Shown here: one piece after another, positions 1 to 52,421 of the stretch
Numbering within the stretch: the first letter of the stretch is position 1
Layout of the letters: the number at the start of each line of letters is the position of its first letter
From: Candidatus Iainarchaeum sp.
GTDB lineage: Archaea > Iainarchaeota > Iainarchaeia > Iainarchaeales > Iainarchaeaceae
NCBI GenBank assembly: GCA_043812975.1
Contig: JBDRLP010000001.1
Location: 1 to 52,421 of the forward strand
Length of the DNA stretch: 52,421 nucleotides
Direction: 5' to 3'
The notes under the pieces: model-generated
The model's database searches: none
What the model was told of the DNA's origin: nothing
The model's input: the letters and a program-made list of their open reading frames with translations, nothing else
Program-made: the position numbers and the translations under genes

Positions 1-1631
1 GCTTTTGGTCTGCCTTCATCAATTGAATCAATTATGCAGTATCCTTTCTTTTCCAAGTATAAGTATTGGCCTTTTTTCAGGTTTTTCTTTTCAATAGCCC
101 CGACTTCTCTTTTCCCATCAGGCATTAATAATTCCAAATCCATTGTTTCGCGCAGCCATTGAACCACTTGTTTTCCTGTTGTGTCTTTACCAACAAATTG
201 GCCATTCAAAAGCAAACCTTTCTTATTCTCAACCCTGATATTTCCAATATTCCGAAGCCTGAATACAGGCTCTTTGATTTTTTTTATTTCAGATTCTGAA
301 ATCATAAACTCCTGAATTCCCTGTTCAAGAGAAAAACTCTCATTCTCTTTTTCAGCTTGAATTGCTTCCGGAATATGAACTTCTAATTTAATAGGGTCTA
401 TAATGTATGTTGTTCTTTCAGCTTCTTCCTGAATTAATTCTTTATTATATGCCCCGAGTTTTTCAATAGAAATATTTGCATCACTTGTTGTTAACCCAGA
501 ATCAGTAATAATTTTTTTAAGCGCCTCAGCTTTGAAACCACGCCTCCTCAGAGCTTTAATAGTTCCTAATTTTATGTCATCCCAGTCAGTATATTCACCA
601 TTTTCAATTCCTTCTTTAATTTTTGAAGTACTGAGAACCATTTCTCCGATTTTTAATCTGCCAAAATGAACTGCATGAGGATACTTCCATCCTAAATACT
701 TGTACAAAAATTCCTGTTTGGTTTGATTCTGTGAATGTTCCTGTCCTCGAAGAATAAATGTTATTCCCATTTCATGATCATCAATTCCGCTTTGGAACAT
801 ATAACTTGGCCATACGTGATAAATTTTTTTAACTCTTGGATTATCGGGGTTATCAACAATACGTGCCAGCCACCAGTCTCTTATACTGGGGTCGTTGTGC
901 CCCAAATTAGTTTTAATTCTTAAAATTGCTTGTCCTTCTTTTAGTTCGTTTGAAATCATTTTTTCAAATTCTTTCAGCTGAATTTCACTAGGCTGTTCCC
1001 TGTGCTCACAGGCTTTTTTTTGGGTTATAAGTTCTCTCCAGGATTCAGATTCACACTTGCATACATATGCATTTCCCTGTTCAATGAGTTTTCTCATGTA
1101 TGAATAATAAGTTTCCATCCTGTCTGAAGCAAAAAAAACTTTTTTAACTTTAATTCCCAACCATTCCAGGTCTTCGCGGAAAACTTTTTCAGGGTTATCA
1201 ATAGGCTTTTTTATCTTAGGGTCTGTATCTTCAAACCTCAGAATAAATTCTCCATTATACTTCTCAGCATAAGCATAGCTCAAATAAGCCGCTCTTGCGT
1301 TTCCCAAGTGAAATGGGCCGTTAGGGTTTGGAGCATATCTCGTAATTACTTTCTCGTTCTTAGCCCAATCCAGTTCAGGAAGGCCTTCTCTTTCAGGCTT
1401 TGGCTTTAATTCATAGCCTTCCTGAAAACCAGTGAATTCTTCTTCAATTTCCTTTAAGGGCATTGAATTAACTTTTTTGACAACTTCAATAACAATCGGC
1501 ATTAGTTCAGGCACCGGAGTATCCTTGTGCAGTGCCTTGAGTTTTCCAATAAGTGGCCCTATTTCAGATTTTCCTGCATGCTCAAAAGCATTCTTTACAG
1601 CGTATCTGTAGGCGTCTTCTTTAATGCTCAT
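1..1631 (-). CDS. gltX: Glutamyl-tRNA synthetase, archaeal type (3' end runs off the window)
   Basis: Not in the ORF track; translated by hand from ATG 1631: MSIKEDAYRYAVKNAFEHAGKS...RYAPNPNGPFHLGN...ILRFEDTDP...VLSTSKI. HIGH-like and archaeal KMSKS-equivalent motifs. TTTTAAG box about 25 nt upstream suggests a leaderless transcript. Confidence 0.95.
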   Translation of the reverse strand, partial: MSIKEDAYRYAVKNAFEHAGKSEIGPLIGKLKALHKDTPVPELMPIVIEVVKKVNSMPLKEIEEEFTGFQEGYELKPKPEREGLPELDWAKNEKVITRYAPNPNGPFHLGNARAAYLSYAYAEKYNGEFILRFEDTDPKIKKPIDNPEKVFREDLEWLGIKVKKVFFASDRMETYYSYMRKLIEQGNAYVCKCESESWRELITQKKACEHREQPSEIQLKEFEKMISNELKEGQAILRIKTNLGHNDPSIRDWWLARIVDNPDNPRVKKIYHVWPSYMFQSGIDDHEMGITFILRGQEHSQNQTKQEFLYKYLGWKYPHAVHFGRLKIGEMVLSTSKIKEGIENGEYTDWDDIKLGTIKALRRRGFKAEALKKIITDSGLTTSDANISIEKLGAYNKELIQEEAERTTYIIDPIKLEVHIPEAIQAEKENESFSLEQGIQEFMISESEIKKIKEPVFRLRNIGNIRVENKKGLLLNGQFVGKDTTGKQVVQWLRETMDLELLMPDGKREVGAIEKKNLKKGQYLYLEKKGYCIIDSIDEGRPK

Positions 1632-1672
1632 AAGAAATAGTTGTGTTTGCTAGAACTTAAAAATAGTGGTTT

Positions 1673-1855
1673 TCAGGCAGCTTTTTTCTTGTCTCTAATT
1701 CCGCCTGCAGCGCCGCCTCTTATTGCGGTTGTTTGGGATTCTGTGCTTTTATTGTCCTTACCAAATCTTCTTGCCCAACCTAAAAATCTTCTTACTTTAT
1801 GTGAGCCTTTAATCCTTTTCACTAAACTTGGTTTTCGTTCAACAGGTCTTGCCAT
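1673..1855 (-). CDS. Small basic hypothetical protein (about 60 aa)
   Basis: GAGGG SD 6 nt before ATG 1855 (alternative ATG 1861). Co-oriented and fills the trmB-gltX gap. Arg/Lys-rich; no family recognised. Confidence 0.55.
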   Translation of the reverse strand: MARPVERKPSLVKRIKGSHKVRRFLGWARRFGKDNKSTESQTTAIRGGAAGGIRDKKKAA

Positions 1856-1869
1856 AATCATCCCTCAAA

Positions 1870-2628
1870 TTAAATTTCTTTTCCCTTTTCCCAAGTATGG
1901 TCAAAGTGCTTTTTTAATGCATCGGCCATTGGTTTGTTTTCAGGCCAGATTGTGAAATGATATTCTGGTTTTTCTAATTGGAAATCACTCAAAGCCAGAA
2001 CAACTTTTTTTTCATCAATAATATAAGCATTCATTCCGTGATCAAAATCTCTCATACTAACCCCAGAATTTTTTAATTCATTCGCAAGTTTTTTTGTATC
2101 AGTATTAACCTTGCTTATTAGTTTTATTTCAACGTTTCTTCCATTGGCCTTTTTTATTGAATCTTTTATAAGGCCGTGTTCTTTTCCTAATGGAGCTAAT
2201 CCTATTACTGATTTATCTGCTGAATCAATCTGTTGGCCAAGAATTTTCATGAAATCGTTTTTGTCTTTTACTTTCATTACTTTTTCGTGTTTTCCGTTTG
2301 TTGAATCAAAAATAATTGTATCTTTTAATGAATTGGCTTCTGTTTCAAGTGTCTGTAATTCGGTTTTCTTTTCCTGGATAAGTGTGTTGAAAACGTTTTC
2401 AGGTTCAATAGCCATGTATCTTTTTGGTCTTCCGTGGATTTCAATAATGAGTGTTTTTTTTGTCAGTCTGTCAAGTACATCATAAACTCTTGTTTTTGGT
2501 ACTTGTGCAGTTCTTGATATTTCCGGAGCTTCAGCTTCCCTTAGTTTGAATAGTGCAGAAAGAGTTTTAGCCTCGTATTCAGTCAGACCTAATTTTTCCA
2601 AAAATATATTAATGTCATATTCGTGCAT
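1870..2628 (-). CDS. TrmB family transcriptional regulator
   Basis: N-terminal LGLTEYEAK...VPKTRVYDVLDRL winged HTH plus C-terminal effector/PLD-like domain. Confidence 0.9.
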   Translation of the reverse strand: MHEYDINIFLEKLGLTEYEAKTLSALFKLREAEAPEISRTAQVPKTRVYDVLDRLTKKTLIIEIHGRPKRYMAIEPENVFNTLIQEKKTELQTLETEANSLKDTIIFDSTNGKHEKVMKVKDKNDFMKILGQQIDSADKSVIGLAPLGKEHGLIKDSIKKANGRNVEIKLISKVNTDTKKLANELKNSGVSMRDFDHGMNAYIIDEKKVVLALSDFQLEKPEYHFTIWPENKPMADALKKHFDHTWEKGKEI

Positions 2629-2845
2629 CTAATCAACTCTGGATATTTTTCCCGAATTACTATATATTATACTAAAACTCATTATTAAATTTACTGTTTA
2701 CAGTTATTCAATTATTTTTGCGATTTTAGGTAGTGTTAAACATCAATATTATAGTGTATAGAGGGTAAAAATAGGTAGTTTTTTGGCAAAAAAGCCAAAA
2801 AAACACTATTAAATCGCTTTTTTTAGGTTTATTTGGTTAATTTAG

Positions 2846-3775
2846 TTATCTTCGGCTTCTTCCTCTGCTACTACCGCTGTCTCTTCTTTGGGAGTCTCTG
2901 CCAAAGCTTCTGAATGGTTTTTTTCTAAAACCCTTTTTTTCTTCTTCTCCTTCTTTCATTTTGTATTCGAAGTCTTCTGGGGTTTTTGAGAAATCATCAT
3001 CTGCCTTAATTTCTTCTCTTGCTTTGAGAATTTCTTTAGATAAAATCCAATAACCTAATGCTAGGCTCTTTTTTCCTTTATTGTTGATTGGAATTGCCAG
3101 ATCAATGTTTCTTAATGAATTATTAGTTGAAGCTAATGCAACTACAGGAACTCTTATTATTGAAGCTTCTTTAATAGCTTGTAAATCAGCTTCAGGATCT
3201 GTAACAACAACTACTTTAGGTTCAACAAAATGGTTACTTTCAGGATTTGTAAATGTCCCCGGAACAAATCTTCCGGTTACTGCGCTAGCTCCGATTGAAT
3301 CTGCAAATGCTTTTGCAGGAGTCTGTCCGTAAACTTTTCTTGAAACAACAACAACCTGATTTTTAGGAAAGCTTGCAATAAACTTTGAAGCATACCCAAG
3401 CCTCTGGTCAAGTGTCTGAACATCCAAAACATTCAAACCATCTTTTCTTACCTTATAAATATATTTTTTCATATCTCCTGACTTGAATTTTGTTCCAATA
3501 TGCGAACCGGTATTCAAATATTTTTCAGTATCTACAAGATTTGTTTGTTTGACTTCTTCTTCATCAGTTTTACTCTTTTTTTCATGCTTAATCTTTTCTT
3601 CTTTAACTTCATGCTTTTCTTTTTCATCTTTGGGATTTTCTTTTGTCGCAGCTTTCTCTTTTTTCTTTGCAGGTTCTTTCTCAGGCTTAGCTTTCACTTT
3701 ATCTTTTTCTAAAGTTTTTGCAGTTTCCTTTTTAGGCTCTGATTTTTTTCCAGCCTTTACTTCTTTTCCAGTCAT
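2846..3775 (-). CDS. rps2: 30S ribosomal protein uS2 with Lys/Glu-rich N- and C-terminal extensions
   Basis: YLNTGSHIGTK, GRFVPGTFTNP, VVTDPEAD motifs. Confidence 0.97.
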   Translation of the reverse strand: MTGKEVKAGKKSEPKKETAKTLEKDKVKAKPEKEPAKKKEKAATKENPKDEKEKHEVKEEKIKHEKKSKTDEEEVKQTNLVDTEKYLNTGSHIGTKFKSGDMKKYIYKVRKDGLNVLDVQTLDQRLGYASKFIASFPKNQVVVVSRKVYGQTPAKAFADSIGASAVTGRFVPGTFTNPESNHFVEPKVVVVTDPEADLQAIKEASIIRVPVVALASTNNSLRNIDLAIPINNKGKKSLALGYWILSKEILKAREEIKADDDFSKTPEDFEYKMKEGEEEKKGFRKKPFRSFGRDSQRRDSGSSRGRSRR

Positions 3776-3779
3776 ATTT

Positions 3780-3980
3780 TCACGTTTTGTAATTTAGTAT
3801 TGTATCCATGAAATCTACATGTGAGAAGATCATTCTTCTGCAACAATATTTTTTTACCCCTAAATCATCCATTACTTTTTCTGGGCTTTCTCCTTTCTCT
3901 ACTCTTTCCTTGAATTTTTCGTAGTGTTCTCCTACAATACTTCCACAACTAAAACATCTTACCGGTACGATCATTTTCAA
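3780..3980 (-). CDS. rpoN: RNA polymerase subunit Rpo10 (N)
   Basis: PVRCFSCG...YCCRRMI motif. Confidence 0.97.
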
Positions 3981-4439
3981 TCACCTCTTGCTTGCCTGTT
4001 TCTTTGCTCTTGCTTTAGGTCCTAATTGTTTTTTTGGTTCAACGCGTCTTGCGTCATCAACTAAAAGCATTCTATCGTATGCTAAAAACTTTTTCTTAAG
4101 CTTTTCATCGCCTCTTCTGAACTCCAAAATTGCTTTTGCAATTGCAGCTCTTGAAGCAACACTTTGCCCCATAAATCCTCCGCCTTTAACAGTTACTTCT
4201 ACATCAACTTCAGATGCAACTGATCCTGCTAATTCAAGCGGTTCTTTGATAAATTCCTGAACATAATCTGGGCTGATGCTGTCAATAAGTCTTTTGTTTA
4301 TTCTGACAGTTCCTTTTCCTTTTCTTATTACTGCATTTGCCGTAGCATTTTTTTTCTTTGCTTTTGAGGTTATTCCTTTTTTCTTCTTTTTCTTTTTTAC
4401 TACGTCAACTATTTTTTCTTCTTCGACCATTTTTACCAC
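3981..4439 (-). CDS. rps9: 30S ribosomal protein uS9
   Basis: VKGGGFMGQ, YDRMLLVDDARRVEPKK, KQASKR. Confidence 0.96.
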   Translation of the reverse strand: MVKMVEEEKIVDVVKKKKKKKGITSKAKKKNATANAVIRKGKGTVRINKRLIDSISPDYVQEFIKEPLELAGSVASEVDVEVTVKGGGFMGQSVASRAAIAKAILEFRRGDEKLKKKFLAYDRMLLVDDARRVEPKKQLGPKARAKKQASKR

Positions 4440-4855
4440 TTAGCCCCTAAGTTCTTGCTTAATTGTTCAACTGTTAAAAATCCTTTTTGTTTTTTATTAA
4501 TTGCAGTTTCTATTTTTTCAGTTTTTACTTTTTCAAATTCGTCAGGAATTCCAATATGAGCTCTGAAGTTCTTGAATGCTGTTTTTCCCTTAGCTTTTTT
4601 CCAAGGAACCATTCCCCTTACTGCTCTTTTCACAATTCTGTCAGGCATTCTTGAATACTTTGGACCCTTATGAGGGTTTCCTTTTTCTCCAAGTTCCCTT
4701 CTTGTTTTGTATTTTTCTAGAAGATTTTCTTTTGTACCTGTAAAAATCATTTTTTCAGCATTAATAATGTCAATTCTCTCTCCTTTAATCAGTCTTTTTG
4801 CTATTACGCTTGCTGCCCTTCCAACCACTAAATTTGATCCGTCTATGATGCTCAT
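4433..4855 (-). CDS. rpl13: 50S ribosomal protein uL13
   Basis: IIDGSNLVVGRAAS, PDRIVKRAVRGMVP. Confidence 0.96.
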   Translation of the reverse strand: MSIIDGSNLVVGRAASVIAKRLIKGERIDIINAEKMIFTGTKENLLEKYKTRRELGEKGNPHKGPKYSRMPDRIVKRAVRGMVPWKKAKGKTAFKNFRAHIGIPDEFEKVKTEKIETAINKKQKGFLTVEQLSKNLGAKW

Positions 4856-5217
4856 TGTACTATCACCATTTCTGATTCTTTCGGTTTTGCTTCAATTAAT
4901 TCAGTAAGTGAAAGAATTTTTCCTTTATGTGCTTCAATTTTTTTCCTTGCTTTTTCAGAATAATCAAGACATGCAACTTCTATTTTTGTGTTAATTTCCC
5001 CCATTGAAAGAACTTTCCCCGGTACAACAAATATCTTATCTTTTTGCTTTTTTGCTAATTTGTTAAGTTTATCAACATTAACTTTGGCTCTTATTCTGGC
5101 TGGTTTTGCCAGCCTTTCAGCTATGCTTTTCCAAACAGCCTTTTTGGTTTTCTTTCCCTGTTTTTCTAGGGAAACAATTAATTTTTTTGTTGATTTTTTT
5201 GCCATTGTTTTTCTCAT
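4852..5217 (-). CDS. rpl18e: 50S ribosomal protein eL18
   Basis: WKSIAERLAKP, VNVDKLN, VVPGKVLSMG. Start may be ATG 5205. Confidence 0.95.
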   Translation of the reverse strand: MRKTMAKKSTKKLIVSLEKQGKKTKKAVWKSIAERLAKPARIRAKVNVDKLNKLAKKQKDKIFVVPGKVLSMGEINTKIEVACLDYSEKARKKIEAHKGKILSLTELIEAKPKESEMVIVQ

Positions 5218-5236
5218 TTCAAACCACTTTTTTTAA

Positions 5237-5320
5237 TGCAGGAGGGCGGATTCGAACCGTCGAAGGCGCTGAGCCACAGGATCTTAAGTCCTGCCCCGTT
5301 GACCGCTTGGGTACTCCTGC
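5237..5320 (-). tRNA. tRNA-Leu(TAA), intronless, CCA not encoded
   Basis: GCAGGAG/CTCCTGC acceptor stem with discriminator A; CAGGA-CTTAAGA-TCCTG anticodon arm; long variable arm; GGTTCGAATCC T loop. Usual rpoD-rpl18e position. Confidence 0.97.
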
Positions 5321-5341
5321 AGTCAAATAAATTGGGGGTTA

Positions 5342-6028
5342 TCAGCTTAAAACCTTTAATTCTTCTCTGAAATCCTTAGATTTCTGTTTTAAGACCTCCG
5401 TTGCATTTATGAATAATTCTTTTGCTTCTATGTTGCCGAATGATTCGACAATAAATACGAATGTTGTAGGATCATACTCTAATTTTTGATCTTTTTCAAC
5501 AATAATGTCTCTTTGTTTTTCATCAAGAATCATTTCAATTACATCTGCTTTGTAACTTTTCTCTGTTCCTGAAATGATTGGTAATTCCTGATAAGAAGCT
5601 ATAGCGGGTTGCCATTTTGCGTGTTCTTTTCCCAAACCAACAAGAGCATCCATTTCAAGCTTTATTTTTTGTCCTTCAATAAGTTTTGTAATAGGGACAT
5701 TAAGCTCTGCAGGTTCTATTTTTGGATCAGTACTCTTAATGTCTTTGCTGTAAACTGTACAAGGCCCGTCTTTTTCAAGAACTAACTTTACTTTGTCTCC
5801 TTCTTTGTATTTTACTGAATCCATTTTAAGCGGGATAAGCGCGAGTCTGTGTGCCAGCATTTCATCAGTCATTGCTCCGTTATTCTGATAAAAGTGAACA
5901 TCCTCAACAGCTAATACAGGAATGCCTGCCATGATTTGTCTTCTCAAACCATTTACAAAAGCGTGGTTTGTTCCTTTTAAAAGCAATTTCAATGTTTTTC
6001 CTTTACTATCCAAAAGTTTTATATCCAA
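5342..6028 (-). CDS. rpoD: RNA polymerase subunit Rpo3 (D), short form
   Basis: NGLRRQIMAGIP, DEMLAHRLALIP, GKEHAKWQP. TTG start with GAGGTG SD. Confidence 0.96.
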   Translation of the reverse strand: MDIKLLDSKGKTLKLLLKGTNHAFVNGLRRQIMAGIPVLAVEDVHFYQNNGAMTDEMLAHRLALIPLKMDSVKYKEGDKVKLVLEKDGPCTVYSKDIKSTDPKIEPAELNVPITKLIEGQKIKLEMDALVGLGKEHAKWQPAIASYQELPIISGTEKSYKADVIEMILDEKQRDIIVEKDQKLEYDPTTFVFIVESFGNIEAKELFINATEVLKQKSKDFREELKVLS

Positions 6029-6040
6029 GTTTTAACACCT

Positions 6041-6424
6041 CTAGTCCTTTTTACTCCTATGTCTTTTCTTTCTTCTGCAGCCATCATGTGGGGTAGGGGT
6101 AACGTTTTCTATTGTTTTTATTCTAACGTTATTTCTTGTTAATGAAAGTATTGCTGCTTCAGCCCCTTGTCCAGGGTTCTTAGGCCGTATTCCTCCCTGG
6201 CCACGTACTTTTACGATTACTTCATCTATTCCTTTTTCTCTTGCTTTTTCTGCCACAATTTCTGCAACTTTCATTGCAGCATAAGGAGAACCTTCTTTGT
6301 GCTGTGCTTTTACAACCATTCCTCCTGAACATTTTGCAATTGTTTCAGAGCCTGTAATATCTGTTAACAAAATAATTGTGTTATTCCTTGAAGCATAAAT
6401 GTTGATTATTCCTGTTTTAGTCAT
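6041..6424 (-). CDS. rps11: 30S ribosomal protein uS11
   Basis: YASRNNTII, SGGMVVKA, SPYAAM, ENVTPTPHDG. Confidence 0.97.
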   Translation of the reverse strand: MTKTGIINIYASRNNTIILLTDITGSETIAKCSGGMVVKAQHKEGSPYAAMKVAEIVAEKAREKGIDEVIVKVRGQGGIRPKNPGQGAEAAILSLTRNNVRIKTIENVTPTPHDGCRRKKRHRSKKD

Positions 6425-7296
6425 TCTGCAGCCTCCGCTTCCACAGTTTCCCCCTTCGGGGACTTCGCGTCTGTGGGCTGCGATGCACCCTGCTTTGCAG
6501 GGGGCTGCTCTTCAGTTTTTTCTGAAGTTTCCTCTTTCTTAGTTTCTTTTACTTCTTTTTTCTCTTCAGCTTTAGGTTTTTCTGGTTTTACTTCTACCTT
6601 AGGTTCTTCTTTTTCTTTCTTAGCTTCCGGCTTTTCAGTTACTTTTTCCTTTTTCTCTTCAACCCCTTTACCCTTCCCTTCGGTCAGGGCACCTTTGGCG
6701 GGACTCCCTTTGGTCGCAGGGGCATCTTTCTTTTCGCCTGTTTGAGTTTCTGCATCTTTTCCTGCTGATTCCTCAAACTCTTTCTTTAAATCTTTCTTTG
6801 GTTTTTCATTTTCAATCTTTAATGGTTTTCTATGCCAGCCAAGTTCTGAAACCTCATCTATATGAACCAAATAACCTGGTGCTGAAATTCTTTTTCCTTT
6901 AAGTGAAATATGTCCGTGAACAATGAACTGCCTTGCCTGCTTTGAAGTATTTGCAAGACCTTTTCTCAGGATTATTGTTTGTAATCTTTTTTCAAGTAGT
7001 TCCTCAACTTTCAATCCTAAAACATCATCTAATATAGCGTCAGATTTTACAAGATTGATTTTTCTCAAACCACTCATTAGTTCTTTTTCTCTTACCATTC
7101 TTGTTTCAAGAGGTAATGCCAAAAGACTTCTAGCAATTCGTCTTTTATTCCTTAACCAGGTTGTGTGTTTTCTCAATTCTTTCTTGTTTTTCAAACCATA
7201 AAAATTAACGAGTTTTCTCTCTGATACAAGTAATTGTTTATCCCACTTTTTTCTTGGGGTGCTGTATTGTTTTCTTCTTTTTTTAGGATCGCCCAT
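6421..7296 (-). CDS. rps4: 30S ribosomal protein uS4 with about 120 aa Lys/Glu-rich C-terminal tail carrying two repeat insertions
   Basis: MGDPKKRRKQYSTPRKKW, LEKRLQT, ARQFIVHGHI. Confidence 0.97.
   Translation of the reverse strand: MGDPKKRRKQYSTPRKKWDKQLLVSERKLVNFYGLKNKKELRKHTTWLRNKRRIARSLLALPLETRMVREKELMSGLRKINLVKSDAILDDVLGLKVEELLEKRLQTIILRKGLANTSKQARQFIVHGHISLKGKRISAPGYLVHIDEVSELGWHRKPLKIENEKPKKDLKKEFEESAGKDAETQTGEKKDAPATKGSPAKGALTEGKGKGVEEKKEKVTEKPEAKKEKEEPKVEVKPEKPKAEEKKEVKETKKEETSEKTEEQPPAKQGASQPTDAKSPKGETVEAEAAE
6441..6508 (+). repeat. Palindromic element copy, in frame in the uS4 tail (encodes QPPAKQGASQPTDAKSPKGETV)
   Basis: CCACAG/CTGTGG stem with nested CCCC-TTC-GGGG hairpin, plus CCCTGC-TTT-GCAGGG. 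Confidence 0.85.
6676..6719 (+). repeat. Palindromic element copy, in frame in the uS4 tail (ATKGSPAKGALTEG)
   Basis: GGCGGGACTCCCTTTGGTCGC, near-identical to the copies at 21444 and 36326. Confidence 0.85.
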
Positions 7297-7302
7297 TTTT
7301 CA

Positions 7303-7923
7303 TCACTTTTTTTTGTCCTTTTGTGTATCCTTCTTTGTTACTCCTACAGTAGTACCTTTATTCCTGTGAGTAGACTTATTTCTCTGGCCTCTTACAGGAA
7401 GCTTCCAAGTATGCCTTAATCCTCTGTAAGACTTGATTTCCCCAAGCCTCTGAAGGTCAGTTCTCAGGCCAAATTCAAGTTCACCCATAATTCTGTGAGT
7501 GTCTTCTCCTGTTGTAAAATCATTTTGTCTGTTAAGGCTCCAAGCAGGAATATTAAATTTTGTTGGGTTAAGCACAATCTGTTCGAGCTTTTTTACTTGT
7601 TCTTCTTTAATCTTTCCCAGTTTTTCATTTCCTGAAATTCCGGTTTCTTTTTCAAACACAATAGTCATGTTCTTAGCCATTCTCAAGCCAATCCCTCTGA
7701 TTTTAGTCAAAGCTCTTACTATTGTTGAGCTTCCGTTTAAATCATTGTCAGCAACCCTGACTATAAGTTCAACCTCTTCTACTGGTTTTTGAAATTTCTT
7801 TTCTGCAACCGTTGCGTCGGTGGATGCCCTTTGGGCGGCGTCCGCCTTCGGTAGGACTGCCTTGTCCGTAGCTTTTGCTTCATTTTCGTTAGCTTTTTCT
7901 TGTTCTTTTTTTTCTTCAGTCAT
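7303..7923 (-). CDS. rps13: 30S ribosomal protein uS13 with N-terminal extension
   Basis: ALTKIRGIGLR, SYRGLRHTWKLPVRGQRNKS. Confidence 0.97.
   Translation of the reverse strand: MTEEKKEQEKANENEAKATDKAVLPKADAAQRASTDATVAEKKFQKPVEEVELIVRVADNDLNGSSTIVRALTKIRGIGLRMAKNMTIVFEKETGISGNEKLGKIKEEQVKKLEQIVLNPTKFNIPAWSLNRQNDFTTGEDTHRIMGELEFGLRTDLQRLGEIKSYRGLRHTWKLPVRGQRNKSTHRNKGTTVGVTKKDTQKDKKK
7807..7860 (+). repeat. Palindromic element copy, in frame in the uS13 N-terminus (AVLPKADAAQRASTDATV)
   Basis: ACCG-TTGCGT-CGGT plus GTCCGCC-TTC-GGTAGGAC; matches the copy at 13703. Confidence 0.88.
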
Positions 7924-7927
7924 TTTA

Positions 7928-8143
7928 TCACTCTATTTTTACCAGTTCTTCTTTTGTAATTTTTTTTGCATCAATGGTTTTTCCCGTAGGAAACAAATGT
8001 AAAATATTACATTTTCTCTTTTTCACTTTTGCTCCTTCAACCAAAACATAATTATCATCAACTTTTTTAATCACTACAACCTTTTTCCCGGCTTCTCTTC
8101 CGGCTGTTTTTACACAAATGCTTCCAATGATTATTGAACTCAT
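7928..8143 (-). CDS. rpl14e: 50S ribosomal protein eL14
   Basis: GSICVKTAGREAGKKVVVI, KRKCNILHLFPT. Confidence 0.93.
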   Translation of the reverse strand: MSSIIIGSICVKTAGREAGKKVVVIKKVDDNYVLVEGAKVKKRKCNILHLFPTGKTIDAKKITKEELVKIE

Positions 8144-8475
8144 TTAGATTCCTCTTTTATTTTTATGAATTTTTTAAGTTTAATTGGAACGTCTGTAATG
8201 TCTTTTTTTCCTGAGTCAACAAGAGCATAATTTTCCCAAACTTCTCTCCTAGTTTTGCTTCCAAGAATACCGCCAAAAATTACACTAGGCCTTCTCTTGC
8301 TTTTTGCAAGTTTTCTAACACTTGCTTTTGACTGATTTCCTGTTCCTGGTAATGGTTTTCCTGTAATGCAATCCCTAGCTTTTGAATTTTTTTTCCTGGT
8401 GTACTGGACAACTGTGTTTGCTCCAGGAGTTTTCCTGAACTTTTTTTTCTTAACTCTTGTTTGTCTATCAACCAT
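8140..8475 (-). CDS. rpl34e: 50S ribosomal protein eL34, Zn ligands largely lost
   Basis: FRKTPG, GKPLPG, SKRRPSVIFGG; conserved position next to rpl14e. Confidence 0.85.
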   Translation of the reverse strand: MVDRQTRVKKKKFRKTPGANTVVQYTRKKNSKARDCITGKPLPGTGNQSKASVRKLAKSKRRPSVIFGGILGSKTRREVWENYALVDSGKKDITDVPIKLKKFIKIKEESK

Positions 8476-8974
8476 TTAGTACACCAAAATTTTTCAATAA
8501 TTTTTCCCCGACATTCATTACTATTGTAATTCCAAGATAAACCAAAATATACCAGCCGTACCAGTTTGTTTGTTCATAAAAATCAATTCCCCATGTTCCT
8601 AAATTGAATAAGTCAAATCCGTTTGCAAGCCAAGGGATTGCAAATGGTAAGTCAATGATTGCGTCTCCATAGAAGAAACCTAATATTGCAAATGCCGGAA
8701 TAAAAATCACAACGGAATATTTCATTACTTTCATTGTGCCTCCCATCATTTCCTGCATGTGCTGCATCATTTCTTTTTCCAGTGCTTCCAGTTTGTTTCT
8801 GGATTTTTGATCTTCTTTTCCCATTAACTCCTTCATCTGTGATTGTTTTTCTTTTATTAATACCTGTTTCTTTTTCATTTCATCTCTGTTACCGAACTTT
8901 TTCTGAATTATCTGACTCAGAGTTACCAATACAAGTGATATCAATGCGATGTCAATCATGGTGCTAATAATCAT
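8468..8974 (-). CDS. DUF106 / EMC3-TMCO1 (Oxa1 superfamily) membrane protein
   Basis: TM, cytosolic coiled coil, TM, then WYGWYILV. Conserved location downstream of secY. Confidence 0.88.
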   Translation of the reverse strand: MIISTMIDIALISLVLVTLSQIIQKKFGNRDEMKKKQVLIKEKQSQMKELMGKEDQKSRNKLEALEKEMMQHMQEMMGGTMKVMKYSVVIFIPAFAILGFFYGDAIIDLPFAIPWLANGFDLFNLGTWGIDFYEQTNWYGWYILVYLGITIVMNVGEKLLKNFGVLNG

Positions 8975-8988
8975 AAATAAAACCTCTT

Positions 8989-9026
8989 AGAGAGAAAAAA
9001 GGGAGTATGAAGATTACATAATCTTC
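8989..9026 (-). terminator. Candidate terminator or hairpin after secY
   Basis: GAAGATTA-CA-TAATCTTC inverted repeat (9009-9026), followed on the minus strand by CTCCCTTTTTT. Confidence 0.4.
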
Positions 9027-9038
9027 CACCGATTCCTT

Positions 9039-10463
9039 TTAAAAGCTCCCTCCCTGTCCGAATATTCTTCCAAGCATTGGGTGCATTTCCATTAATTGTT
9101 CCTTAGCTAATTCCTCATACATCCTGTAAACTATTCCTACTGTTAGTAAAATTCCAGTTCCTGAACCTATTGCGCCTGTCAAATCAGCAAATCCTGCTAA
9201 TATTCCGACAAATGCAGATCCAAGGATTGTTATTGTTGGAATATACCTGTCCAAAACCTGTTTTATTACTCTTGGATCTCTTCTAAAACCAGGGATATAC
9301 ATTCCGGCTTTTTGTAACTGGTCAGCAACCTTATCAGGTCCCTGGCCTCCAATTTCAATCCAAAGTCTTCCGAATATTATACATCCAACTGTAAGAATAA
9401 TAAGGTATAATAGTGCGTGGATTATGCTTCCGCCCAAACCAATTATTTGTAAAGTCGTAATGCTTTGAATCATCTGGTCAAACACTAGCGGACTTAATCC
9501 CTCAAGCAGAACCTGAGAAAATAAACCATATGGCGGAATAACTATTTGTGCAATTCCGTTCAATATGTCTCCAAGTATTGGTACGCCTTTTGCTAATGCG
9601 GCCCATATGCTGAAGTTAGCAAATAATGCTACTGCTAATATTACTGGCATGTTGGAAACGTAAAGGAACTTCACAGGATATCTTCCGCCTGTTCCTCTTC
9701 TTCCCATGGTTATTGGTATATTGACATGTATGCCCTCTGCATAAACAACTACAAAGAAAACAATTAATGTAAAAATTATTGGAAGTAAAGCAACAATGAA
9801 TGCGCTTGCAATATTAGTTCCGATTTCTCTGAAGAACAAGAAGAACAATCCTGATCCTTCAGTTAGTGAAATGTTCATTGCTAAGTCTAATGGCGAGAAT
9901 AGTCTCCAGATTATTCCTCCTGCAACTCCCCCTGCAATAAATAATCCTACTCCAGAGCCGATTCCGTACTTTGAAACAACCTCATCGAGATATAGAAGAA
10001 CTATTGATCCTAAAGCAACCTGTACTATAACAAATACAAACATTCCTTCTGCCGGAGCCAAAAAACCTGTAAGAGTGTAAACAATTGCTTCAAAGAAACT
10101 CAAAATAATTGTTAATAACTTTTGAACACCACTGAACTTTGCTTTATCTTCTTGATTTGAAAGATCTAATTTTACAATGCCTCCTCCAATCAGCAATTGT
10201 AATACAATTGATGCAAGTACAATAGGGCCGATTCCTACTGTTATTAATGAACCAATTTGTGATGCAAGTATAACCTGTAACTGTTCTAACTGGCCAGCGC
10301 TTTGTGCATTTAAACCAATAACAGTGATGTTTCCCATTATGAAAAACACAAGCAGAACTATTCCTGTCCAAATAAGTCTTTTCTTTAACGGCTGTTTTTC
10401 TTCAGGCGCCTTTACTTCAGGCAATAAACTGTAAATAGGCTGTAAAACTTCAAATAAACCCAT
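9039..10463 (-). CDS. secY: Preprotein translocase SecY
   Basis: GIGPIVLASIVLQLL, SKYGIGSGVGLFIA, YPVKFLYVSNMPVIL, IPGFRRDP, GTGILLTV. Confidence 0.98.
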   Translation of the reverse strand: MGLFEVLQPIYSLLPEVKAPEEKQPLKKRLIWTGIVLLVFFIMGNITVIGLNAQSAGQLEQLQVILASQIGSLITVGIGPIVLASIVLQLLIGGGIVKLDLSNQEDKAKFSGVQKLLTIILSFFEAIVYTLTGFLAPAEGMFVFVIVQVALGSIVLLYLDEVVSKYGIGSGVGLFIAGGVAGGIIWRLFSPLDLAMNISLTEGSGLFFLFFREIGTNIASAFIVALLPIIFTLIVFFVVVYAEGIHVNIPITMGRRGTGGRYPVKFLYVSNMPVILAVALFANFSIWAALAKGVPILGDILNGIAQIVIPPYGLFSQVLLEGLSPLVFDQMIQSITTLQIIGLGGSIIHALLYLIILTVGCIIFGRLWIEIGGQGPDKVADQLQKAGMYIPGFRRDPRVIKQVLDRYIPTITILGSAFVGILAGFADLTGAIGSGTGILLTVGIVYRMYEELAKEQLMEMHPMLGRIFGQGGSF

Positions 10464-10945
10464 TAAGCGACCTCTTTTTCAGTTTCTTCCATTTCTTCAG
10501 CCTCAGTTTCTTTTGCTTCAAAAGGATCTTCTTCTGAAACACTTCCGCCTGCTTTTTGGATTTTTTCTTCTGCCATTTTGGAAGCATTTGCATTTTCAAT
10601 TTTTATTTTGTGTGCAATAATTCCGTTTCCAAGGACTTTTCCAAATCCAAGTGCTTTACCATCAATTACAATAATGCTGCCATCTTTCTTTATTTTTCCA
10701 TTAGCCAACCAGTTTTCAATATTATCATTGATATAAGCGAGGCTGATTGTATTTTCTTTTTTTCTTGGTTTTAATGTTCTCTTTACTCCAAAGTCAACGT
10801 AATGTTTGCTAAACTTATGTTTATGTGAACCGGCTTTTCCTACTCCGCCTCTTGAGCCTGCACCTCTTCTGTTTTTGGTGCCTCCGCCTCCGTGAGTTCT
10901 CTGGCCTCTTAATTTATTTTTCTTTCTTCTTCTTCGTACAACCAT
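10463..10945 (-). CDS. rpl15: 50S ribosomal protein uL15 with acidic tail
   Basis: RGQRTHGGG, RRGAGSRGGVGKAG, GKVLGNG. Confidence 0.96.
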   Translation of the reverse strand: MVVRRRRKKNKLRGQRTHGGGGTKNRRGAGSRGGVGKAGSHKHKFSKHYVDFGVKRTLKPRKKENTISLAYINDNIENWLANGKIKKDGSIIVIDGKALGFGKVLGNGIIAHKIKIENANASKMAEEKIQKAGGSVSEEDPFEAKETEAEEMEETEKEVA

Positions 10946-10953
10946 TTTTTCAC

Positions 10954-11415
10954 CTAGTTCATACTAATTATAAGTTTGTTAATTTCTTCTCCTCGATAGC
11001 CAAGTGCTCCACCTACTGTGAATGGCTTTTTTATACCTGCTCTCTTGTGTCCTTTTCTGGGAGGATGTAATCTTATCACAGGAACAATTCCTAAATCCTT
11101 AAGTTTTACTTTTCCTTCGATAACACTTTTAGCTAATTCTTCAAAGCTGTTAATTTTCTTTTCTTTTAAAAATTCAAGTATAATTTTCTTTTTGCCTTCT
11201 AATCTTCCTCTTTTTGCAAGAACCTTTGTAAGAGTTTCTTCGTTTATTTCCCCGAAAGCAACGTAATCTTTTATTTTTTCAACCATTTTTTTGGAAGGGT
11301 TATCATCTTTGACCAAAACCATGTGGTTTGGTCTGAACAATCTTAAATTTTCCATAGTGTATGTTAAACTAGGGTTAACGTTCACAGTTCCTCTTATTCT
11401 AATAACTGCTATCAT
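10954..11415 (-). CDS. rpl30: 50S ribosomal protein uL30
   Basis: IAVIRIRG, RLHPPRKG, GALGYRGEEINKLI. Confidence 0.96.
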   Translation of the reverse strand: MIAVIRIRGTVNVNPSLTYTMENLRLFRPNHMVLVKDDNPSKKMVEKIKDYVAFGEINEETLTKVLAKRGRLEGKKKIILEFLKEKKINSFEELAKSVIEGKVKLKDLGIVPVIRLHPPRKGHKRAGIKKPFTVGGALGYRGEEINKLIISMN

Positions 11416-11501
11416 CTTTTAGCCTCCAATTCAACAGTTGCGTCTGTTGGGTACGCATACGTCCACCCTATCTGCGATAGGGTATAAATATTCAAATTCA
11501 T
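11412..11501 (-). CDS. Bridge mini-ORF, 29 aa (MNLNIYTLSQIGWTYAYPTDATVELEAKR)
   Basis: ATG overlaps the uS5 stop (ATGA); its TGA overlaps the uL30 ATG. Translation is inferred, not shown. Confidence 0.5.
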   Translation of the reverse strand: MNLNIYTLSQIGWTYAYPTDATVELEAKR

Positions 11502-11517
11502 CTTTTAGCCTCCAATT
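11412..11517 (+). repeat. Junction element (11432-11497) flanked by a 20-bp direct repeat of the uS5/uL30 junction
   Basis: TCATCTTTTAGCCTCCAATT at 11412-11431 and 11498-11517. Hairpins CAACAG-TTGCGT-CTGTTG and ACCCTATC-TGC-GATAGGGT. Confidence 0.92.
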
Positions 11518-12211
11518 TAGTGCTAATGTCATCTGAAACTCTGACCCTGCTTGTTGCAGCCAAAGCATCAATTGCAGCCTGAACAAAGTCTAAAGTTGAA
11601 GCAGTGTTTCCTTCACTTTTACTCCAAACATCTCTGATTCCAGCAAACTCTAGAACTGCCTTAATGTTATCCCCCGCAACCAAACCAGTTCCTTTTGGAG
11701 CTGGTAAAAGTTTTACTCTTACAGAGGATGATTTCCCTATAACATTAAATGGGACTGAGTGACTTTCTTTACATCTGCACTCCCAGCTTCCGCATGCTTT
11801 TCTTACTTTTTTAATGTTTAATTTTGCGTTTCTTGTTGCCTTGTTTATTGCTGGAAACTTTTCCTTGTCCTTAGCTGTACCTAAACCAATGTAAGATTGC
11901 CCGTCCCCGATAAGAACTGCTGCTCTGAATGAAAAATTTCTTCCCTGTCTTGTTACTTTTGTAGTTTTCTTAAAGTCAACCATTTTGTCTTTCAAATCAG
12001 GTACTAAAACATCAACTATTTGAGGTTCCATTATTCTGAAACCTTTTTTAAAGAAATCATCAAGGTTTGTTATTTTGTCTGCTTTAACTAATTTTCCAGC
12101 TTCTGTTTTTGGAACCCAGTCTGAAACAACCTTTACCCTGTCTTCTTCTTTTCTTATAAGTCTTTCTTCTTCAGTTTGTACTCTTCTTGGTCTTCTGGCC
12201 ATTTTACTCAC
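11498..12211 (-). CDS. rps5: 30S ribosomal protein uS5
   Basis: WVPKTEAGKLV, CGSWECRC, RVKLLPAPKGTGLVAG. Confidence 0.97.
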   Translation of the reverse strand: MSKMARRPRRVQTEEERLIRKEEDRVKVVSDWVPKTEAGKLVKADKITNLDDFFKKGFRIMEPQIVDVLVPDLKDKMVDFKKTTKVTRQGRNFSFRAAVLIGDGQSYIGLGTAKDKEKFPAINKATRNAKLNIKKVRKACGSWECRCKESHSVPFNVIGKSSSVRVKLLPAPKGTGLVAGDNIKAVLEFAGIRDVWSKSEGNTASTLDFVQAAIDALAATSRVRVSDDISTKLEAKR

Positions 12212-12713
12212 CTAGCTCCTTATCAATATTATTTTTTGTTTCTTCAAAATTTTTCTCAACATCCTCGCTAATATGTTTTCCGCTAACTCTGCCTTTTTTC
12301 GGGAACACCGTTTCATCAGCAGGAATATTTAATCCAGCATCAATTGCTCCTTTTAATGCACCAAATATTCTTCCGCCGTGGACAGGGGTTACTAAACCTA
12401 AGTCCAGAACTGCTTCTCCAACCTTTTCCTTCATTGCTTTTTTTGCACAAACATAACCTGTCAAGTACGCTGCAGGAATGTTTCCAGTGTGGCCTTTCCA
12501 ACCGAACTTTTTCAATGAACTTGTTGTAAAGTGAGATCTAACAACGTCTCCTTCTATTTTGTAAGTAACAATTTCACAGATAGTTGAGTTGTTGCTTTTT
12601 CTTACAACTAATCGGTCCTTGTTTGATTTTAACAATCCAAGTCTTTTCTTGTAATTAGTTTTGGATTCTCTTCTTCTTCTGAACTTTACTTTATAAGTTG
12701 GGCCTGAACTCAT
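12204..12713 (-). CDS. rpl18: 50S ribosomal protein uL18
   Basis: GPTYKVKFRRRRESKTNYKKR, NIPAAYLTG, KGAIDAGLNIP. Confidence 0.97.
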   Translation of the reverse strand: MSSGPTYKVKFRRRRESKTNYKKRLGLLKSNKDRLVVRKSNNSTICEIVTYKIEGDVVRSHFTTSSLKKFGWKGHTGNIPAAYLTGYVCAKKAMKEKVGEAVLDLGLVTPVHGGRIFGALKGAIDAGLNIPADETVFPKKGRVSGKHISEDVEKNFEETKNNIDKELGE

Positions 12714-13150
12714 TTTTTAGCCTCCCCTACCATTGCTTGAACATACTTCTTTCCCTTGAAGTATCCTCCTTTAATCATCAAATAAATCTGTCTTGCTGGT
12801 TTTTTCAGTTTAACACCGCTTTCTTTCATTTCTTTCAGAACTCTTCTTTGAGCTCTGACATTCTTAATCCATTTTTCTTTCTTGTTGGATCTTGCGTTTT
12901 TCTTTCCTGTTCTTTTACCATGGCCTTTTTTTCTTCCTTTCTTTTTCTTTGCTTTTAAGACTCTGGCCTTTGATTTGCTCTGAAGATTATCCTTTCTTTT
13001 TTTGATAACTCCATCTTTGATAAGTATTCTGACATCCTCTTTTGTCATGGCTTCTTTAACTTTTTGTCCTTCGCTTGGACTGATGTATACTTTGGTTTTC
13101 CCAATCTTGAGGAGTGCTGCTGTGATTGTTTTTGCTTTTTTGTTATCCAT
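12710..13150 (-). CDS. rpl19e: 50S ribosomal protein eL19
   Basis: AMTKEDVRILIKDGVI, GHGKRTGKKNAR, KWIKNVRAQRR. Confidence 0.96.
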   Translation of the reverse strand: MDNKKAKTITAALLKIGKTKVYISPSEGQKVKEAMTKEDVRILIKDGVIKKRKDNLQSKSKARVLKAKKKKGRKKGHGKRTGKKNARSNKKEKWIKNVRAQRRVLKEMKESGVKLKKPARQIYLMIKGGYFKGKKYVQAMVGEAKK

Positions 13151-13265
13151 TAACGGACACCTCCGTTAGCGAGGTGTGCACCTCATTGCAAAACCTTCGG
13201 TTTTGCGATGCCCCGTATCCGAAGGATACAAGGTTGGTAGCACATACATAAAGTTTCAAATTCAT
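13143..13265 (-). CDS. Bridge mini-ORF, 40 aa (MNLKLYVCATNLVSFGYGASQNRRFCNEVHTSLTEVSVNG)
   Basis: ATG overlaps the eL32 stop; TAA overlaps the eL19 start (ATGGATAA). Confidence 0.45.
   Translation of the reverse strand: MNLKLYVCATNLVSFGYGASQNRRFCNEVHTSLTEVSVNG
13151..13261 (+). repeat. Junction element with SD-containing hairpins between eL32 and eL19
   Basis: CACCTCCG...GAGGTGTGCAC...GTAGCAC shared with the copies at 39044 and 40958. Nested GCAAAACC-TTC-GGTTTTGC and GTATCC-GAA-GGATAC hairpins. Confidence 0.85.
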
Positions 13266-13897
13266 GGGTTTAACACCTTGATTCCTTTTTCTATTGCCTT
13301 GTCAACTATTGCCAGTTTTTTCTTTCTTCCGAGTCCTGAAGCAACTCTTATTGCGTGTTTGTCAGGAACATTGTTTATTTCCTGGATTGTTTTAACATTA
13401 AATTCTCTATATCCGCTTGGGTGAATGTCCCTAATTTCTTTAGGCGTCCTGAAACCCTCTTTTGGGGTATAACCATCACACATTTCGTGCTTTACGTCAA
13501 TTCCTCTTGGGAATCTCCATTTGTTCCACTTCGGGTTACTTTTCTTTCTAAGGCTTCTTTTTCCAAACCTTCCTCTGAAAGTAGGAGTTCCCTGTTTCTG
13601 GTTAACTTTTCTTCTTGTTTTAGCAACCGCAGCGTCGGTTTTAATTTGAACCTTTCTGCTCTTTTTCACTTTCTTTGGTTTTGCTTCTTTTGAATCTTTA
13701 ACTACCGTTGCGTCGGTAGGGTGCGCGTCCGCCTTCGGCAGGACTGCTTTAACATCTTTTTTAGCATCAGTTTTTTTTGTTTTAGTTTTAGGTGCAGCTG
13801 CTTTAATTTTCTCTTTAACAGCAACCTTTGCTTTAGGTTTTTCTTTTACTGTTTCTGCTTTTTTAGTTTCTTTTTTTTCTGTTTTCTTTTTAACCAT
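13262..13897 (-). CDS. rpl32e: 50S ribosomal protein eL32 with about 95 aa Lys-rich N-terminal extension
   Basis: PTFRGR, KWRFPRGID, IRDIHPSGYRE. Confidence 0.95.
   Translation of the reverse strand: MVKKKTEKKETKKAETVKEKPKAKVAVKEKIKAAAPKTKTKKTDAKKDVKAVLPKADAHPTDATVVKDSKEAKPKKVKKSRKVQIKTDAAVAKTRRKVNQKQGTPTFRGRFGKRSLRKKSNPKWNKWRFPRGIDVKHEMCDGYTPKEGFRTPKEIRDIHPSGYREFNVKTIQEINNVPDKHAIRVASGLGRKKKLAIVDKAIEKGIKVLNP
13696..13753 (+). repeat. Palindromic element copy, in frame in eL32 (AVLPKADAHPTDATV), flanked by 7-bp direct repeats
   Basis: CTTTAAC at 13696-13702 and 13747-13753; insert plus one repeat is 51 nt (17 codons). CTACCG-TTGCGT-CGGTAG and GTCCGCC-TTC-GGCAGGAC hairpins. Confidence 0.9.
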
Positions 13898-13907
13898 TTC
13901 AATTCAC

Positions 13908-14447
13908 CTAAATTGTTTTCGCTTTCTCCGTAATGTAAATTCCGTCAGTGTAAACTCTAATATCTTTTCCTTTGATTTTTGTAGCTTGTTCCATGTTAGC
14001 TGCGGTCTGGCCAACGTGTTCTTTATTCTGTCCTGATACTGTAATGTCTTTTCCTTTTATCTCGACTTTTGTATTTCCAACAATCTTTGCTTTTCTTTGT
14101 TTTTTTCCGCCTGCAAGATTGTTTATTTCAATAATTCCGTTATTTACTTTTACTGTCATTGGGAAGTGACTGTAAACAACTTCTAATTTGTAAACAAAAT
14201 CTTCTTGTAATCCTTTCATAAGGTTTTTGACGTGAGATCCTATTGTTTTGCTTTCCGCCAGAACATTTTTTCTTTCGATTTTTATCCAGACTTCGATTTT
14301 TGAATCCGCTTTTTTAAGCAAAACTTCTGTTGATCTGAAGTGTCTTATGTTTTCTTTCCCGTTAGCACTTACTTTAATGTCGTTTCCATTAAGCTCTACT
14401 TGTATTCCTTCAGGAATTTCAATTGTTTCTACTAGTTTTTCTGCCAT
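13908..14447 (-). CDS. rpl6: 50S ribosomal protein uL6
   Basis: YSHFPM, VGQTAANMEQ, KDIRVYTDGIYI. Confidence 0.97.
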   Translation of the reverse strand: MAEKLVETIEIPEGIQVELNGNDIKVSANGKENIRHFRSTEVLLKKADSKIEVWIKIERKNVLAESKTIGSHVKNLMKGLQEDFVYKLEVVYSHFPMTVKVNNGIIEINNLAGGKKQRKAKIVGNTKVEIKGKDITVSGQNKEHVGQTAANMEQATKIKGKDIRVYTDGIYITEKAKTI

Positions 14448-14457
14448 TTTTAATCAC

Positions 14458-14850
14458 TTAGTAAACGTATGCTAACAGCCTTCCCCCGGTCTGCATTTCT
14501 TTTGCTTTGTTGTGTGTGGTTACGCCTTTTGGAGTTGAAACTATTAATGTTCCTATATCGTAGGAAGGCAAGTATCTTTTTTCGAACTTTTCATACTCTG
14601 TTTTTTTTACAGCATATCTTGGTTTAATTGCTCGGCATTCGTTTATTTTTCCGACTAATTCAACCTTGAAAAGACCTTCTCTTCCGTCATCAATAAACTC
14701 AAATGTTCCGATGTAACCTTTTTCCTGCAATATTTTCAGGATTTCTTTGAGTAGTTTTGACGCTGGCCTGATTACGCATTCTTTCTTTGATGCGTTCTCT
14801 GTATTTTTAAGGTTTATTAGTGCATCTGCTATAGGGTCGTTTCTACTCAT
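14458..14850 (-). CDS. rps8: 30S ribosomal protein uS8
   Basis: [28 protein letters not shown]. Confidence 0.97.
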
Positions 14851-14865
14851 CCAAAATCATCTCCT

Positions 14866-15024
14866 TTAATCATACTTCCTGAATCCTATTTTTTCTGCAT
14901 TTTCTTTGAAACATCTTCTGCAAAGTTGTAAATTATATTTTCTAATCACGCCTTTGTGTGAACCACATCTTTTGCATATTTGTGGCTGTACTTTCCATGG
15001 TTTTATTATTTTATTTTCACTCAT
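14866..15024 (-). CDS. rps14: 30S ribosomal protein uS14 (52 aa)
   Basis: Below the ORF track cutoff; manual translation [55 protein letters not shown] overlaps the uL5 stop. Confidence 0.95.
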
Positions 15025-15533
15025 TCTACTTCAACCCCGAACTTTTCCTTTACAAAATCTATTGCCTCGTTTTGATGAATCAAGTGTGAATGTAAAATCT
15101 TTGACTTGCCAATTTTTCTTCTTTTAATCCTGTAACCAGGTCTTTCCAAAGTAACCAATACATCAAACCCCTTGATTCCGAGCTTTGGATCATACTTTGC
15201 TTTTGGTAAATCAATATATTCTTTTACTCCAAATCCGAAATTTCCCTGTTTGTCAAAACTCTTTTTCTTTATCTTCTTATCTTTTGCAAGGAATGCTTCA
15301 GTAAGGAATATCTCTGCTTTGTTTCCTCTAAGTGTAACTTTTGTGCCGATAGTTAATCCTGGTCTTAAACCCCAGTCAGGTTGTTTAACCTTACACTTTG
15401 TTAGTGTTGGCTTTGCTCCTGTAACTTTTTCGAGAATAGTCGTAGCTTTCTTTAATTCTTCACCTTTCTGACCAACACCCATGTTGATTGTGACTTTCTC
15501 TACTTTGATTTTTTTCATTTTATTATCCGCCAT
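15021..15533 (-). CDS. rpl5: 50S ribosomal protein uL5
   Basis: [36 protein letters not shown]. Confidence 0.97.
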
Positions 15534-15680
15534 AATAATCACTCTGCTTCCACCGTTGCGTCACCCTTGCGGGTACTCCCTTCGGTCGCGGCGGAGTACG
15601 CGTCCATCTCGCCCGTTAGGGATGGACTCGGTAGGACTTGCTCATTTCGTTTGCATTTCACCATAATAATCACTCTGCTT
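15530..15680 (+). repeat. Composite junction element (15550-15660) flanked by a 20-bp direct repeat of the eS4/uL5 junction
   Basis: CCATAATAATCACTCTGCTT at 15530-15549 and 15661-15680; contains several family modules. Confidence 0.92.
15539..15664 (-). CDS. Bridge mini-ORF, 41 aa (MVKCKRNEQVLPSPSLTGEMDAYSAATEGSTRKGDATVEAE)
   Basis: Starts at the ATG of the upstream repeat copy and ends exactly at the duplicated eS4 stop. Confidence 0.5.
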   Translation of the reverse strand: MVKCKRNEQVLPSPSLTGEMDAYSAATEGSTRKGDATVEAE

Positions 15681-16398
15681 TAAGTACCTCTACTTCTGAT
15701 TTTGATTTTCCGACAACCATTACGTTTCTGGTTACTGTTTGGAATCCTGTTTCTTTATCTCCTAAACTTACAAATTTCTTTTTCTGCAGACTTCCCTTAT
15801 CAACACTTTCAACTGTGTTTGTTTCTCCAACGTGTGTTCCCCCGGTCAGGAATACTATGTATCCTTTTTCCATTGGATAAATTTCTTCAATCTTTACTTC
15901 TGGTAAGGAAACCTTGATTGAGTCATCCACATTTATTCTTTCTTTTTCAATTGCAATTGTGAAACCGTCATTTGTGGTTATCCATGTTTTGCCGCCTTTT
16001 ACTTTTCTTTTGTTGACTACTTTACTTATCTTGAAATCTTTTCCTTTTGCGTCAACTTCTTTCATAACAATTCTTCCTTTTTTGTCAAAAATTGCTCTGT
16101 ACTTTTTCTTTGCATCATCCATTGCAACAACATCAAATAATCCTACAGGAAACCGGTGGTTTTTTCTTACAGAACCATTAACTTTTACTTTTCCCTCTGA
16201 AATAATCTTCTTTGCTTCTTTCATGTTTCTTACTGCTTCAAGTAAGTGTTTTAAAATAAAAGCTAAAGGGACCGAGGTTTCTTTGGTGTGAGGTCCTGGC
16301 TTGCTTTGGATAGTGAATACGTTTTCTTTTCTCATAAAGTACCTTGCTTTAGGTGCTGATAAGCTCTTTTGTGATTTTGTTTCTCCTCTATTTGCCAT
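15670..16398 (-). CDS. rps4e: 30S ribosomal protein eS4
   Basis: KPGPHTKETSVPL, FPVGLFDVV, TGGTHVG. Confidence 0.97.
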   Translation of the reverse strand: MANRGETKSQKSLSAPKARYFMRKENVFTIQSKPGPHTKETSVPLAFILKHLLEAVRNMKEAKKIISEGKVKVNGSVRKNHRFPVGLFDVVAMDDAKKKYRAIFDKKGRIVMKEVDAKGKDFKISKVVNKRKVKGGKTWITTNDGFTIAIEKERINVDDSIKVSLPEVKIEEIYPMEKGYIVFLTGGTHVGETNTVESVDKGSLQKKKFVSLGDKETGFQTVTRNVMVVGKSKSEVEVLKAE

Positions 16399-16837
16399 CT
16401 TCTTTCACCTTCTCCTTTTTATTTGCTTTAACTTCTGTTTTTGCCCCTGCACCCTCACGGGTATTCCCTTTGGTCACAATTTTTTTACCTTTTAATCTTC
16501 TGTCATCTTTATCCTCAATATTTACAATCATCAAATTACTCGCTTTGAAAGGAATCTGAATTTCAGTGCCGTCTAATCTTTTTCTTGTTATTCCTTCAAT
16601 AAGCACCTGTCTTTTTTGTCTTAAAATTGCAGTAATATGCCCCTGCTTTCCGACAAACTTTTCATTCCCTCTCATTATCTTTACTGTGTCTCCTTTTCTT
16701 CCATCCAGACTTCTTTTTCCAATGCTTTCCTTCAATTCCTTGCTTAAGTGCATTGCGAATTCTTTTTGCTGTAAGTGTAATGGTTTGGTGTAATGCCATT
16801 TTCTCTGTTTTTTTGGTTTTGAACTTGTTAATGTCAT
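16388..16837 (-). CDS. rpl24: 50S ribosomal protein uL24
   Basis: SSKPKKQRK, RKGDTVKIMRG, PFKASNLMI. Confidence 0.96.
   Translation of the reverse strand: MTLTSSKPKKQRKWHYTKPLHLQQKEFAMHLSKELKESIGKRSLDGRKGDTVKIMRGNEKFVGKQGHITAILRQKRQVLIEGITRKRLDGTEIQIPFKASNLMIVNIEDKDDRRLKGKKIVTKGNTREGAGAKTEVKANKKEKVKEDGK
16444..16477 (+). repeat. Short palindromic element copy, in frame in the uL24 tail (VTKGNTREGAG)
   Basis: CCCCTGCACCCTCACGGGTATTCCCTTTGGTCAC is the 21444 copy lacking its middle hairpin. Confidence 0.8.
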
Positions 16838-16838
16838 T

Positions 16839-17240
16839 TTATGCAACTCCTGCGCTTATTCCTGCTATTTTTGGAAACCTTTCACCGACTTCCTTTGCAA
16901 CTACTCCTTTAACCTCTGATCCTTTTGGTAATCCTTTTTCATCAACCAAAACAACCGCATTGTCCTCAAACTTTACTCTTGTTCCATCAGGTCTTCGGTA
17001 TTCTTTTTTCTGCCTGATTATAACTGCTTTTTCAACTTTCTTTCTTATTTCAGGTTTTCCTTTCTTAACAACAACATTGCACATTTCCCCGACTCCGCCT
17101 CTTGGGTGTGTGCCTTTTCTTCCGTGATACTTGTAAACAGTAATTATCCTTACTTCTTTTGCACCTGAATTATCTGCACAAATACACCTGCTTCCAAAGC
17201 CCAATGCTCTAACCGGTGATGCGCTCATTGCTTTCATCAT
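16839..17240 (-). CDS. rpl14: 50S ribosomal protein uL14
   Basis: [27 protein letters not shown]. Confidence 0.97.
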
Positions 17241-17530
17241 TGTTCACCTTTCTTAACTATCTCTAAAACTACAAAACTTTTTGTTTTGGAAATTTTTCTT
17301 GTTTCCCCGATCTTTACCATATCTCCTTCATTAACTTCCATTCCTTCAGGGATATGTGCACTAATTTTGCTTTTTGATTTCTTGTATCTTTCGAACTTCC
17401 TAATGTACTGGGTTGTTTTTCTTTCAATTGTAACTGTTTTCGGTGCTTTTGCACTGACAACTTTACCGATAAAAATACTGCCTCTTACACTGTGGCCACT
17501 GCTTACTGGTTTTGTTTCTTTTTCACTCAT
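17237..17530 (-). CDS. rps17: 30S ribosomal protein uS17
   Basis: [33 protein letters not shown]. Confidence 0.96.
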
Positions 17531-17825
17531 TTTTCTTCCTCCAAAGTACTTTTACTCGTTGCTCTGGTTTATACAAAATCTTTTTTCCATCAACTTTTAC
17601 TTTTTCTTTTCCAAGTTTAAACTCAAATTCCGCTTCATTTTTTGGAACTATTTTTTCAATGCCTTTGCTTTCAATTACTAAAGTGTTCTTGGTCTCATCA
17701 ACAACTATTCCTTTCAGGTTTTCCCTGCTTGCATCACTACTTCTTGAAACTCTTGCTTCCAAGCCTATTAGCTCGTGGCCAAGGATATTTTCAGGCGTTA
17801 TGCAGTAATGTTCTGTTTTAAGCAT
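17523..17825 (-). CDS. rnp1: Ribonuclease P protein component 1 (Rpp29/Pop4)
   Basis: HELIGL, GIVVDETKNTL, VPKNEAEFEF; conserved position. Confidence 0.93.
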   Translation of the reverse strand: MLKTEHYCITPENILGHELIGLEARVSRSSDASRENLKGIVVDETKNTLVIESKGIEKIVPKNEAEFEFKLGKEKVKVDGKKILYKPEQRVKVLWRKKNE

Positions 17826-18120
17826 CGATTTGTTCCTCCTTGTATCCATCTTTCAATAAAATTTCCTTAACTTTCATCGAATGTTTTCCTTGTAATTCAA
17901 TTACGCTTTTTTTGACAGTTCCGCCGCAGGCAAGTTTCTTTTTCATTTCTTTTCCAAGCCTTTTTGCTTCCTTATCGTCTTCGAATCCTGAGACTATTGT
18001 AACTATTTTACCAAACCTTCTTGCTATTCCTCTTATCTTGATTTTTTGAGTTTCTTTTGTTATTTCCCCAAAATCAAGAAGGTCTTTTGGTAATCCGGTT
18101 ATCTTATCAATCTCAACCAT
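17818..18120 (-). CDS. sui1: Translation initiation factor aIF1 (SUI1)
   Basis: RRFGKIVTIVSG, KKKLACGGTVK, IELQGKH. Confidence 0.95.
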   Translation of the reverse strand: MVEIDKITGLPKDLLDFGEITKETQKIKIRGIARRFGKIVTIVSGFEDDKEAKRLGKEMKKKLACGGTVKKSVIELQGKHSMKVKEILLKDGYKEEQIDA

Positions 18121-18122
18121 TC

Positions 18123-18335
18123 TTACTTTTTCACCCCTATTTTTTTCTCTGCAACTATTGTCAAAATCCTTGCAATTTGTCTTCTGGTATTTTTTATTTT
18201 TGAAGGCTTTTCTGCCCTTGTTCCAGAAGCAACCATTGCTTTTTCTTTTGAAAGGTCATTCTTCAGGTCAACAAGCTTTCCTTCAAGCTCCTCAACTGAA
18301 TTATCCCTCAAAATTGCGAGTCTTTTTTTACCCAT
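18123..18335 (-). CDS. rpl29: 50S ribosomal protein uL29
   Basis: EKPSKIKNTRRQIARILT. Confidence 0.95.
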   Translation of the reverse strand: MGKKRLAILRDNSVEELEGKLVDLKNDLSKEKAMVASGTRAEKPSKIKNTRRQIARILTIVAEKKIGVKK

Positions 18336-18340
18336 AAAAA

Positions 18341-19198
18341 TCACTCTTTTTTATCCTCAGCTTTTTCTTCTTTAACTTCTTCCTTTTTTTCTTCAGGCTT
18401 CTCTTCCTTTGCTGGTTTTTCCGCTTTTTTCTCTTCTTTTTTAGGTTCTTTCTTTTCCTTAACTTCAGTTTTTTCTTTAGTTTCCTTTACTTTTTTCTTC
18501 TTTTCTTCTTCTTTTGAAATTTCTTTAGTTGCATCTTTTGTTTCTTTTTCAGTTTCCTCAGTTTTTTCTTTTTGTACTTCGGAAGCTTCTTCTTTTCCTT
18601 TAATATAATCTGTAATCTTTTCCTTATCCGGGAAAACCGTGTCAGGATGCACAATTTTAATTTTAATCCCGATTGCTCCTACTTTAGGGTAAGCATCTGC
18701 TTTACCATAATCAACAAGTCTTGCTTGCTCTCCGACTTTTTTCAAATAACCATAAGCAATTCTCTGTTTTCTTTTTCTTCCCGCTTTTCCAGCAATCTTT
18801 CCGCTTAAAATAATTTCTAACCCCTGCGCTCCGGCTTTTTTGGTTTCGTTTACTGATTTAAACACAATACTTCTCCATGAGAATCCTCTTTCAATAAGAG
18901 CTTTCATCTTGTTTGCAACAGCTTGTGCATCAAGTTCAGGATTTTCAATTTCTCTAATCTCTAATTGCGGGTTATCAATGCCAAATCTGCTTCCGATTGT
19001 TTCTGTTAATTGTGTAATGTTGGAACCGCTTTTTCCGATTGCAAGCCCTGGTCTTGTAACATTAACAACAATTCTTGTTACTAATGGGGTTTTCACAATC
19101 TCTGATTTTGTAAAGCCGGCCCTTTCAAGTTCTTTTGAAAGATAATCGTCCAGTTCAAGTTTTTTTAATCCCTGTTCAATGAAATATTTTTCTATCAT
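18341..19198 (-). CDS. rps3: 30S ribosomal protein uS3 with Lys/Glu-rich C-terminal tail
   Basis: KTPLVTRI, RPGLAIGKSG, ERGFSWR; start at 19198 overlaps TAATG. Confidence 0.97.
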   Translation of the reverse strand: MIEKYFIEQGLKKLELDDYLSKELERAGFTKSEIVKTPLVTRIVVNVTRPGLAIGKSGSNITQLTETIGSRFGIDNPQLEIREIENPELDAQAVANKMKALIERGFSWRSIVFKSVNETKKAGAQGLEIILSGKIAGKAGRKRKQRIAYGYLKKVGEQARLVDYGKADAYPKVGAIGIKIKIVHPDTVFPDKEKITDYIKGKEEASEVQKEKTEETEKETKDATKEISKEEEKKKKVKETKEKTEVKEKKEPKKEEKKAEKPAKEEKPEEKKEEVKEEKAEDKKE

Positions 19199-19394
19199 TA
19201 TTTGGCCTCCATCCACAGTTTCGGCTGTGGGCTACGATAACCCAAGCTCCTTTCAGTCGCATGGGTTTGGCTCACTCCGTTCGCTATAATCATTATTTGG
19301 CCTCCATCCACAGTTTCGGCTGTGGGGTGCACGTACCATCTTCGCTTGTGCTCGATGCTACTTAAAATATTAAAAATCATTATTTGGCCTCCAT
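19194..19394 (+). repeat. Two tandem junction elements between three copies of a 19-bp uL22/uS3 junction
   Basis: ATCATTATTTGGCCTCCAT at 19194-19212, 19289-19307 and 19376-19394. Both inserts begin CCACAGTTTCGGCTGTGGG. Confidence 0.93.
19198..19380 (-). CDS. Bridge mini-ORF, 60 aa (MIFNILSSIEHKRRWYVHPTAETV...KLWMEAK)
   Basis: ATG overlaps the uL22 TAA; reads through both inserts; its TAA overlaps the uS3 ATG. Confidence 0.5.
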   Translation of the reverse strand: MIFNILSSIEHKRRWYVHPTAETVDGGQIMIIANGVSQTHATERSLGYRSPQPKLWMEAK

Positions 19395-19850
19395 TACAAC
19401 TATTTCCAAGTGGGTTGATTTACTCTGCCTTCTTTTACCTGAAATTCTCCCCTGACTCTGGTATGAAGCCCTCTGGAAGCCTTGGGATGCGAACATGTGT
19501 GTTATCAAAAGATTTTCTGAATCAAGACCTTTGTAATCTGCATTAGCCTGTACTGATTCAAGTAACTCAACAAAAGCAGCTAAACATCTTTTTGGATATC
19601 TCCCTATTTTTGTGAATCCTTTTGAGTCTCCTTTTTTGTGTCCGATTTTTTTGTTATATTTTCTTAATGGTAAGAATTCTTCTTCGTTAATTATTCTCTG
19701 TAACCATGCTAATGATTTGTCAACCCTTTTTCCTTTAATATTGCTGATGATTTCCACACTATATTTTAACGAAACCGGCTTGTTTTTCATCATAGCCTGT
19801 GCGGTTTTTTTGGAATTGATTTTCTGCACTTGCATTGTTTTCTTTACCAT
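19380..19850 (-). CDS. rpl22: 50S ribosomal protein uL22
   Basis: GRYPKRC, NADYKGLD, THLEIVV. Confidence 0.96.
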   Translation of the reverse strand: MVKKTMQVQKINSKKTAQAMMKNKPVSLKYSVEIISNIKGKRVDKSLAWLQRIINEEEFLPLRKYNKKIGHKKGDSKGFTKIGRYPKRCLAAFVELLESVQANADYKGLDSENLLITHMFASQGFQRASYQSQGRISGKRRQSKSTHLEIVVMEAK

Positions 19851-19854
19851 TTCA

Positions 19855-20256
19855 TCATCTCGCTGTTATTGCAGTTGAACTTCTTGTTGCTCCTATTCCT
19901 GCTTTTCCATGTACCAATCTCTTTCTTGTAAGAACCAATTCTCCTAAATAATGACCCAGCATTTTTTCCTTAATTTCTACATTCACAAAATCTTTTCCAT
20001 TATGAACTGCAACTGTAATTCCAACCATTGAAGGAACAACAAGATTGTCTCTGTTGTGTGTCTTTACTGGTTTCGGGTATTTTCCTGCTGTCAGTGTTTC
20101 CTGTGCTTTTGTCACTTTTTTCAGGAAGTGTTCGTCAATTCCTTTTAACAATGATCTTTTTGCTCTTGAAGGGCATAATTCTGCGAACTGTACGATTGAT
20201 AGTTCTTTCAGTTCTTCTATTGTTTTTCCTCTGAATGTGAATTCTTGTTTAACCAT
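19855..20256 (-). CDS. rps19: 30S ribosomal protein uS19
   Basis: FTFRGKTIEEL, KTHNRD, MLGHYLGE, GATRSS. Confidence 0.97.
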   Translation of the reverse strand: MVKQEFTFRGKTIEELKELSIVQFAELCPSRAKRSLLKGIDEHFLKKVTKAQETLTAGKYPKPVKTHNRDNLVVPSMVGITVAVHNGKDFVNVEIKEKMLGHYLGELVLTRKRLVHGKAGIGATRSSTAITAR

Positions 20257-20268
20257 GATTTAACCCCT

Positions 20269-20988
20269 TTACTTTTTTCTCCTTCCTGTTCTTGATGATG
20301 CAATGTCTCCAACTTTTCTTCCCGGAGCAGCCCTTCTTGAAGTGGACTTTGATTTTCCAGGGTGATGGTTAGCTCCACCAAATGGATGGTCTTTAGCGTT
20401 CATTGCAATTCCTCTTACTGTTGGGTATTTCTTGTGCTTTGCTTTCATTGAATGATATTTATTTCCTGCCTTTACAAATGGCTTGTCTCTTCTTCCTCCG
20501 GAACCAGCACAACCAATTGTTGCTCTGTTCTGTGGATTTAATTCCATTGTTTTTCCTGAAGGCATTTTAACATAAACTGTTTTTTTATCTTTAGTAATTA
20601 TCAAAGCGTAAGTTCCCGAACTTCTTACAAGGCTTCCTCCATCCCCTGGGATTTTTTCAACATTAAATATTGGGCATCCTTCTACACAATTTCCAATTGG
20701 TTTAACGTTTCCTATTTGTAAATCAGCGTCTGCTCCGTACTCAACTTTCTGGCCTACAAACATACCCTCTGCTGCTACACTATGCTGTTGTGAACCATTA
20801 TCAAACTCTATTTTTGAGAGAACTGATGTTCTTGCAGGATCATGAATAAGTTCAACAACTTCTCCTTTCAAAGTTTTTTCTGTCATTTCTGTATAATCAA
20901 CATACTGTGCTGGAGCTATGCCTCTTTGTGTTGCCACGAATACCGGGCTTCCTTTTCCTCTTCTCTGGGTTTTTAGTCTCTTAGGCAT
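20269..20988 (-). CDS. rpl2: 50S ribosomal protein uL2
   Basis: QRRGKGSP, HDPART, VRGIAMNAKDHPFGG, PGRKVG. Confidence 0.97.
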   Translation of the reverse strand: MPKRLKTQRRGKGSPVFVATQRGIAPAQYVDYTEMTEKTLKGEVVELIHDPARTSVLSKIEFDNGSQQHSVAAEGMFVGQKVEYGADADLQIGNVKPIGNCVEGCPIFNVEKIPGDGGSLVRSSGTYALIITKDKKTVYVKMPSGKTMELNPQNRATIGCAGSGGRRDKPFVKAGNKYHSMKAKHKKYPTVRGIAMNAKDHPFGGANHHPGKSKSTSRRAAPGRKVGDIASSRTGRRKK

Positions 20989-20989
20989 T

Positions 20990-21067
20990 TTATCTAACTC
21001 CAACGCCGTTTGCGATCGGCGGTACCGCGCCCACCTTTGGTAGGGCAGATGTATTTTTTATAGCCAT
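20990..21067 (-). CDS. Bridge mini-ORF, 25 aa ([25 protein letters not shown])
   Basis: ATG overlaps the uL23 TAA; its own TAA lies 1 nt before the uL2 ATG. Confidence 0.5.
   Translation of the reverse strand: MAIKNTSALPKVGAVPPIANGVGVR
21001..21047 (+). repeat. Junction element between uL23 and uL2
   Basis: CGCCG-TTTGCGAT-CGGCG plus GCCCACC-TTT-GGTAGGGC; closely matches the copy at 34207. Confidence 0.85.
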
Positions 21068-21546
21068 TATATTACACCTAACTTTGTAGCTATATCATCA
21101 GCTTTATATTTTTTGTCAATTGTAACAATTGCTTTCTTTCTTGATTTCATATCCTTAATGATGTTAACTGCGTTGACCTTAACTTTGTAAAGTCCTTCTA
21201 TTGATTTTTTTATGCTGATTTTATTAGCTTTTTTATCAACAATAAATGTAAGTTTGTTTTCTGCTTCAATCATGTTAACTGCTTTTTCTGTAATTAAAGG
21301 ATACTTAATAATTGTCAAACCTTCAATTTCTGCTTCAATTTCTTCTAAAGTTTTTTTCCCTTTCTTAACTTCCTTTTTCTTTTCTTTCTTTTCCTCTTTT
21401 TTATAATCTTCTTTTTTTGCTTCGGCTTTATGTGTGTGCTTTTCCCCTGCACCCTTACGGGTACCTTCGGCGGGACTTCCTTTGGTCGCAGCTTTCTTAG
21501 CTTCCTTTTTTGTTTTTACTTTTTTTTCTGTTTTTTTCTTAGCCAT
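21067..21546 (-). CDS. rpl23: 50S ribosomal protein uL23 with Lys/Glu-rich N-terminal extension
   Basis: [30 protein letters not shown]. Confidence 0.96.
21444..21491 (+). repeat. Palindromic element copy, in frame in uL23 ([16 protein letters not shown])
   Basis: GCACCCTTACGGGTACCTTCGGCGGGACT identical to the copy at 36326. Confidence 0.92.
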
Positions 21547-21556
21547 TTCAATTCAC

Positions 21557-22459
21557 CTAAGCTTTTGCCTCACCCGAGCGTGCTCTTCCTCTGCGAGGAC
21601 CTAAGGGTCGGGAGGGAGCGTCCACCTTCGGTAGGACTTCCTTTTTTACTTCTTTCTTTTCACCAGCTAATTGTTTAATTGCATTCTCTGACCAGAGAGT
21701 TAATCTTCCCGGTAGAGTTCCTGGTGCTAAAAGATCAGCATTAATATTAACCGCACTTATAATGTCAACCCCTTCAAGGTTTCTTGCTGCTTTGTAAACA
21801 TTCTCTGGGTTTTCAACTACAATCAAAACACTTTTTCTTTTCTTGTATTTTCTTCCTCTCTTTTTTCCTTTTCCAGGTCTTAATTGTCTTTTACTCAAAG
21901 CCTTTTCTACATCCTGATAAACATCAATTGCTTTCAAAGCATCTCTAATATCTTTTGTTTTTGCAAGGGTTTCAAGCTTTGCTTCAACAACAATCGGAAA
22001 CTCTAATTTTTCTCCAAACTTGTGGCCTCTTTCTTTTACTAATTCTTTTTTTCCTGTTGCTGCGATTGCTGATTCAGTTGCCTGTCTTTTTTCTTTTTTA
22101 TTTATTTTTTCTTCCCATTCTTTGTTTGGCTTTGGAGGGTGTGCTTTTGGGCCTCCAACAACAGCCGGAATACTAGCAACGTGTCCTGAAAGGATTCCTC
22201 TTCTGTTTTTCAATCTTGGCTTTCTAGCATGGCCAACGTTAATTGTTCTGTGAATATTAGGTTTGTGCCTAGCTCCGATATATTCCGCAGTGTTTGCCCT
22301 TCCTGCTTCAGGTTTAGGGAAACTGTTTTGAACACCAGCAGACTGAATTGCCTGCACTGCTCTTTTAATAAGTGCTAGATTAATATCCGCAGAGAACTGC
22401 TTTGGTAAAGTAATATCAGGACCTTTTGTCCCATCCAAACCTAAAACACTAGCTTTCAT
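21557..22459 (-). CDS. rpl4: 50S ribosomal protein uL4
   Basis: VVGGPKAHPPK, KINKKEKR, RPGKGKKRGRKYK, LLAPGTLPGRLT. Confidence 0.97.
   Translation of the reverse strand: MKASVLGLDGTKGPDITLPKQFSADINLALIKRAVQAIQSAGVQNSFPKPEAGRANTAEYIGARHKPNIHRTINVGHARKPRLKNRRGILSGHVASIPAVVGGPKAHPPKPNKEWEEKINKKEKRQATESAIAATGKKELVKERGHKFGEKLEFPIVVEAKLETLAKTKDIRDALKAIDVYQDVEKALSKRQLRPGKGKKRGRKYKKRKSVLIVVENPENVYKAARNLEGVDIISAVNINADLLAPGTLPGRLTLWSENAIKQLAGEKKEVKKEVLPKVDAPSRPLGPRRGRARSGEAKA
21571..21638 (+). repeat. Palindromic element copy, in frame at the uL4 C-terminus (EVLPKVDAPSRPLGPRRGRARSG)
   Basis: GCGTCCACC-TTC-GGTAGGACT module plus CCTC-TGC-GAGG hairpin. Confidence 0.85.
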
Positions 22460-23634
22460 TTTTTAGCCTCCTTAGGTTCTTTCTTTACTTCTTTTTTCTC
22501 AGAATCTTTCTTTAGCTCTTCTTTTTTTGCCTCAGATTTGTCTTCTTTCTTTTCAGATTTAGGTTTTTCTTCCTTGTGTTCAGGCTTTTTTTCTTTCTTT
22601 GGTTCTTCCTTAGTTTCTGCTTTTTCTTCTGTTCCAAATGGTAATTGTAAATCAGTGTACTTTGCTAGATTAAGGTCGCCTTTTCTGATTGCATGTCTTA
22701 ATGCAATTGTTCTTTTTGCAGGCCCTGGAACTGAACCAACTACAACAATAAAATCACTTTTCAAAACTCCGTAGTTTGTTAATCCTTGTGGTGGGCTTAT
22801 TGTTTTTGGATCGTTTTCAACAAAAAGAATCCTCTTGTTGTATTCTGTTCTTGTATGATATCCCATTTGTCCTGGTCTTGGAACCGTCCACATTACTGTT
22901 GCTGGATGCCATGGTCCTATTGATCCAACAGCCCTGTGTTTTTTTGCTTTAGGCCTCTGGATTTTAATTCCGAATCTTTTTACTGGCCCCTGAAATCCTT
23001 TTCCTTTGTTTACTGCTTTAACATCAATAAATTCCTGTGCTTCAAAAACATCATTAATCCTGATTTCTTTTCCAAATTTTTCTTTTGCAAATGCTAATTG
23101 CTGTTCAACAGTTCCGTTAAGATTAAGTTCTGCAACATCTGCTTTCTTTTTTCCAATCCCTGTTTGGCTTGGTTGTAATTCTGATAAAAGTACGACTTTT
23201 ACTGTTTTTTCCTTGAATTTTTCAAGGTCTTCAAATTTAGAATAAGTTTTCGCTTCTTTCTTCTTTTTTCCTTGTTTTTTGAAAGCTTTTATTTTTTCTC
23301 TTAAATGCTTTCCTGGCTTGTCAATAGTAGCTTCTCCTAAAACTTTTAAGCCATCGATTGTTTTCTTGTAAGCCCTAGCTCCGATGATTTTGATTGGCGG
23401 ACATTCAATAATAGTAGCAGGAATTGCTGTATCAACCCCGAAATTTACGCTCTTTTCGTGTGAGTTCTTGCCAAAAATAGTGATCATTCCTGCTTTAAAT
23501 CCAAAGAAATTGATTGGTTTTGAGGATTCTGTTTCGATAGTTGGATAAGTAGAAAAATTAGCTAATTGCCTCTTAGCCCTCACCCTTGGGTAATAAGCTA
23601 AGCTTCCTGATCTGGGTTTATGTCCTCCGGCTAT
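22456..23634 (-). CDS. rpl3: 50S ribosomal protein uL3 (start codon problematic)
   Basis: HKPRSGSLAYYPRVRA lies upstream of the tracked GTG 23583; GFKAGM, KGKGFQGPVKRFG, PRPGQMGYHTRTE. Best in-frame start candidate is ATA 23634. Confidence 0.93.
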   Translation of the reverse strand: MAGGHKPRSGSLAYYPRVRAKRQLANFSTYPTIETESSKPINFFGFKAGMITIFGKNSHEKSVNFGVDTAIPATIIECPPIKIIGARAYKKTIDGLKVLGEATIDKPGKHLREKIKAFKKQGKKKKEAKTYSKFEDLEKFKEKTVKVVLLSELQPSQTGIGKKKADVAELNLNGTVEQQLAFAKEKFGKEIRINDVFEAQEFIDVKAVNKGKGFQGPVKRFGIKIQRPKAKKHRAVGSIGPWHPATVMWTVPRPGQMGYHTRTEYNKRILFVENDPKTISPPQGLTNYGVLKSDFIVVVGSVPGPAKRTIALRHAIRKGDLNLAKYTDLQLPFGTEEKAETKEEPKKEKKPEHKEEKPKSEKKEDKSEAKKEELKKDSEKKEVKKEPKEAKK

Positions 23635-23789
23635 TTTTGATCCATCCTAAAAACTATTTGGCGTTCTAATCCCTCTCACCAAAGGATTCCCCTGCTAAAT
23701 TCCGAAAAAAATAGACTTTTTCGGCATTTATATCCCAAAAAGATTTATTTGGAATACAGTGTGCACCAATCTAATAATCTGCATTGAAA

Positions 23790-23805
23790 GCCTTTAAAAA
23801 GGTAT
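23790..23805 (-). promoter_or_regulatory. Candidate TATA box for the uL3 operon
   Basis: TTTTTAAA at 23793-23800, about 160 nt upstream of rpl3. Confidence 0.45.
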
Positions 23806-23885
23806 TTGTCCGACTTTAATGCTCACTGCAGTAAACGTTTGCCCAGACTGGTTGTGTATTGGGTTGGCGTTTATCTGTATTGGTA

Positions 23886-23903
23886 TGTATTTATAGGTTT
23901 CTT
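23886..23903 (-). promoter_or_regulatory. Second candidate BRE/TATA
   Basis: AAGAAACC-TATAAATA on the minus strand. Confidence 0.4.
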
Positions 23904-23914
23904 AGAGATTAGAT

Positions 23915-25762
23915 TTATTCTCGTGAAACAAGAAATATTCCTATTAACAAAATAAGCAAAATTATCCCTAACAATAAACCATTATCGCTTAAGAATGAAA
24001 AACCAGTTGCCAAAAAACTATTATCCGGTTCTACTTGTTCGTTTCCGCCATCTATTGGAATGTGAACTTCAACTGTTTGAGGTTCTGGTCGGAAAGGTTC
24101 AGAAGCAACCTGAATAACATTAGTATACTTTTGTAAGTATTCTCTGTCATCAGCTTTAACATCAAAGAAGATTGTTCCGTCTTCATCCAAACCATTAATT
24201 GTTACAATTCTTTCACTTAATGTTTTTGGACTAATAGTAAATTCTTTTGGAGAAACTAAAACGTCATTAGAGTAAACTTTTACAGTAATAACTTCGTTGC
24301 TTGGATTATCTACTTCAAAACTCACAAAACCTGCTTTGCCCTTTACTTTAACCTCTGCAGGATTGTAAAGTTTAACCTGATCAAGTCCTGGTTCGTTTTC
24401 TAATCCATTAACTCTCACATAAAAAGTATCTGACGATAATGCGCAATTCATACCTGAATTAAAATGACCATTAATTGTAATGTAAGCACTTCCAGTACTG
24501 TCTTCCTCTGGGTCAGAACCATGAGCTCTTACTTTTATTGCAGTTGTCTGTCCTGAATAAACAGTGCTTAATTCTCTGTAAGCTTCGATTCCAAAATCAG
24601 GGCTGTAATCAACAGCTTCAATATTATCTATGTGGAAGTTTTCTGTTGAATAATTCCTGAAAGTAAAGTAAGCTGTTTTGTCATCATTTGCTTCAACGAC
24701 AAAGTTTTCTTCTCCGATTGAAAGAGAACTACAATTAGCTGTTGGAATCTGAGGTTCTTCATAATAAGTAACAATTGTTTCTGGCAATTCCTCTACATGA
24801 ACTGGAGTAGGAGTAACTTCTACCCATTCCTGTTGCGACTGAAAGGAGTCTCTTGCTACGTTGAAAGAAGTACTTCCCTGTGAATTACAATATGCTGTGC
24901 TTCCATTTACACAATCCTGTACGTAAGGTCGTACATTGCTTACTCCATTTACATTAACATAAAAGTCTCTTTCAAGATCAGAACCAGTACATCTGACTCC
25001 GTCTCTGAATGTTCCTGTAACATTAATAGTGGCCCTTCTTGCCTGACTTGTTACGTAAGGTTCAGCACTCAAATAAAACTCGATTCTTTCAGTTGAATTG
25101 CTTCTTACAACTCCGTCATGTCTTATGTTTGAAATATCAACATCAAAACCATCAACGTAAATGTAAACATTCTCCAAATCCATATCCATTGAGGAATAGT
25201 TGTTCACATAAAAAACAACGCTTCTTTCAGTTCCTGAATTGATAGTAACATTGTTCACATTCAAACTTGTTTCTCCGCAATCAGTTCTGACTGTAGGGTG
25301 ATAATTCTGTCCTGTTAGGGTAGCATTTCCAATGGCATAATTCCCCTGAGGCGCGTAATAAGTATCGTAAACCGTTGGAGGATAATAGTAAGCTCCGTAA
25401 TAACTTGGTGCGTAAGAATCAATCCATCCAGGGTAATAATTCCAATAATTGTTGTAATAGTAATAATCAGGTCCGTAGTAAGAGTAATAATTTGAATAAG
25501 GGTAATTTACAAAGCCGTCATCAAAAGTATACCATCCTGGTTCAAAGTAATGATAATCTCCGTAAGAGTAAACCCTGTACGGGTAATCAAAGTAGTACCA
25601 GCCGTCATAGTTGTATGAATAAGGTGTGGCTGAGTAATGGTAATTATTTCCTTTTGAAATTTCGAAATAAAAATTGTCGCTTTGATAGCTCAAGAAAAAC
25701 CCAGCACTTACAGTGCTTATCATGAATAGTAATGCTATTGCAAGTAATCCCCAAGCTTTCAA
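23915..25762 (-). CDS. Secreted, membrane-anchored surface protein: Tyr-rich N-terminal region, beta-rich repeated domains, C-terminal TM
   Basis: Signal peptide MKAWGLLAIALLFMISTVSA; Tyr/Asn/Pro-rich first 130 residues or so; C-terminal GLLLGIILLILLIGIFLV. Ig-like fold is inferred only. Confidence 0.8.
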   Translation of the reverse strand: MKAWGLLAIALLFMISTVSAGFFLSYQSDNFYFEISKGNNYHYSATPYSYNYDGWYYFDYPYRVYSYGDYHYFEPGWYTFDDGFVNYPYSNYYSYYGPDYYYYNNYWNYYPGWIDSYAPSYYGAYYYPPTVYDTYYAPQGNYAIGNATLTGQNYHPTVRTDCGETSLNVNNVTINSGTERSVVFYVNNYSSMDMDLENVYIYVDGFDVDISNIRHDGVVRSNSTERIEFYLSAEPYVTSQARRATINVTGTFRDGVRCTGSDLERDFYVNVNGVSNVRPYVQDCVNGSTAYCNSQGSTSFNVARDSFQSQQEWVEVTPTPVHVEELPETIVTYYEEPQIPTANCSSLSIGEENFVVEANDDKTAYFTFRNYSTENFHIDNIEAVDYSPDFGIEAYRELSTVYSGQTTAIKVRAHGSDPEEDSTGSAYITINGHFNSGMNCALSSDTFYVRVNGLENEPGLDQVKLYNPAEVKVKGKAGFVSFEVDNPSNEVITVKVYSNDVLVSPKEFTISPKTLSERIVTINGLDEDGTIFFDVKADDREYLQKYTNVIQVASEPFRPEPQTVEVHIPIDGGNEQVEPDNSFLATGFSFLSDNGLLLGIILLILLIGIFLVSRE

Positions 25763-25773
25763 GTTTTCAACCC

Positions 25774-26151
25774 CTAGCTAATCCATGAAGGATAATCGTA
25801 GTATCTGGTGTTGTAATTATATCCATTATTACTGGCGTAGTAGTAATAGTCTGGATAATAATCGTTGTAATAATTTGACCCGTAATAGTTCCCGTAATAG
25901 TTAGGGTAATAGTTGTTGTATCTCCCGTAATAGTCAGGAGCATATGACCAATAACTATCAGGGTAATATGAATTGTAATAGTAGCTGTCGTACTGGTATG
26001 GGGCTACATAGTAGTCCACGTAATAATCGTAATAATTTCCCGCATAAACTGTGTAGTGGTTTCTGTAAGCGCCATCATACACGTATGGGTAATAAGCACT
26101 TGCCTGTGCTGCAAAAAGAATTATTAATCCAAGAATCAACCATTGTTTCAA
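25774..26151 (-). CDS. Secreted Tyr-rich low-complexity protein (125 aa)
   Basis: Signal peptide MKQWLILGLIILFAAQASA; 44 Tyr in 106 mature residues; TTG start with GGGGG SD and upstream TTTATATA. Confidence 0.8.
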   Translation of the reverse strand: MKQWLILGLIILFAAQASAYYPYVYDGAYRNHYTVYAGNYYDYYVDYYVAPYQYDSYYYNSYYPDSYWSYAPDYYGRYNNYYPNYYGNYYGSNYYNDYYPDYYYYASNNGYNYNTRYYDYPSWIS

Positions 26152-26237
26152 AGTATATTCCCCCGGCTCTCAGAGCCTATACCTATTGCTGTTGAACACA
26201 TATATAAACCTTTTCCTTTGTTCACGGGATTAAGTTA

Positions 26238-27395
26238 TTAGTGATTTTTTTGCTTATTAGAACCTTTCCAATTAATCAAGGGTTTTAGCTGTTTTACTGT
26301 CTTTACAGAGTCCTTTTGAGCTTCCATTACTTCGTAAATATTCTTGTAAGCCATAGGAGATTCATCAAGAGTTCCCTCTTCCACAGTGCCACGAATCCCT
26401 TCCATGCTTTTCTCAAATTGAGCCATGGAAATGTTTTCTTTAGCTTCTGTTCTGCTCATTATTCTTCCGGCTCCGTGGGAAGAACTTTCCAAAAATTCCT
26501 TGTTCCCTTTCCCTTCAACCAAAAAAGAACCATCGCGCATATTAGCAGGAATAACTCCTCTTTCTCCTTTCTTTGCAGGAGTAGCTCCTTTTCTATGGAT
26601 AAATAAACCATTTTCTTCTATTGCATGATTGTGATTTTTATTAACCCATAATTCGTATTCAATTTTTTCTTCAAGAACATCTTCTATTGAACTTATCACT
26701 TTTCTAATAATTTCCATTCTGTTTAGTAAAGCAAACTCTAAACCAAAATCAAGAATATTCAGATACTTTTTCCCAACATCGCTGTCTTTATGAATCGGAA
26801 ATGTTTGTTCAAATTCTTTTTCTTGTCCTGCACTTGCTTTCATGTATCTTGTTGCTACTTTGAAACCAACTCCTCTGGAGCCGGAATGAACAACAATCCA
26901 GGGTTCTTCTTCAAAAAAACCTATTTCCACAAAATGATTCCCGTGTCCCAAAGAACCTAAATGCTTTATTCCTGTTGTTTCTAAAAATTGCAAAACATCT
27001 TTCTCATAAGGGCCTTCCTTAAATTTTTCTAATAATTTTTCATACTCTGCTTTTGTTTCTTCAGTAATATTCTTTACTTGATTCACATTTCCTTTTCCCA
27101 TTGGAATTTTCTCATTAACCTTGTCATAAATCTTTTCCTTTTTTTCTTTAATCTTTTCCAATAATCCTTTTCCTTTAATGTGCACTGCAGTCATTCCACA
27201 TCCAATATCAAAACCAACCCATGAAGGAACAACATAATCCTTAGTAACCAAAACAGAACCAATCGGAGCCACATACCCTACATGAGCATCCGGCATCAAA
27301 GCAGCTTTTTCAACAAATTCCTGTTCATAACAATGTTTGAATTGCTCTAAAGTAACTTCATCAGGATCGAGTGCGAAATTGTTTATTTTTTTCAT
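26238..27395 (-). CDS. rtcB: RtcB family RNA ligase, short form
   Basis: MPDAHVGY, VGFDIGCGM, GSLGHGNHFVE, VHSGSRG, NHNH, HRKGAT, SSSHGAGR. TTTTAAA about 25 nt upstream suggests a leaderless transcript. Confidence 0.95.
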   Translation of the reverse strand: MKKINNFALDPDEVTLEQFKHCYEQEFVEKAALMPDAHVGYVAPIGSVLVTKDYVVPSWVGFDIGCGMTAVHIKGKGLLEKIKEKKEKIYDKVNEKIPMGKGNVNQVKNITEETKAEYEKLLEKFKEGPYEKDVLQFLETTGIKHLGSLGHGNHFVEIGFFEEEPWIVVHSGSRGVGFKVATRYMKASAGQEKEFEQTFPIHKDSDVGKKYLNILDFGLEFALLNRMEIIRKVISSIEDVLEEKIEYELWVNKNHNHAIEENGLFIHRKGATPAKKGERGVIPANMRDGSFLVEGKGNKEFLESSSHGAGRIMSRTEAKENISMAQFEKSMEGIRGTVEEGTLDESPMAYKNIYEVMEAQKDSVKTVKQLKPLINWKGSNKQKNH

Positions 27396-27450
27396 AAGTA
27401 TAAAGTATTAGGTAAATTGTTTAAAACAAAAATTAGTTATGTAGAAGAAA

Positions 27451-27765
27451 TCAGTTCTTTTCTTTTAATTCGATTTCTAAATGTACATTTTCAGGAATTT
27501 CAACTCTCATAACTCTTCTGAGTGTTGTCTCATCTGCCTGAATATCTATAATTCTTTTGTGGATTCTCATTTGCCATTTTTCGTAAGATTCAGTTCCTCC
27601 GCCACAAGGACTTTTTCTTGTTGGTATTAACATTTTTTTTGTAGGTAAAGGTATTGTTCCTGAGTGTTTGGCACCTGTACGTTTAGCTACTTCTTGTATT
27701 TTACCGCAAATATCTTCCAATTCGGTGTAATCTCCAGAACTCAGTTTTAATCTTGCGGTCTGCAT
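27451..27765 (-). CDS. rps10: 30S ribosomal protein uS10
   Basis: IPLPTKK, RKSPCGGGTESYEKWQMRIHKRII. Confidence 0.97.
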   Translation of the reverse strand: MQTARLKLSSGDYTELEDICGKIQEVAKRTGAKHSGTIPLPTKKMLIPTRKSPCGGGTESYEKWQMRIHKRIIDIQADETTLRRVMRVEIPENVHLEIELKEKN

Positions 27766-27773
27766 TTTTCATC

Positions 27774-27808
27774 ACTAAAAAAAAGAATTTTTGGGGAAAA
27801 AACCCCAA
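27774..27808 (-). terminator. Candidate hairpin plus T-tract after tuf
   Basis: TTGGGG-N6-CCCCAA followed on the minus strand by a long T run. Confidence 0.45.
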
Positions 27809-27819
27809 TTGTTATTCAG

Positions 27820-29085
27820 TTACTTTGGAGTAACACTTAGAATTACTCCTGCTGCAACTGTCTGCCCCATGTCTCTGATTGCGAACCTTCCTAACTGCGG
27901 GAACTTCTTGTATTCTTCCACACATACAGGTTTCAAAGGAACAACCTTGATGATTGCTGCGTCCCCGGTTTTCAAAAACTTAGGGTTCTCTTCCTTAACT
28001 CCGCCTGTCTTAGGATCAAGTTTCTTCTGTATTTCAGTAATAGTACAGCTTAATTGTGCTGTGTGCATGTGGAACACCGGAGTGTAACCAACAGGAATTG
28101 CTGTTGGGTGTGATAGCACAACGATTTGTGCAGTAAACTCTTTTGCAACGGTTGGCGGGTTAGTAATATGACCTACAACGTCTCCTCTTGCGATGTCTTT
28201 CTTTTCAAGACCTCTGACGTTGAATCCAATGTTGTCTCCAGGAATTGCTTGTGGCAATTGCTCGTGGTGAGCTTCAACTGATTTAACTTCTCCAGTTTTG
28301 CCTGATGGCATTACAACAATTTTATCTCCTGGTTTTAGGATTCCTGTTTCAACTCTTCCAACAGGTACTGATCCAACTCCTTTGATGTTATAAACATCTT
28401 GGATTGGAAGCCTTAGTGGCTTGTCTGTTGGTAAAGATGGAGCTTTAAGATCATCTAATGTATCAACAAGTGTTTTGCCTTTATACCATGCCATTTTTCC
28501 TGTTGATTTTGCAACGTTTTCTCCTTCCCATGCTGAAATTGGTACATAATTAACCTGATCGTCTTTGTATCCAATTCCGGTCAAGAGCTTTTTCATCTCA
28601 TTCTGAACAGCTTTGAATTTAGCTTCATCGTATGAAACTTCATCCATTTTGTTTATTGCTACAACAAGTTGTTTCAAACCCATTACCTGAGCTAAAAATG
28701 CGTGTTCTTTTGTTTGTGGCTGTGGTCCTTCTTTACAAGCAACAACCAAAACACCAGCGTCAGCCTGTGAGGTTCCTGTAATCATGTTTTTTACAAAGTC
28801 TCTGTGGCCTGGTGCATCAATTATAGTAAATTGATTCTTTTGAGCAATGAATTTTTTATAAGCAACGTCAATGGTTACTCCTCTTTCTCTTTCTTCCTTG
28901 AGGTTATCCATTGCGTACGCAAATGCAAATGTTCCTTTTCCTCTTGCTTCAGCTTCCTGCTTGAGTTTTCTGTACTCCTGCTCTGGTAAAGCCCCGGTAT
29001 CATAAAGCAGTCTTCCGACTGTTGTTGACTTACCGTGGTCAACGTGTCCTATGAACACTAAATTAAGATGTGGTTTTTCTGCCAT
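27820..29085 (-). CDS. tuf: Elongation factor 1-alpha
   Basis: [39 protein letters not shown]. Confidence 0.98.
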
Positions 29086-29181
29086 TATAATTCCTCCTTA
29101 AATAATCTAAAAATCCTAAAAACGCGTCAAACCCGCTTTTAAATGCTAAATACTACTAATAAAAAACATTTATAAAACAAC

Positions 29182-29236
29182 CTTTTCTTTTCTCTTGGAC
29201 AGAGAAAAGAAAAGCTTGACCAAAATAAAAGAGAAC
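29182..29236 (+). repeat. AT-rich palindrome plus tail, second repeat family, copy 1
   Basis: CTTTTCTTTTCTCT-TGGAC-AGAGAAAAGAAAAG perfect 14-bp inverted repeat, then ACCAAAATAAAAGAGAAC; related to 45351. Confidence 0.7.
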
Positions 29237-29363
29237 CTATTCATGGTTATTTGGCTGTATTTTCCCTTATTCTCTTGCTATTAGCAATATAACCATTAGA
29301 GCAATAAATATTATAAATATGAGGCGTATTTTTGGTGTTGCTGTATTTTTAATTTCAGCAGAA

Positions 29364-32300
29364 TTAGTCCATGAAAAATGAAGCAGGTTTTACTTCAGGA
29401 TCCATTCCTTTTCTCTTTCTTATTTCTTCAATAGTTGATTTTTGTAACTCACGTGGCAGTAACTCGTATCCTGCGTATTCAGCAGTCCAAAGAGCTCTTC
29501 CTTGAGTAGCCCCCCTGATGTTGCTTGAGAATCCGATTAGTTCTTTTACTGGGGCTTTTCCGATTATAATACTAGAATCTCCTTCAGTCCTCATTTCATT
29601 AATTTGAGTCCTTCTGGAGCCTAGTTCATTACTTACTGCGCCCAGGTAAGTTTCTGGAACTGTAATTGTAAGTTTTTGTTTTGGCTCATACAACACAGCA
29701 TCTGCTGAAAGCATACAAGCATAGCATCCTCTTGTTACTGTTGGCAACATTTGCGCAGGTCCCCTGTGAATTGCATCTTCGTGTAATGTAGCGTCTTCAA
29801 TTACAACTTTTACTCCAAAGCATTTTTCTTTTGCTAATGGTCCCTGATCCATTACATCAGTAAAACCCTGAATAACCAATTCTCTGATTTCGTGTAAAGC
29901 TTCAATTCCTCTTGTTGCATCAACTAAAACACAGTTGTTGTGTACTGCCCAGATTTTTTTGGATTCTTCTCTTCCAAAACCCATTTCCTGGAACATTGTA
30001 ATCTTTTCTTTATCTTTTGGCTTAACTTTTCCATCAAAATGTGACTTGATAAGATTCTGTCTTGTTTCCTCATCAATTAATTCAACGTGCAATTTCAGCT
30101 TGTTGTGTTTGTTAGGGCTTTTTGCCTCAACTGTTGGTGAATCCTTTCCAATAGTTTCACGGTAAACAACAATTGGCTGTGAAACTGTAATTGGAATGTT
30201 GTGGTGTTTTTCAATTCTATATTGAGTAATTTCTAAGTGTAATTCCCCCATTCCTGAAAGTAAATGTTCGCCGGTCTCCTGATTGATTGTGGCTCTTATG
30301 TTAGGGTCTTCTTTGGTAATTTGTCTTATAGTTTCAATTAACTTTGGTAAATCTTTTGTGCTTTTTGCTTCAACTGAAATTGTTATTACTGGTTCTGCTT
30401 CACTCATAAAACTTTCGAATGGTTTTATTTCTTCTGAAGCAATTGTTTCTCCAGCATAAACTTCTTTCAAACCTACAAGTGCTACAATGTTTCCTGCAGG
30501 AACTTCATTAGCTTCAATAAAATCCGGGCCCATAAAAATCCCGACTTTCTGAATCTGGATTTCTTTTTTTCCGCCGACCAAATAAACTTTACTTCCTTTT
30601 TTTACTTTTCCTGAATAACATCTTCCTGTTGCAATATCTCCTGAATGTTTATCAACACTAACATCAGTAACCATCATTGAGAATGGACTATTTTCATTAC
30701 AAGTAATCATTCCTTTTCCCATTTCGCTTTCCTTTTCCCCTTTCCAGATTATAGGCATCCTGTATTTTTGTGCCTCAATAGGATTTGGCAAATGAGTAAT
30801 AACCATTTCAAGTACAGCGTCACTTAAATGACTTTTTTCAGCAAGTGATTTTTGATCTTCATTTTTTAAGTATTCGTAAACCTGTTTGAAATTAATTTTA
30901 GTAGCTTCCATTCTTGGAACTGATACTGCCCAGTTATTGTAAGCTGATCCAAAGCACACAGAACCATCCTGGACTTTTACAGTCCACTCGTTTTTGAATC
31001 CCAGAGGACAGTTTTTTGAAATTAAATTATTAACATTAGCAATAACTTTCACAAACTTTTCCTGCATCTGCTGTTCAGTAACCTGCAGTTCGTTAATAAG
31101 CCTGTCAACTTTGTTAATATACAAAACAGGTTTTACGTATTCTCTCAAAGCCTGCCTTATTACTGTTTCTGTCTGCGGCATTACTCCTTCAACAGCATCA
31201 ACAACTAACACAACTCCGTCAACAGCTCTCATTGCTCTGATTACATCCCCTCCAAAGTCAACATGCCCCGGAGTATCAATAAGGTTGATTAAGTGCTCTG
31301 TGTCTTTGTACTTGTGTAATAGTGAAATGTTTGCAGCATTAATTGTTATTCCTCTTTCCTGTTCCTGATCCTCAGAATCCATTACAAGTTGCTTTCCAGC
31401 TAACTCTGAACTCATTAATCCTGATGCAGAAATAAGGTTATCTGTCATCGTGGTGTTGTGAACAACTATTGTTTCTGCTACAAAATTTTTTGTTTCTGGA
31501 ACACTAAAATCATAAATTGTTTCCTCAAAACCATCTTTTATTCCAGAAACCTCGATAAAAGCTAATTGACTAACATCTATTGCGGAGTTAATCCCTTTTT
31601 CTTTTAGTTTTAAAACCATTTTTTGATAAGTGTTTCTTGTCGGTATATAAATTTCGTTTTCGTATTTGTAATAATGTTTGTCTATTTCATTTTTTGATAA
31701 TTGTTTTCCTTCCCTTGATTCTTTAAATCCATTCATGGGTATTAGATCACATACCTGGCTTCCAACAATGGTTTTTTCCAGTTCTTTTGCTTTTTTCATT
31801 TTTTCCGGCAAAAAGAAACCAATATTTTTAACAAAGTTTGAGAATGATTCCCCGCTGATGGATATTGTATTGTCTTTTTCCTTTATTGCTACACATCCGA
31901 ATCTGTTTAACAATAATGGCAGCTCATCAATCATTTGATTGCTGGCACTGCTAATTGTGATTGCTTTTCTGCCTGTTTCAACGCTTCCATCAGTATCGAA
32001 GTAGCCCTTTAAAAATTTGGTAACCAACTCAGATGGAGACTTTTGCAGGAATTTTGATATTTTTACGTTGTGTGATTTTTTCTTTAAAGGATAATCAAAC
32101 AGTGCTTTTAGAATGTTTGTTAATGTTTTACTCACGCCTATTTCCGGTGTTTTTCCTTCATAGTTTCTGTTGTGTGTTTTTAATCCAAATTCTTTGCATA
32201 TTCTTTTGAATTCTTTTCCGAGTAAAGGTTTCCCGACAACAAATTTGCTTTCAGTTCCGTCCCCTATCATTAATCCCGCTAAATAAAATAATTCTTTATA

Positions 32301-33086
32301 GTTTGGTTCCCATTTTAAGTAATCGCTTCTTCTTGTTGCAATTCCACCAATCCAATTAACAATCGCTTCTTCTTCAAACTCAAAGTAATTAGATATTCCG
32401 AATAAATCAGTTAGTTGATATTTCCCGTTCCAAATACAATGATAGAATGATTTTTCTTTTAGGTTAGTTTTAATGTTTTTATAAATTTTATCAATTCCTT
32501 CTTCTAAAATTTTGTTTTTTAAATTTTCAGAAGAGTCTTTTTTTAACTTTGCATAAAAATTGTTTTTTGAAAGTATTTTTAGTAATTCCAGTGAAACATC
32601 CATTTCAGCTATTGTTTTTGTTTCTCTTGCCGTAACAATTCTTTGTCCTTTTTGTATTTCCTCTGCTTTCAAATAAGATAATTCTTTTCCATCAAAAGTA
32701 AGGAACTTGTGTTCTGGTGTTGTGGAAATACTAGATCCGTTTCTTAGGGTAATTTCTTTTGTGTTTCCGCCCTTTAGTTTCCATGCATGGGAAATTTTTT
32801 TTGTGACTATTTTACCTGTTTTTGTATCTACAGAAAAAACTTTGATGTCTTTATTTAAAGCGTAAACAATTTCCGAATTGTTTTCTTTTACTTTTTCACC
32901 ATAAAGAGAAGAGTCATTAAATAATTCTCTTGCGGTTATAAAATTCCCGTTTTCTAATTGTATTCTAGTGTCCGGGGCAACACATTTACCATGGTCAATG
33001 TGGGCAACAATCCCGATGTTTCGGATGTTTTCTCTTTTGTTCATCAGCTGTGCAGCTAATTTTACAATATCTTCTTTTTTTACCAT
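29364..33086 (-). CDS. fusA: Elongation factor 2 precursor with intein (mature protein 730 aa)
   Basis: AHIDHGK|TTMTDNL, ERGITI, DTPGHVDF, NKVDR; diphthamide site DAIHRG. Confidence 0.97.
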   Translation of the reverse strand: MVKKEDIVKLAAQLMNKRENIRNIGIVAHIDHGKCVAPDTRIQLENGNFITARELFNDSSLYGEKVKENNSEIVYALNKDIKVFSVDTKTGKIVTKKISHAWKLKGGNTKEITLRNGSSISTTPEHKFLTFDGKELSYLKAEEIQKGQRIVTARETKTIAEMDVSLELLKILSKNNFYAKLKKDSSENLKNKILEEGIDKIYKNIKTNLKEKSFYHCIWNGKYQLTDLFGISNYFEFEEEAIVNWIGGIATRRSDYLKWEPNYKELFYLAGLMIGDGTESKFVVGKPLLGKEFKRICKEFGLKTHNRNYEGKTPEIGVSKTLTNILKALFDYPLKKKSHNVKISKFLQKSPSELVTKFLKGYFDTDGSVETGRKAITISSASNQMIDELPLLLNRFGCVAIKEKDNTISISGESFSNFVKNIGFFLPEKMKKAKELEKTIVGSQVCDLIPMNGFKESREGKQLSKNEIDKHYYKYENEIYIPTRNTYQKMVLKLKEKGINSAIDVSQLAFIEVSGIKDGFEETIYDFSVPETKNFVAETIVVHNTTMTDNLISASGLMSSELAGKQLVMDSEDQEQERGITINAANISLLHKYKDTEHLINLIDTPGHVDFGGDVIRAMRAVDGVVLVVDAVEGVMPQTETVIRQALREYVKPVLYINKVDRLINELQVTEQQMQEKFVKVIANVNNLISKNCPLGFKNEWTVKVQDGSVCFGSAYNNWAVSVPRMEATKINFKQVYEYLKNEDQKSLAEKSHLSDAVLEMVITHLPNPIEAQKYRMPIIWKGEKESEMGKGMITCNENSPFSMMVTDVSVDKHSGDIATGRCYSGKVKKGSKVYLVGGKKEIQIQKVGIFMGPDFIEANEVPAGNIVALVGLKEVYAGETIASEEIKPFESFMSEAEPVITISVEAKSTKDLPKLIETIRQITKEDPNIRATINQETGEHLLSGMGELHLEITQYRIEKHHNIPITVSQPIVVYRETIGKDSPTVEAKSPNKHNKLKLHVELIDEETRQNLIKSHFDGKVKPKDKEKITMFQEMGFGREESKKIWAVHNNCVLVDATRGIEALHEIRELVIQGFTDVMDQGPLAKEKCFGVKVVIEDATLHEDAIHRGPAQMLPTVTRGCYACMLSADAVLYEPKQKLTITVPETYLGAVSNELGSRRTQINEMRTEGDSSIIIGKAPVKELIGFSSNIRGATQGRALWTAEYAGYELLPRELQKSTIEEIRKRKGMDPEVKPASFFMD
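31455..32984 (-). mobile_element. Intein (510 aa) with LAGLIDADG homing endonuclease, in the EF-2 P-loop
   Basis: Begins CVAPDT after GK; ends NFVAETIVVHN before T; TTPEHKF block B; LAGLMIGDG and FLKGYFDTDGS endonuclease motifs. Confidence 0.96.
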
Positions 33087-33102
33087 GTTGAATCAAACCT
33101 AG

Positions 33103-33726
33103 TTATCTGGATGCTTTAGCAATTCTCTCTACTTCATCTCTTCTTCTTACGCCAAAGCTTGCATTATCTTCATTTGCTGCTGCTATAAGCTCGTTAGCAA
33201 GCGCTTCTGAAGCATCAACTTTGTTTTTGAATGAACTTGAAAAAGTTGCTAAAGCTAAATTTTTTAGAGCTTCGTCCACTTTTTTTAGGGGTGCAACATC
33301 AACAGAAATCGTATAAGAAACCCCGCCTTTTTTTAGTCTTGTAGTGTCTTCTCTTGGGCCCGTGTTCTGAATTGCTTCAATCAATACTTGAATCGGGTTT
33401 TTTCCTGTTTTCTTTTCAACTAATTCAAAAGCATCCTCTACAATGTGCATTACGTGGATTTTTTTCCCGCATACATATCTTCCTCTTACATATTTTCCAG
33501 ACAATTTTCTTTTTCCCTGTCCTGACCTCATCAGCTTGTTGATGAGTCTTTCAACAATGTTTACTTTTGCTTTATCAAATCTTTTTCTTGTTCCTTTCCC
33601 GAAAGTGTGCGGAATTTTTTTTGATTCAAGACTTACAGTGTTCATTAAACTTGGGTCATTAATCCTGACTTCTGCAGAATCCCATTTTCCGAAAATAAGC
33701 ATTTTTGTATCTTTAATTTCTGTCAA
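33103..33726 (-). CDS. rps7: 30S ribosomal protein uS7
   Basis: IVERLINKLM, NPIQVLIEAI, GPREDTTR, RDEVERIAKASR; TTG start. Confidence 0.96.
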   Translation of the reverse strand: MTEIKDTKMLIFGKWDSAEVRINDPSLMNTVSLESKKIPHTFGKGTRKRFDKAKVNIVERLINKLMRSGQGKRKLSGKYVRGRYVCGKKIHVMHIVEDAFELVEKKTGKNPIQVLIEAIQNTGPREDTTRLKKGGVSYTISVDVAPLKKVDEALKNLALATFSSSFKNKVDASEALANELIAAANEDNASFGVRRRDEVERIAKASR

Positions 33727-33731
33727 TTCAA

Positions 33732-34169
33732 TTACCTCTTAATCTTCTCTTTCTTTCCTGTTCTAAGCATTTCCATTGAAATTCCATTAACATGAGTAAC
33801 TCTATATTTTACTCCCCAAAGGTCTCCTTTTGGGCCTCCCTGAGCTCCTCCGATTCCTTCAATAGTAACCTCGTCGTGTTCATCAATAAATTTAATTGCT
33901 CCGTCCTTTGGCGCTAAAGCAGTTACTTGTTTTCCATTTTTGATTAACTGTACTCTTACACATTTTCTGATTCCTGAGTTTGGTTGTTTTGCAGTTACTC
34001 CTCTTTTTTCAATTACAATCCCTCTTGCCTGAGGCGCAGCTTCAAGTAAGTCTTCTTTTTTATCCATTCCCATTTTCATCTTTATTTTTCTCTGGTGCTT
34101 TCTATCCTTTTTTCTCCATTTTCTCCTCTTTTTTTCGAGGGATTTTGCTGCAAATTCTCCTTCTGCCAT
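33732..34169 (-). CDS. rps12: 30S ribosomal protein uS12
   Basis: [35 protein letters not shown]. Confidence 0.97.
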
Positions 34170-34186
34170 AAACATCAACCTTTTTT

Positions 34187-34342
34187 TTATCTGATTCTTA
34201 CTTCTTCAACGCCGCTTGCGATCGGCACCCTTACGGGCACATGCGGTACCGCGTCCACCTCACTTTGTTCGGTAGGACTTAGTTCCTTGTTCGCAAACTT
34301 TTTCTAATAATTCTTTTCATCACCTAATTCTTACTTCTTCAA
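34187..34342 (+). repeat. Composite junction element (34207-34294) between nusA and rps12, with a duplicated NusA C-terminus
   Basis: ATTCTTACTTCTTCAA at 34194-34209 and 34327-34342; modules shared with 21001 and 21444. Confidence 0.88.
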
Positions 34343-34733
34343 TATTATAATTTCTTTTTGCTAATTCTTTTATCTTGTTCAATCTCCCTAAATTTTGTAA
34401 TATTACACTTTTGTTTGCATTATCTGTTTTTACTATTGCAATATTTCTTTTATTCATTTTTTTTATTTTTACCCCTTCAACACTCGCCTTGTAAAAGGCT
34501 TTGCTGAAGAACTCTTTCGGATTGGAAGAATACTCATAAAGCTCAATATTTTTTCCAAGTTGTTTTTTTACTTTTTCTATTGTGGAACCATTCTTTCCGA
34601 TTGCCTTTCTCATACCTTCATTAGGAACAAGATACACAATCGTATTTTCTTCCACGAAGCAGTCTTTAGCGCTTACTTTTGCTATTGAATCCAATGCATT
34701 GATGAGTCTTATTTCGTCAAATCCGATTTTCAA
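34320..34733 (-). CDS. nusA: Transcription elongation factor NusA, archaeal KH type
   Basis: KAIGKNGS, IELYEYS; conserved position between rpl30e and rps12. Confidence 0.93.
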   Translation of the reverse strand: MKIGFDEIRLINALDSIAKVSAKDCFVEENTIVYLVPNEGMRKAIGKNGSTIEKVKKQLGKNIELYEYSSNPKEFFSKAFYKASVEGVKIKKMNKRNIAIVKTDNANKSVILQNLGRLNKIKELAKRNYNIEEVRIR

Positions 34734-34739
34734 ATAATA

Positions 34740-35048
34740 TCACTGTTTTGCTATCTCAAGTACTTTGCTCTTACCCTGATCTTGTATGACCATAGTACTG
34801 ATTGTGAATGGTTTTCCGCAAACACCGCCCAATTCAAGGCCGCTTCCATCAAAAATGTAATGGGGTGTATTGCCAATTTCAGCAAAAGAAACGAGTTTTT
34901 CCTTTACTAGTTTTGGAGCATTGTTTGCTATAATAATTAACCTTCCAGAACCGTTTTTAAGGCTTTTCTCTGAGTTTTTTGTGCCAAAAATTACTTTTCC
35001 CGTGTCTACTGCACGCCTTATTTCTTTTAAAACATCAACTTTAGCCAT
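34740..35048 (-). CDS. rpl30e: 50S ribosomal protein eL30
   Basis: AVDTGKVIFG, IIIANN, LELGGVCGKPF. Confidence 0.96.
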   Translation of the reverse strand: MAKVDVLKEIRRAVDTGKVIFGTKNSEKSLKNGSGRLIIIANNAPKLVKEKLVSFAEIGNTPHYIFDGSGLELGGVCGKPFTISTMVIQDQGKSKVLEIAKQ

Positions 35049-35063
35049 TTGCTTTCATTCTCC

Positions 35064-36425
35064 TTATTTTTTCATTACAAGAGTTACCCTGCCTGTTCCA
35101 ACCTTAATAGGCTGACCAACTATAATGTTTTCAACAACACCTTCAAGAGTTTCTATTTCTCCCTTGAATGCTGCGTCTAACAAGTGTTTTACTGTTTCCT
35201 CAAATGCTGCTCTTGCGAAAGGACTTGCTTTTCCTCTTGTGATTCCTGTTCTTACAATTCCTCTGATTTCTCCGTCAAAGCACATTGAATCAGCTAATAG
35301 CATTATATGTCTTATGTCAACTGCAATACTATTATCCTTCAGAACTCCAGATAATTCATTTACAATCGCCATTCTTCCTGCTTCAATTCCCAATACTTTG
35401 CTGATTTCTTTAATGTCATTAGTGGTTGTTTTTGAACCATTAATTTCCGGCAGTTTCACAATTGCTTTTAAGTTAGTGCCTCTGGTTTTAATGACTTTCT
35501 CGTTGTTCTCATCTATAAGAATAACTTTTTCAATTCCTCTGATTCCCTGAATCCTTGTTGATTTCAGTTTGTTCATGGTTCTTCTGATTTTTAAAAGTGC
35601 TTCATTTTTGAAAATAAAATCAAGCAAATACTTGTCTTTTCTTTTCCCCTCCATCTTTATGTGCTTATTGATTTTTGCAACAAGCTCATCAATATCAACA
35701 TTTCTTGATTCGATTGCTTCCTTATCAAGTTCAATTGTAACTTTTCCCTTGAATAAATCTTCATGAATTTTAATAACATCATCAATTCTTACATCAATTA
35801 ATGTTTTTGCAAAAGCATCAAGTTTTTTCTCATCTTTATTTAATTCTTCATCATCGATGTAAATTGTCATTATAGGATATTTAGCTTTTAATCTCCCGTC
35901 AACAATTTCTTCAACCCTCTGGATTCCTGATCCAACACTTACTTCTGCAGAACCCGCATAGTGTTTTGTTCTAAGTGTCAATTGTGTTCCTGGTTCCCCA
36001 AGACTTTGTGCAGTAATAATTCCTACTGCTTCTCCAGGTTCAACCATGCTTTTTTCATATCTTTCTTTAACTTGTGAAAATAGTTTTTCTTTTTCCTTGT
36101 CATTAATTTTTAATTCATTAGCGACTGTTTCAAAATCCATTAATACTTTTTTAGGAATTCCTTCTGTTTCAAAAAGATCTCCTTGTACAAATACTCTTTC
36201 AACTTCCACTACTTCTTTTTTGGTTGTTTTTTTTGGTTTCTTAACTGTTTTAGTGGTTTTTTTAGCTGTGGGTTTTGCCTTTTCACTCTTATCTTTGGTT
36301 GTGGTCTTTTTCATAGTTTTCTTAACCCCAGCACCCTTACGGGTACCTTCGGCGGGACTCCTTTTGGTCGCTGCTTTTTTTGTTTCTTTCTTTTCTTTTT
36401 TCTTGGTTTCTTTTTTTGCAACCAT
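35064..36425 (-). CDS. rpoA2: RNA polymerase subunit Rpo1C (A'') with Lys/Thr-rich N-terminal extension
   Basis: [38 protein letters not shown]. Confidence 0.97.
36326..36372 (+). repeat. Palindromic element copy, in frame in Rpo1C ([16 protein letters not shown])
   Basis: Near-identical to the copy at 21444. Confidence 0.92.
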
Positions 36426-36430
36426 AAAAA

Positions 36431-39043
36431 TCACTTACTCCTCATTTTTTCGAGTTCCCTCTGAACTGAAATGCTTCTTCCCTTGAATGTTTTCTCCGGG
36501 AATATTCCGTCTTCACCATACTTGTACTGTATAATGTTCTTGTTAGCCGTCCTTACAGTTGAATCATTGTTAACAACAAGATCTTTCAGACTGTTTGCAA
36601 GTCTTCTGTATAAGTAACCAGAAACTTTTGTGGATACTCCTGTGTCTACTTCTCCTTGTCTTCCGCCCATTGCGTGGTAAAAGAATTCAAAGCTTGTCAT
36701 TCCTTCCATAAAGTTGTGGTAAATAAATCCGCCTGCGTCAATTCCTACATCGTTCTTATGGTTTAAAGCAATTAATCTGTTGGCGAATCCTCTTTTTGGT
36801 CTTCCTTCTCTTACAGAAGCCTGTCCCCACATTCCTGAGAGGTTTACAAGGTTGATTATGTTTCCTCTGGAACCTGAAAGTATCATCACATTGCTATCGT
36901 ACTCTGGTTCATCTATCAGGACACTGTCAACAATTTCTTTTTTGATTTGTTTTTCAAGTTTCCCTTTTGCTTCAGAAGCAGTTCTCATCATGCTAACTTC
37001 GAAACTCTCTTTTAGTGTTCTTCCCGGGATAAGTTCTAATGTTCCTTTTTCGTATTTCTTCACGTGTTCTTTTGCAATTTCAGCCATTTCTTCAACAGCT
37101 TTTTCTCTGATTTTCAGAACCTTTTGAGTTGGCTTGTATTCTTCTAAACTATTTGTCATTCCAACTTCAGTTATTAAAGTTGCAACCATTTTTGAAAGTG
37201 AATCATAAAAGTTTGTGATTACTTCAGGAGGATAATCCCTTGCTAAAGCATCAACAAGTTTTCCTCTTCCTTCTCCAAGGCTCATTGAGTCAATTACTCC
37301 TGATTTCAAAATGCCGTTTTCAATCTTAACAATAAGATCGTTCTTGTAAAGGTCCTTCAGCAAAGGGTGATTCTTATCAAGATCAGTTATAATTCCCATG
37401 AACTTGCTTTTGTATTCCATGTTAAGGTTTTTTGGAAGTAACTGTGAGAAAATAAGTTTTCCTGAATACTTGTCCTTACCAACATCCGGTTTTGGAATAT
37501 CCTTTAAGCCCATAATCTGGAAAAATCTGAATGCCCTGTCTTTATTGAAAACGGTTTGTTTCATTGTTAAAATGAAACTTGCTGAAACACCATCCTCATC
37601 CAGGATAATTACTGGTCCACCGTGTCTTGGTGAAATAATTTGTTTTTGTACAATCATTAGTTCTATTGCTTCTGAAATTCCTTCAGGAGTCTGTGGAACG
37701 TGCATGTTCATTTCGTCTCCATCAAAGTCTGCGTTGTATGGTTTACAAACAATAGGGTTCATCCTGAAAGTCTTGTCATCCATTATTCTTGCCCTGTGTG
37801 CCATCATTGATAATCTGTGCAGTGAAGGCTGCCTGTTAAACAAAACAATATCTCCGTTTCTGAGTTTTCTGTCTAACCTGTAACCAACATCAAGTTCTTC
37901 ATTAATCAGATCTATGTTTGTTTCAGCAACTTTTCTTCTCATCCCATCAGGTCTTGAAACATAAATTGCTCTTCCATCTTTAATCATTTTTTTAGCTTCA
38001 ACAATGTTGTTTTTTGTTACAATTTCAGGAACTGTCATTGTTTCTGCAATTTCGCTTGGAACACCAAGTTCGTTAATTGAAAGCATTGGGTCAGGAGTAA
38101 TAATAGACCTAGCCGCAAAATTAACTCTTTTTCCTGTTAAATTATATCTGAATCTTCCTTTCTTTCCCTGTAACCTTTGAACAAGTGTTCTTAGTGCACG
38201 TCCTGATCTGTGCTTTGCCGGCGGAACTCCCGCAGTGTTGTTATTGAAATAAGTTGTAACATGGTATTGTAACAAATCCCAAAGATCCTCAATAATAAGC
38301 TGAGGCGCTCCCGCATCAATGTTATCTTTTAATCTTATATTGATTCTGATAATATCTACAAGTTTGTGTGTTAAATCATCTTCACTTTTGATTCCTGATT
38401 CAAGTGTAATGCTTGGTCTCAAGTTTATTGGCGGAACCTGCAGAACAGTCATGATGAACCATTCAGGTCTTAAATCATTAAAGCCGTAACCAAAGAATTC
38501 AACATCTTTATCAGGAATTTTTTCCATCCATTCTCTGATTTCAGTAGGGTATATTCTATCTTTTTCCAAGTAAAAGTTGGTTGGTTTATCAAGGGTCACC
38601 AAGCCTCTTTCAACATTACAATGAGGGCACTTTTTTACCTTCTTGGTTCTTGTCAGGATTTTTTTCCCAATATCCATTGAGTCATCATCTATAAATGGCC
38701 TTAATTGTTCAAGTTTTTCTTCAGGAATAACTATTCTTCCACAATTCTGGCAGCTTGCCTGCATTAATATTTCCAGTTTTTTTCCAAATTCACTGTGAAT
38801 AATTGGTCTTACAACTTCTATGTGTCCAAAGTGACCTGGGCATTTTTTCATTGTGTTTCCGCAGGTCTTACATCTCAAACCTGGGTTTATAACACCTAAA
38901 TGATTATCCATTAATCCGCCTTCCATTGGGAAGCCATCTTTGTCATAAGTTTCAGGGCTTTTGATGTCTATTGCTGACATTTTCCTGATCATTTCAGGGC
39001 TCATAATGCTAAATTCAATTGATTTGATTCTTTTTGTCATCAT
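36431..39043 (-). CDS. rpoA1: RNA polymerase subunit Rpo1N (A')
   Basis: [25 protein letters not shown] catalytic motif. Confidence 0.98.
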
Positions 39044-39129
39044 TACGCGGTCACCTCCGCGTGTGAGGTGTGCACTTCGCTTGGGCTCAGTAGCACTGGC
39101 TCACATCCGTTCGCAAAATCATTTTTCAT
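39043..39129 (-). CDS. Bridge mini-ORF, 28 aa (MKNDFANGCEPVLLSPSEVHTSHAEVTA)
   Basis: ATG 4 nt after the rpoB' stop, with GGTG SD; its TAA overlaps the rpoA' ATG. Confidence 0.5.
   Translation of the reverse strand: MKNDFANGCEPVLLSPSEVHTSHAEVTA
39044..39115 (+). repeat. Junction element with SD-containing hairpins between rpoB' and rpoA'
   Basis: CACCTCCG..GAGGTGTGCAC..GTAGCAC plus CTCACATCCGTTCGC module. Confidence 0.85.
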
Positions 39130-39133
39130 ACAA

Positions 39134-40957
39134 TCACACCTTGTCATCCAATATAAGTTTTGGGTATACTCCCAGTGCTTTTAATTCATCTAATAATAAT
39201 TTGAAACCGTAACTCATCTCAACAGGATAAATCTTAGAATCATTTACTTCAAGAACTCTTTTTGTTTTTCTTAACTGATCCTCAAATCCAATTACTCCTG
39301 CGGTTTCTGAAACCCACATTGTTACTTTGTCAGAATCATCAATGAACTTTTCCTGCAATAACATTGCAGCTCCATGTCCTACTAATGTTTCACCTTCCAT
39401 CTCTCCAAACCTTAATCCGCCTTCTTTTTCTTTTCCTTCAGTTGGTTGTCTGGTTAATATCTGTACCGGGCCTCTTGCTCTTCCCTGTATTTTGTGTGCA
39501 GTCATGTGGAATAGTCTCCTGTATGAAACCATTCCTGTAAAAATTTCTCCGTGCATTCTTTGTCCGGTTGTTCCGTCGTAGAAAACTTCTTTTCCGTTTT
39601 TCTTGAATCCTGAGGTCTCAAGCATTTTTTCAATTTCATCCTCATTAACTCCTCCAAATGGAGTTCCGTCTATTTGTTTTCCTTTTATTGCTGCTGCTTT
39701 TCCGGCAAGCATTTCTAGTAAGTGTCCAATAGTCATCCTTGATGGGATTGAGTGAGGGTTCAAAATTAAATCAGGTTTAATTCCGTCTGGAGTAAATGGC
39801 ATGTCTTCCTCAGGAACAATTAATCCAACAACCCCTTTCTGGCCGTGTCTTGAACTGAACTTATCTCCTAATGCAGGAATCCTTTCACTTCTGATTTTAA
39901 TTTTAACAAGTTTATTTCCTGAGTCAGCTTCTGTAACAAATATTTTTTCAACATGACCTGCTTTTCCTTTTCTGATTGTAATGCTTGCTTCTCTTCTTTT
40001 TTCCTGAACAACACCAAATTCGTTAATCTCTTCTAAGAATCTTGGTGGTGAGGTTTTTCCTATAATAACATCACTTTCGGTTACGTAAGATTCAAGCTGG
40101 ATTAAACCATCTTCTCCAAGTTTTTTGTAATAATCCTCTCCTAAGTGTCCTACGGTGTCCTCAGGGGGTATTTCAAACTTGTCAATCTGTCCACCAGGAT
40201 ATCTGTTTTCTGAACTTTCGTAAGTTCTGTAGTAACTGCTTCTTCCCAGACCTCTGTCGATAGCTCCTTTGTTTAGGATAACAGCATCCAGAATATTGAA
40301 TCCATAGTACGGCATTATCGCTACTACGAAATTCTGGATTTGTGGTCTTTCATTCAAACCAATCATATCCATTGTTTTTGTTTTTACAAGTGACTTTTGC
40401 GGGTAATGAAGTAAATATCCTTCTGTATCTGTTCTTAATTTGTAATTGGCTGCACCAAATCCCTGGGCTTGTTTAAACATTTTTGCACCGTGTAATGCTT
40501 TTCCAGCCATGTTGTGTTCCAAGTATGGAATCATTGAACTCACAATACTCAGAATTACAGCTCCGTCAATTTCCAAATGAGTGTGTTCTTTAGTTAACTG
40601 ATCTTCAGTTGCAGCAATTAGTGCGTTTTCTTCTTCCTCTGAATCAAGGTATTCTATGTAACCTTGTTCAACGACATCATTCCAAATAAGCTTCCTTTCA
40701 TGGACCTGTTTAACAATGTCCTCTGTGATTGTTGGTTTTCCGTTTTCAACAACAAGCAGTGGCCTTTGTACACGTCCGGCATCTGTGTTGATGTAAACTT
40801 CATTGGTGTCTTCGTGGAATGCAACATTAACCTGTTCTGAAATTTTTGATTCTCTTCTTCTTGCAATTATTTCTTTTGTAAGTTTTATAGGGTCAGGGTG
40901 GAATCCGATTAGTCTTCCGTTAATGTAAACTTTTGCTTTTTTTGCTTCGCTAACCAT
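39134..40957 (-). CDS. rpoB1: RNA polymerase subunit Rpo2C (B')
   Basis: GDKFSSRHGQKG, PSRMTIG, GGLRFGEME; start at ATG 40957. Confidence 0.97.
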   Translation of the reverse strand: MVSEAKKAKVYINGRLIGFHPDPIKLTKEIIARRRESKISEQVNVAFHEDTNEVYINTDAGRVQRPLLVVENGKPTITEDIVKQVHERKLIWNDVVEQGYIEYLDSEEEENALIAATEDQLTKEHTHLEIDGAVILSIVSSMIPYLEHNMAGKALHGAKMFKQAQGFGAANYKLRTDTEGYLLHYPQKSLVKTKTMDMIGLNERPQIQNFVVAIMPYYGFNILDAVILNKGAIDRGLGRSSYYRTYESSENRYPGGQIDKFEIPPEDTVGHLGEDYYKKLGEDGLIQLESYVTESDVIIGKTSPPRFLEEINEFGVVQEKRREASITIRKGKAGHVEKIFVTEADSGNKLVKIKIRSERIPALGDKFSSRHGQKGVVGLIVPEEDMPFTPDGIKPDLILNPHSIPSRMTIGHLLEMLAGKAAAIKGKQIDGTPFGGVNEDEIEKMLETSGFKKNGKEVFYDGTTGQRMHGEIFTGMVSYRRLFHMTAHKIQGRARGPVQILTRQPTEGKEKEGGLRFGEMEGETLVGHGAAMLLQEKFIDDSDKVTMWVSETAGVIGFEDQLRKTKRVLEVNDSKIYPVEMSYGFKLLLDELKALGVYPKLILDDKV

Positions 40958-41015
40958 ATGCGGAGACCTCCGCATTCAGAGGTGTGCACCTGCGGTAGCA
41001 CCTATTAAAATTCAT
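40950..41015 (-). CDS. Bridge mini-ORF, 21 aa (MNFNRCYRRCTPLNAEVSAYG)
   Basis: ATG overlaps the rpoB'' stop; TAG overlaps the rpoB' start (ATGGTTAG). Confidence 0.45.
   Translation of the reverse strand: MNFNRCYRRCTPLNAEVSAYG
40958..41000 (+). repeat. Junction element with SD-containing hairpins between rpoB'' and rpoB'
   Basis: ATGCGGAG-AC-CTCCGCAT and GAGGTGTGCACC..GTAGCAC. Confidence 0.85.
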
Positions 41016-42478
41016 TTAAGTTTCACTCCCATGTCGTTCAATAATTTTTCAACTGGGTCTTCTTCAGTTTCAGTTGTTACTTCTGCAAGCATTGCCAAAT
41101 TTTTTACCAAACCACATTGTGGTCCGTCAGGAGTTTCTACAGGGCATAGTCTTCCCCAGTGGGTTCCGTGAACGTCCCTTGCTTCATAAAGTTCTCTGTT
41201 TTTGTCAAGCGGGCTCTTAACTTTTCTCAGGTCAGTTAATGGAGATAAATAATTAACTCTGTCCATGAACTTTGAAACCCCAGTAGCCCTGCCAATCCAG
41301 TTTCCTGTACTCATAGCAAACCTGATTCTTTCTGATACTGCGCCCGGCCTTACAATAGTTGAAATGTTAAGTTTTCTTCTTCTTGTAACAGTTCTGTCAA
41401 TCTGGAATTTCAAATCTTTAATGAAATATTTGAACGAGTACCTGAATAAGTGTTCCATTAATTTTCCTGACAATTCCAGTCTTTTGTTAGCATAATGGTC
41501 CTTATCATCTTCTTCCCTTAAATCATAAGCTCTTTCAATTGCCTTAGTTGCCATCATAACCAAGTAATATGCTTTAGCAAGCCTGTCTTTTGAATCCTGT
41601 CCAATGTGCGGTAACAGGAAAGCATCTATTACTTCCTGTGCTCTTCTAAGCCTGTACTCTTCCACCTGCCCTGGTGCGACAAATTTCCCGATTTTGTCAA
41701 GAGCTTCTTTTTCAGATTTTACTAATAAATTTTCATTATTAATCAGAACATCATTTTGTACTTCCATTTCATCAACAAAAGCATCCTTAATTGACTGTGA
41801 TGTTTTGATTCCGAGTGCTTTCAGTAAAACAAATAGTTTTAATTTTCTTGGTGAAGCCGGGAAGGTAACATGCAGGAGTCCATCTGGGCTTCTTAAGATT
41901 CTTACTCTTCCTTTGAAAGCGCCTTTAGTTGAGATAACTTCTGCAACAATTTTATCTGTCTGTTCTGAAACAATAACTCTGTCAGAAGCTAAAACTTCCT
42001 GAGTCATCAAAGCTTTTTCAGAACCATTTACAATGAAGTAACCTCCAAAGTCCATTGGGTCTTCTTTTAATTCAATTAGTTCTTCTTTGGTTTTTCCGTT
42101 CAACCAGCAAAGATGACTTTTAAGCATTACGGGTAATTCGCCGATGTAAGTATCTTTCCGATCATGCTCAACATCTCTTCTCAGAAGTTTCATGGTTAAG
42201 TTAATAGGGCTTGAGTAGGTTCTGTTTCTCAGCCTTGCTTCTATTGGGTAGAATTCGTTTCTGGGTGAACCGTCAGCTTCAACAATTCTTGGTTTTAAAA
42301 TACTAATCTTGTCAAACTCAACTTTTACTTCCTCAATCTTAGGAACAACTTCTTTGTTTTCAGCAACAATTTCCGGAAGTTTCTTTTTAACAAACTGGTT
42401 GAAAGAATCAATTTCCATCTGGGCAATATTTCTGTCTCTGAAATAAGAATTGATTAGGGTCCAGCCGTTAATAGCCAT
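41012..42478 (-). CDS. rpoB2: RNA polymerase subunit Rpo2N (B'')
   Basis: IDSFNQFV, EARLRNRTYS, GYFIVNGSEK, HWGRLCPVETP; start at ATG 42478 with GAGGTG SD. Confidence 0.97.
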   Translation of the reverse strand: MAINGWTLINSYFRDRNIAQMEIDSFNQFVKKKLPEIVAENKEVVPKIEEVKVEFDKISILKPRIVEADGSPRNEFYPIEARLRNRTYSSPINLTMKLLRRDVEHDRKDTYIGELPVMLKSHLCWLNGKTKEELIELKEDPMDFGGYFIVNGSEKALMTQEVLASDRVIVSEQTDKIVAEVISTKGAFKGRVRILRSPDGLLHVTFPASPRKLKLFVLLKALGIKTSQSIKDAFVDEMEVQNDVLINNENLLVKSEKEALDKIGKFVAPGQVEEYRLRRAQEVIDAFLLPHIGQDSKDRLAKAYYLVMMATKAIERAYDLREEDDKDHYANKRLELSGKLMEHLFRYSFKYFIKDLKFQIDRTVTRRRKLNISTIVRPGAVSERIRFAMSTGNWIGRATGVSKFMDRVNYLSPLTDLRKVKSPLDKNRELYEARDVHGTHWGRLCPVETPDGPQCGLVKNLAMLAEVTTETEEDPVEKLLNDMGVKLK

Positions 42479-42600
42479 TAAACAACCACCTCGCCGTTTT
42501 CCCACTTCGTGGACTTCGCGACCGGCGGCACCGAAGCACACTGCTTCGCAGTGGGCGTGCTCGCTTCGCTCGCAAAATAATTGCCGATTATACAACCACC
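42477..42600 (+). repeat. Junction element (42492-42573) between rpoH and rpoB'', flanked by a 14-bp near-perfect duplication
   Basis: ATTA(A/T)ACAACCACC at 42477-42490 and 42587-42600. Hairpins CCAC-TTC-GTGG and CACTGC-TTC-GCAGTG; CTCGCTTCGCTCGC module. Confidence 0.88.
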
Positions 42601-42830
42601 CTGTAGTAAACGCTTATGCCTGCGGTTTGGCTTGATCTTGTTATTTTAATGAAGTCTCCTTTTTTACCGCCAATTTCTTCTACTGCGGGATCGTCTTTCA
42701 GAAGTTGCGGGAATTGGTCAGCAGTAGAACCGAATTTTTTAAGTATTTCTTCAACTTTTTCCTCAGGCACGATTTCGTGTTTAGGAACTAAAAAATGATT
42801 GCCAACTTTCTCCAAACCAGACTTTTCCAA
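42588..42830 (-). CDS. rpoH: RNA polymerase subunit Rpo5 (H); start uncertain (TTG 42830 or 42815)
   Basis: HFLVPKHEI, QFPQLLKDDP, KITRSSQTAGISVYYRVV. Confidence 0.94.
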   Translation of the reverse strand: MEKSGLEKVGNHFLVPKHEIVPEEKVEEILKKFGSTADQFPQLLKDDPAVEEIGGKKGDFIKITRSSQTAGISVYYRVVV

Positions 42831-43055
42831 ACCCAAATGAACCAAACTCCAAACTAATTCCTCTTCTAAGCGGGCAAAAACACGTGTATCGGGATAAAAC
42901 ACGCAAAAATCATGAAAATTTAAGCTGCCAAACACCTAGAAAAATCGATAAACCCAAAGATTACTACTAATCTATCATAGAAAGGAATTTAAAGCTTACA
43001 TTAAAAATGAGGAAATCGGGATAACTTTTAATAAAGTATGCTATATTTTTGATGC

Positions 43056-44135
43056 ATGGTTCTAGAAGGATTTGCAGGAGGGACTTATTTTGGCTCCAGT
43101 GTTATCCAATACGCTATGTTTGCAGGTATAGTATTAGGAGCTACAATTCTGACTAAAATCCTTTATTTTTTTATTAAAAAGTACGGTACTATTTTAACAT
43201 CCAAAACCAAGAACGAATTTGATGACCTTATTATTGAGGCTATTGACAAGCCAATGACGTTTATTGGTTTTATTATTGGTTTGGGTGTTGGTTATCAGTT
43301 CTTAACTCCTGATGCTCCTTTTATTGTTGATAATTTTTCCAAGGCAATAGAAGCCCTATTAATCCTTGATTTAATCTGGCTTGCTTTGAAACTGATTGAT
43401 GGTTTTATTGCACATATAGTAATTCCGCTTTCATCAAAAACAGAATCAAAGTTAGATGATCAGTTAATCCCGATTTTAAAGAAAATCGCAAAAGCATCAG
43501 TTGTCTTAATGGGCGGAGTAATAATTCTTTCAAATTTCGGCATAGATGTTCTGCCATTAATCGCTGGTTTAGGTATTGGTGGATTAGCTGTTGCTTTTGC
43601 TGCTCAGAAAACAGTGGAAGATATGTTCGGCGGGATAAGCATTTTTACTTCAAAACATTTCGTTGTTGGAGACGCGGTAAAAATTGGTTCTGTTGAGGGA
43701 ACTGTTGAAGCAGTCGGAATCAGAAACACAAGAATCACCGATTGGGACGGAAGAGCAAACATAATGCCTAACTCTAAAGTTGTTGGAGATAACGTCCTGA
43801 ACATTTCTTCAGAACCAACAAAAAGAGTTTCAATGACTTTAGGATTAACTTATGGTACTTCTTATGCAAAAATGCAGGAAGCAATGAAAATCCTGAAAGA
43901 TATTGTGAACAAGCACAAGGACTGTGAAAAAGACCCAAGAGCAATTTTCAAAGAATATGCTGATTCTTCTCTGAATCTATGGTTTGTTTATTTCATAAAA
44001 AACAAGGACAGAAAATTTGATGTTATAAGCGAAATAAACATGGAAATCAAAAAGCAGTTTGAGAAAGCAGGGCTGAACTTCGCATTCCCATCACAATCAG
44101 TGTATGTTGAAACAATGCCTAAAGTAAAAAAATAA
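43056..44135 (+). CDS. mscS: Small-conductance mechanosensitive channel MscS family
   Basis: GLGIGGLAVAFAAQKTVEDMFGG, VGDAVKIG, VEAVGIRNTRI, FAFPSQSV. Confidence 0.94.
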   Translation: MVLEGFAGGTYFGSSVIQYAMFAGIVLGATILTKILYFFIKKYGTILTSKTKNEFDDLIIEAIDKPMTFIGFIIGLGVGYQFLTPDAPFIVDNFSKAIEALLILDLIWLALKLIDGFIAHIVIPLSSKTESKLDDQLIPILKKIAKASVVLMGGVIILSNFGIDVLPLIAGLGIGGLAVAFAAQKTVEDMFGGISIFTSKHFVVGDAVKIGSVEGTVEAVGIRNTRITDWDGRANIMPNSKVVGDNVLNISSEPTKRVSMTLGLTYGTSYAKMQEAMKILKDIVNKHKDCEKDPRAIFKEYADSSLNLWFVYFIKNKDRKFDVISEINMEIKKQFEKAGLNFAFPSQSVYVETMPKVKK

Positions 44136-44151
44136 TAGTAAAAACTTTAAT

Positions 44152-44182
44152 TACTCAAATTTGGTATGCAACCCATTTTTAA
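44152..44182 (+). promoter_or_regulatory. Candidate operator plus TATA for the riboflavin operon
   Basis: Near-palindrome TACTCAAATTTGGTA (44152-44166) just upstream of TTTTTAAG, about 25 nt before ATG 44205. Confidence 0.45.
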
Positions 44183-44204
44183 GTAATTCTCATAAAATTC
44201 TTGT

Positions 44205-44852
44205 ATGAAGGAAGAAAACTTTGCCTTAGCTTTATTGCTCGCGAAAAAAACGGATTTATTCAATACTGCGTTTGTTTCTACTTCTTCTCTTGCAGAACTA
44301 ACTGGGTTTTCACAGCAATCAATTTCCAGAAAACTAAGAGAACTTGAAAATGCTGGGCTGATAGAAAGGAAGGTTTCCAATTCAGGCATAGAAGTTTCAT
44401 TCACTGAAAAAGGAAGAAAAGAATTAGAATCATTTTACTTGGAACTTAAAGAACTTTTTTCAAAAAAAAGTAATTCACTAAAAGGAAAAATAGTACAAGG
44501 AATCGGAGAAGGGTCTTATTACACTTCGCTTCCGCAGTACAAAAAAAAGTTTAAGGAACTTTTTGGTTTTGAACCATTTCCCGGAACACTTAACCTCATG
44601 GTTGATATTGAAAAAAAGAAATCTTTCTTTTCAGGAAAACCAAAAATAATTGCAGAATTCAAAACCAAATCAAGAAGCTTTGGAGGCATTGATTGTTGGC
44701 CATGTAAACTTAACAAAAAAGCAGAAGCAATAATAGTTCTTCCTCACAGAACAAATCACCCAGAAACTATTGTGGAATTAGTTGCACCTTATAATTTAAG
44801 AAAAAAACTAAACCTGAAAGACGGTTCAACAGTAGAGGTGAGCTTAGAATGA
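44205..44852 (+). CDS. ribK: HTH plus CTP-dependent riboflavin kinase (RbkR-like)
   Basis: N-terminal wHTH SQQSISRKLRELE; GIGEGSYY, FEPFPGTLN, PHRTNH, VELVAP. Confidence 0.93.
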   Translation: MKEENFALALLLAKKTDLFNTAFVSTSSLAELTGFSQQSISRKLRELENAGLIERKVSNSGIEVSFTEKGRKELESFYLELKELFSKKSNSLKGKIVQGIGEGSYYTSLPQYKKKFKELFGFEPFPGTLNLMVDIEKKKSFFSGKPKIIAEFKTKSRSFGGIDCWPCKLNKKAEAIIVLPHRTNHPETIVELVAPYNLRKKLNLKDGSTVEVSLE

Positions 44853-45343
44853 CTAGTGAAATAATGAAAACCAAAATAGCAGTTGTAGATACAATGTTCG
44901 CGCGTGGTGACCTGGGAAAAATAGCTATTGAAATAATGGAAAAAAATGCAAAAGAAAACAATTGGGAAATTGAAATAATGAGAAAAACAGCCCCCGGAGT
45001 GAAAGATATTCCTGTTGCATTGTTACAGTTGCTTGAACAAGGTTGTCAGGCAGGAATTGTTCTTGGAATGCCTGGTTCTGCTAAAGTTGACAAGACCTGT
45101 GCACATGAAGCCTCGCTAGGAATTCAGGAAGTACAGTTAATGACTCGTAAAACAGTGCTTGAAGTTTTTGTGCATGAAGATGAAGGTAAAGATGATGCTG
45201 AACTTGCAGAGGTAATGCATAATCGAGCTTCCAAACATGCATTGAACTTGTTGTGGATGATTTTCAAGCCGGAAGAACTTGAAAAACGTGCTGGTTCTGG
45301 TGAAAGGCAAGGCAGAGAAAACGCTAAATCAGTGGGGCTGTAA
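44849..45343 (+). CDS. ribC: Archaeal riboflavin synthase
   Basis: IAVVDTMFAR, TAPGVKDIPVA, LGMPG, VFVHEDE. Confidence 0.94.
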   Translation: MTSEIMKTKIAVVDTMFARGDLGKIAIEIMEKNAKENNWEIEIMRKTAPGVKDIPVALLQLLEQGCQAGIVLGMPGSAKVDKTCAHEASLGIQEVQLMTRKTVLEVFVHEDEGKDDAELAEVMHNRASKHALNLLWMIFKPEELEKRAGSGERQGRENAKSVGL

Positions 45344-45350
45344 AAACCCC

Positions 45351-45404
45351 TTTTTCTTTCTCTTTGAAAGAGAAAGAAAAATCGGTACCAAAAAGAAAGA
45401 GAAC
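45351..45404 (+). repeat. AT-rich palindrome plus tail, second repeat family, copy 2
   Basis: TTTTTCTTTCTCTTT-G-AAAGAGAAAGAAAAA perfect 15-bp inverted repeat, then ACCAAAAAGAAAGAGAAC. Confidence 0.7.
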
Positions 45405-45438
45405 AAAAAAAGAAAAAAGAGAATGAGGAGTTGTAAAA

Positions 45439-45831
45439 ATGAACATTGGAATTGTAGTAGCTGACTTTCATAAAGAGCTTTCAGAAGAAATGTTAAATCA
45501 TGCGAAAAGAACTGCTAAAGAAAATAATTTAAATATAGTTGAGATTGTGAAAGTTACTGGTGCTTATGATGTTCCTTTGCCTTTACAAAGAATGCTTGCA
45601 AATCCAGCCATTAACGGAGCAGTGGTTTTAGGGGCTGTTGTTCAGGGCGAAACAAGTCATGATGAAGTAGTTGCCTTTACTTCTGCTGAAAAAATAACAG
45701 AACTTTCTTTGAAATATGATAAACCTGTTGGATATGGTATTTCAGGCCCAAGAATGACCCTAGAACAGGCCAATGCCAGAGCCCAAGAATTTTCTGTAAG
45801 AGCAGTTGAGGCAGTTGCAAGAGTTCTTTGA
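45439..45831 (+). CDS. ribH: 6,7-dimethyl-8-ribityllumazine synthase
   Basis: IGIVVADFH, VTGAYDVP, LGAVVQGETSH, KPVGYGI. Confidence 0.95.
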   Translation: MNIGIVVADFHKELSEEMLNHAKRTAKENNLNIVEIVKVTGAYDVPLPLQRMLANPAINGAVVLGAVVQGETSHDEVVAFTSAEKITELSLKYDKPVGYGISGPRMTLEQANARAQEFSVRAVEAVARVL

Positions 45832-45837
45832 TGTCTT

Positions 45838-46473
45838 ATGAATCCGAATAAATTAATTTCTGAAATTACTTTGCTGAAAAATAATTCTATTGGTGAAAAA
45901 GTTAATTCCCGTTATTCTGAGTTTCAGGAATTTAAAAACAAAAGTGAAGAAGATTGGTTTTCTGAATTGTGCTTTTGTCTTCTTACTGCTAATACCAGTG
46001 CTGAGATGGGAATCAGAATTCAGAATGCTTTGGGTTTTGATGGTTTTTACAACTTGCCTGAAAAAAAGTTAGTGCAAAAATTGAAAGAACTGAAGTATCG
46101 TTTTTACAATAGAAGGGCCGGGTTTATTTGTGAGGCAAGAAAATATTTTGGGATTAAGGAAAAATTAAATGAATTTGAAAATGATCGTTTTGCCAGAGAA
46201 TATTTAGCTGAAAATATTAAAGGTTTTGGTTTCAAAGAAGCATCTCATTTTTTAAGAAATACAGGGAGCACTAATGTAGCAATTTTGGATAAGCACGTCA
46301 TTAATGTTTTGGATGAAAATTCCATTATATCAGAAAAACCAAAAATCATGAATAAAAAAAATTATTTAAAAATAGAAAACAAATTAGATTCTTTTGCAAA
46401 AAAAGTTAATCTGAACCATTCAAAACTGGATTTGTATTTGTGGTATATGAAAACAGGTAAAGTATTGAAGTAA
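45838..46473 (+). CDS. ogg: 8-oxoguanine DNA glycosylase/AP lyase (Ogg2 type)
   Basis: ELCFCLLTAN, IKGFGFKEASHFLRN, AILDKHV, LDLYLWY. Confidence 0.94.
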   Translation: MNPNKLISEITLLKNNSIGEKVNSRYSEFQEFKNKSEEDWFSELCFCLLTANTSAEMGIRIQNALGFDGFYNLPEKKLVQKLKELKYRFYNRRAGFICEARKYFGIKEKLNEFENDRFAREYLAENIKGFGFKEASHFLRNTGSTNVAILDKHVINVLDENSIISEKPKIMNKKNYLKIENKLDSFAKKVNLNHSKLDLYLWYMKTGKVLK

Positions 46474-46480
46474 TTGAGAT

Positions 46481-46711
46481 TTATTGACACCCAATTCCTG
46501 CTACACATGAATTAGTTTTTGAGTTCCAGTAACAATTTATTGGTTCAAAGTGATATTCAGCATTATAAGAATTTTCTGAACAAGTATTGATATTAAATTG
46601 AGAGCAATACTCATATGCATCTTCAACACCGCAACCATCAGGAGTTACACTTTTTTCTATACATCCACTAATTATTATTGTTAAAAAAATTATGAGAATC
46701 ATTAATTTCAT
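46481..46711 (-). CDS. Small Cys-rich lipoprotein-like secreted protein (76 aa)
   Basis: Hydrophobic leader ending ISGC (lipobox-like); six further Cys. Confidence 0.7.
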   Translation of the reverse strand: MKLMILIIFLTIIISGCIEKSVTPDGCGVEDAYEYCSQFNINTCSENSYNAEYHFEPINCYWNSKTNSCVAGIGCQ

Positions 46712-46761
46712 ATTTTATAATTAGTTTTAACTATTATTAATTAGTTTGTTTTTTGTTAGTT

Positions 46762-47493
46762 TTATTTTCCCTTTAATCTTCTTGATTCTATAAAGTATTC
46801 CCATGCGTTGTTAAAATCTTTTTCCTGAACTTCAGGCCAGTATTTAGGAATATGATAATACTCTGAGTAAGTGCTCTGCCATAAAAGAAAACCGCTTTTT
46901 GCCTCCCTTCGTGCTTCTTCTTCTCCTGTTCTTATCACAAAATCACATTCGTTTTTCACACCTAAGTGTTTTGAAATATCTTTCTCATTCAAACCGAATA
47001 AAAGATTCTTCACTCTGTTCATTGGACTGCTTACTGATTTTAGAATTTCTGACTGTCCAGTATAACCAATTAATATGTTCAGCATTTTGTTTCCGTAATA
47101 TTTTGTTTCACTTTTCAGTTCTTTACATACAGCTATAATGTTTCTTGGAACGTTTTCTGTACTGGTTGAAATAAGATTAACATTCACTTTATTGTCGTGT
47201 ATTGCTTTGGATCCTATTAATTCAGATAGTCCTTTGTAATATATTTCATATAAATTTGAGAGTTCTTTTGGGTTTCTTTTGAAGTTTTCTTCGCTTAAAC
47301 CATAAACGCTTATTTCGTTTATTGCTGGGTTTTTGATTGCCCAATTGACAAACAATTCCATTGATTTAGCTCCCTTTTTGTGCCCCTTGCTTGGGAGTAA
47401 ACCATTTTTATTTGCCCATCGCCTGTTGCCGTCAGGAATAACCCCGACATGATAACCAGAACTTTGCATGTTTATATTAGTGAATATAACCAT
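46762..47493 (-). CDS. uppS: cis-prenyltransferase (UppS family); start 47493 or 47469
   Basis: HVGVIPDGNRRWA, LSEENFKR, DFVIRTG, SGFLLWQSTYSE. Confidence 0.92.
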   Translation of the reverse strand: MVIFTNINMQSSGYHVGVIPDGNRRWANKNGLLPSKGHKKGAKSMELFVNWAIKNPAINEISVYGLSEENFKRNPKELSNLYEIYYKGLSELIGSKAIHDNKVNVNLISTSTENVPRNIIAVCKELKSETKYYGNKMLNILIGYTGQSEILKSVSSPMNRVKNLLFGLNEKDISKHLGVKNECDFVIRTGEEEARREAKSGFLLWQSTYSEYYHIPKYWPEVQEKDFNNAWEYFIESRRLKGK

Positions 47494-47504
47494 TAAAAAG
47501 AAAA

Positions 47505-48674
47505 CTACCAACCATAGGATTTGGCTTGAGAGTATGCCAATGCTTTCATTGCAGGTATAAAATTTTTGGTTAGAATATTGGGTTTTTTCAGTATTATTTT
47601 TAGTCCGAATTTGATTTTTGCGATTGAATCAAATTCATCAAAGTTCCTTGGGAATTCTTTTGCGATAATATTAAGTTCCTCATCAGTAAAACCATAAATT
47701 GCTTTTTTTCCTTTCACGAGTTTTTCATAAGCAGGAAATTCATTTTTCCACCTGCTCTGGTAATTTGAAAACATTTCTTTTGAAAAATCATTTTTATCAA
47801 CAGCTTCCTTTGCAACTTTAGCAGCCATCTGACCGCTTTTCAAACCTAAGTGAGAACCTCCTTCAAACAATGGGCTTGTGAAACCCGCGGCATCTCCTAT
47901 TAACATTAATCCTTCGCTGTAAGTATTTTTTACAGGCCCTGAAGCAGGAATCAAACCACCAAAAGTTTTTATCTTAACTTTTTTATCCCACTTCATTATC
48001 TTAACAAATTCTTCATTGTATTCTCTTGCTTTGTTTCTTTCAGTTGTAACCAAACCTACATTAGCTCGTGTTCTGCTTTTTGGAATCATCCAAAGATAAC
48101 CTTCAGGCGCTAACTTTGGCCAGAGGTAAAAATCTAAATAACCATCTCTCGGAATATCTTTCAGTTCATACTGTATCCCAATAACAGATTCAAACCTTTC
48201 ATTTAATTTTAGCAACCTTGATGTTACTGAAGCAACTCCGGAGGCATCAATAACAATTTTTGAACTAATGTTTCCTTTGCTGGTTTGCAGTTCCCACAAA
48301 TTATTTTTTCTTTCCATGTTTTGAAGTTTTGTTCCGAGTTTTATTTCTGCTCCTTTATTTTTTGCTTCTTCACTTAACCATTGTTCAAACTTTTCCTTTT
48401 CAAGGACATACCCTTCTTCGTTAAAAACAGAATTTGTTCCATCAGGAAAAATAATCCTTACTCCTTTTACGTGTTCAGATATAACACTTTCAGGAAGTTT
48501 AATTCCTATATTTTCTACCGCGTATTTACTCAGGCATTCCCCGCAATGTACTGGTTCACCTATAACTTCATGTTCTTCAATTACAAGAGTTTTCAGTTTG
48601 TTCCTTGCGCAGTGTATTGCTGCTGATCCTCCTGCAGGACCCGCCCCAATAATCACAATATCATAAATACTCAT
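47505..48674 (-). CDS. Geranylgeranyl reductase family flavoprotein
   Basis: IGAGPAGG, PVHCGECLS, YLWMIPK, LIGDAAGFTSPLFEGG. Confidence 0.92.
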   Translation of the reverse strand: MSIYDIVIIGAGPAGGSAAIHCARNKLKTLVIEEHEVIGEPVHCGECLSKYAVENIGIKLPESVISEHVKGVRIIFPDGTNSVFNEEGYVLEKEKFEQWLSEEAKNKGAEIKLGTKLQNMERKNNLWELQTSKGNISSKIVIDASGVASVTSRLLKLNERFESVIGIQYELKDIPRDGYLDFYLWPKLAPEGYLWMIPKSRTRANVGLVTTERNKAREYNEEFVKIMKWDKKVKIKTFGGLIPASGPVKNTYSEGLMLIGDAAGFTSPLFEGGSHLGLKSGQMAAKVAKEAVDKNDFSKEMFSNYQSRWKNEFPAYEKLVKGKKAIYGFTDEELNIIAKEFPRNFDEFDSIAKIKFGLKIILKKPNILTKNFIPAMKALAYSQAKSYGW

Positions 48675-48783
48675 GTTTTTCACTCTAATAAGGTAGAAAT
48701 TAATACTTATAAATCATAGTGGGGGTTAATCGGCGTTCTATAAGTTTTAAAATCTTGAAAGATGATAAAGTATAAGTGTTAAT

Positions 48784-49677
48784 ATGGAATTACCAAAAGT
48801 AAGCCCCAAAGTAAAGGCAATTAAAGCAAAATTGGCTTCTGCAAAACTACTCGGGATAGTTGTAAAAAACTCTTTACAATTCAAACTCAGAAGAAAAGCT
48901 CTACGACGTTTTAAAGCAACAGAATTTGACACTATTGTTGTCGATATGGATGGTACGCTTTACAAGAGCGATGCAAACCTGGAAGCCTTGAAAGTTGTTT
49001 ATCCTGAATCTGAAAATGGGTTAGTAAAAGGCGAGGAACTTTACGATTCTATTCTTTCAAAAATAGCTTCCGGAACGTATAGTGTTGAACAAGCTATTGT
49101 TGAGGGAAATAAACTTTTGATGAAAAAAAACATGAAAAAGAAGGATTTTTCAAAAGTACTTGATAAAATAAAGTCCGGGATAAGAAAACCTTTGGTGAGG
49201 TCTCTTAAGAAAATGAAAAAATCAGGAAAAACAATTGTGTTAGCAACACTTTCATCAAAAGAATTCGGCGAACTTCTGAATTCTTATCTGAAAAAAGAAT
49301 TTGATTTTTCTTTTGATTTAATTGTAGGCACACAACTTAAGTATGATGTTCAGGGAAAAATTATCGGAGTTAAAAGCATGGTAAGTACAAAAGACACAGT
49401 ATACAAAAAAATCTATGTTAAATCAAAACTCTCAGCTATTCGTGCTGCTCTAGAAGAACAAGGAAAAGAACTGAATTTAAAAAAATCAATCCTTATTACT
49501 GACAGTTATTCTGATATTGACCTTGCAAAAATGTTTGTAACTGTTTTAATACAACCAACAAGATCAACCACTCCGCAAAAAGTTTCCCAAAGATTAAAAT
49601 TAGCTGATTATATTTTCCCTGAAAAATATTTGCAGACTAATTTAGAATCACTTATTCTAGGTCCAGAAATAGAGTAA
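48784..49677 (+). CDS. HAD superfamily hydrolase (SerB-like) with basic N-terminal extension
   Basis: Motif I DMDGT; LATLSS; KLSA; ITDSYSD. Confidence 0.82.
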   Translation: MELPKVSPKVKAIKAKLASAKLLGIVVKNSLQFKLRRKALRRFKATEFDTIVVDMDGTLYKSDANLEALKVVYPESENGLVKGEELYDSILSKIASGTYSVEQAIVEGNKLLMKKNMKKKDFSKVLDKIKSGIRKPLVRSLKKMKKSGKTIVLATLSSKEFGELLNSYLKKEFDFSFDLIVGTQLKYDVQGKIIGVKSMVSTKDTVYKKIYVKSKLSAIRAALEEQGKELNLKKSILITDSYSDIDLAKMFVTVLIQPTRSTTPQKVSQRLKLADYIFPEKYLQTNLESLILGPEIE

Positions 49678-49679
49678 CT

Positions 49680-49856
49680 AAAATTCAATTTTTTCCAGTT
49701 CTACACCGGCTTCTTTCAGCACCACAGTTGCCCCCTTCGGGGATCCCTGTGGGACGGCTGTGGGGTGCGCGTACCATCTTCGTCACGCCTAGTAGGCGGG
49801 ACTCGATGCTACTCAAAATTCAATTTTTTCCAGTTCTACACCGGCTTCTTTCAGCA
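49680..49856 (+). repeat. Palindromic element (49722-49814) flanked by a perfect 42-bp duplication of the dCMP deaminase 3' end
   Basis: AAAATTCAATTTTTTCCAGTTCTACACCGGCTTCTTTCAGCA at 49680-49721 and 49815-49856; core matches 19308-19375. Confidence 0.93.
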
Positions 49857-50814
49857 TTTTAAGTGCGGTTTCTCCAAGAGGATATTCTGCATTGTAAATA
49901 ACTTTTTTGATTCCGGAATTTATAATCATTTTACTGCAGGTTAAGCACGGACTGAAAGTAGTGTAAATAATTGAACCATTAATCGAAGTTCCGTGATAAG
50001 CTGACTGTACTATTGCATTTTCTTCAGCATGGCTGCACAAACATTCATCTAGTTTTGTTCCTCCTTTTGAAAAGGAATTACACCTAGCACAGCCTCCTTC
50101 ATTACAATTTTTTACTCCTCTTGGAGTTCCATTATACCCTGTGGAAATTATTCTCTTATCCTTAACAATAACCGCTGCAACTTTTCTTTTTACACAGTTG
50201 CTTCTCATTGCTACTTCTTTTGCAATGTTCATGAAGTATTCATTCCATGTAGGTCTTTTGAAATCCATCGGTGTTTGTAATAGCAGCGTATCCACTTTTT
50301 CAAACAATTCAGCCATAGATTCGTTATTTTCGATGGCATGTTCTGCCATTTCTGCACACTTGTTCAGTTGTTGTGCACTTTTGTTATCTGAGCCGGACTC
50401 TTTTTCCTCAAGAGCCTTAAATTCTTCCAATGTTTTAGGGTCACCTTCTCTTTTTCTTTCAAGAATCCTTTCAAATCTTTTTTCTTCAGGAGCCACAATA
50501 TTCCACAAATGGAAAGTTCCTAACTCTTGAAAAGCCTTAATTTCATCAGGATTCCTAAGGGAGTCAATAACATAATTCTTGTCTCTTTCAAGGTTATCAA
50601 TAAGAATTTTTGAAAGCACGGCATTGCCCTGTTTTTCTCTTAGTTCATTACCTTTAGCTATCATGTTTTCCCGTGTTTCAGGGATTCCTTCCTTTTTCAG
50701 CACTTCTCTAAGAACATCGGATAATGATTTGTAGTAGAAGCTTTTGCTCTTTAAGTAATCACAAACAGTGCTTTTTCCCGAACAGTATTTTCCAGTCAGA
50801 CCAATTAGAATCAT
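49813..50814 (-). CDS. P-loop nucleoside monophosphate / dephospho-CoA kinase-like domain fused to dCMP deaminase
   Basis: IGLTGKYCSGKST and DSLRNPDE; then RPTWNEYFM, STGYNGTP, HAEENA, PCLTC. Start 50814 with GGGG SD (track start 50856). Confidence 0.9.
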   Translation of the reverse strand: MILIGLTGKYCSGKSTVCDYLKSKSFYYKSLSDVLREVLKKEGIPETRENMIAKGNELREKQGNAVLSKILIDNLERDKNYVIDSLRNPDEIKAFQELGTFHLWNIVAPEEKRFERILERKREGDPKTLEEFKALEEKESGSDNKSAQQLNKCAEMAEHAIENNESMAELFEKVDTLLLQTPMDFKRPTWNEYFMNIAKEVAMRSNCVKRKVAAVIVKDKRIISTGYNGTPRGVKNCNEGGCARCNSFSKGGTKLDECLCSHAEENAIVQSAYHGTSINGSIIYTTFSPCLTCSKMIINSGIKKVIYNAEYPLGETALKMLKEAGVELEKIEF

Positions 50815-50852
50815 TTTTAACCCCAAGAATGAGTGTTTGGAAGGTTTTATAT

Positions 50853-51650
50853 TCAATTAGCCTTTTGCTCTGAAACAACAGGCTTTTGGTAAAAATGCAG
50901 GTACACGAGCACAATTCCAATTCCTATTATAATCGCCTGAATTCCAATTGTTTCAAATGTAGGATATAATCCCAAATCCTTGATTTTTGGAACTATTGCA
51001 AAAGTAGTTTCTGACAAAACCCCTGCTTCCTGTAATTCGTGGATTCCTTTTCCTGCAAACTTCAATGAAAGTAAAAACAGGATTGTACTTGTTATTCCAA
51101 ACACAATATTTATCGGTAATTTCTTTTCAATTTTTATAATCAAATAAAACAATATTGCCAGAACTAAAAATCCAAGAACAATTCCTATGATTATTCCGGT
51201 CATGTCTGTTGTACCTACAGTTAATGCCTTGAAGAACAATACTGTTTCAAACCCTTCTCTGTATACTGCAAAGAACGATACAATGCCTAATGCGAAAGTG
51301 TTTTTGCTTGTTAATGCATCGTCAACTTTTCTTTTAATGAATTTTGCCCATTTTTGTGCCCGCATTTTTCCAAGGAACCAGTTGGTTACATAAAGCATAA
51401 CTGCAGCGGCAAGAAGCATTGTGATTCCTTCGAGTAATTCAGTCTGTGTTTCTGTCGCTATAAAAATTTGATCTAGCAAAAAAGCAGTTGCAAAACTTGC
51501 TAATATTGCAAGCCCAGTCCAGAGATAAACAGTATTAATTTTATCTTTGTGTTTTGTGGTTACAAGGTATGCAATTATTGCGGCTATGATTAGAATAGCC
51601 TCAAGGCCTTCCCGAACTATAATTGTAAATGCATCTAAAAATTCAGGCAT
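50853..51650 (-). CDS. FTR1/EfeU iron permease
   Basis: Two REGxE motifs (VREGLEA, YREGFET); multiple TM segments. Confidence 0.93.
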   Translation of the reverse strand: MPEFLDAFTIIVREGLEAILIIAAIIAYLVTTKHKDKINTVYLWTGLAILASFATAFLLDQIFIATETQTELLEGITMLLAAAVMLYVTNWFLGKMRAQKWAKFIKRKVDDALTSKNTFALGIVSFFAVYREGFETVLFFKALTVGTTDMTGIIIGIVLGFLVLAILFYLIIKIEKKLPINIVFGITSTILFLLSLKFAGKGIHELQEAGVLSETTFAIVPKIKDLGLYPTFETIGIQAIIIGIGIVLVYLHFYQKPVVSEQKAN

Positions 51651-51725
51651 TTGCTCACCGAAACAAATGTGTAAGGGAGTGCTTTAAAAATATTAACAAG
51701 TGTTAATTTTATTGTTAATTCGGTT

Positions 51726-52421
51726 CTAATTTTCCAAGATAGTTATTCCTTCTTTTGTAATTGTATAAGGAGTCATTCCTTTTTTGTGAGAACTGCTTCT
51801 AAGTTTAAGTATCTCGATTGCATTTTCTCTTTGCCCATCTTTTTTTATGTTATAAAGAACAATAACCCCGTCAGCTAAAAATTCTTCAACCCCTGTTCTG
51901 CTGTACACTTTCGGATCCTGTTCGGTTTCCGTGATTACATAAGAAGTACAATTTAACTTTTCCATTGATTCGAATAGTTCCCTAATGTATTTTCTATAAC
52001 TATCTTCTTCGTTAAAAGCAATTGACAATGCAGATAAACTATCTACTACAATTTTGTCTGGCAAGAATGGCAATTCAATTTTTTTCATATCAATTTTCAA
52101 TTCACCTTTTCTATCCATTAATACTTGTTCTACTGATCTAGAAATATCGACAGGGTCAATTTTTATTATTGCAAACAGTCCCTTTTTCTCAAGTGCATTT
52201 AAATCCCAACCGAAGTTTTTTTTCATATGCAACTTTATTTTTTCTGGTTCCTCTTCAAATGAAAGATAAATTCCTTTTTCCCCTCTATTGATTGCAGAAT
52301 GATAAATTGACTGAATTGAAAAAGTTGTTTTTCCTGTTCCTGCTCCGCCGGAAATGAGTATGCTTGAATTTTTTTCAAGTCCTCCATCACTTATTAATTT
52401 ATCAAATTCTTTGATTCCTGT
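51726..52421 (-). CDS. KaiC/RecA-like ATPase (5' end outside the window)
   Basis: Frame open to the window edge: TGIKEFDKLI..SGGAGTGKTT..LSFEE..IVVDSLS..EEFLADGVIVL..EILKLR. Confidence 0.92.
   Translation of the reverse strand, partial: TGIKEFDKLISDGGLEKNSSILISGGAGTGKTTFSIQSIYHSAINRGEKGIYLSFEEEPEKIKLHMKKNFGWDLNALEKKGLFAIIKIDPVDISRSVEQVLMDRKGELKIDMKKIELPFLPDKIVVDSLSALSIAFNEEDSYRKYIRELFESMEKLNCTSYVITETEQDPKVYSRTGVEEFLADGVIVLYNIKKDGQRENAIEILKLRSSSHKKGMTPYTITKEGITILEN

Follow-up and report, generated by a model that had tools for sequence, protein, structure and literature searches.

Closest described systems

Rickettsia palindromic elements, ERIC, YPAL and Correia elements are shorter than 200 nt, are themselves non-coding and form stable stem-loops; these palindromic and bacterial MITE-like elements occur both between genes and as in-frame fusions within conserved protein genes, differ between relatives, are A+T-rich and end in terminal inverted repeats, and those other than the Rickettsia elements have target-site duplications (TSDs) of a short, fixed TA type (PMC2229807). 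Yeast mitochondrial GC clusters, and the repetitive hairpin elements known from other mitochondria, are small GC-rich palindromes in an AT-rich compact genome. They turn over rapidly, their hairpin units merge, nest and are shuffled, and they lie at times in coding regions; the mitochondrial clusters are flanked by 2–3-nt repeats (AG/ACT); an RNA route has been suggested for them (PMC4478555, PMC2800124).

The window analysed here is a whole contig of 52,421 nt from a DPANN archaeon with a tiny genome (Ca. Iainarchaeum/Diapherotrites), and the close relatives compared at the insertion sites are Ca. Iainarchaeum/Diapherotrites MAGs at 88–95% nucleotide identity. The window contains small non-autonomous elements. 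Like the palindromic and MITE-like elements they are small, carry stem-loops, lie both between genes and in frame within them, and are polymorphic between relatives. They differ in being GC-rich islands in an AT-rich archaeal genome, without terminal inverted repeats; in having a fixed 3′ end, a variable 5′ end and TSDs of 0–42 nt; and in occurring strictly in one orientation and one codon phase and creating relay open reading frames (ORFs; see below). They share with mitochondrial GC clusters a GC-rich composition in an AT-rich compact genome, rapid turnover with merged, nested and shuffled hairpin units, and an occasional place within coding regions, but they have long duplications of variable length and an archaeal host, and they are located at operon junctions with restored signals.

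Palindrome-associated elements derived from IS200/IS605 (PATE) and REP/BIME repeats are extragenic, do not duplicate their target and use a fixed target tetranucleotide. The window elements are likewise hairpin-defined small repeats with strong strand asymmetry, but they duplicate the target, lack a fixed tetranucleotide and are also intragenic. Integrative elements of the att type carry with them a copy of a gene or tRNA 3′ end as their repeat, the same at every integration. The elements described here similarly regenerate the end of the interrupted gene and lie between direct repeats whose length varies, also at the 3′ end of a tRNA (L030), but the repeats are unique to each target and the element is only ~45–110 nt with no integrase carried. 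The likenesses to SINE/LINE-type target-primed reverse transcription (TPRT) are variable TSDs, a defined 3′ end, a truncated or heterogeneous 5′ end with filler, occasional target replacement, possible short microhomology at the 3′ junction and, in L046, a possible co-mobilised flank. The window elements differ in having no A-tail and no partner reverse transcriptase or endonuclease found in the window, and their strict sense orientation is not a property of TPRT as such. We know of no archaeal precedent for SINE/LINE-type TPRT, nor of any TPRT-type retrotransposition in archaea.

Structure and distribution of the element family

The elements almost certainly constitute one family of small, non-autonomous, GC-rich, hairpin-bearing mobile elements with true TSDs. 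The core consists of a first hairpin, H1 (GTCC-T-ACC GAA GGT-GGAC, with a bulged T), a 7-nt linker (GCGYACC) and a second hairpin, H2, with a 6-bp stem and the loop NCGCAA or CCGAAA; loops often hold further small nested hairpins, and some copies have an AT-rich variable 5′ part. Inserts are 44–111 nt long, structured, and 44–68% GC compared with 36% for the genome, each lying between one repeat pair. Covariance model R1 has 46 matches in 302 kb, and all ten in the window are on the minus strand. In the H1-H2 alignment, which had been fitted to the model itself, pairing holds in 97% of cells, and compensatory changes occur in 11 of the 13 pairs. G-U pairs are rare and the hairpins symmetric, which makes RNA structure and single-stranded DNA structure indistinguishable. 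Curated covariance models (Rfam) and a tRNA-like fold gave no match for the elements, the sole RNA-family match in the window being a tRNA-Leu (5236–5321; ARAGORN).

The 3′ end is sharply set and the 5′ end heterogeneous: H2 ends 0–2 nt from TSD copy 2 in 11 of 14 events, as read by eye from the sequences, and TSD copy 1 is separated from H1 by 2–47 nt of sequence that is unrelated between copies. A nearly invariant core unit of 43 nt with the same sharp 3′ boundary is found repeatedly, at numerous unrelated loci and across several genomes. The element ends, tested for terminal inverted repeats, are not inverted copies (the 3′ end is H2, the 5′ end variable and AT-rich), and a 5′ TTTGCGA pairs with a 3′ TCGCAA in some copies only. 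An IS-derived MITE was rejected, as both terminal inverted repeats and a fixed TSD length are lacking.

There are at least 17 copies in the window, all in sense orientation, and 17 of 18 lie within 28 kb of ribosomal-protein and RNA polymerase operons (P ~2e-4; several of the P values reported here are post hoc, from a total sample of ~300 kb). The strand bias pointed out in an earlier note on this DNA is strict, and in L049 element orientation follows gene orientation on both DNA strands of one contig; in L025/L043 one copy is antisense to the gene whose start was duplicated. Family members are present in several MAGs and one single-cell genome, and the H1 20-mer is found in at least six Iainarchaeia genomes. 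Methanolliviera has an identical H1 20-mer, which there takes the form of a REP-like intergenic element 3′ of TTTTTACA. Close relatives differ module by module in a mosaic, nested fashion (e.g. window and L004 at uL22/uS3 and uL24).

Some of these features would suit classical DNA transposition, in which an enzyme recognises both hairpins and the elements are miniature derivatives; candidate enzymes are HUH/Y1 transposases of IS200/IS605 or RAYT type that work on single-stranded DNA, and integrases, Cas1-like or other. The TnpA protein of IS200/IS605 binds subterminal hairpins, which the two conserved hairpins, one with its bulged T, recall by analogy, and the strong strand bias and the Methanolliviera copy point the same way. 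This origin is nevertheless quite unlikely: IS200/IS605 and REP elements leave no TSD and have a fixed target tetranucleotide, whereas here the TSD is 0–42 nt and no conserved bases precede the elements; there is no defined 5′ end; intragenic copies exist; and orientation tracks genes, not one replichore strand. No transposase, reverse transcriptase or endonuclease was found among the ORFs scanned in the window, which is the whole contig. IS200/IS605 PATE and REP-RAYT were rejected as assignments because long TSDs are present and no fixed tetra- or pentanucleotide lies 5′ of the elements, and REP/BIME because those are strictly extragenic and at least six window copies appear to be translated in frame.

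Target duplications and empty sites

The seven direct-repeat sets listed in the earlier note are all present, and all are read on the minus (coding) strand. Exact repeats of at least 14 nt at 20–200 nt spacing occur at nine loci in the window, seven of them element-linked, against a chance expectation of 0.17–0.32 (Markov or block shuffles). The reported rule that each repeat copies the 3′ end of the upstream gene together with the Shine-Dalgarno sequence (SD) and start codon holds for the operon-junction cases only; the repeat at 13696 is inside eL32, and those at 34194 and 49680 contain only the last codons and stop of the upstream gene.

Empty sites, in which the junction is present once and the insert is missing, are seen in relatives (L001, L004, L047 and L049) at uS5/uL30, eS4/uL5, uL22/uS3 (L001), uL23/uL2, within eL32, at NusA/uS12, at RpoH/RpoB'' and at the 3′ end of the dCMP-deaminase gene. 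The proposed check for single-copy empty alleles thus came out as predicted; the repeats are true TSDs and the insertions are recent and polymorphic. Elsewhere the relatives carry inserts of their own, L001 and L004 in uL24 and L052 in the uS4 tail. The same inserts are found in independent assemblies (uL22/uS3 in L004, RpoB'/RpoA' in L047, uS13 in L050), so that the assembly artefact considered as an alternative in the earlier note is unlikely.

The empty sites also bear on a two-step origin, in which slippage first duplicated the junctions and hairpin sequence accumulated or was inserted between the copies later. Tight SD-containing junctions of similar sequence could favour slippage, and flanking copies have diverged at three loci (E5, E6 and E8, below). 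However, in no relative is the junction duplicated where the insert is missing, each empty site having exactly one copy; the youngest duplications are exact and always surround a family member; and the same layout is seen again at the 3′ ends of a tRNA and of genes. Such an origin is very improbable.

Duplication length is variable, as had been proposed, unlike the fixed TSDs of DDE transposases: 0–7 nt for intragenic copies and 11–42 nt elsewhere, with individual lengths of 7, 11, 14, 15, 18, 19, 20, 20, 23, 23–25, ~36, 38 and 42 nt, ~0 at some sites, and a mode of ~19–20 nt. TSD sequence differs by target, each repeat being unique to its own site, and T(T)G is found at the TSD start in 6 of 15 cases (background 8%; a post hoc comparison). 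The suggestion that selection for restored junctions inflates the lengths is only partly borne out: selection shapes the survivors in their TSD edges and relay phase, but does not explain several of the long TSDs. These occur where no duplication is needed, at NusA/uS12 (23 nt) and the deaminase 3′ end (42 nt) in the window, and at the Ogg 3′ end of L049 (~36 nt) and the tRNA 3′ end of L030 (15 nt). Since TSDs of 23–42 nt are found where selection needs none, variable length is a property inherent in the mechanism. In the type-C inserts (13153–13261, E9 and E10, below) and some tail inserts, native sequence has apparently been replaced and there is little or no TSD.

Inserts at gene junctions

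Seven of the eight intergenic inserts in the window, and most in the relatives, are crossed by a relay ORF that runs from the duplicated start codon to an end at or near the true downstream start. E1, at the uS5/uL30 junction (11412–11517, minus strand; empty in L001), is a 66-nt insert (11432–11497) between copies of a 20-nt TSD, AATTGGAGGCTAAAAGATGA, at 11498–11517 and 11412–11431, and its 29-aa relay ORF extends from an ATG at 11501 to a TGA overlapping the uL30 ATG. At the eS4/uL5 junction, E3 (15530–15680, minus strand; empty in L001 and L004) has a 111-nt insert with nested hairpins, flanked by the 20-nt TSD AAGCAGAGTGATTATTATGG at 15661–15680 and 15530–15549; a relay ORF of 41 aa terminates on the duplicated eS4 stop. 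The uL22/uS3 junction (19194–19394, minus strand; empty in L001) contains two inserts, E4a and E4b (68 and 76 nt), and three copies of a 19-nt repeat, ATGGAGGCCAAATAATGAT, at 19376, 19289 and 19194. The identity between copies 2 and 3 covers 38 nt, as it continues into the 3′ hairpin of the first insert, and a single 60-aa relay ORF (19198–19380) spans both inserts. L004 has one insert at this junction, with a TSD of 23–25 nt and its own 33-aa relay ORF. E8, at uL23/uL2 (20988–21081, minus strand; empty in L001 and L004), is an insert of ~60 nt with its H1-H2 core at 21004–21046, between diverged copies of the uL23 end; the relay ORF (25 aa) ends on the copied TAA, 1 nt 5′ of the uL2 ATG. The earlier note suspected a diverged repeat pair here, and the insertion is real because relatives are empty there; that the flanks are duplicated is probable, with ~10 of 15 nt identical and G-V-x-stop retained.

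E5, between NusA and uS12 (34187–34342, minus strand; empty in L049), has a 110-nt insert and a TSD that is exact over 16 nt (34327 and 34194) and extends to 23 nt with three differences, all synonymous in copy 1 (I-R-stop retained). This TSD is dispensable for uS12 expression, and the relay ORF stops short of H1 after only 13 aa. Divergence of copy 1 is synonymous-only both in E5 and in L028, which marks copy 1 as the functional gene end. E6, at RpoH/RpoB'' (42477–42600, minus strand; empty in L049 and L048), has a 96-nt insert and a 14-nt TSD with one mismatch (42587 and 42477) whose first base is that of the SD GGTGG; the TSD may extend a further ~9 nt, and copy 1 has lost its start codon. 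E7, at the 3′ end of the dCMP-deaminase gene (49680–49856, minus strand; empty in L049), has an exact 42-nt TSD (49815 and 49680) corresponding to the last 13 codons, and its 93-nt insert provides a new TGA stop.

The type-C insert between eL32 and eL19 (13153–13261, minus strand; ~103–109 nt; absent in L001) has no long TSD, a 40-aa relay ORF and its own SD, GGAGGTG, in the 3′ hairpin loop directly 5′ of the eL19 ATG. E9, also type C, at RpoB'/RpoA' (39046–39120, minus strand; common to L047 and absent in L049), similarly has its own GGAGGTG, with a 28-aa relay ORF terminating in TAATG. The third, E10, at RpoB''/RpoB' (40960–41011, minus strand; empty in L047), substitutes for the native SD spacer, and its 21-aa relay ORF overlaps the RpoB' start at 40957; L028, L048 and L049 have different inserts at this junction.

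At seven of the eight window junctions the ATG frame is the sole fully open one, with 1–6 stops in each of the other two, and the end of the relay ORF lies between −8 and +5 nt of the downstream ATG. This pattern is also seen in L004, L037, L040, L047, L048 (two sites) and L025. In each of the nine cases checked, the relay start and the copied upstream stop are an integral number of codons apart (P ~5e-5), so that translation of the relay ORF would terminate on that stop. The edges of TSDs at operon junctions fall 0–7 nt upstream of the SD and 0–1 nt past the start codon. A relay ORF from duplicated start to true downstream start indicates selection to keep translational coupling, and relay ORFs and restored junctions probably reflect selection on survivors. 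The relay ORFs are a new finding relative to the earlier note, as are the single structured family, the many further copies and the fixed codon phase of intragenic copies.

Copies within genes

E2, in the N-terminal tail of eL32 (13696–13753, minus strand), is the 44-nt core element (H1-linker-H2) with a 7-nt TSD, GTTAAAG, at 13747–13753 and 13696–13702; insert and one TSD copy add up to 51 nt, in frame, with the predicted translation VLPKADAHPTDATV. The core element is also in frame in the N-terminal tail of uS13 (7806–7857, minus strand; VLPKADAAQRASTDATV; shared with L050 and absent in L051 and L052). Further in-frame elements are located in the C-terminal tail of uL4 (21585–21637, minus strand; VLPKVDAPSRPLGPRRG...; absent in L001 and L004) and at the extreme C-terminus of uS4 (6462–6509, minus strand; absent in L050, L051 and L052), where H2 ends directly 5′ of the uS11 SD. 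In-frame 'type B' modules are found in the N-terminal tail of uL23 (21445–21489, minus strand; absent in L001, with 24 nt in L004) and the C-terminal tail of uS4 (6654–6740, minus strand; part of a 153-nt expansion), and a short in-frame 'type B' fragment in the C-terminal tail of uL24 (16456–16482, minus strand; VTKGNTREGAG); L001 and L004 instead have the complete core element, several codons downstream of the latter site.

At least six window copies are in frame within K/E-rich ribosomal-protein tails, and others lie likewise in genes of the relatives. Their lengths are multiples of 3, they are stop-free, and they are read in a single codon phase (VLPK[A/V]DA; all ~9 copies in long ORFs in frame 0). 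We strongly infer that survival of intragenic copies is confined to disordered K/E-rich tails and to a single codon phase. Open frames together with phase conservation indicate, on sequence grounds, that the inserts are likely to be translated.

These frames weigh against removal at the RNA or translation level, by archaeal bulge-helix-bulge introns or by bypass of the gene-60 kind with the repeats as take-off and landing sites. Direct repeats around structured GC-rich inserts do recall the T4 and yeast mitochondrial bypass elements, and RtcB is encoded nearby in relatives. However, excision or skipping would abolish the selection on frame and phase that is evident both in the intragenic copies and in the open relay frames of intergenic ones; the predicted folds contain no bulge-helix-bulge, and no Rfam family matched. 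Removal of either kind is scarcely credible. The archaeal intron was rejected on its missing bulge-helix-bulge and on the translation implied by open frames and phase, and the programmed bypass element because, although the repeats could act as take-off and landing sites, stop-free, in-frame intragenic copies make bypass unnecessary.

Insertion and survival

The best explanation as a whole, to which we assign a probability of roughly 0.55, is a colonising hairpin family in which 3′-anchored copying into staggered breaks is combined with junction-restoring selection. We strongly infer that only a fraction of insertions survives in the tightly coupled essential operons. In survivors, TSD copy 1 would rebuild the end and stop of the upstream gene and copy 2 the SD and start, or, in type C, the element would supply its own SD. 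The combined length of element and TSD would let a relay ORF that begins at the duplicated start codon traverse the hairpins and stop at, or in overlap with, the true start, and its translation would maintain termination-reinitiation coupling and unwind the hairpins. In the least secure step, variably and widely staggered breaks would be filled in to give the duplication. The element would be copied in starting at its 3′ hairpin, with the short T(T)G tail probably annealing to the target.

A copy-in anchored at the 3′ end has about an even chance of being correct, and matches the TPRT-like combination of variable TSDs and a constant 3′ end with 5′ heterogeneity. The copying source may be an RNA from these strongly transcribed operons, with target priming as in SINEs, and such RNA-mediated insertion is put forward tentatively. 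It is possible, though doubtful, that these are the first archaeal SINE-like retroelements, small hairpin RNAs copied back into DNA at staggered breaks from the 3′ hairpin. The RNAs would come from the operons with the strongest transcription, by release or by read-through, and the copying enzyme may jump to the 3′ end of a local transcript. If true, this would cover the sense orientation on both strands, the insertion at gene and tRNA ends and the TSDs of 7–42 nt.

Copy-choice during replication or repair would need no dedicated enzyme: a stalled nascent strand switches to another copy of the element (MMBIR/FoSTeS-like) and returns upstream of its exit, leaving a templated insert between duplicated flanks. 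In a variant of this process, a 5′ flap or primer that bears a hairpin evades FEN1, is ligated and duplicates the displaced stretch. Copy-choice accommodates TSDs from 0 to 42 nt, replacements in place of pure insertions, heterogeneous 5′ 'filler', mosaic and nested elements with module differences between close relatives, and the fact that no mobilising gene was found among the window ORFs. It is rather unlikely, as random switching should copy arbitrary segments and not a recurrent 43-nt core with a sharp 3′ boundary, and it predicts neither the strict gene-following sense orientation on both strands nor the enrichment in the most highly transcribed operons. A composite in L046, in which a 19-nt direct repeat surrounds a whole tRNA gene with its promoter and a reversed element, argues for a DNA-level event and fits copy-choice in this respect.

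Insertions with variable target-site duplications

The window carries a mobile, non-autonomous family of small inserts flanked by true target-site duplications (TSDs) of variable length. All of the direct repeats described in an earlier note, which had taken them for duplications of this kind, were recovered in place. Exact repeats of at least 14 nt spaced 20–200 nt apart occur at nine loci (0.17–0.32 in shuffled sequence), of which 7/9 are element-linked, and between the repeat pairs lie stretches of 44–111 nt with 44–68% GC and stable predicted hairpins.

The window is one entire contig of 52,421 nt (35.7% GC), with nearly all genes on the minus strand. These include ribosomal-protein clusters from uL3 to SecY and on to uS2, and a second cluster containing RpoH, the split RpoB''/RpoB', RpoA'/RpoA'', eL30, NusA, uS12, uS7, EF-2, and EF-1alpha. 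The best-named relatives of uL2 are Ca. Diapherotrites MAGs, and the closest long relative is NZBD01000004.1 (Ca. Iainarchaeum archaeon ARS1427). Loci compared were L001 and L050 (NZBD01; ~88–90% nucleotide identity to the window), L004 and L047 (JGI 3300009514; ~93–95%), and the syntenic L048, L049, L051, and L052 from more distant relatives.

As the earlier note had anticipated for empty alleles, relatives contain a single junction copy without the insert, showing that these are real insertions. Empty sites are present for uS5/uL30, eS4/uL5, uL22/uS3, uL23/uL2, and the eL32 tail, as well as for eL32/eL19, NusA/uS12, RpoH/RpoB'', and the deaminase 3′ end. The NusA/uS12 repeat reaches 23 nt with three differences, every one of them synonymous in the upstream copy (copy 1), which therefore acts as the functional gene end. 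At uL22/uS3, copies 2 and 3 have 38 nt in common, the RpoH/RpoB'' repeat may run 9 nt longer and has its copy 1 start codon destroyed, and the 7-nt repeat sits within the eL32 gene. Spread by recombination between similar junctions was rejected, as each TSD is unique to its own target and identical with it.

Element presence differs between the window and L004 at most sites despite their 93–95% identity. The uL23/uL2, eS4/uL5, and uL4 tail inserts and one of the two at uL22/uS3 (E4b) are in the window alone, a core element in the uL24 tail is present in L001 and L004 but not in the window, and the uS4 tail of L052 contains a copy of its own. Four genomes each carry a different insert at the RpoB''/RpoB' junction, which has none in L047. 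At uL22/uS3 the L004 and window copies share the same 5′ half with the linker hairpin swapped, and their TSDs (23–25 nt in L004 versus 19 nt in the window) differ by a gap that a 5-nt deletion explains. An older insert in uS13 (window 7806–7857) is common to the window and L050 and differs by six synonymous and three non-synonymous changes, one of the synonymous changes breaking the first hairpin. A fixed insert thus evolves as coding sequence, and what is preserved in old inserts seems to be the peptide and not the structure.

Element architecture

A scan for GC islands reveals many more element copies than the seven junction cases, including three further intergenic inserts (eL32/eL19, RpoB'/RpoA', and RpoB''/RpoB') and at least six copies within coding regions (two in uS4, and one each in uS13, uL24, uL23, and uL4). 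The core contains two hairpins, H1 (GTCC-T-ACC/GAA/GGT-GGAC) and H2 (a 6-bp stem with an NCGCAA or CCGAAA loop), separated by the linker GCGYACC. Either loop may hold nested smaller hairpins capped by GNRA or GAA, and many copies add a 5′ module, TTGCGAACGGAGTGAGC, with AT-rich sequence ahead of it. A type C variant at three window sites has GGAGGTG in the H2 loop and ends 0–2 nt before the next start codon, such that the element supplies its own Shine-Dalgarno (SD) site; these inserts have no long TSD.

A covariance model of the 43-nt core has 46 matches in 302 kb comprising the window and archaeal loci; ten of these are in the window, every one on the minus strand. In the core alignment, which was fitted to the covariance model, 97% of cells are paired and 11 of 13 pairs have compensatory changes, far above shuffled and slid controls. 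Very few wobble pairs are available for the G-U versus A-C asymmetry used as a measure of RNA versus DNA structure. No Rfam family matched at gathering and E-value thresholds, and ARAGORN identified tRNA-Leu alone with no tRNA fold in the elements, arguing that they are not tRNA-like.

Duplication lengths and element ends

TSDs at operon junctions start 0–7 nt upstream of the SD and end 0–1 nt past the start codon; no shorter duplication would restore everything, a pattern that points to selection. Long TSDs are also present where none is needed, at NusA/uS12 (23 nt), the dCMP-deaminase 3′ end (42 nt), the Ogg 3′ end in L049 (~36 nt, now diverged), the tRNA 3′ end in L030 (15 nt), and the ABCE1 start in L025/L043 (11 nt), and intragenic and nested copies have TSDs of 0–7 nt. 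Selection cannot explain the unneeded duplications, and the process itself must therefore yield ~0 to 42 nt, commonly 15–25 nt. Selection for restored junctions, which the earlier note thought could inflate TSD length, fits the minimal duplications at operon junctions but does not account for the long ones at sites without need.

The 3′ end of the element is sharp, with H2 stopping 0–2 nt before the downstream TSD copy in 11 of 14 events. The 5′ side is ragged, with 2–47 nt between copy 1 and H1 and sequences unrelated between copies. Derivation of these AT-rich 5′ parts from decayed downstream gene starts was dropped as a general rule, the similarity being weak except at RpoH/RpoB''. Post hoc, TSDs begin with T(T)G in 6/15 instances (8% background) and several elements have a short T-rich tail after H2. 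Of 18 window copies, 17 fall within 28 kb of ribosomal-protein and RNA polymerase (RNAP) operons (P ~2e-4); since these operons should tolerate insertions least, this suggests that insertion is biased to highly transcribed DNA.

Relay reading frames

At seven of eight window junctions one frame is open through the whole insert, beginning at the former downstream start codon now carried by TSD copy 1, and the other two frames have 1–6 stops each. This relay ORF ends from -8 to +5 nt relative to the real downstream start, mostly on the duplicated upstream stop. Relay ORFs are also present in L004, L037, L040, L047, and at two L048 junctions, and in L025 at an antisense copy ahead of an ABCE1 gene that is probably leaderless. 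In each of nine cases checked, an integral number of codons separates the relay start codon from the copied upstream stop (chance ~5e-5). The exceptions are NusA/uS12, where the duplication does not reach the downstream SD, and RpoH/RpoB'', where the copied start is destroyed, and both fit the relay logic. Operons using ATGA/TAATG termination-reinitiation would tolerate an insert only if ribosomes were handed across it, and ribosomes passing through may melt hairpins that otherwise bury the SD. Together, these patterns argue strongly for selection for restored junctions and relay translation.

Copies within genes

Approximately nine core copies are in long ORFs, and all read GTC CTA CCG AAG GYG GAC GC... 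(VLPK[A/V]DA...PT[D/A]ATV); the core is free of stops in every frame, and the type B modules always read ATKGSP.... All intragenic copies add multiples of 3 nt and lie in lysine/glutamate-rich terminal tails. The codon-phase bias is most likely a product of selection: the other two phases would encode Arg/Trp/Tyr/Cys-rich products through CGN codons. With a genome this AT-rich, such codons are expected to be rare. L049 elements lie on the plus strand in the rpo operon and on the minus strand at the Ogg 3′ end, each sense to its own gene, and orientation thus tracks transcription or translation and not one DNA strand.

Long low-complexity Lys/Glu-rich tails are present in uS3, uL23, uL3, uS4, eL32, and uS13 (genes with such tails include window 18341–19216, 21067–21546, 22456–23583, and 6421–7296). 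Their lengths vary by multiples of 3 nt between close relatives, and they are the landing places of the in-frame elements.

Distribution outside the window

At least six Iainarchaeia genomes contain the exact H1 20-mer, among them the I. andersonii single-cell genome. The identical sequence, GTCCTACCGAAGGTGGACGC, also occurs in another phylum, in Methanolliviera and a tar-biofilm Halobacteriota MAG; locations outside Iainarchaeia include L019 3727–3746, L020 2081–2100, L023 1306–1325, L027 5235–5254, and L015/L033. Methanolliviera H1 always follows TTTTTACA and precedes a second hairpin (AGGxTGAAAGGGTG...), in a REP-like antisense element ~25 nt past gene 3′ ends that differs from the Iainarchaeia element. 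Horizontal spread and a common hairpin-binding factor are both possible. The Methanolliviera matches were rejected as IS200/IS605 ends, since they are small hairpins in intergenic DNA 3′ of genes and no TnpA or TnpB ORF adjoins them, and matches in high-GC bacteria look like chance. Scans of viral contigs with the H1 and linker-H2 patterns gave zero matches, and hence no viral or plasmid master copy was found.

A metagenome scan with an over-strict pattern returned four loci. MAG CAZEBH01 (L016 400–520) has the element as 72-nt (24-codon) tandem repeats within a 278-codon open frame, where it may be building a repeat protein. Arrays of hairpin elements lie directly 3′ of tRNA genes (L030 1120–1450, reverse complement; L010 1440–1760; L046 7480–7800), and the L030 insert begins right after the tRNA discriminator base, with 15 nt of the tRNA 3′ end copied on its far side. 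In L046 (1827–2096) a 19-nt exact direct repeat, CTTTTTCTTTTGGTACAGC, surrounds ~250 nt containing a whole tRNA gene, its upstream AT-rich region, and a reversed hairpin element, which looks as if the tRNA gene had been co-mobilised.

Mechanism of insertion

Copying would start from the 3′ hairpin of the element, into breaks that are widely staggered. The variable TSDs, the fixed 3′ and ragged 5′ ends, and the sense orientation fit a SINE-like, target-primed route from RNA, as do the preference for highly expressed loci, the native sequence replaced at some sites, and what may be a co-mobilised flank and 3′ microhomology. If so, the elements would constitute a categorically new archaeal retro-insertion system, which we regard as unlikely, at roughly one chance in four. 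Among 20 non-ribosomal window ORFs, Pfam identifies no reverse transcriptase, transposase, or integrase, the EF-2 intein being the only mobile feature, and no endonuclease partner was found in the window ORFs. The lack of an A-tail also counts against an RNA route, and the L046 tRNA gene, lying with its promoter between the 19-nt repeats, points to a DNA-level event. We know of no archaeal precedent for target-primed insertion from RNA.

The main alternative needs no enzyme and invokes copy-choice, or a retained hairpin flap, during replication or repair; it accounts for the heterogeneity of the inserts but leaves the constant unit, the sharp 3′ end, and the gene-linked orientation unexplained. 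HUH transposition of the hairpin-recognising kind leaves no TSD and uses a fixed target, and as both properties are contradicted here it fails as the mover.

Relationship to known elements

As small non-autonomous hairpin elements, the inserts have counterparts in bacterial MITE-like repeats and in Rickettsia palindromic elements, which likewise fuse in-frame to conserved proteins (PMC2229807). Yeast mitochondrial GC clusters are also similar: these GC-rich palindromes of an AT-rich genome nest, shuffle, and have TSDs of 2–3 nt (PMC4478555). Unlike all of these, the inserts have long variable duplications with a 3′-anchored architecture, strict orientation and codon phase, relay ORFs, and in type C an SD of their own. 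To our knowledge, no known prokaryotic enzymology produces long variable TSDs with a 3′-anchored element, and solving the mechanism could expose either retro-insertion in archaea or a replication error pathway driven by hairpins. The literature searched gave no account of such elements in Diapherotrites/Iainarchaeia.

The ribosomal-protein and RNAP operons are the most constrained loci that a reduced genome has, yet selfish DNA can enter them and the host survives. Insertion rebuilds the gene end, SD, and start, and the relay ORF keeps translational coupling; these junctions are a natural experiment on archaeal termination-reinitiation. The inserts also generate spurious small ORFs (e.g. 19198–19380), add up to ~70 residues to ribosomal-protein tails, and disturb marker-gene alignments for DPANN phylogeny and MAG quality checks.

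Inteins and a Tyr/Asn-rich protein

An intein splits the EF-2 gene (window 29364–33086, minus strand, 1240 aa) and contains a LAGLIDADG homing-endonuclease domain (residues ~51–544); EF-2 is split likewise in L048 and L049. JACQPB010000035.1 (L048) has further inteins in RpoB'' (4527–8999, 1490 aa) and uS12 (15847–17832, 661 aa) that are absent from the window copies; a 1.7-kb NusA-uS12 gap in L048, considered as a candidate autonomous element, is actually the intein inside uS12. A gene at window 23915–25762 (minus strand) encodes a 615-aa predicted membrane-anchored or secreted protein, whose orthologue in a relative has no Pfam match on record. Its N-terminal region is extremely Tyr/Asn-rich and is encoded by DNA containing short imperfect repeats (families D3, D5, and D15).

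Follow-up and report, generated by a model that had tools for sequence, protein, structure and literature searches.

GC-rich hairpin elements with apparently masked ribosome-binding sites ahead of eL19, rpoA' and rpoB' in Candidatus Iainarchaeum

The leaders that precede eL19, rpoA' and rpoB' in Candidatus Iainarchaeum sp., previously treated as three gene-specific features, are rather copies of one mobile module. About 20 related palindromic, GC-rich elements, these leaders among them, occur in the window (the whole stretch analysed, 52,421 nucleotides of contig JBDRLP010000001.1, assembly GCA_043812975.1), some placed at gene junctions and others in frame within the tails of ribosomal (r-) proteins and RNA polymerase (RNAP) subunits, with all matches to the P1 hairpin and the CGCAA loop on the sense strand. 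The best reading of these data, which we hold with middling confidence, is a translation-relay cassette carried by a mobile element, analogous to the short ORFs of integron attC sites.

In this model, a single 3' module, copied in the three leaders, comes from a lineage-specific family of small insertion elements (50-200 nt) that are rich in GC and in hairpins and occur in a Diapherotrites/Iainarchaeota (DPANN) clade. They would enter highly expressed operons on the sense strand, either in frame within r-protein and RNAP tails rich in Lys or precisely at the boundary of two co-translated genes. The subfamily with a Shine-Dalgarno sequence (SD-type) would form a self-contained four-part cassette: a short bridge ORF that starts on or closely after the upstream stop using the resident SD, the P1 hairpin, an anti-SD-like ACCUC, and a hairpin of 6-7 bp that holds a very strong SD, GGAGGUG(A), and abuts the downstream start, which the bridge-ORF stop overlaps. 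In untranslated mRNA, the ribosome-binding site (RBS) would be folded by the SD hairpin, the ACCUC:GAGGU helix or either, limiting free 30S entry. A ribosome reinitiating on the bridge ORF would melt P1, the anti-SD and the hairpin, and would then terminate atop the downstream start and reinitiate there, aided by the freed SD. Insertion would be tolerated because this relay keeps the essential genes on either side coupled and their stoichiometry intact.

Organization of the leaders and their bridge ORFs

GTGCACACCTC occurs exactly three times in the window, always on the minus strand (13181..13171, 39075..39065 and 40989..40979; none expected, from 0 matches in 100 dinucleotide shuffles), and each copy lies just 5' of an SD hairpin abutting the start of eL19, rpoA' or rpoB'. 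The leaders read as originally quoted: ...GTGCACACCTC-GC-TAACGG-AGGTGT-CCGTTA-ATG for eL19 (E1), ...GTGCACACCTC-AC-ACGCGG-AGGTGA-CCGCGT-AATG for rpoA' (E2) and ...GTGCACACCTC-TGA-ATGCGG-AGGTCT-CCGCAT-ATG for rpoB' (E3). E1, with a GC content of 0.47 in a 36% GC genome, is a long form with a three-way junction within P1 (z = -4.5), which encloses the hairpins GTATCC/GGATAC and GCAAAACC/GGTTTTGC; in E2, the distal part of P1 consists of tandem GA/GA plus GC-CCAA-GC (Table 1).

Table 1. Coordinates of the three leaders and of related elements in the window
Feature	Coordinates	Strand	Description	Predicted probability
E1, whole junction element	13148..13265	-	L32e stop (TGA 13264..13262) to eL19 start (ATG 13150..13148)	
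E1 bridge ORF	13143..13265	-	40 codons; ATG overlaps L32e stop (ATGA); TAA 5 nt inside eL19 (ATGGATAA)	
E1 P1 helix	13176..13243	-	5' arm GTGCTACC 13243..13236; 3' arm GGTGCAC 13182..13176	P1 0.91
E1 anti-SD-like ACCTC	13171..13175	-	pairs with GAGGT 13163..13159	state 1 0.58
E1 SD hairpin	13151..13168	-	TAACGG(A) 13168..13162, (T)CCGTTA 13157..13151; abuts ATG	
E1 SD	13164..13158	-	GGAGGTG	
E2, whole junction element	39041..39136	-	rpoB' stop (TGA 39136..39134) to rpoA' start (ATG 39043..39041)	
E2 bridge ORF	39043..39129	-	28 codons; ATG 39129..39127, 4 nt past rpoB' stop; TAA 39045..39043, overlaps rpoA' ATG (TAATG)	
E2 P1 helix	39070..39096	-	GTGCTACT 39096..39089 with AGTGCAC 39076..39070	P1 0.99
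E2 anti-SD-like ACCTC	39065..39069	-	state 1 predicted unpopulated	state 1 0.00
E2 SD hairpin	39045..39062	-	ACGCGG 39062..39057, loop AGGTGA, CCGCGT 39050..39045	state 2 0.90
E2 SD	39058..39051	-	GGAGGTGA	
E3, minimal junction element	40955..41015	-	rpoB'' stop (TGA 41014..41012) to rpoB' start (ATG 40957..40955)	
E3 bridge ORF	40950..41015	-	21 codons; ATG overlaps rpoB'' stop (ATGA); TAG 40952..40950 inside rpoB' (ATGGTTAG)	
E3 P1 hairpin	40984..41001	-	GTGCTACC-GCA-GGTGCAC	
E3 anti-SD-like ACCTC	40979..40983	-	7-bp state 1 helix with spacer TG	state 1 0.92
E3 SD hairpin	40958..40975	-	ATGCGGA 40975..40969, loop GGTC, TCCGCAT 40964..40958	
E3 SD	40971..40966	-	GGAGGT	
E4, NusA>S12	34179..34319	-	P1 GTCC-T-ACC/GGT-GGAC, GCGGTACCGC, GCCG-ATCGCAAG-CGGC	
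E5, L23>L2	20991..21066	-	P1 GCCC-T-ACC/GGT-GGGC; 25-codon bridge ORF	
E6, S4e>L5	15534..15669	-	bridge ORF of 41-44 codons	
E7, S5>L30	11416..11497	-	29-codon bridge ORF, ATGA overlaps at both ends	
E8, rpoH/rpoB'' junction	42479..42587	-	open in frame with rpoB''	
E9, in L4	21556..21649	-	in-frame 31-aa C-terminal extension	
Two tandem elements, L22>S3	19204..19363	-	60-codon ORF bridges both	

The proposed bridge ORFs were found in all three leaders, starting at ATGA overlaps or 4 nt past the upstream stop (in E2, the resident SD AAGGTG serves the bridge ATG) and ending in overlaps with the start of the next gene (TAATG or ATGNNTAA); the E1 product has no Pfam match. Such ORFs are present at 12 of 18 junction elements versus 3.2 expected (P ~ 2e-7 against shuffles), a statistic that overstates independence, since stop codons are scarce in every frame of such GC-rich elements and the copies, related by ancestry, are not fully independent. 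Among the six elements scored without a bridge ORF, the one between x and aIF5B in genome L151 has an ORF running from the second of its duplicated stops, and E8 is fused in frame with rpoB''. All nine SD-type copies have a bridge ORF (eight found by script or by eye; that of L151a by eye from the sequence, as the scan was anchored on an earlier duplicated stop and missed it), and its stop always lies <=8 nt from the downstream start (TAATG, ATGA, TAGTG or ATGNNTAA). Termination-reinitiation coupling requires overlaps or very short distances and fails beyond ~20 nt (PMC10666635), and short ORFs within integron attC hairpins rescue downstream translation likewise (PMC8876359).

Among the related elements of the window, E4 has neither the anti-SD/SD-hairpin module nor a bridge ORF. 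E8 is flanked by direct repeats, GGTGGTTGT(A/T)TAAT, and shares a homologous 5' module with the SD-type copy at the same junction (rpoH>rpoB'') in genome L142. The P1 of E9 (GTCCTACCGAAGGTGGAC) is translated as VLPKVD, in an L4 extension that is missing in L094, and each tandem element at L22>S3 is followed by a copy of the resident SD and start, GGAGGCCAAATAATGAT. Neither a transposase or insertion mechanism nor terminal inverted repeats were seen for the family, and the window contains no integrase.

Presence and absence among close genomes

Nine SD-type copies, with compensatory changes in their SD hairpins, lie ahead of nine different genes in five genomes, those outside the window preceding L2, pyrI, S28e, NDK, aIF5B and rpoB''. 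Presence differs between genomes that are 90-96% identical. E2 has an almost identical orthologous copy in L081 and none at this junction in L142, and E3 is missing in both, L081 having a plain spacer (TAAaattgaattagttcAGGTGtgattATG) although its rpoB' DNA is 96.5% identical. The ATGA overlap of E3 exists only in the genome with the element (TAA in L081, TAG in L142). L142, 90% identical, carries the cassette at rpoH>rpoB'' and at neither of the two window sites, and the in-frame insertions of the window likewise have relatives without them. This absence at one junction and the use of another contradict the idea that the element would be hard to lose piecemeal.

Predicted folding and masking of the ribosome-binding sites

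Two alternative pairings had been proposed, and both are possible in all three leaders. State 2, the SD hairpin, is a 6-7 bp stem whose sequence differs among the three copies while pairing is kept; state 1 pairs ACCUC with GAGGU over 5 bp in eL19 and rpoA' and over 7 bp in rpoB', where pairing extends to the spacer UG. Bistability, however, is predicted for eL19 only, the computed populations of states 1 and 2 being 0.58 and 0.31 for eL19, 0.00 and 0.90 for rpoA' and 0.92 and 0.07 for rpoB'; forced-state energies lie 0 to 4.6 kcal/mol apart, and the ratio is not conserved (0:0.9 to 1:0 among copies). The covariation claimed for state 2 holds, with compensatory changes in 3/7 pairs across the nine copies and the observed score reached in 0/500 shuffles, which supports the SD hairpin as a selected structure. 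The anti-SD-like ACCTC is invariant in seven aligned copies and present too in two further L151 copies; covariation therefore says nothing either way about state 1, which according to the folding predictions is thermodynamically competitive. The conserved feature is the masking of the SD, not bistability.

The preliminary description overlooked P1, a conserved hairpin (GUGC-U-ACC/GGU-GCAC) whose 3' arm contains GTGCAC. The upstream AGGTG proposed to capture CACCT does exist, but it belongs to this 3' arm. P1 covaries in 3/7 pairs, plus one more in E2 and L166; the compensatory change of E2 turns a C-G pair of the other copies into U-A, and L166 (GTCCTACT...AGTGGAC) shares the architecture of the E2 P1. 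The inner hairpins of E1 also covary with those of the L094 copy (GCAGAAT/ATTCTGC; GCAAAACT/AGTTTTGC).

Opening the RBS costs 14.3 kcal/mol for rpoB', 10.6 for eL19 and 10.4 for rpoA' (ranks 1, 3 and 4 of 47 genes in the window) and 13.2-14.9 kcal/mol in six external SD-type copies, versus 3.9-6.8 kcal/mol at junctions without an element (orthologous sites at rpoB' and rpoA' in L142 and L081, and L24e in L151). De novo initiation had been thought blocked, and these sites are indeed among the most masked; their SDs, however, are the strongest in the window (duplex energies of -14.3 kcal/mol for eL19 and -15.6 kcal/mol for rpoA') and offset the opening cost in part. The sum of opening cost and SD:anti-SD energy (eL19 -3.7, rpoA' -5.2, rpoB' +3.6; median -2.2) is predicted to be ordinary for eL19 and rpoA', and only rpoB' looks blocked. 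A strict block on independent initiation is thus unsupported, and at eL19 and rpoA' such initiation may be efficient.

Alternative readings and known systems

This ordinary net energy and the unconserved state ratio would also fit a possible, if doubtful, reading in which the same mobile element carries structures that serve, on DNA or RNA, the propagation or stability of the element itself and not translation, for example as ssDNA hairpins bound by a recombinase or transposase or as a shield against RNases. The loop SD would then be an ordinary constitutive strong RBS, and a GC-rich palindrome poor in stops would yield the two states and the bridge ORF as by-products. The extrahelical T of P1 is comparable to that of hairpins which HUH transposases and integron integrases recognise as ssDNA; moreover, CGAAG/GCGAAGC-type mini-hairpin loops recur across the family, family members without the SD module have the same P1, and elements are read in frame inside genes, which makes openness a family trait. 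All nine SD-type copies, however, stand directly 5' of a start codon with the canonical 8-nt SD spacing, their masking energy is uniformly high, ACCUC accompanies every SD hairpin and persists in L151c despite rearrangement into a separate hairpin loop, and bridge ORFs begin and end on the stop and start codons of the neighbouring genes at a much higher rate than in shuffles.

A regulatory switch seems improbable; in this reading, which resembles a riboswitch or RNA thermometer, the P1 domain or temperature would favour either the anti-SD:SD pairing or the SD hairpin, so that translation of RNAP and ribosomal genes responds to a signal. E1 and L094 share the covarying three-way junction in P1 directly 5' of the anti-SD/SD platform, and the two states of E1 are near-isoenergetic, but minimal copies (E3, L142, L113, L151a) have a 3-nt loop in place of the junction, the module precedes unrelated genes (pyrI, NDK, aIF5B) and comes and goes between near-identical genomes, no Rfam match was found, and the SD is masked in both states, leaving the switch without a clear ON state. 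Very improbable is a DNA-level signal, in which an operator or internal archaeal promoter, formed by AGGTG-CA-CACCT as an inverted repeat or by TTTAAT/TTTATG in the AT-rich 5' part, would create new transcription units for downstream genes. The near-palindrome AGGTGCACACCT does occur in E1, E3 and most external copies, and E1, E3 and E7 have TATA-like strings at their 5' ends, but the full repeat is missing in E2 (AGTGCACACCT), the TATA-like strings, common in a 36% GC genome, lie at variable distances (~10 to ~70 nt) from the conserved core, and the compensatory changes of P1 and the SD stem argue for pairing within a single strand.

The translation-relay cassette has partial parallels elsewhere. 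Magnusiomyces mitochondria reportedly contain mobile GC-rich 'byp' elements bypassed by ribosomes, described by Lang et al. in 2014; these are also short hairpin insertions in expressed genes of an AT-rich genome that survive as translation copes, but they interrupt coding frames and are hopped over, whereas the present elements keep an open frame or lie between genes, and no byp-like take-off/landing codon pairs were seen in them. Rickettsia palindromic elements and other MITE-like repeats inserted in frame in genes (Ogata et al. 2000, reviewed in PMC10969869) are likewise short, multicopy, palindromic and non-autonomous-looking, vary in presence between close relatives and contain an open frame, many lying in frame in unrelated essential genes as tolerated peptide insertions. 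The present elements differ in forming GC-rich islands in the AT-rich genome of a DPANN archaeon, in the many copies exactly at operon stop/start junctions and in a subfamily with SD, anti-SD and stop/start overlaps; neither terminal inverted repeats nor a cognate transposase was seen for them.

Integron attC sites and ORF-11/ORF-18 of attI1 (Hanau-Bercot 2002; Jacquier 2009; reviewed in PMC8876359) are also palindromic recombination-type elements between co-transcribed genes, with extrahelical bases in their hairpins, whose RNA stem-loops hinder ribosomes and where a short ORF across the element rescues downstream translation by termination-reinitiation; here, in contrast, the flanks are core syntenic rpo and r-protein genes and not cassettes, R''/R' core sites and attC length are unmatched, and elements also occur within coding regions. 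Leader-peptide attenuation (ermC, cat, cmlA; PMC8876359) shares a short ORF 5' of the SD and two alternative SD-sequestering stem-loops, but there drug-induced stalling in the leader opens the SD, whereas the present ORF crosses the SD hairpin and ends on the start codon, and both alternative structures mask the SD. Coupling by RBS occlusion or termination-reinitiation (Huber et al. 2019, PMC6728339; 2023, PMC10666635) shows the same ATGA and TAATG overlaps, an SD inside the upstream frame and a downstream RBS that is folded unless that frame is translated; here, coupling would use an inserted, non-conserved relay ORF from a mobile element, with two successive reinitiation events and a dedicated anti-SD.

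Leader elements and their family

The window is archaeal, with a GC content of 36%, and nearly all of its genes lie on the - strand, in the order rpoH-rpoB''-rpoB'-rpoA'-rpoA''-L30e-NusA-S12-S7-EF2-EF1a-S10, followed by the L3...SecY ribosomal-protein cluster. The nearest relatives of its rpoB' are metagenome-assembled Diapherotrites/Iainarchaeota genomes (DPANN archaea), and an exact look-up of the eL19 protein found no record. EF-2 reaches 1240 aa because it is interrupted by an intein, which bears a LAGLIDADG homing-endonuclease domain; among relatives, inteins are present in rpoB'' (contigs L082 and L168) and apparently also in S12 (L082).

The leaders preceding eL19, rpoA' and rpoB' (elements E1, E2 and E3, respectively) agree exactly with the sequences quoted in the preliminary description, and the final feature of each is a 6-7 bp stem around GGAGGT that abuts the ATG. 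The interpretation given in that description is supported in part. The leaders are members of a mobile-element family that is larger than, and other in kind from, what was proposed there. The motif GTGCACACCTC occurs exactly three times in the window, every time on the coding strand, and gave no match in any of 100 dinucleotide shuffles. GTGCAC is the 3' arm of an upstream hairpin (P1; GUGC-U-ACC(U) with (A)GGU-GCAC, with a single bulged U) that had previously been missed. P1 is present in the minimum-free-energy folds of the three leaders when the folded segment begins at the upstream stop and ends shortly after the downstream start codon; in slightly longer folding contexts its probability in E3 is only 0.09. 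It recurs elsewhere in the window with compensatory changes (GTCC/GGAC, GCCC/GGGC, GCC/GGC and ACT/AGT); in a gap-free alignment, compensatory changes affect 3 of its 7 pairs, and a fourth is seen between E2 and the copy in L166. Its distal end is variable, being a 3-nt loop, tandem G.A pairs plus a mini-hairpin, or a three-way junction, whose two inner hairpins show covariation when E1 is compared with a copy from a different genome.

A listing of intergenic gaps and GC-rich islands revealed about 20 related elements in 52 kb, and at least 8 other contigs contain further copies. They occupy the junctions rpoH-rpoB'' (E8), NusA-S12 (E4), L23-L2, L22-S3 (in tandem), S4e-L5 and S5-L30 (E7), and are also found in frame at the C-terminus of L4 and in the tails of L32e, L23, rpoA'', S4 and S13. 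Recurring modules are P1, GCGTACCC, stem-(A/C/AU)CGCAA(A/G)-stem hairpins with covarying stems, and CGAAG-type loops; Rfam covariance models, applied with the gathering score or E <= 5 as cut-off, assigned no family to any element. All family matches lie on the sense strand of operons, and a promoter or operator is an unlikely reading of them. One further element (GTAGCATC...GATGGTAC, which contains the hairpin CCACAG...CTGTGG) is located at a convergent junction, directly after the stop codon of a gene on the - strand, so the family is not strictly limited to co-directional gene pairs.

The rpoA'' and L23 N-terminal tails contain near-identical GC-rich DNA, GCGACCAAAGGAGTCCCGCCGAAGGTACCCGTAAGGGTGC, in frame and encoding the same 16-residue peptide, and the S4 C-terminal tail carries a diverged copy of it. 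The 31-aa C-terminal extension of L4 is a family element whose P1 translates as VLPKVD. L32e and S13 both carry, within Lys-rich N-terminal extensions, an in-frame P1 plus ACGCAA-loop hairpin that translates as AVLPKADA...(P/S)TDATV; the L32e Pfam domain is confined to residues 125-210.

Coordinates of family elements and associated features
Feature	Contig	Position	Strand
EF-2 gene with intein	window	29364-33086	-
rpoA'' tail, GCGACCAAAGGAGTCCCGCCGAAGGTACCCGTAAGGGTGC-type insertion	window	36319-36380	-
L23 tail, GCGACCAAAGGAGTCCCGCCGAAGGTACCCGTAAGGGTGC-type insertion	window	21432-21507	-
S4 tail, GCGACCAAAGGAGTCCCGCCGAAGGTACCCGTAAGGGTGC-type insertion	window	6660-6741	-
L4 C-terminal extension	window	21556-21649	-
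L32e in-frame insertion	window	13694-13760	-
S13 in-frame insertion	window	7798-7882	-
Element at convergent junction	window	49701-49817	-
Tandem elements with SD and start repeats, L22-S3	window	19190-19400	-
E8 with flanking direct repeats, rpoH-rpoB''	window	42479-42600	-
Element flanked by GGATTGGAGTGAA	L151	about 3980-4090	-
C-GAA-G/GCGAAGC loops (examples)	window	42483-42588	
	window	39077-39083	
	window	13200-13215	
	L168	9904-10000	
GCACACCTCTGCATTGCGGAGGTGttgtcATG	L174	about 209	-
Annotated spacer hypothetical	L082	10933-11142	
Annotated spacer hypothetical	L168	11828-12043	
Annotated spacer hypothetical	L165	17102-17200	

Turnover and copies in other genomes

The elements had been expected to be hard to lose, a claim contradicted by their rapid turnover between close genomes. 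In L081 (96.5% identical in rpoB' DNA), E2 is almost unchanged and a plain 24-nt spacer stands in place of E3; a 90%-identical genome (L142) lacks both E2 and E3 and carries instead, at rpoH-rpoB'', a cassette combining ACCUC with the SD hairpin (SD-type copy), whose 5' module is common to E8, the different family member found at that junction in the window. At the same junctions, relatives at 81-86% protein identity have other members of the family. The in-frame copies have no counterpart in the relatives compared (rpoA'' and L23 insertions in L083, L166 and L094; the L4 extension in L094).

The SD-type copies are nine in all, including the three of the window, and each lies directly 5' of a start codon (of eL19, rpoA', rpoB', rpoB'', L2, pyrI, S28e, NDK and aIF5B). 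A metagenome motif scan gave 79 loci, 5 of them genuine and the rest chance matches in high-GC DNA, and closer inspection of one genuine locus yielded two more SD-type copies. None of the 28 matches in a viral contig scan combined P1, hairpin and start codon; GCACACCTCTGCATTGCGGAGGTGttgtcATG, in a low-GC viral contig (L174; IMGVR_UViG_3300048554_000481), forms an anti-SD:SD hairpin ahead of a start codon, has neither P1 nor the second hairpin, and is probably unrelated.

Direct repeats of the resident SD and start, 13-17 nt long, flank some elements that are not of the SD type. At L22-S3 the resident SD and start, GGAGGCCAAATAATGAT, appears three times around the two tandem elements, a pattern resembling either a long target duplication or recurrent capture of the junction. 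E8 is flanked by direct repeats GGTGGTTGT(A/T)TAAT derived from the upstream gene end, and in L151 GGATTGGAGTGAA, also a repeat of the upstream gene end, flanks an element on both sides; these repeats suggest target-site duplications of 13-15 nt, or selection keeping the resident SD. No terminal inverted repeats were seen on family elements, and no transposase in the window.

Pairing states and masking of the ribosome-binding site

Two alternative pairings had been proposed over the SD: an anti-SD-like ACCUC:GAGGU helix (state 1) and the hairpin abutting the start codon (state 2). The state 2 hairpin is a selected structure, as its stem covaries in the way initially described, with 3 of 7 pairs changed on both sides and shuffle and slid controls nowhere near this figure. 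On state 1 covariation is silent, because its five core pairs are invariant in 7 aligned sequences, and its two extension pairs do no more than gain or lose pairing. ACCUC always accompanies the SD hairpin, even in a rearranged copy (L151c), where ACCUCU occupies the loop of a separate hairpin adjoining the SD hairpin. The length of state 1 is set by the spacer, 3 nt (UGA/UGG) giving 7-8 bp and 2 nt giving 5 bp. The predicted energies of the two states are 0-5.4 kcal/mol apart, but their ratio drifts between copies: the predicted probabilities of states 1 and 2 are 0.58 and 0.31 in E1, 0.00 and 0.90 in E2, 0.92 and 0.07 in E3, 1.00 and 0.00 in L142, 0.87 and 0.11 in L094, 0.74 and 0.25 in L151a, and 0.06 and 0.91 in L113.

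According to these folding models, the conserved property of SD-type copies is the masking of the ribosome-binding site (RBS), not the state ratio. The SD is paired in their dominant predicted fold, and opening it costs 10-15 kcal/mol, among the top ranks of the window. For positions -16 to +3, the cost is 14.3 kcal/mol for rpoB', 10.6 for eL19 and 10.4 for rpoA' (ranks 1, 3 and 4 among 47 window genes, median 4.9), and 13.2-14.9 kcal/mol for the external copies (n=6); element-free junctions (orthologous rpoB' and rpoA' sites, and L24e in L151) require 3.9-6.8 kcal/mol. Opening energy was used instead of the mean unpaired probability of the SD, a poor discriminator because it counts loop bases as free. 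The three SDs are also the strongest in the window, with duplex energies, computed against an assumed consensus for the archaeal 16S 3' end, of -14.3 (eL19), -15.6 (rpoA') and -10.7 kcal/mol (rpoB'; window median -6.6). As a consequence, opening plus binding is ordinary for eL19 (-3.7) and rpoA' (-5.2; median -2.2) and unfavourable only for rpoB' (+3.6). De novo initiation had been suggested to be blocked; the RBSs are indeed predicted to be masked, but a strict block would hold at most for rpoB'. A riboswitch or thermometer is unlikely: no defined ON state or signal freeing the SD was found among the predicted states, each of which masks it, and minimal copies have no sensor domain.

Bridge ORFs and the proposed translation relay

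A short frame linking the upstream stop to the downstream start (bridge ORF), with both ends within a few nt of these codons, is present at 12 of 18 junction elements, against 3.2 expected from dinucleotide-shuffled spacers (P about 2e-7, an optimistic value given the partial homology among copies). Each of the nine SD-type copies has such an ORF; eight were recognized by scan or inspection, and that of L151a was read by eye, since the scan was anchored there at an earlier duplicated stop. The bridge ORFs of these nine copies begin between -1 and +8 of the upstream stop and use the SD already resident at the end of the upstream gene. Their stops fall between -2 and +8 of the downstream start, which they overlap as TAATG, ATGA, TAGTG or ATGNNTAA. 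At the rpoB''/rpoB' site, the stop is TGA, and hence ATGA is formed, only in the genome carrying the element. A conserved micropeptide is ruled out, as the reading frame of the invariant 11-mer changes (VHTS vs CTPL) with the spacer, which is 2 or 3 nt long, and no bridge peptide has a Pfam match. In relatives, gene callers annotate hypothetical proteins of 32-71 aa without Pfam match in the rpoB'-rpoA' or S12-S7 spacers; those of L082 and L165, inside GC-rich family elements, are likely bridge ORFs rather than genes, and that of L168, AT-rich and with a hydrophobic product, looks unrelated to the family.

The best-supported interpretation is a family of translatable palindromic insertion elements similar to RPEs, whose SD-type members end in a translation-relay cassette. 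As in RPE-like and MITE-like repeats, copies are numerous at unrelated loci, show presence/absence polymorphism and are inserted in frame in protein genes; as in termination-reinitiation coupling, all nine SD-type copies have a stop/start overlap or a gap of a few nt. In the proposed relay, the RBS would be folded on naked mRNA. A ribosome coming off the upstream gene would start again on the bridge ORF, melting P1, anti-SD and SD hairpin on its way; once it terminated on the downstream start, it would initiate a second time at that codon, aided by the strong SD. This agrees with the collapse of termination-reinitiation at gaps above about 20 nt (PMC10666635) and with the rescue of downstream cassettes by short ORFs inside integron attC hairpins through the same process (PMC8876359). 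The kind of mechanism is known (RBS occlusion, termination-reinitiation, RPE and attC analogues); the host and the arrangement are new.

In the main competing explanation, the palindromes act for the element itself, the SD is an ordinary strong RBS and the two states are incidental. This is plausible, because SD strength compensates masking and the state ratio drifts between copies. We offer only tentatively, as less likely than not, the fuller version of the relay interpretation: a new family of translatable GC-rich palindromic mobile elements in a DPANN clade, which would have evolved a portable cassette (start on the upstream stop, open frame, anti-SD, hairpin-held strong SD and stop on the downstream start) and could thereby settle in the tightest and most essential junctions of the genome without breaking stoichiometric co-translation. 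The colonized junctions would include those of RNA polymerase subunits, ribosomal proteins, aIF5B and pyrB/pyrI, and a selfish element would be paying its way by rebuilding translational coupling, neutralizing its own polar effects inside essential operons. Such a relay would be a natural experiment on the limits of archaeal coupling, with two successive reinitiations over 50-130 nt of structured RNA, and a compact, naturally evolved counterpart of the coupling devices engineered in synthetic biology. The family also explains the odd 50-200 nt GC-rich spacers in ribosomal-protein and RNA polymerase operons of this clade, as well as variable Lys-rich tails and 30-70 aa "hypothetical proteins" that are spurious, which is relevant to the annotation of metagenome-assembled genomes.

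Other identities were rejected. An attC site combines R'' (RYYYAAC) and R' (GTTRRRY) 55-140 nt apart and bounds promoterless cassettes beside intI, whereas the family elements are flanked by conserved core operon genes; both heptamers occur only in E7 (ACCCAAC/GTTGAAT), 10 nt apart, and SD-type copies lack them. A K-turn/L7Ae site has a 3-nt bulge followed by tandem G.A pairs, instead of the single bulged U of P1, and on inspection the tandem GA of E2, E4 and L166 is not beside such a bulge. Inspection also ruled out a bulge-helix-bulge splice site or intron (two 3-nt bulges around a 4-bp helix), splicing being unnecessary since ORFs are open through the elements, as well as hammerhead, twister or pistol cores and mimicry of the 16S 3' end. 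An autoregulatory ribosomal-protein leader is ruled out by the same module preceding pyrI, NDK and aIF5B.

C-GAA-G and GCGAAGC loops recur throughout the family. The oligonucleotide d(GCGAAGC) forms an unusually stable DNA mini-hairpin, a hint that single-stranded DNA folding may matter in the spread of the elements.

Follow-up and report, generated by a model that had tools for sequence, protein, structure and literature searches.

Probable successive insertion of two GC-rich hairpin elements at the uL22/uS3 gene junction of an Iainarchaeota archaeon

Between the uL22 and uS3 genes of an Iainarchaeota (DPANN) archaeon, three copies of the gene junction alternate with two short inserts, E1 and E2. 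We found that E1 and E2 were distinct members of one family of small insertion elements, which are GC-rich and form hairpins. The whole arrangement, previously described as a mini-array, was probably the footprint of two successive insertions of different family members at one coupled junction. The DNA analyzed was a stretch of 52,421 nucleotides (contig JBDRLP010000001.1, hereafter the window), and the genes at the locus were all on the minus strand. The 19-nt sequence ATGGAGGCCAAATAATGAT, which joins the uL22 stop to the uS3 start, had exactly three exact matches in the window, all on the minus strand, against a chance expectation of ~0.03 matches with 3 mismatches permitted. The copies were separated by periods of 95 and 87 nt. 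The features of the locus were as follows.

19380..19850, minus strand: uL22 (rpl22), 156 aa with the C-terminal end VVMEAK-TAA, from the ORF list and translation
19376..19394, minus strand: junction copy 1, holding the last 4 uL22 codons, TAA, the overlapping ATGAT and an internal GGAGG Shine-Dalgarno (SD) sequence
19308..19375, minus strand: element E1, 68 nt, between junction copies 1 and 2
19363-19375, minus strand: AT-rich leader of E1
19332-19362, minus strand: P1/P2 folded module of E1, GUAGCAUC-GAG-hairpin-CGAA-GAUGGUAC
19308-19325, minus strand: terminal hairpin P3 of E1
19289..19307, minus strand: junction copy 2 (target duplication), with its own GGAGG and ATG, the start of a 31-aa reading
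19213..19288, minus strand: element E2, 76 nt, between junction copies 2 and 3
19270-19284, minus strand: 5' module of E2, GCGAACGGAGUGAGC
19239-19267, minus strand: central hairpin of E2, AACCCA...UGGGUU, a deviant P1/P2-like module
19213-19230, minus strand: terminal hairpin P3 of E2
19194..19212, minus strand: junction copy 3, with the TAA that stops the mini-ORF and with the uS3 SD and ATG
19198..19380, minus strand: 60-aa bridging mini-ORF (P0003), whose ATG overlaps the uL22 stop and whose TAA overlaps the uS3 start
18341..19198, minus strand: uS3 (rps3), 285 aa from the ATG at 19198, with a Lys/Glu-rich tail, from translation

The preliminary description had reported three copies of a 19-bp uL22/uS3 junction, inserts of 76 and 68 bp at periods of 95 and 87 nt, and one 60-aa ORF across both inserts, and the coordinates, ORF list and translation agreed with it on each count; the 31-aa version from the GGAGG and ATG of the middle copy was likewise present. 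The uS3 start (MIEK.F) lined up with the uS3 of relatives. A uS3 of 291 aa started from GTG exemplified a spurious N-terminal extension in annotation. Searches for proteins identical to uL22, uS3, or the mini-ORF product returned no record, the public sequencing runs that matched the locus best had only fragments in common with it, and a search for RNA runs gave none.

The gene strand of the window carried ~20 GC-rich islands (GC ~0.62 versus a background of 0.36), and further family members were found in other Iainarchaeota. The family shared folded modules, namely P1/P2 and a 3'-terminal hairpin (P3) adjoining the downstream repeat, with compensatory changes in both. The covariance model of P1/P2 gave 17 matches, 17/17 in sense orientation; pairing in P1 reached 88.9% versus 28-47% in slid controls, with double-sided changes in 4/8 pairs. 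P3 was 92.6% paired with 13 compensatory cells, none of 500 shuffles being as good, and its matches were 10 sense versus 1 antisense. Elements measured ~35-110 nt, and the inserts flanked by duplications 66-111 nt. Most junction copies carried long target duplications, of 19, 19, 19, 20, 20, ~24, ~25, 26, and 42 nt (overall range 16-42), one of the 19-nt cases being outside the window in L012. Since copies within coding sequences (33, 45, and 51 nt), which were in frame in coding tails, showed no obvious duplication, target duplication was not universal in the family. Among the 9 duplication-flanked copies inspected, all ended in the P3 hairpin, while their 5' ends varied between a leader, a GCGAACGG module, and P1/P2. 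Family members were modular, and their hairpins may hold nested extra hairpins, as seen by comparing E1 with its paralogue E3. A scan of viral contigs with CATCGAG-N-CGAAGATGG gave mostly chance matches, with only L149 resembling a true module; phage and plasmid collections yielded no match, and a literature search found no description of such elements.

E1 scored 39.7 bits against the P1/P2 covariance model (E 1e-9), had a fold z-score of -3.1, and carried the linker GUGCACC between P1/P2 and P3. Its leader also contributed a T5 tract, which might act as an archaeal termination signal. The central hairpin of E2 was not recognized by the P1/P2 covariance model. The 5' module of E2 recurred at 39.1 kb, 42.5 kb, and 15.6 kb in the window and in L009, L010, L012, L014, L027, and L028, altogether in at least 9 other elements. 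A 70/70-identical copy of E2 with another 5' flank was found on a sludge metagenome contig, and an E1-like piece in a marine metagenome. The P3 hairpin CCACAG...CTGTGG also occurred at 6.4 kb and 49.7 kb. A paralogue and two sister cases lay elsewhere in the window.

49680..49856 including repeats, minus strand: paralogue E3, 93 nt (49722-49814), with P1/P2 and P3 as in E1 and enlarged hairpins
11412..11517, minus strand: sister case between uS5 and uL30; 66-nt element, 20-nt target duplication AATTGGAGGCTAAAAGATGA, bridging ORF of 29 aa
15539..15680, minus strand: second sister case; 111-nt element, 20-nt target duplication AAGCAGAGTGATTATTATGG, bridging ORF of 41 aa

E3, at 38.3 bits against the P1/P2 model, lay between 42-nt copies of the 3' end of the kinase/dCMP-deaminase gene. 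The target AATTGGAGGCTAAAAGATGA was identical to the uL22/uS3 target at 15/18 aligned positions.

Relatives were retrieved with uL22, 15 from genomes and 17 from metagenomes. In the closest ones (L001, L016, and L002; uL22 identity 96-97% in amino acids and 86-89% in nucleotides) the junction read ...ATGGAGGC.AA.TAA(A)TGAT..., a 0-nt junction with no insert. Alignment to the relatives left a single block of 181-182 nt at uL22/uS3 that was present only in the window, and the contig of a relative in run X2 skipped from 19198 to 19380. When run X2 was placed on 33-52.4 kb of the window, no coverage was seen. Across the 6.8 kb shared with relatives, four other islands were likewise window-only, making five such blocks in all, and one island site held different elements in the window and in L001 and none in L002. 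The uL22/uS3 junction was occupied in the window, L010, and L028. Because each of these occupied lineages had a sister with an empty site, at least three changes on the tree are required, and the junction was thus occupied independently in at least three lineages. Another two-element junction was present in L014, an independent assembly. The preliminary description had suggested looking for alleles with 0, 1, and 2 units in population reads and related genomes; the empty site was found in L001, L016, and L002, and a 1-unit allele of the array was seen nowhere.

We further considered how the two units arose. The preliminary description left two routes open, the same site having been hit twice or one unit having diverged after its duplication. 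The bodies of E1 and E2 (49 and 57 nt) aligned with a score within the range of shuffles (316/1000), yet the last 38/38 nt of the two elements with their following junctions were identical. The inserts are related as members of one element family by their module architecture, and not by sequence, where only the last 19 nt are common to them. The two downstream junction copies belong to 38-nt identical repeats because both inserts end in the same hairpin, C-CCACAG-CCGAAA-CTGTGG. Since the bodies could not be aligned while the last 38 nt were identical, two insertions are favored over duplication and divergence, which fits much worse. Near-identical relatives of the elements elsewhere, the empty site in kin, and the independent occupation of the junction also speak for a site hit twice.

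A single insertion might nonetheless have been followed by unequal crossing-over between the 19-nt repeats that duplicated the element plus junction in tandem, with later replacement of the 5' part of one unit by conversion using another member of the family or by nested insertion plus deletion. We regard this as unlikely. The identical last 38 nt and identical duplication boundaries of both units would follow from it, and the family is modular, with nested extra hairpins known from E1 versus E3. However, with bodies no more alike than shuffles it needs an extra replacement event; P3 is a genome-wide module, so identical P3 ends call for no local duplication, and E2 including its P3 was found 70/70 identical in another context. 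That the array is an assembly artefact, joining strains with an E1 allele and an E2 allele through the common 38-nt repeat, has very little to recommend it: the source is a metagenome-assembled genome and the repeats are short, but the assembly would need a k-mer running from the P3 of E1 and the junction into the 5' end of E2, and with k > 38 such a k-mer is absent from both single alleles. The unit bodies are unique, so there was no collapse or expansion of identical repeats, and a comparable two-element junction stood in the independent L014 assembly. Attachment-site cores (attL/attR) left by a tyrosine or serine recombinase, with a larger element later mostly deleted, are equally remote as the source of the direct repeats. 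Although 19-42-nt repeats restoring the end of a gene are a usual mark of integrase att sites, here the flanking repeat differed for each copy while the internal element came from the same small family, the inserts of 66-111 nt held no gene and ended precisely at a conserved hairpin, the targets were protein-gene junctions and not tRNA genes, and no integrase or remnant lay within the window.

That the inserts serve the host, as a cis-regulatory or processing RNA for uS3 or as a real 60-aa protein gene, and are not selfish, is also highly improbable. Conservation of the folded modules with covariation, a mini-ORF open beyond chance, and the T5 tract of the E1 leader would suit such a role. Against it, the closest relatives do without inserts at a 0-nt junction, the modules recur in unrelated genes and inside coding tails, nucleotide conservation does not follow the reading frame, and the bridging ORFs had no Pfam match and the inserts no Rfam match. 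A small protein gene was itself rejected on the absence of a Pfam match for any bridging ORF together with the frame-independent conservation, since the frame in which AGATGGCAC was read differed among L010, L028, and L011. With Rfam 15 nothing matched the inserts even at E <= 10, the only hit at gathering score across the window being one tRNA, and ARAGORN placed no tRNA at the elements. Known RNA motifs were also compared. By sequence reading neither the hammerhead core (CUGAUGA...GAAA) nor a classical kink-turn fitted: CAUC/GAUG forms a Watson-Crick helix and the GA/GAA loop is 2x3. The boundaries of the inserts are direct repeats and not complementary, unlike those of an archaeal bulge-helix-bulge intron, which pair into a helix with 3-nt bulges so that the intron is excised from the RNA.

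The ATG of junction copy 1 starts the 60-aa mini-ORF, whose frame is kept through the 87-nt period and shifted by the 95-nt period to stop on the TAA of copy 3. This ORF stayed open in only 2.4-4.9% of dinucleotide shuffles, and bridging mini-ORFs were present at 7/9 occupied operon junctions (P = 1.7e-4, about 2e-4; 9e-8 with the frame requirement). Because frames are kept open across the inserts, the inserts probably stay in the mRNA. As the ORF starts at the uL22 stop and ends on the uS3 ATG, termination-reinitiation coupling could be passed across the insert, and the arrangement of start and stop codons supports the retention of translational coupling. The earlier claim that coupling was retained agrees with this sequence logic and with the 7/9 bridging ORFs; that it was retained at each step would strictly hold if E2 was inserted before E1. 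With E1 as the sole insert, uS3 would be extended in frame at its N-terminus, as occurs naturally at another junction in L012.

The favored reading of two insertions can be put as a mechanism. The 19-nt target contains the last uL22 codons with the stop, GGAGG, and the uS3 ATG; because each insertion is flanked by this same target, the end of uL22 and the ribosome-binding site and start of uS3 are all preserved. The element has a constant 3' end, the covarying terminal hairpin, and variable 5' content (AT-rich leader, GCGAACGGAGUGAGC module, P1/P2). Insertion would use breaks staggered by about two helical turns, with the gaps then filled in. It may be carried out by a putative trans-acting enzyme that recognizes a folded single strand of RNA or DNA, with target-primed reverse transcription or a DNA integrase with a long stagger as candidates, and the insert would then be kept in the mRNA and translated as the 60-aa bridging ORF. 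The duplications of both events were identical at 19 nt, and at 11.5 kb the duplication of a near-identical target was shifted in register by 1-2 nt. An identical duplication made twice would need sequence-determined cutting, or else recombination between two single-insert alleles. No transposase, integrase, reverse transcriptase, or Cas1 was encoded among the window ORFs examined. We tentatively raise a wider and rather improbable proposal, that the elements supply the cis-part of an archaeal insertion system not yet described. Its enzyme, either a SINE-like target-primed reverse transcriptase or a new long-stagger integrase, might recognize the folded single-stranded P3 and insert at sequence-determined nicks ~19-20 nt apart. 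The duplicate would recreate the target, allowing repeated insertion and repeat-insert arrays at coupled gene junctions, and the leader ATG, open frame, and SD-bearing 3' module might be shaped to pass ribosomes across the insert.

The elements were compared with known systems. Like prokaryotic MITEs and small repeats (Sulfolobus SM1-4, Correia, ERIC, RUP; PMC10969869), they are small, non-coding, and multicopy (~20 islands), differ in presence between close relatives (five window-only blocks), are co-transcribed, form hairpins, and presumably depend on a trans-acting enzyme. Unlike MITEs (PMC10969869), they have no terminal inverted repeats (5' ends ATTTGAATAT.., TATAGCGAAC.., and GAGTAGCATC.. 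versus 3' ends ..GCAACTGTTG and ..GAAACTGTGG), their duplications are 16-42 nt (mode 19-20) and not a fixed 2-10 nt, their 3' end is constant and their 5' end variable, every copy detected was in sense orientation, and the family is defined by covarying modules and not by its ends. With REP/REPIN (RAYT) or IS200/IS605-derived PATE they share a strand-specific imperfect hairpin (17/17 and 10/11 matches in sense), but those elements insert with no target duplication, whereas long duplications flank the junction copies here. Rickettsia palindromic elements (RPEs; PMC10969869) are similarly palindromic, selfish, and able to survive in frame and translatable in expressed sequence, whereas neither long target duplications nor junction targeting is described for them. 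Here the copies in coding sequences were open and junction copies formed bridging ORFs; the host is archaeal and the elements smaller. RPEs probably have no sequence similarity to the elements.

In CRISPR and casposon systems (Cas1-Cas2 repeat duplication and casposon integration), insertion duplicates a long target, so that serial insertion gives repeat-insert-repeat-insert-repeat, and in this the locus is alike. In a CRISPR array, identical repeats of 23-50 nt alternate with unrelated spacers all of one length, accompanied by a leader and cas genes. In contrast, the "spacers" here are one structured family with a common terminal hairpin and not captured foreign fragments of fixed length, the repeat is a 19-nt gene junction, and the repeats at other copies differ; the parts of the window examined showed neither cas genes nor casposon inverted repeats. 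The likeness of the reported "repeat-spacer mini-array" to CRISPR is only formal. Eukaryotic SINEs, retroposons that move by target-primed reverse transcription, have target duplications that vary in length, a 3' end that stays constant, 5' content that is variable or truncated, and a small structured RNA-like body; the elements are alike in these traits, in being non-autonomous, and in repeated insertion near earlier copies. They differ in having a hairpin as 3' end and no A-rich tail, and no tRNA-, 7SL-, or 5S-derived head. No SINE-like retroposon is known in archaea, and none of the described prokaryotic transposition systems is known to have this cutting geometry. Byps of yeast mitochondria are skipped by the ribosome, whereas the open frames here argue for read-through translation and the duplications are far longer. 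Byps and GC clusters, the latter mentioned for AT-rich yeast mitochondrial genomes in PMC4464245, are otherwise alike as GC-rich hairpin mini-insertions tolerated in expressed and coding parts of a compact AT-rich genome.

Under the probable scenario of two insertions, a selfish element colonizes coupled genes without killing them, as the duplication rebuilds both gene ends, the insert is translatable, and coupling is plausibly preserved. DPANN genomes rank among the most compact known, and stop and start codons overlap all through their ribosomal operons. For annotation the consequences are inflated "intergenic" regions, spurious small ORFs, and N-terminal extensions, and peptides inserted into ribosomal-protein tails matter both for annotation and for the use of universal-protein indels as phylogenetic markers. 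The identical double 19-nt duplication together with independent occupation of the junction points to a defined cutting geometry and offers a handle for finding the enzyme. If the elements were indeed the cis-part of an undescribed insertion system, they would represent a natural, cas-independent route to a CRISPR-like repeat/insert architecture.

Every gene in this part of the window is on the minus strand, in an archaeal S10/spc ribosomal-protein operon with the order uL3, uL4, uL23, uL2, uS19, uL22, uS3, uL29 onward. The 19-mer ATGGAGGCCAAATAATGAT, comprising the uL22 stop and uS3 start, was present three times, against about 0.03 matches expected by chance with 3 mismatches tolerated. The copies are separated by two small hairpin-forming inserts, E1 and E2, built from the modules (P1/P2, P3 and 5' module) of a GC-rich insertion-element family.

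Features of the uL22/uS3 junction
19376-19394 (-): junction copy 1, genuine uL22 end (...V V M E A K TAA), its stop overlapped by an ATG
19308-19375 (-): E1, 68 nt; AT-rich leader, P1/P2 and P3
19289-19307 (-): junction copy 2, between E1 and E2
19213-19288 (-): E2, 76 nt; 5' module, deviant P1/P2-like hairpin and P3
19194-19212 (-): junction copy 3, genuine uS3 start (ATG ATA GAA AAA, MIEK)

Re-reading of the sequence bore out the preliminary description of three 19-bp junction copies, inserts of 76 and 68 nt, periods of 87 and 95 and one 60-aa ORF. Because both inserts finish in an identical hairpin (C-CCACAG-CCGAAA-CTGTGG), the two downstream repeats were in reality 38 nt long. The ORF (19198-19380, minus strand) begins at the ATG of junction copy 1 and keeps its frame through the 87-nt period; the 95-nt period moves it into the uL22 frame, so that it stops at the TAA of junction copy 3 (C-terminus ...WMEAK-TAA), which overlaps the uS3 ATG. 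The E1 leader also places a T5 tract, ATGATTTTTAAT (19363-19380, minus strand), directly after the uL22 stop. Since oligo-T is an archaeal intrinsic termination signal, E1 might attenuate transcription into uS3 through this tract.

Relatives by uL22 protein were found only in Iainarchaeota (DPANN) assemblies. The three nearest, L001 and L016 (97% aa) and L002 (96% aa), shared 86-89% nucleotide identity with the window across 6.8 kb and carried an uninterrupted junction, ...GTAATGGAGGC.AA.TAA(A)TGAT.GAAAAA. Multiple alignment with them placed a single window-only block of 181-182 nt precisely at uL22/uS3, and a related genome's contig in public run X2 also jumped from 19198 to 19380. These empty junctions indicate that E1 and E2 were both acquired after divergence from L001, L016 and L002, the ancestral stop and start having been coupled directly. 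Two near-identical metagenome contigs, L021 and L022, matched up to ~30 nt into uS3, after which L021 (~2085 onward) was wholly different, a possible chimeric contig or rearrangement.

The double insert had been attributed either to the same site being hit twice or to duplication followed by divergence. The E1 body (49 nt) and the E2 body (57 nt) aligned no better than shuffles, 316/1000 of which scored equally high, whereas the last 19 nt of each insert and the following junction were identical (38/38). Local duplication with uniform divergence cannot account for unalignable bodies beside such ends, and the first alternative is preferred. The P3 of E1 and E2 is the genome's usual P3, with further copies at 6.4 kb and 49.7 kb, and insertion of two different family members carrying it can explain the pattern. 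Both events duplicated the identical 19 nt, and a target at 11.5 kb, identical at 15/18 positions, was duplicated in a slightly shifted register. For the same 19 nt to be duplicated twice, the cut must be determined by sequence, or two alleles with one insert each must have recombined. A two-unit array made by unequal crossing-over and replacement is unlikely, and an assembly chimera is highly improbable. Serial insertion at the uL22/uS3 junction is the probable origin of the array.

Related genomes pointed to repeated occupation. In a tree built from uL22+uS3, an empty-site sister accompanied each of three occupied junctions (L001/L016/L002 for the window, L004/L018/L019 for L010, and L012, with 100/99 support, for L028), and well-supported branches required at least 3 changes at this junction, which was occupied in L015 too. 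The uL22/uS3 junction is a recurrent insertion target. At uS19/uL22 of L014 (2779-3000), two different elements stand in tandem with a 28-nt junction duplicate of 86% identity between them, an older counterpart of the uL22/uS3 array.

A short-word BLAST search of the window with the array recovered a copy of the E1 core at 49.7 kb, in a 93-nt element (GAGTAGCATCGAG[..]CGAAGATGGTACGCGCACCCCACAGCC[..]AACTGTGG) downstream of a kinase/dCMP-deaminase gene, whose final codons flank it as a 42-nt duplication. The window contained ~20 GC-rich islands (GC ~0.62 versus 0.36 for the window) with the same hairpin modules, always on the gene strand. Four more (21573-21623, 21445-21489, 20989-21065 and 16443-16475) were window-only in the stretch that the window shares with L001, L002 and L016. 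Three states were seen at 16443-16475, a site in a ribosomal-protein tail: a 33-nt element in the window, a different one (GTCCTACCGAAGGTGGAC plus P3) in L001 and none in L002, which has its own element close by. The three states suggest recurrent insertion at one coding site.

Three conserved modules could be defined. In P1/P2, an 8-bp helix (GURNCAUC/GAUGGNAC) closes an invariant GA/GAA internal loop with a variable hairpin inside; pairing held in 88.9% of cells across ten instances versus 28-47% in slid controls, with double-sided changes in 4/8 P1 pairs. Its covariance model gave 17 matches in 219 kb, untrained ones among them, all on the sense strand (17/17). P3 is a terminal hairpin with a 5-6-bp stem and loop NNCGCAA (CCGAAA in E1 and E2); it was 92.6% paired with 13 compensatory cells, equalled by 0/500 shuffles, and lay 10 times in sense and once in antisense. 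The 5' module GCGAACGGAGUGAGC, usually immediately upstream of P1/P2, occurred in E2 and at least 9 other elements (window, L009, L010, L012, L014, L027 and L028). Terminal inverted repeats were absent. A sludge metagenome contig matched E2 over 70/70 nt, including part of P3, before a different upstream flank; a marine one carried the P1-3'/P3 part of E1 between dissimilar flanks; and the X2 relative had two E1-like P1/P2 cores elsewhere and none at uL22/uS3. The public metagenome contigs support independent mobility of E1 and E2. At 660-800 of L149, an AT-rich 8-kb IMG/VR contig (IMGVR_UViG_3300001598_001090), a P1/P2-like module (CCATCGAG-hairpin-CGAAGATGG; 24 bits, E 1.5e-4) stands isolated, with three iterons GTCATTTTTGACGGTGGT after it, which may tie P1/P2 to a DPANN virus or plasmid.

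Element copies at gene junctions or ends were typically flanked by long direct target repeats.

Target duplications
19194-19394 (-), uL22/uS3 junction: 19 nt, two events
L012, uL2/uS19: 19 nt; 68-nt element with period 87, the dimensions of E1
11.5 kb, uS5/uL30: 20 nt
15.6 kb: 20 nt
42.5 kb: ~24 nt
34.2 kb: ~25 nt, 3 synonymous differences
L011/L026, in frame within a 5' coding region: 26 nt
49.7 kb: 42 nt

On the 3' side these elements always ended with P3, and their 5' content varied (leader, 5' module or P1/P2). Copies within Lys-rich coding tails measured 33, 45 or 51 nt, every length a multiple of three, and no clear target duplication was seen at them. In-frame copies in Lys/Glu-rich ribosomal-protein tails and an RNA polymerase subunit N-terminus (6425-6728, 7805-7872, 13700-13753, 21442-21641 and 36324-36375) contribute short Pro/Gly/Val-rich peptides such as VLPKVD. 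Most duplications start with a purine-rich, SD-like tract, and two independent targets, uS5/uL30 (11498-11517) and uL22/uS3 (19376-19394), share TGGAGGCYAAA..ATGA, with 15/18 aligned positions identical. Such features hint at a preference for certain targets.

Translation across the inserts was assessed at nine of the operon's stop/start junctions, all of them occupied. In 7/9, exactly one frame was open through the insert, from an ATG overlapping or few nt from the upstream stop to an end on or overlapping the downstream start; at duplication-type junctions, this bridging ORF began on the duplicated start codon and ended on the duplicated stop codon. The uL22/uS3 frame was open in 2.4-4.9% of dinucleotide shuffles, and the joint probability for the 7/9 junctions was 1.7e-4 for openness alone and 9e-8 with the frame requirement added. 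Selection for open frames implies that ribosomes read through inserts still present in the mRNA, and intron-like removal was disfavoured by the same frames. The claim that coupling was retained is supported by these bridging ORFs (P 1.7e-4), though not proven. From sequence reading, E2 alone would give a 31-aa bridge and E1 alone (period 87) an in-frame 29-aa extension of uS3; a single 87-nt unit occurs naturally in L012. In other junction elements (13.2, 39.1 and 41.0 kb; L010, L028 and L015), GGAGGUG and TAATG are supplied by the element itself, embedded in a hairpin. A recurrent 3' module, GCACACCUC..GCGGAGGUGNCCGC(G)UAAUG (13143-13184, 39043-39088, 40960-40999; L010 ~3680-3706; L028 ~3530-3565), provides the downstream gene's Shine-Dalgarno sequence and start context; an anti-SD-like CACCUC inside it can pair with the SD, and the module may be a built-in translational switch.

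Elsewhere in the window, the EF-2 gene (1240 aa; 29364-33086, minus strand) holds an intein near its N-terminus with a LAGLIDADG homing-endonuclease domain (Pfam Intein_splicing, LAGLIDADG_3). Between the uL3 operon and RtcB, ORFs of 615 aa (23915-25762, minus strand; no match in Pfam, NCBIfam or PDB sequences) and 125 aa (25774-26151, minus strand; no match in Pfam or NCBIfam) encode orphan proteins adjoining the RNA ligase gene.

The window was found to contain no gene for a transposase, integrase, reverse transcriptase or Cas1. The elements combine a folded 3' end that stays constant with varying 5' content, long duplications of variable length and strictly sense orientation, an anatomy seemingly closer to target-primed retroposition than to DDE, HUH or tyrosine-recombinase transposition. 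A DNA integrase whose cuts lie two helical turns apart would account equally well for the 19-20-nt duplication mode. Nearest among known kinds are SINEs, long duplications of the CRISPR/casposon type and mitochondrial GC clusters. The group also includes MITE-type small repeats and Rickettsia palindromic elements (PMC10969869). For each of these kinds, the elements were tested for defining features and lacked some of them. Literature searches turned up no account of such elements for DPANN archaea, and this family of tiny structured insertion elements is apparently unpublished.

The uL22/uS3 locus is a clear and unusually informative example of the family, adding two hits that duplicated the identical 19 nt and a quantified argument for inserts kept translatable. 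Since in-frame copies lie within ribosomal-protein tails, some of the 'lineage-specific extensions' seen in DPANN ribosomal proteins are element-derived.

What the first reader, a model, noticed from the sequence alone, without database searches (positions are those of the whole stretch)
36590..36690. RNA polymerase bridge helix carries radical substitutions
Seen: [26 protein letters not shown]. Established consensus is close to HAMGGREGL(I/V)DTAVKTAxxGYxQRRL in archaea and eukaryotes. Here E>Q, L>E, A>G, K/R>S and Q>Y cluster in the element that drives catalysis and translocation. Unusual active-site residues have been reported for Nanoarchaeum RNA polymerase. Whether this exact pattern is lineage-wide cannot be determined here.
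Basis: partly seen in the sequence, partly recalled or inferred. Interest (0 to 1): 0.6.

Follow-up and report, generated by a model that had tools for sequence, protein, structure and literature searches.

The report
Remodelled bridge helix in Iainarchaeota polymerase
The only RNA polymerase of this tiny DPANN archaeon (Iainarchaeota/Diapherotrites) has a rewritten but strictly conserved bridge helix, part of a phylum-wide rebuild of the enzyme's moving active-site parts in a lineage where I also found no cleavage factor TFS; similar rewiring is published for Nanoarchaeota, so this is a new variant of a known oddity.

Summary
The 26-residue motif is residues 790-815 of an intact 870-aa Rpo1N (A') gene, at window 36599-36676 on the minus strand. 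It is the single copy in a 1.24-Mb genome.

Against canonical archaeal and Pol II bridge helices it carries E812Q, L814E, A818G, R820S, A822K, Q823V, M827L and Q828Y (M. jannaschii numbering). All residues known to touch template, RNA or NTP, and both hinge glycine sites, are intact.

The pattern is lineage-wide. The 23-residue core is identical in 40 genomes of the order and is encoded by 39 different DNA versions, with locus GC of 30-54%. E814 and S/T820 occur in every order of the phylum that I read. Canonical archaea lack these changes, and other DPANN have different variants.

It is part of a wider rebuild. The trigger loop has F-to-K and has lost the hinge proline. The Rpo2 NTP loop has R-to-K and Y-to-H. 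The Metal-B glutamate is lost.

No TFS was found in 0 of 215 Iainarchaeota genomes, against 24 of 26 other archaea.

The best reading is an epistatically co-evolved, functional variant that changes bridge-helix and trigger-loop dynamics, not the chemistry. Nanoarchaeota and Woesearchaeota are a published precedent, and this scan found similar cases in other DPANN. Verdict: new variant of a known kind.

The parts
36431..39043 (-). Rpo1N (RNA polymerase subunit A'), 870 aa, single copy in the genome
   Evidence: ORF and translation. Pfam Rpb1 domains 1-5. PDB Rpo1N at E about 1e-255. One match in G000.
36599..36676 (-). Variant bridge-helix core, residues 790-815. In mjA' numbering: E812Q, L814E, A818G, R820S, A822K, Q823V, M827L, Q828Y. 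The full helix with flanks is about 36578-36688.
   Evidence: Conservation. Rarity.
35064..36434 (-). Rpo1C (subunit A''), 456 aa, with a Lys-rich N-terminal extension of about 70-100 aa
   Evidence: Pfam Rpb1 domain 5. PDB Rpo1C alignment starts at residue 105. Extension compared across relatives.
35892..36011 (-). Trigger loop, Rpo1C residues 142-181. The Phe before the catalytic His is replaced by Lys. The LGLPR hinge reads SGIQR, so the proline is lost. The catalytic His is kept.
39134..40975 (-). Rpo2C (subunit B'), 613 aa
   Evidence: Pfam Rpb2 domains 4-7. PDB alignment.
40487..40519 (-). Rpo2 NTP-binding loop. The canonical S-P-R-N-T-(M/Y)-G reads A-G-K-A-L-H-G. This gives the yeast Rpb2 R766 equivalent as Lys and the Y769 equivalent as His.
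   Evidence: The mapping to yeast numbering is from my own knowledge of Rpb2.
40280..40303 (-). Rpo2 Metal-B motif. The canonical N-(M/I)-E-D reads N-I-L-D, so the first acidic residue is lost.
41012..42595 (-). Rpo2N (subunit B''), 527 aa
   Evidence: Pfam Rpb2 domains 1-3.
42588..42935 (-). Rpo5 (subunit H), the first gene of the rpoH-B''-B'-A'-A'' cluster
   Evidence: Pfam Rpb5_C.

Best explanation
This is the working bridge helix of the organism's only RNA polymerase. It is a lineage-specific version fixed in Iainarchaeota, and it evolved together with changes in the parts it touches: the trigger loop, the Rpo2 NTP loop and the Metal-B motif.

Shown:
- The catalytic scaffold is kept: NADFDGD, the two hinge glycine sites, T821, G825, Y826, R829/R830 and the trigger-loop His.
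- Two charges are each moved two residues towards the C-terminus. The acidic residue moves from 812 to 814 and the basic residue from 820 to 822. Net charge stays at +2.
- The central segment 814-823 gains Gly and Ser in place of Ala and Arg, so its helix propensity falls.

Inferred:
- The D816-R820 salt bridge, and the packing of the R/K820 side chain on the closed trigger loop, are lost.
- They are replaced by a different bridge-helix/trigger-loop/Rpo2 interface.
- The enzyme therefore differs in the dynamics of trigger-loop closure, translocation, pausing and backtracking. The chemistry of bond formation is unchanged.

Single substitutions such as R820S would be harmful in a canonical enzyme and are viable here only within the co-evolved set (epistasis).
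For: - The gene is intact, single-copy and in the canonical rpoH-B''-B'-A'-A'' cluster.
- Purifying selection is strong. The identical 23-aa core occurs in 40 genomes, encoded by 39 DNA versions. Third-position identity is about 50% and locus GC is 30-54%.
- Phylum level: E814, loss of the acidic residue at 812 and S/T820 are present in all orders read. K822 with trigger-loop Lys marks the main order.
- Contact residues reported as essential in mjRNAP (T821, G825, Y826, R829) are retained (PMC2776397).
- R820 is reported to tolerate only F or W (PMC8204694). A822 tolerates bulky residues.
- Yeast K830 forms a salt bridge to D826 and packs on TL V1094 (PMC5127505). E. coli K789 contacts TL L930 (PMC3077646).
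- Yeast epistasis data match the co-occurring changes here. TL F1084R is lethal alone but is suppressed by Y769F. BH T834P depends on TL P1099 (PMC12391331). Here TL Phe is Lys, Rpo2 Tyr is His and the TL Pro is lost.
- Fixed changes at positions at least 95% conserved in archaea are concentrated in Rpo1N 750-822: 10 of 40 there against 12 of 223 elsewhere, Fisher p = 4e-4. In the bridge helix proper the counts are 5 of 24 against 17 of 239, p = 0.04.
- Net charge is +2 in the variant and in canonical helices. The helix-propensity cost of 814-823 is 6.0 against 3.9-4.6.
Against: - No biochemical or structural data exist for this enzyme. All functional statements are transferred from M. jannaschii, yeast and E. 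coli.
- The enrichment of changes in the bridge helix itself is modest. Counting any change gives 7 of 24 against 43 of 239, p = 0.15.
- Co-occurrence of bridge-helix, trigger-loop and Rpo2 changes may reflect one or a few ancestral branches, so it carries little statistical weight as covariation.
- Rpo2 His at the Y769 position also occurs in a sister order that keeps the trigger-loop Phe.
- AlphaFold models of the isolated subunit have pLDDT below 50 over the bridge helix in both the variant and a canonical control, so they do not settle the helix question.
Confidence: 0.72

Rival explanations
1. The rebuild is specifically tied to loss of the cleavage factor TFS. Without a factor to rescue backtracked complexes, the bridge helix, trigger loop and Metal-B site were retuned to avoid backtracking or to raise intrinsic cleavage. 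Alternatively, such retuning came first and made TFS dispensable. This can be true together with the best explanation.
For: - PF01096 scored over its cut-off in 0 of 215 Iainarchaeota genomes, and in 0 of 58 genomes that are at least 90% complete.
- TIGR01384 gave nothing in G000 even at E <= 1.
- My own HMM, built from 8 DPANN and Asgard TFS sequences, found nothing among 19,070 six-frame ORFs of G000. The acidic-hairpin motif was also absent.
- No Gre factor was found.
- The same model found TFS in 4 of 4 archaeal control genomes, 7 of 9 other DPANN, 1 Thorarchaeota and 12 of 12 Thermoplasmatota, at E about 1e-18 to 1e-22.
- The Metal-B Glu, which helps hold the Mg ion that TFS stabilises (PMC5715097), is missing in every order of the phylum.
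- Bridge-helix bending is linked to backtracking, according to the title of Da et al. 2016 as cited.
Against: - Six Thermoplasmatota with Gln in place of the Metal-B Glu all keep TFS.
- N. equitans has a remodelled bridge helix and Metal-B site yet encodes TFS (PMC8204694).
- Within Iainarchaeota the traits coincide on what may be a single ancestral branch, so this is effectively one observation.
- Losing a Metal-B ligand would be expected to weaken intrinsic cleavage, not strengthen it.
Confidence: 0.25
2. Compensated drift. Slightly harmful substitutions were fixed in small populations of a reduced-genome symbiont, then locked in by compensatory changes. They bring no functional shift of biological meaning.
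For: - The genome is small (1.24 Mb).
- Several DPANN phyla each have their own bridge-helix variant: Woesearchaeota, Parvarchaeota, Aenigmatarchaeota and an Altiarchaeota-labelled MAG.
- 50 of 263 otherwise conserved Rpo1N positions differ, so divergence is general.
- Strong epistasis in this active site is documented (PMC12391331).
Against: Present-day selection on the new residues is very strong. The charge-conserving double shift, and the convergence of two DPANN lineages on a destabilised central helix by different means (Gly and Ser here, Pro in Woesearchaeota), look more like a directed change in dynamics. Drift and a functional shift are not exclusive.
Confidence: 0.3
3. Artefact, pseudogene, specialised second polymerase, or by-product of AT-rich base composition.
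For: The window is AT-rich, with GC 36%. Some changes (A>K, Q>Y) go towards AT-rich codons.
Against: - The ORFs are intact and there is one copy in the genome.
- The same protein sequence is found in 40 genomes whose loci range from 30 to 54% GC.
- Other changes (A>G, I>A) are not AT-driven.
- The 12 nearest cluster representatives in public data share the motif.
Confidence: 0.02
4. Escape from an inhibitor that targets the bridge-helix/trigger-loop pocket or the secondary channel, such as a host or viral factor like TFS4 or a small molecule.
For: This is inference only. TFS4 is proposed to interfere with these elements through the secondary channel (PMC5715097); that alpha-amanitin, streptolydigin and CBR compounds bind at them is from my own knowledge. 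The E812 equivalent contacts alpha-amanitin in Pol II (also my own knowledge).
Against: No inhibitor is known for these organisms. The changes are ancient and fixed, not variable as expected in an arms race.
Confidence: 0.04

Closest known systems
Nanoarchaeum equitans / Woesearchaeota / Pacearchaeota RNA polymerase active-site variant (Nottebaum and Weinzierl 2021, PMC8204694)
   Same: It is a DPANN lineage with radical, lineage-fixed substitutions in the bridge helix, trigger loop and Metal-B motif of the sole RNAP. The same bridge-helix position (mjA' A822) is hit. The central helix segment around R820 is predicted to be destabilised. The C-terminal part G-Y-L-Y-R-R-L-A-N (Q828Y, I832A) is shared with Woesearchaeota.
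   Different: That variant has Pro at 822 and keeps L814 and R820. Here 822 is Lys, R820 is Ser, L814 is Glu and A818 is Gly. Its Metal-B Glu is Gln, whereas here it is Leu or another non-acidic residue. N. equitans encodes TFS, whereas none was found in Iainarchaeota. The Nanoarchaeal enzyme has been reconstituted and shown to be active. This one has not.
Canonical archaeal Rpo1N / eukaryotic Rpb1 bridge helix (Thermococcus 4QIW/6KF3, Pyrococcus 8CRO, Sulfolobus 2WAQ/2PMZ, yeast Pol II 1I3Q; M. jannaschii mutagenesis PMC2776397, PMC2988716)
   Same: The length and register are the same, with no indels. The H-A-M-G-G-R start, D816, T817, V819, T821, S824-G825-Y826 and R829-R830-L831 are kept. 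The position at the C-terminus of Rpo1N, just before the A'/A'' split, is the same.
   Different: Eight substitutions lie within 17 residues. They include two positions that are invariant or nearly so in 64 canonical archaea (L814, A818) and the universally basic 820.
Bacterial beta' bridge helix (E. coli 769-805; PMC3077646)
   Same: The Y-L-x-R-R-L ending resembles the bacterial Y-L-T-R-R-L. Position 812 is not acidic in bacteria either (K781).
   Different: Bacteria keep L783 and K789, the equivalents of L814 and R820. Overall similarity is low, at E about 1e-7 for the region.

Membership tests
Archaeal Rpo1N (RpoA1, subunit A') of multisubunit RNA polymerase | Rpb1 domains 1-5 in order, ending just after the bridge helix | tested here: met
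   Pfam PF04997, PF00623, PF04983, PF05000 and PF04998 (residues 781-847), all above their cut-offs.
Archaeal Rpo1N (RpoA1, subunit A') of multisubunit RNA polymerase | Catalytic NADFDGD Metal-A loop | tested here: met
   [11 protein letters not shown] is present in the translation. It is invariant in alignments A1 and A2.
Archaeal Rpo1N (RpoA1, subunit A') of multisubunit RNA polymerase | Gene context rpoH-rpoB-rpoA1-rpoA2 followed by L30e, NusA, S12 and S7 | tested here: met
Canonical bridge helix (archaea and eukaryotes) | Hinge glycines (mjA' G809/G810 and G825) and the template, RNA and NTP contacts T821, Y826, R829, R830 | tested here: met
   All are present. Their roles are taken from PMC2776397 and PMC2988716.
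Canonical bridge helix (archaea and eukaryotes) | Leu at 814, Ala at 818, Arg/Lys at 820, small residue (Ala/Ser) at 822, Gln at 828 | tested here: not met
   The residues here are Glu, Gly, Ser, Lys and Tyr. Among 138 non-Iainarchaeota representatives these occur 0, 2, 1, 2 and 15 times. None occurs in the named non-DPANN archaea.
Nanoarchaeota-type remodelled RNAP active site (PMC8204694) | Proline in the bridge helix at the mjA' A822 position (neA' P810) | tested here: not met
   The residue here is Lys. Pro is seen in the Woesearchaeota, Parvarchaeota and Altiarchaeota-labelled loci.
Nanoarchaeota-type remodelled RNAP active site (PMC8204694) | Simultaneous unusual substitutions in the trigger loop and the Metal-B motif | tested here: met
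   In the trigger loop, Phe is Lys and the hinge Pro is lost. The Metal-B Glu is Leu. The residues differ from those of N. equitans.
Nanoarchaeota-type remodelled RNAP active site (PMC8204694) | Enzyme shown to be catalytically active in vitro | not testable with these tools
   Only purifying selection and single-copy status argue for activity.

The most novel reading that the evidence does not exclude
Iainarchaeota transcribe without any secondary-channel cleavage factor. The joint rebuild of bridge helix, trigger loop and Metal-B site is what makes that possible, or what followed from it. This would be a naturally TFS-independent archaeal RNA polymerase with a different way of avoiding or resolving backtracking and of proofreading.
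Probability: 0.2. Interest if true: 0.75.

Novelty: new variant of a known kind. Interest (0 to 1): 0.5.

Why it matters
The bridge helix is one of the most constrained elements in biology. Saturation mutagenesis of M. jannaschii RNAP reports that R820 tolerates almost nothing. Here nature has fixed Ser at that position across a whole order, together with L814E, a relocated Lys and matching changes in the trigger loop and Rpo2. This amounts to a ready-made multi-residue suppressor set, which makes the epistasis network of the RNAP active site testable in the recombinant archaeal system. The apparent phylum-wide lack of TFS contradicts the published statement that TFS1 is conserved in all archaea except Methanopyrus kandleri (PMC5715097). 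That raises the question of how these cells deal with backtracked polymerases. It also adds a third independent DPANN solution to the Nanoarchaeota case, so active-site rewiring looks like a general feature of DPANN RNA polymerases. The closest earlier case in this scan is a hot-vent archaeal family; an Aenigmatarchaeota case was also noted.

Tried and rejected
1. I first read the trigger-loop Asn-to-Arg change and the G-E-P-G-T-Q-L start as unusual and bacteria-like, from comparison with Thermococcus only. I rejected this. Most of the non-DPANN loci among 80 named archaeal loci have Arg there, and Asn is the minority state.
2. I tested for a strict link between loss of the Metal-B Glu and loss of TFS. 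Six Thermoplasmatota with Gln at that site all have TFS, so the link is at most loose.
3. I looked for per-substitution activity values (L814E, A818G, R820S, A822K, Q828Y) in the supplements of PMC2776397. They are images, so no numbers are readable.
4. I ran AlphaFold2 on isolated Rpo1N. In the variant the helix is broken at 797-809. In a Methanolobus control the helix is almost continuous. But pLDDT is below 50 over the bridge helix in both, so this is a weak hint and not evidence.
5. Base-composition bias as the cause was rejected.
6. A second, canonical polymerase gene was not found.
7. Literature searches for the bridge helix with DPANN, and for Diapherotrites or Iainarchaeum with RNA polymerase or TFS, found no description of this variant or of the missing TFS.
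8. I did not run complex prediction, because a pass for textbook partners would not have changed the reading.
9. TFS status of sister phyla such as Micrarchaeota could not be sampled systematically with the handles available.
Full report
WHAT IS THERE. The window's minus strand carries the archaeal RNA polymerase cluster:
- Rpo5/H at 42588-42935.
- Rpo2N at 41012-42595.
- Rpo2C at 39134-40975.
- Rpo1N at 36431-39043.
- Rpo1C at 35064-36434.
- These are followed by L30e, a NusA-like KH protein, S12, S7, an intein-bearing EF-2 and EF-1alpha.

The protein has all five Rpb1 Pfam domains and an intact NADFDGD loop. It matches solved Thermococcus, Pyrococcus and Sulfolobus Rpo1N chains at E about 1e-255. 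It is the only rpoA1 in the 1.24-Mb genome, which is 94% complete. Names attached to close homologues place the organism in Diapherotrites/Iainarchaeota, for example GW2011_AR10 and Candidatus Iainarchaeum.

THE SUBSTITUTIONS. I aligned the motif without gaps to the bridge helices of solved archaeal RNAPs and yeast Pol II and numbered it as in M. jannaschii A'. The window has E812Q, L814E, A818G, R820S, A822K, Q823V, M827L and Q828Y, and further on I832A, A834S and Q/E836K. The following are kept:
- The H-A-M-G-G-R start with the N-terminal hinge glycines.
- D816, T817 and V819.
- T821, and S824-G825-Y826 (the C-terminal hinge).
- R829-R830-L831.

According to Tan et al. (PMC2776397), T821, G825, Y826 and R829 contact the NTP, the RNA 3' end or the template and cannot be changed. 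All are intact here. By contrast, R820 is reported to tolerate only Phe or Trp (PMC8204694). A822 tolerates bulky residues. E812 contacts are described as rather non-specific (PMC2988716).

Two features are visible in the sequence itself:
- The acidic residue moves from 812 to 814 and the basic residue from 820 to 822. The net charge of the 28-residue stretch stays at +2, as in every canonical form compared.
- Ala and Arg in the centre are replaced by Gly and Ser. On the Pace-Scholtz scale (values recalled from memory) this raises the helix cost of 814-823 from 3.9-4.6 to 6.0. That is close to the 6.3 that Woesearchaeota reach with a proline.

LINEAGE-WIDE AND UNDER SELECTION. In 30 relatives from the genus, family and order (19 families, down to 59% overall identity) the core motif is essentially invariant, the only changes being S820A in two loci and one L831F. 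Across the loci held at that point, 40 distinct genomes encode the identical 23-residue core with 39 different DNA versions. Third-codon-position identity is about 50% and locus GC runs from 30 to 54%. This shows strong purifying selection and excludes base composition as the cause.

The GTDB phylum sample holds 215 species genomes, one large order plus smaller ones. In divergent families of the main order, small variations appear: E retained at 812, Ser or Ala at 818, and one family with Lys at both 820 and 822. The other orders have different versions. All orders read share Glu at 814, a non-acidic residue at 812 and Ser or Thr at 820. A Lys or Arg sits at 817, 818 or 822.

RARITY ELSEWHERE. 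I searched 110 residues around the helix against 1.84 billion cluster representatives. This gave 4853 hits. Only 12 had E <= 1e-30 and all 12 carry the Iainarchaeota motif. The rest drop to about 50% identity. Among the 138 nearest other representatives, E814 occurs 0 times, S820 once, G818 twice, K822 twice and Q812 twice.

I also read 80 named archaeal loci covering Methanobacteriota, Halobacteriota, Thermoplasmatota, Hadarchaeota, Thermococci, TACK, Asgard and several DPANN. Every non-DPANN locus has the canonical helix.

Other DPANN have their own variants:
- Woesearchaeota, Parvarchaeota and an Altiarchaeota-labelled MAG have Pro at 822. This is the pattern published for N. equitans, Woesearchaeota and Pacearchaeota (PMC8204694; naming confirmed).
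- An Aenigmarchaeota MAG has yet another version.
- The Q828Y/I832A ending is shared between Iainarchaeota and Woesearchaeota.

IT IS NOT ONLY THE BRIDGE HELIX.
- In the trigger loop (Rpo1C 142-181, window 35892-36011) the Phe before the catalytic His is Lys, and the otherwise invariant L-G-L-P-R hinge reads S-G-I-Q-R. The His is kept.
- Trigger-loop Lys co-occurs with bridge-helix K822 in the main order. Sister orders keep Phe and have Gln or Arg at 822.
- In Rpo2C, the loop that in yeast carries R766 and Y769 reads K and H. The Metal-B N-x-E-D motif reads N-I-L-D.
- The Metal-B Glu is missing in every order of the phylum that I read, replaced by L, M, T, Q, A, K, Y, F or at best D.

Measured against 64 canonical archaeal Rpo1N sequences, 263 columns are at least 95% conserved. 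The window's protein differs at 50 of them, and 22 of these changes are fixed in 12 diverse Iainarchaeota. Ten of the 22 lie in residues 750-822 (10 of 40 conserved columns there against 12 of 223 elsewhere, one-sided Fisher p = 4e-4). Five lie in the bridge helix proper (5 of 24 against 17 of 239, p = 0.04). Counting any change, the bridge helix is not significantly enriched (p = 0.15). L814E is among the most radical fixed changes in the whole subunit. Related sequences are not independent, so these figures are descriptive.

HOW IT PROBABLY WORKS. Published work gives the likely partners of the changed residues:
- Yeast K830 (mj R820) forms a salt bridge to D826 and packs on trigger-loop V1094 in the closed state (PMC5127505).
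- E. coli K789 contacts trigger-loop L930, and K789A impairs growth (PMC3077646).
- In yeast Pol II, trigger-loop F1084R is lethal alone but is suppressed by Y769F. F1084, Q1078 and Y769 lie together in the closed state. The BH-HC hinge allele T834P depends on trigger-loop P1099 (PMC12391331).

The Iainarchaeales enzyme has changed exactly these interacting positions together. I therefore read the variant as an epistatically co-evolved interface between bridge helix, trigger loop and Rpo2. It keeps the chemistry and alters the ease and stability of trigger-loop closure and of bridge-helix bending, and hence translocation, pausing and backtracking. The residue changes are shown. The altered dynamics are inferred.

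AlphaFold2 models of the isolated subunit are at best suggestive. In the variant the middle of the helix (797-809) is not helical, while a Methanolobus control is helical apart from the two hinges. Confidence is below 50 in both.

AN UNEXPECTED COMPANION: NO TFS FOUND.
- The TFIIS-type zinc ribbon (PF01096) scored over its cut-off in 0 of 215 Iainarchaeota genomes, and in 0 of 58 genomes that are at least 90% complete.
- TIGR01384 found nothing in G000 even at E <= 1.
- An HMM I built from eight DPANN and Asgard TFS sequences found nothing among all 19,070 six-frame ORFs of G000. The acidic-hairpin motif is absent.
- No Gre factor was found either.
- The same Pfam search found TFS in 4 of 4 archaeal control genomes, 7 of 9 other DPANN genomes, a Thorarchaeote and 12 of 12 Thermoplasmatota.

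The literature states that TFS1 is conserved in all archaea except Methanopyrus kandleri (PMC5715097). TFS works by stabilising Mg-B through the secondary channel (same paper). Loss of the Metal-B Glu and the rebuild of the two mobile elements could therefore be connected with life without TFS. The link is not strict. Thermoplasmatota with Gln at the Metal-B site keep TFS, and N. equitans has both a remodelled site and TFS. I rate this connection at about 0.25.

COMPARISON AND NOVELTY. The kind is known: radical, lineage-fixed substitutions in the RNAP active centre of DPANN archaea (Nottebaum and Weinzierl 2021). That enzyme was shown to be active. Earlier reports of this scan describe analogous rewiring in other DPANN; the two I use are a hot-vent archaeal family (e1-5305097) and an Aenigmatarchaeota genome (e1-5776853). 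The Iainarchaeota pattern is different. It has no proline, it loses R820 and L814, and it has relocated charges. I found no description of it, or of the missing TFS, in the searchable literature. It is therefore a new variant of a known kind, of moderate interest. Its main value is as a natural multi-site suppressor set for the archaeal recombinant RNAP system, and as a lead on transcription without a cleavage factor.

Noticed in passing
whole genome G000 and 214 other genomes of the phylum: No TFS (TFIIS-type zinc ribbon) was found with PF01096, TIGR01384 or my own DPANN-tuned HMM, and no Gre factor either. The same search finds TFS in 24 of 26 other archaeal genomes. A paper states that TFS1 is conserved in all archaea except Methanopyrus kandleri.
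   Followed up: partly
window 36130-36434 (-), N-terminus of Rpo1C: Rpo1C starts with a Lys/Thr-rich low-complexity extension of about 70-100 aa (36 Lys+Arg in the first 116 residues) that solved Rpo1C chains lack. Extensions of varied length and sequence, mostly Lys/Arg-rich, occur in most families of the order and in one sister order, but are missing in several others. I did not test a connection.
   Followed up: partly
window 29364-33086 (-): The EF-2 gene (1240 aa) carries an intein with a LAGLIDADG domain inside its GTPase domain.
   Followed up: no
G086, G088, G089 (open frames of about 1262-1269 aa); G016 (1381 aa); G167 (1365 aa); protein P0126 (1363 aa): In some Iainarchaeota the frame holding the Rpo1N C-terminus is far longer than 870 aa. 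This suggests fused A'-A'' (or B'-A') subunits or inteins. Fused A'-A'' has been reported for two Pacearchaeota.
   Followed up: no
L029 (G039:C28): The Rpo1N match contains one in-frame TAA in an otherwise conserved gene.
   Followed up: no
L093, L126, L105, L149 (Thermoplasmata, Methanolliviera, Methanobacteriota and Methanoxibalbensis loci): The trigger-loop alignment is interrupted right after the G-T-Q-M start, and two of the loci resume with H-N-T. This looks like an intein inserted in the trigger loop of Rpo1C.
   Followed up: no
L102 (MAG labelled Aenigmatarchaeota): Its bridge helix, trigger loop and Rpo2 motifs are canonical and nearly identical to those of a Thermoplasmatota MAG (L099). 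The label or the binning may be wrong.
   Followed up: no
window 39134-40975 (-), Rpo2C residues about 525-531: The conserved G-E-M-E-R-D motif reads G-E-M-E-G-E in most of the order.
   Followed up: partly
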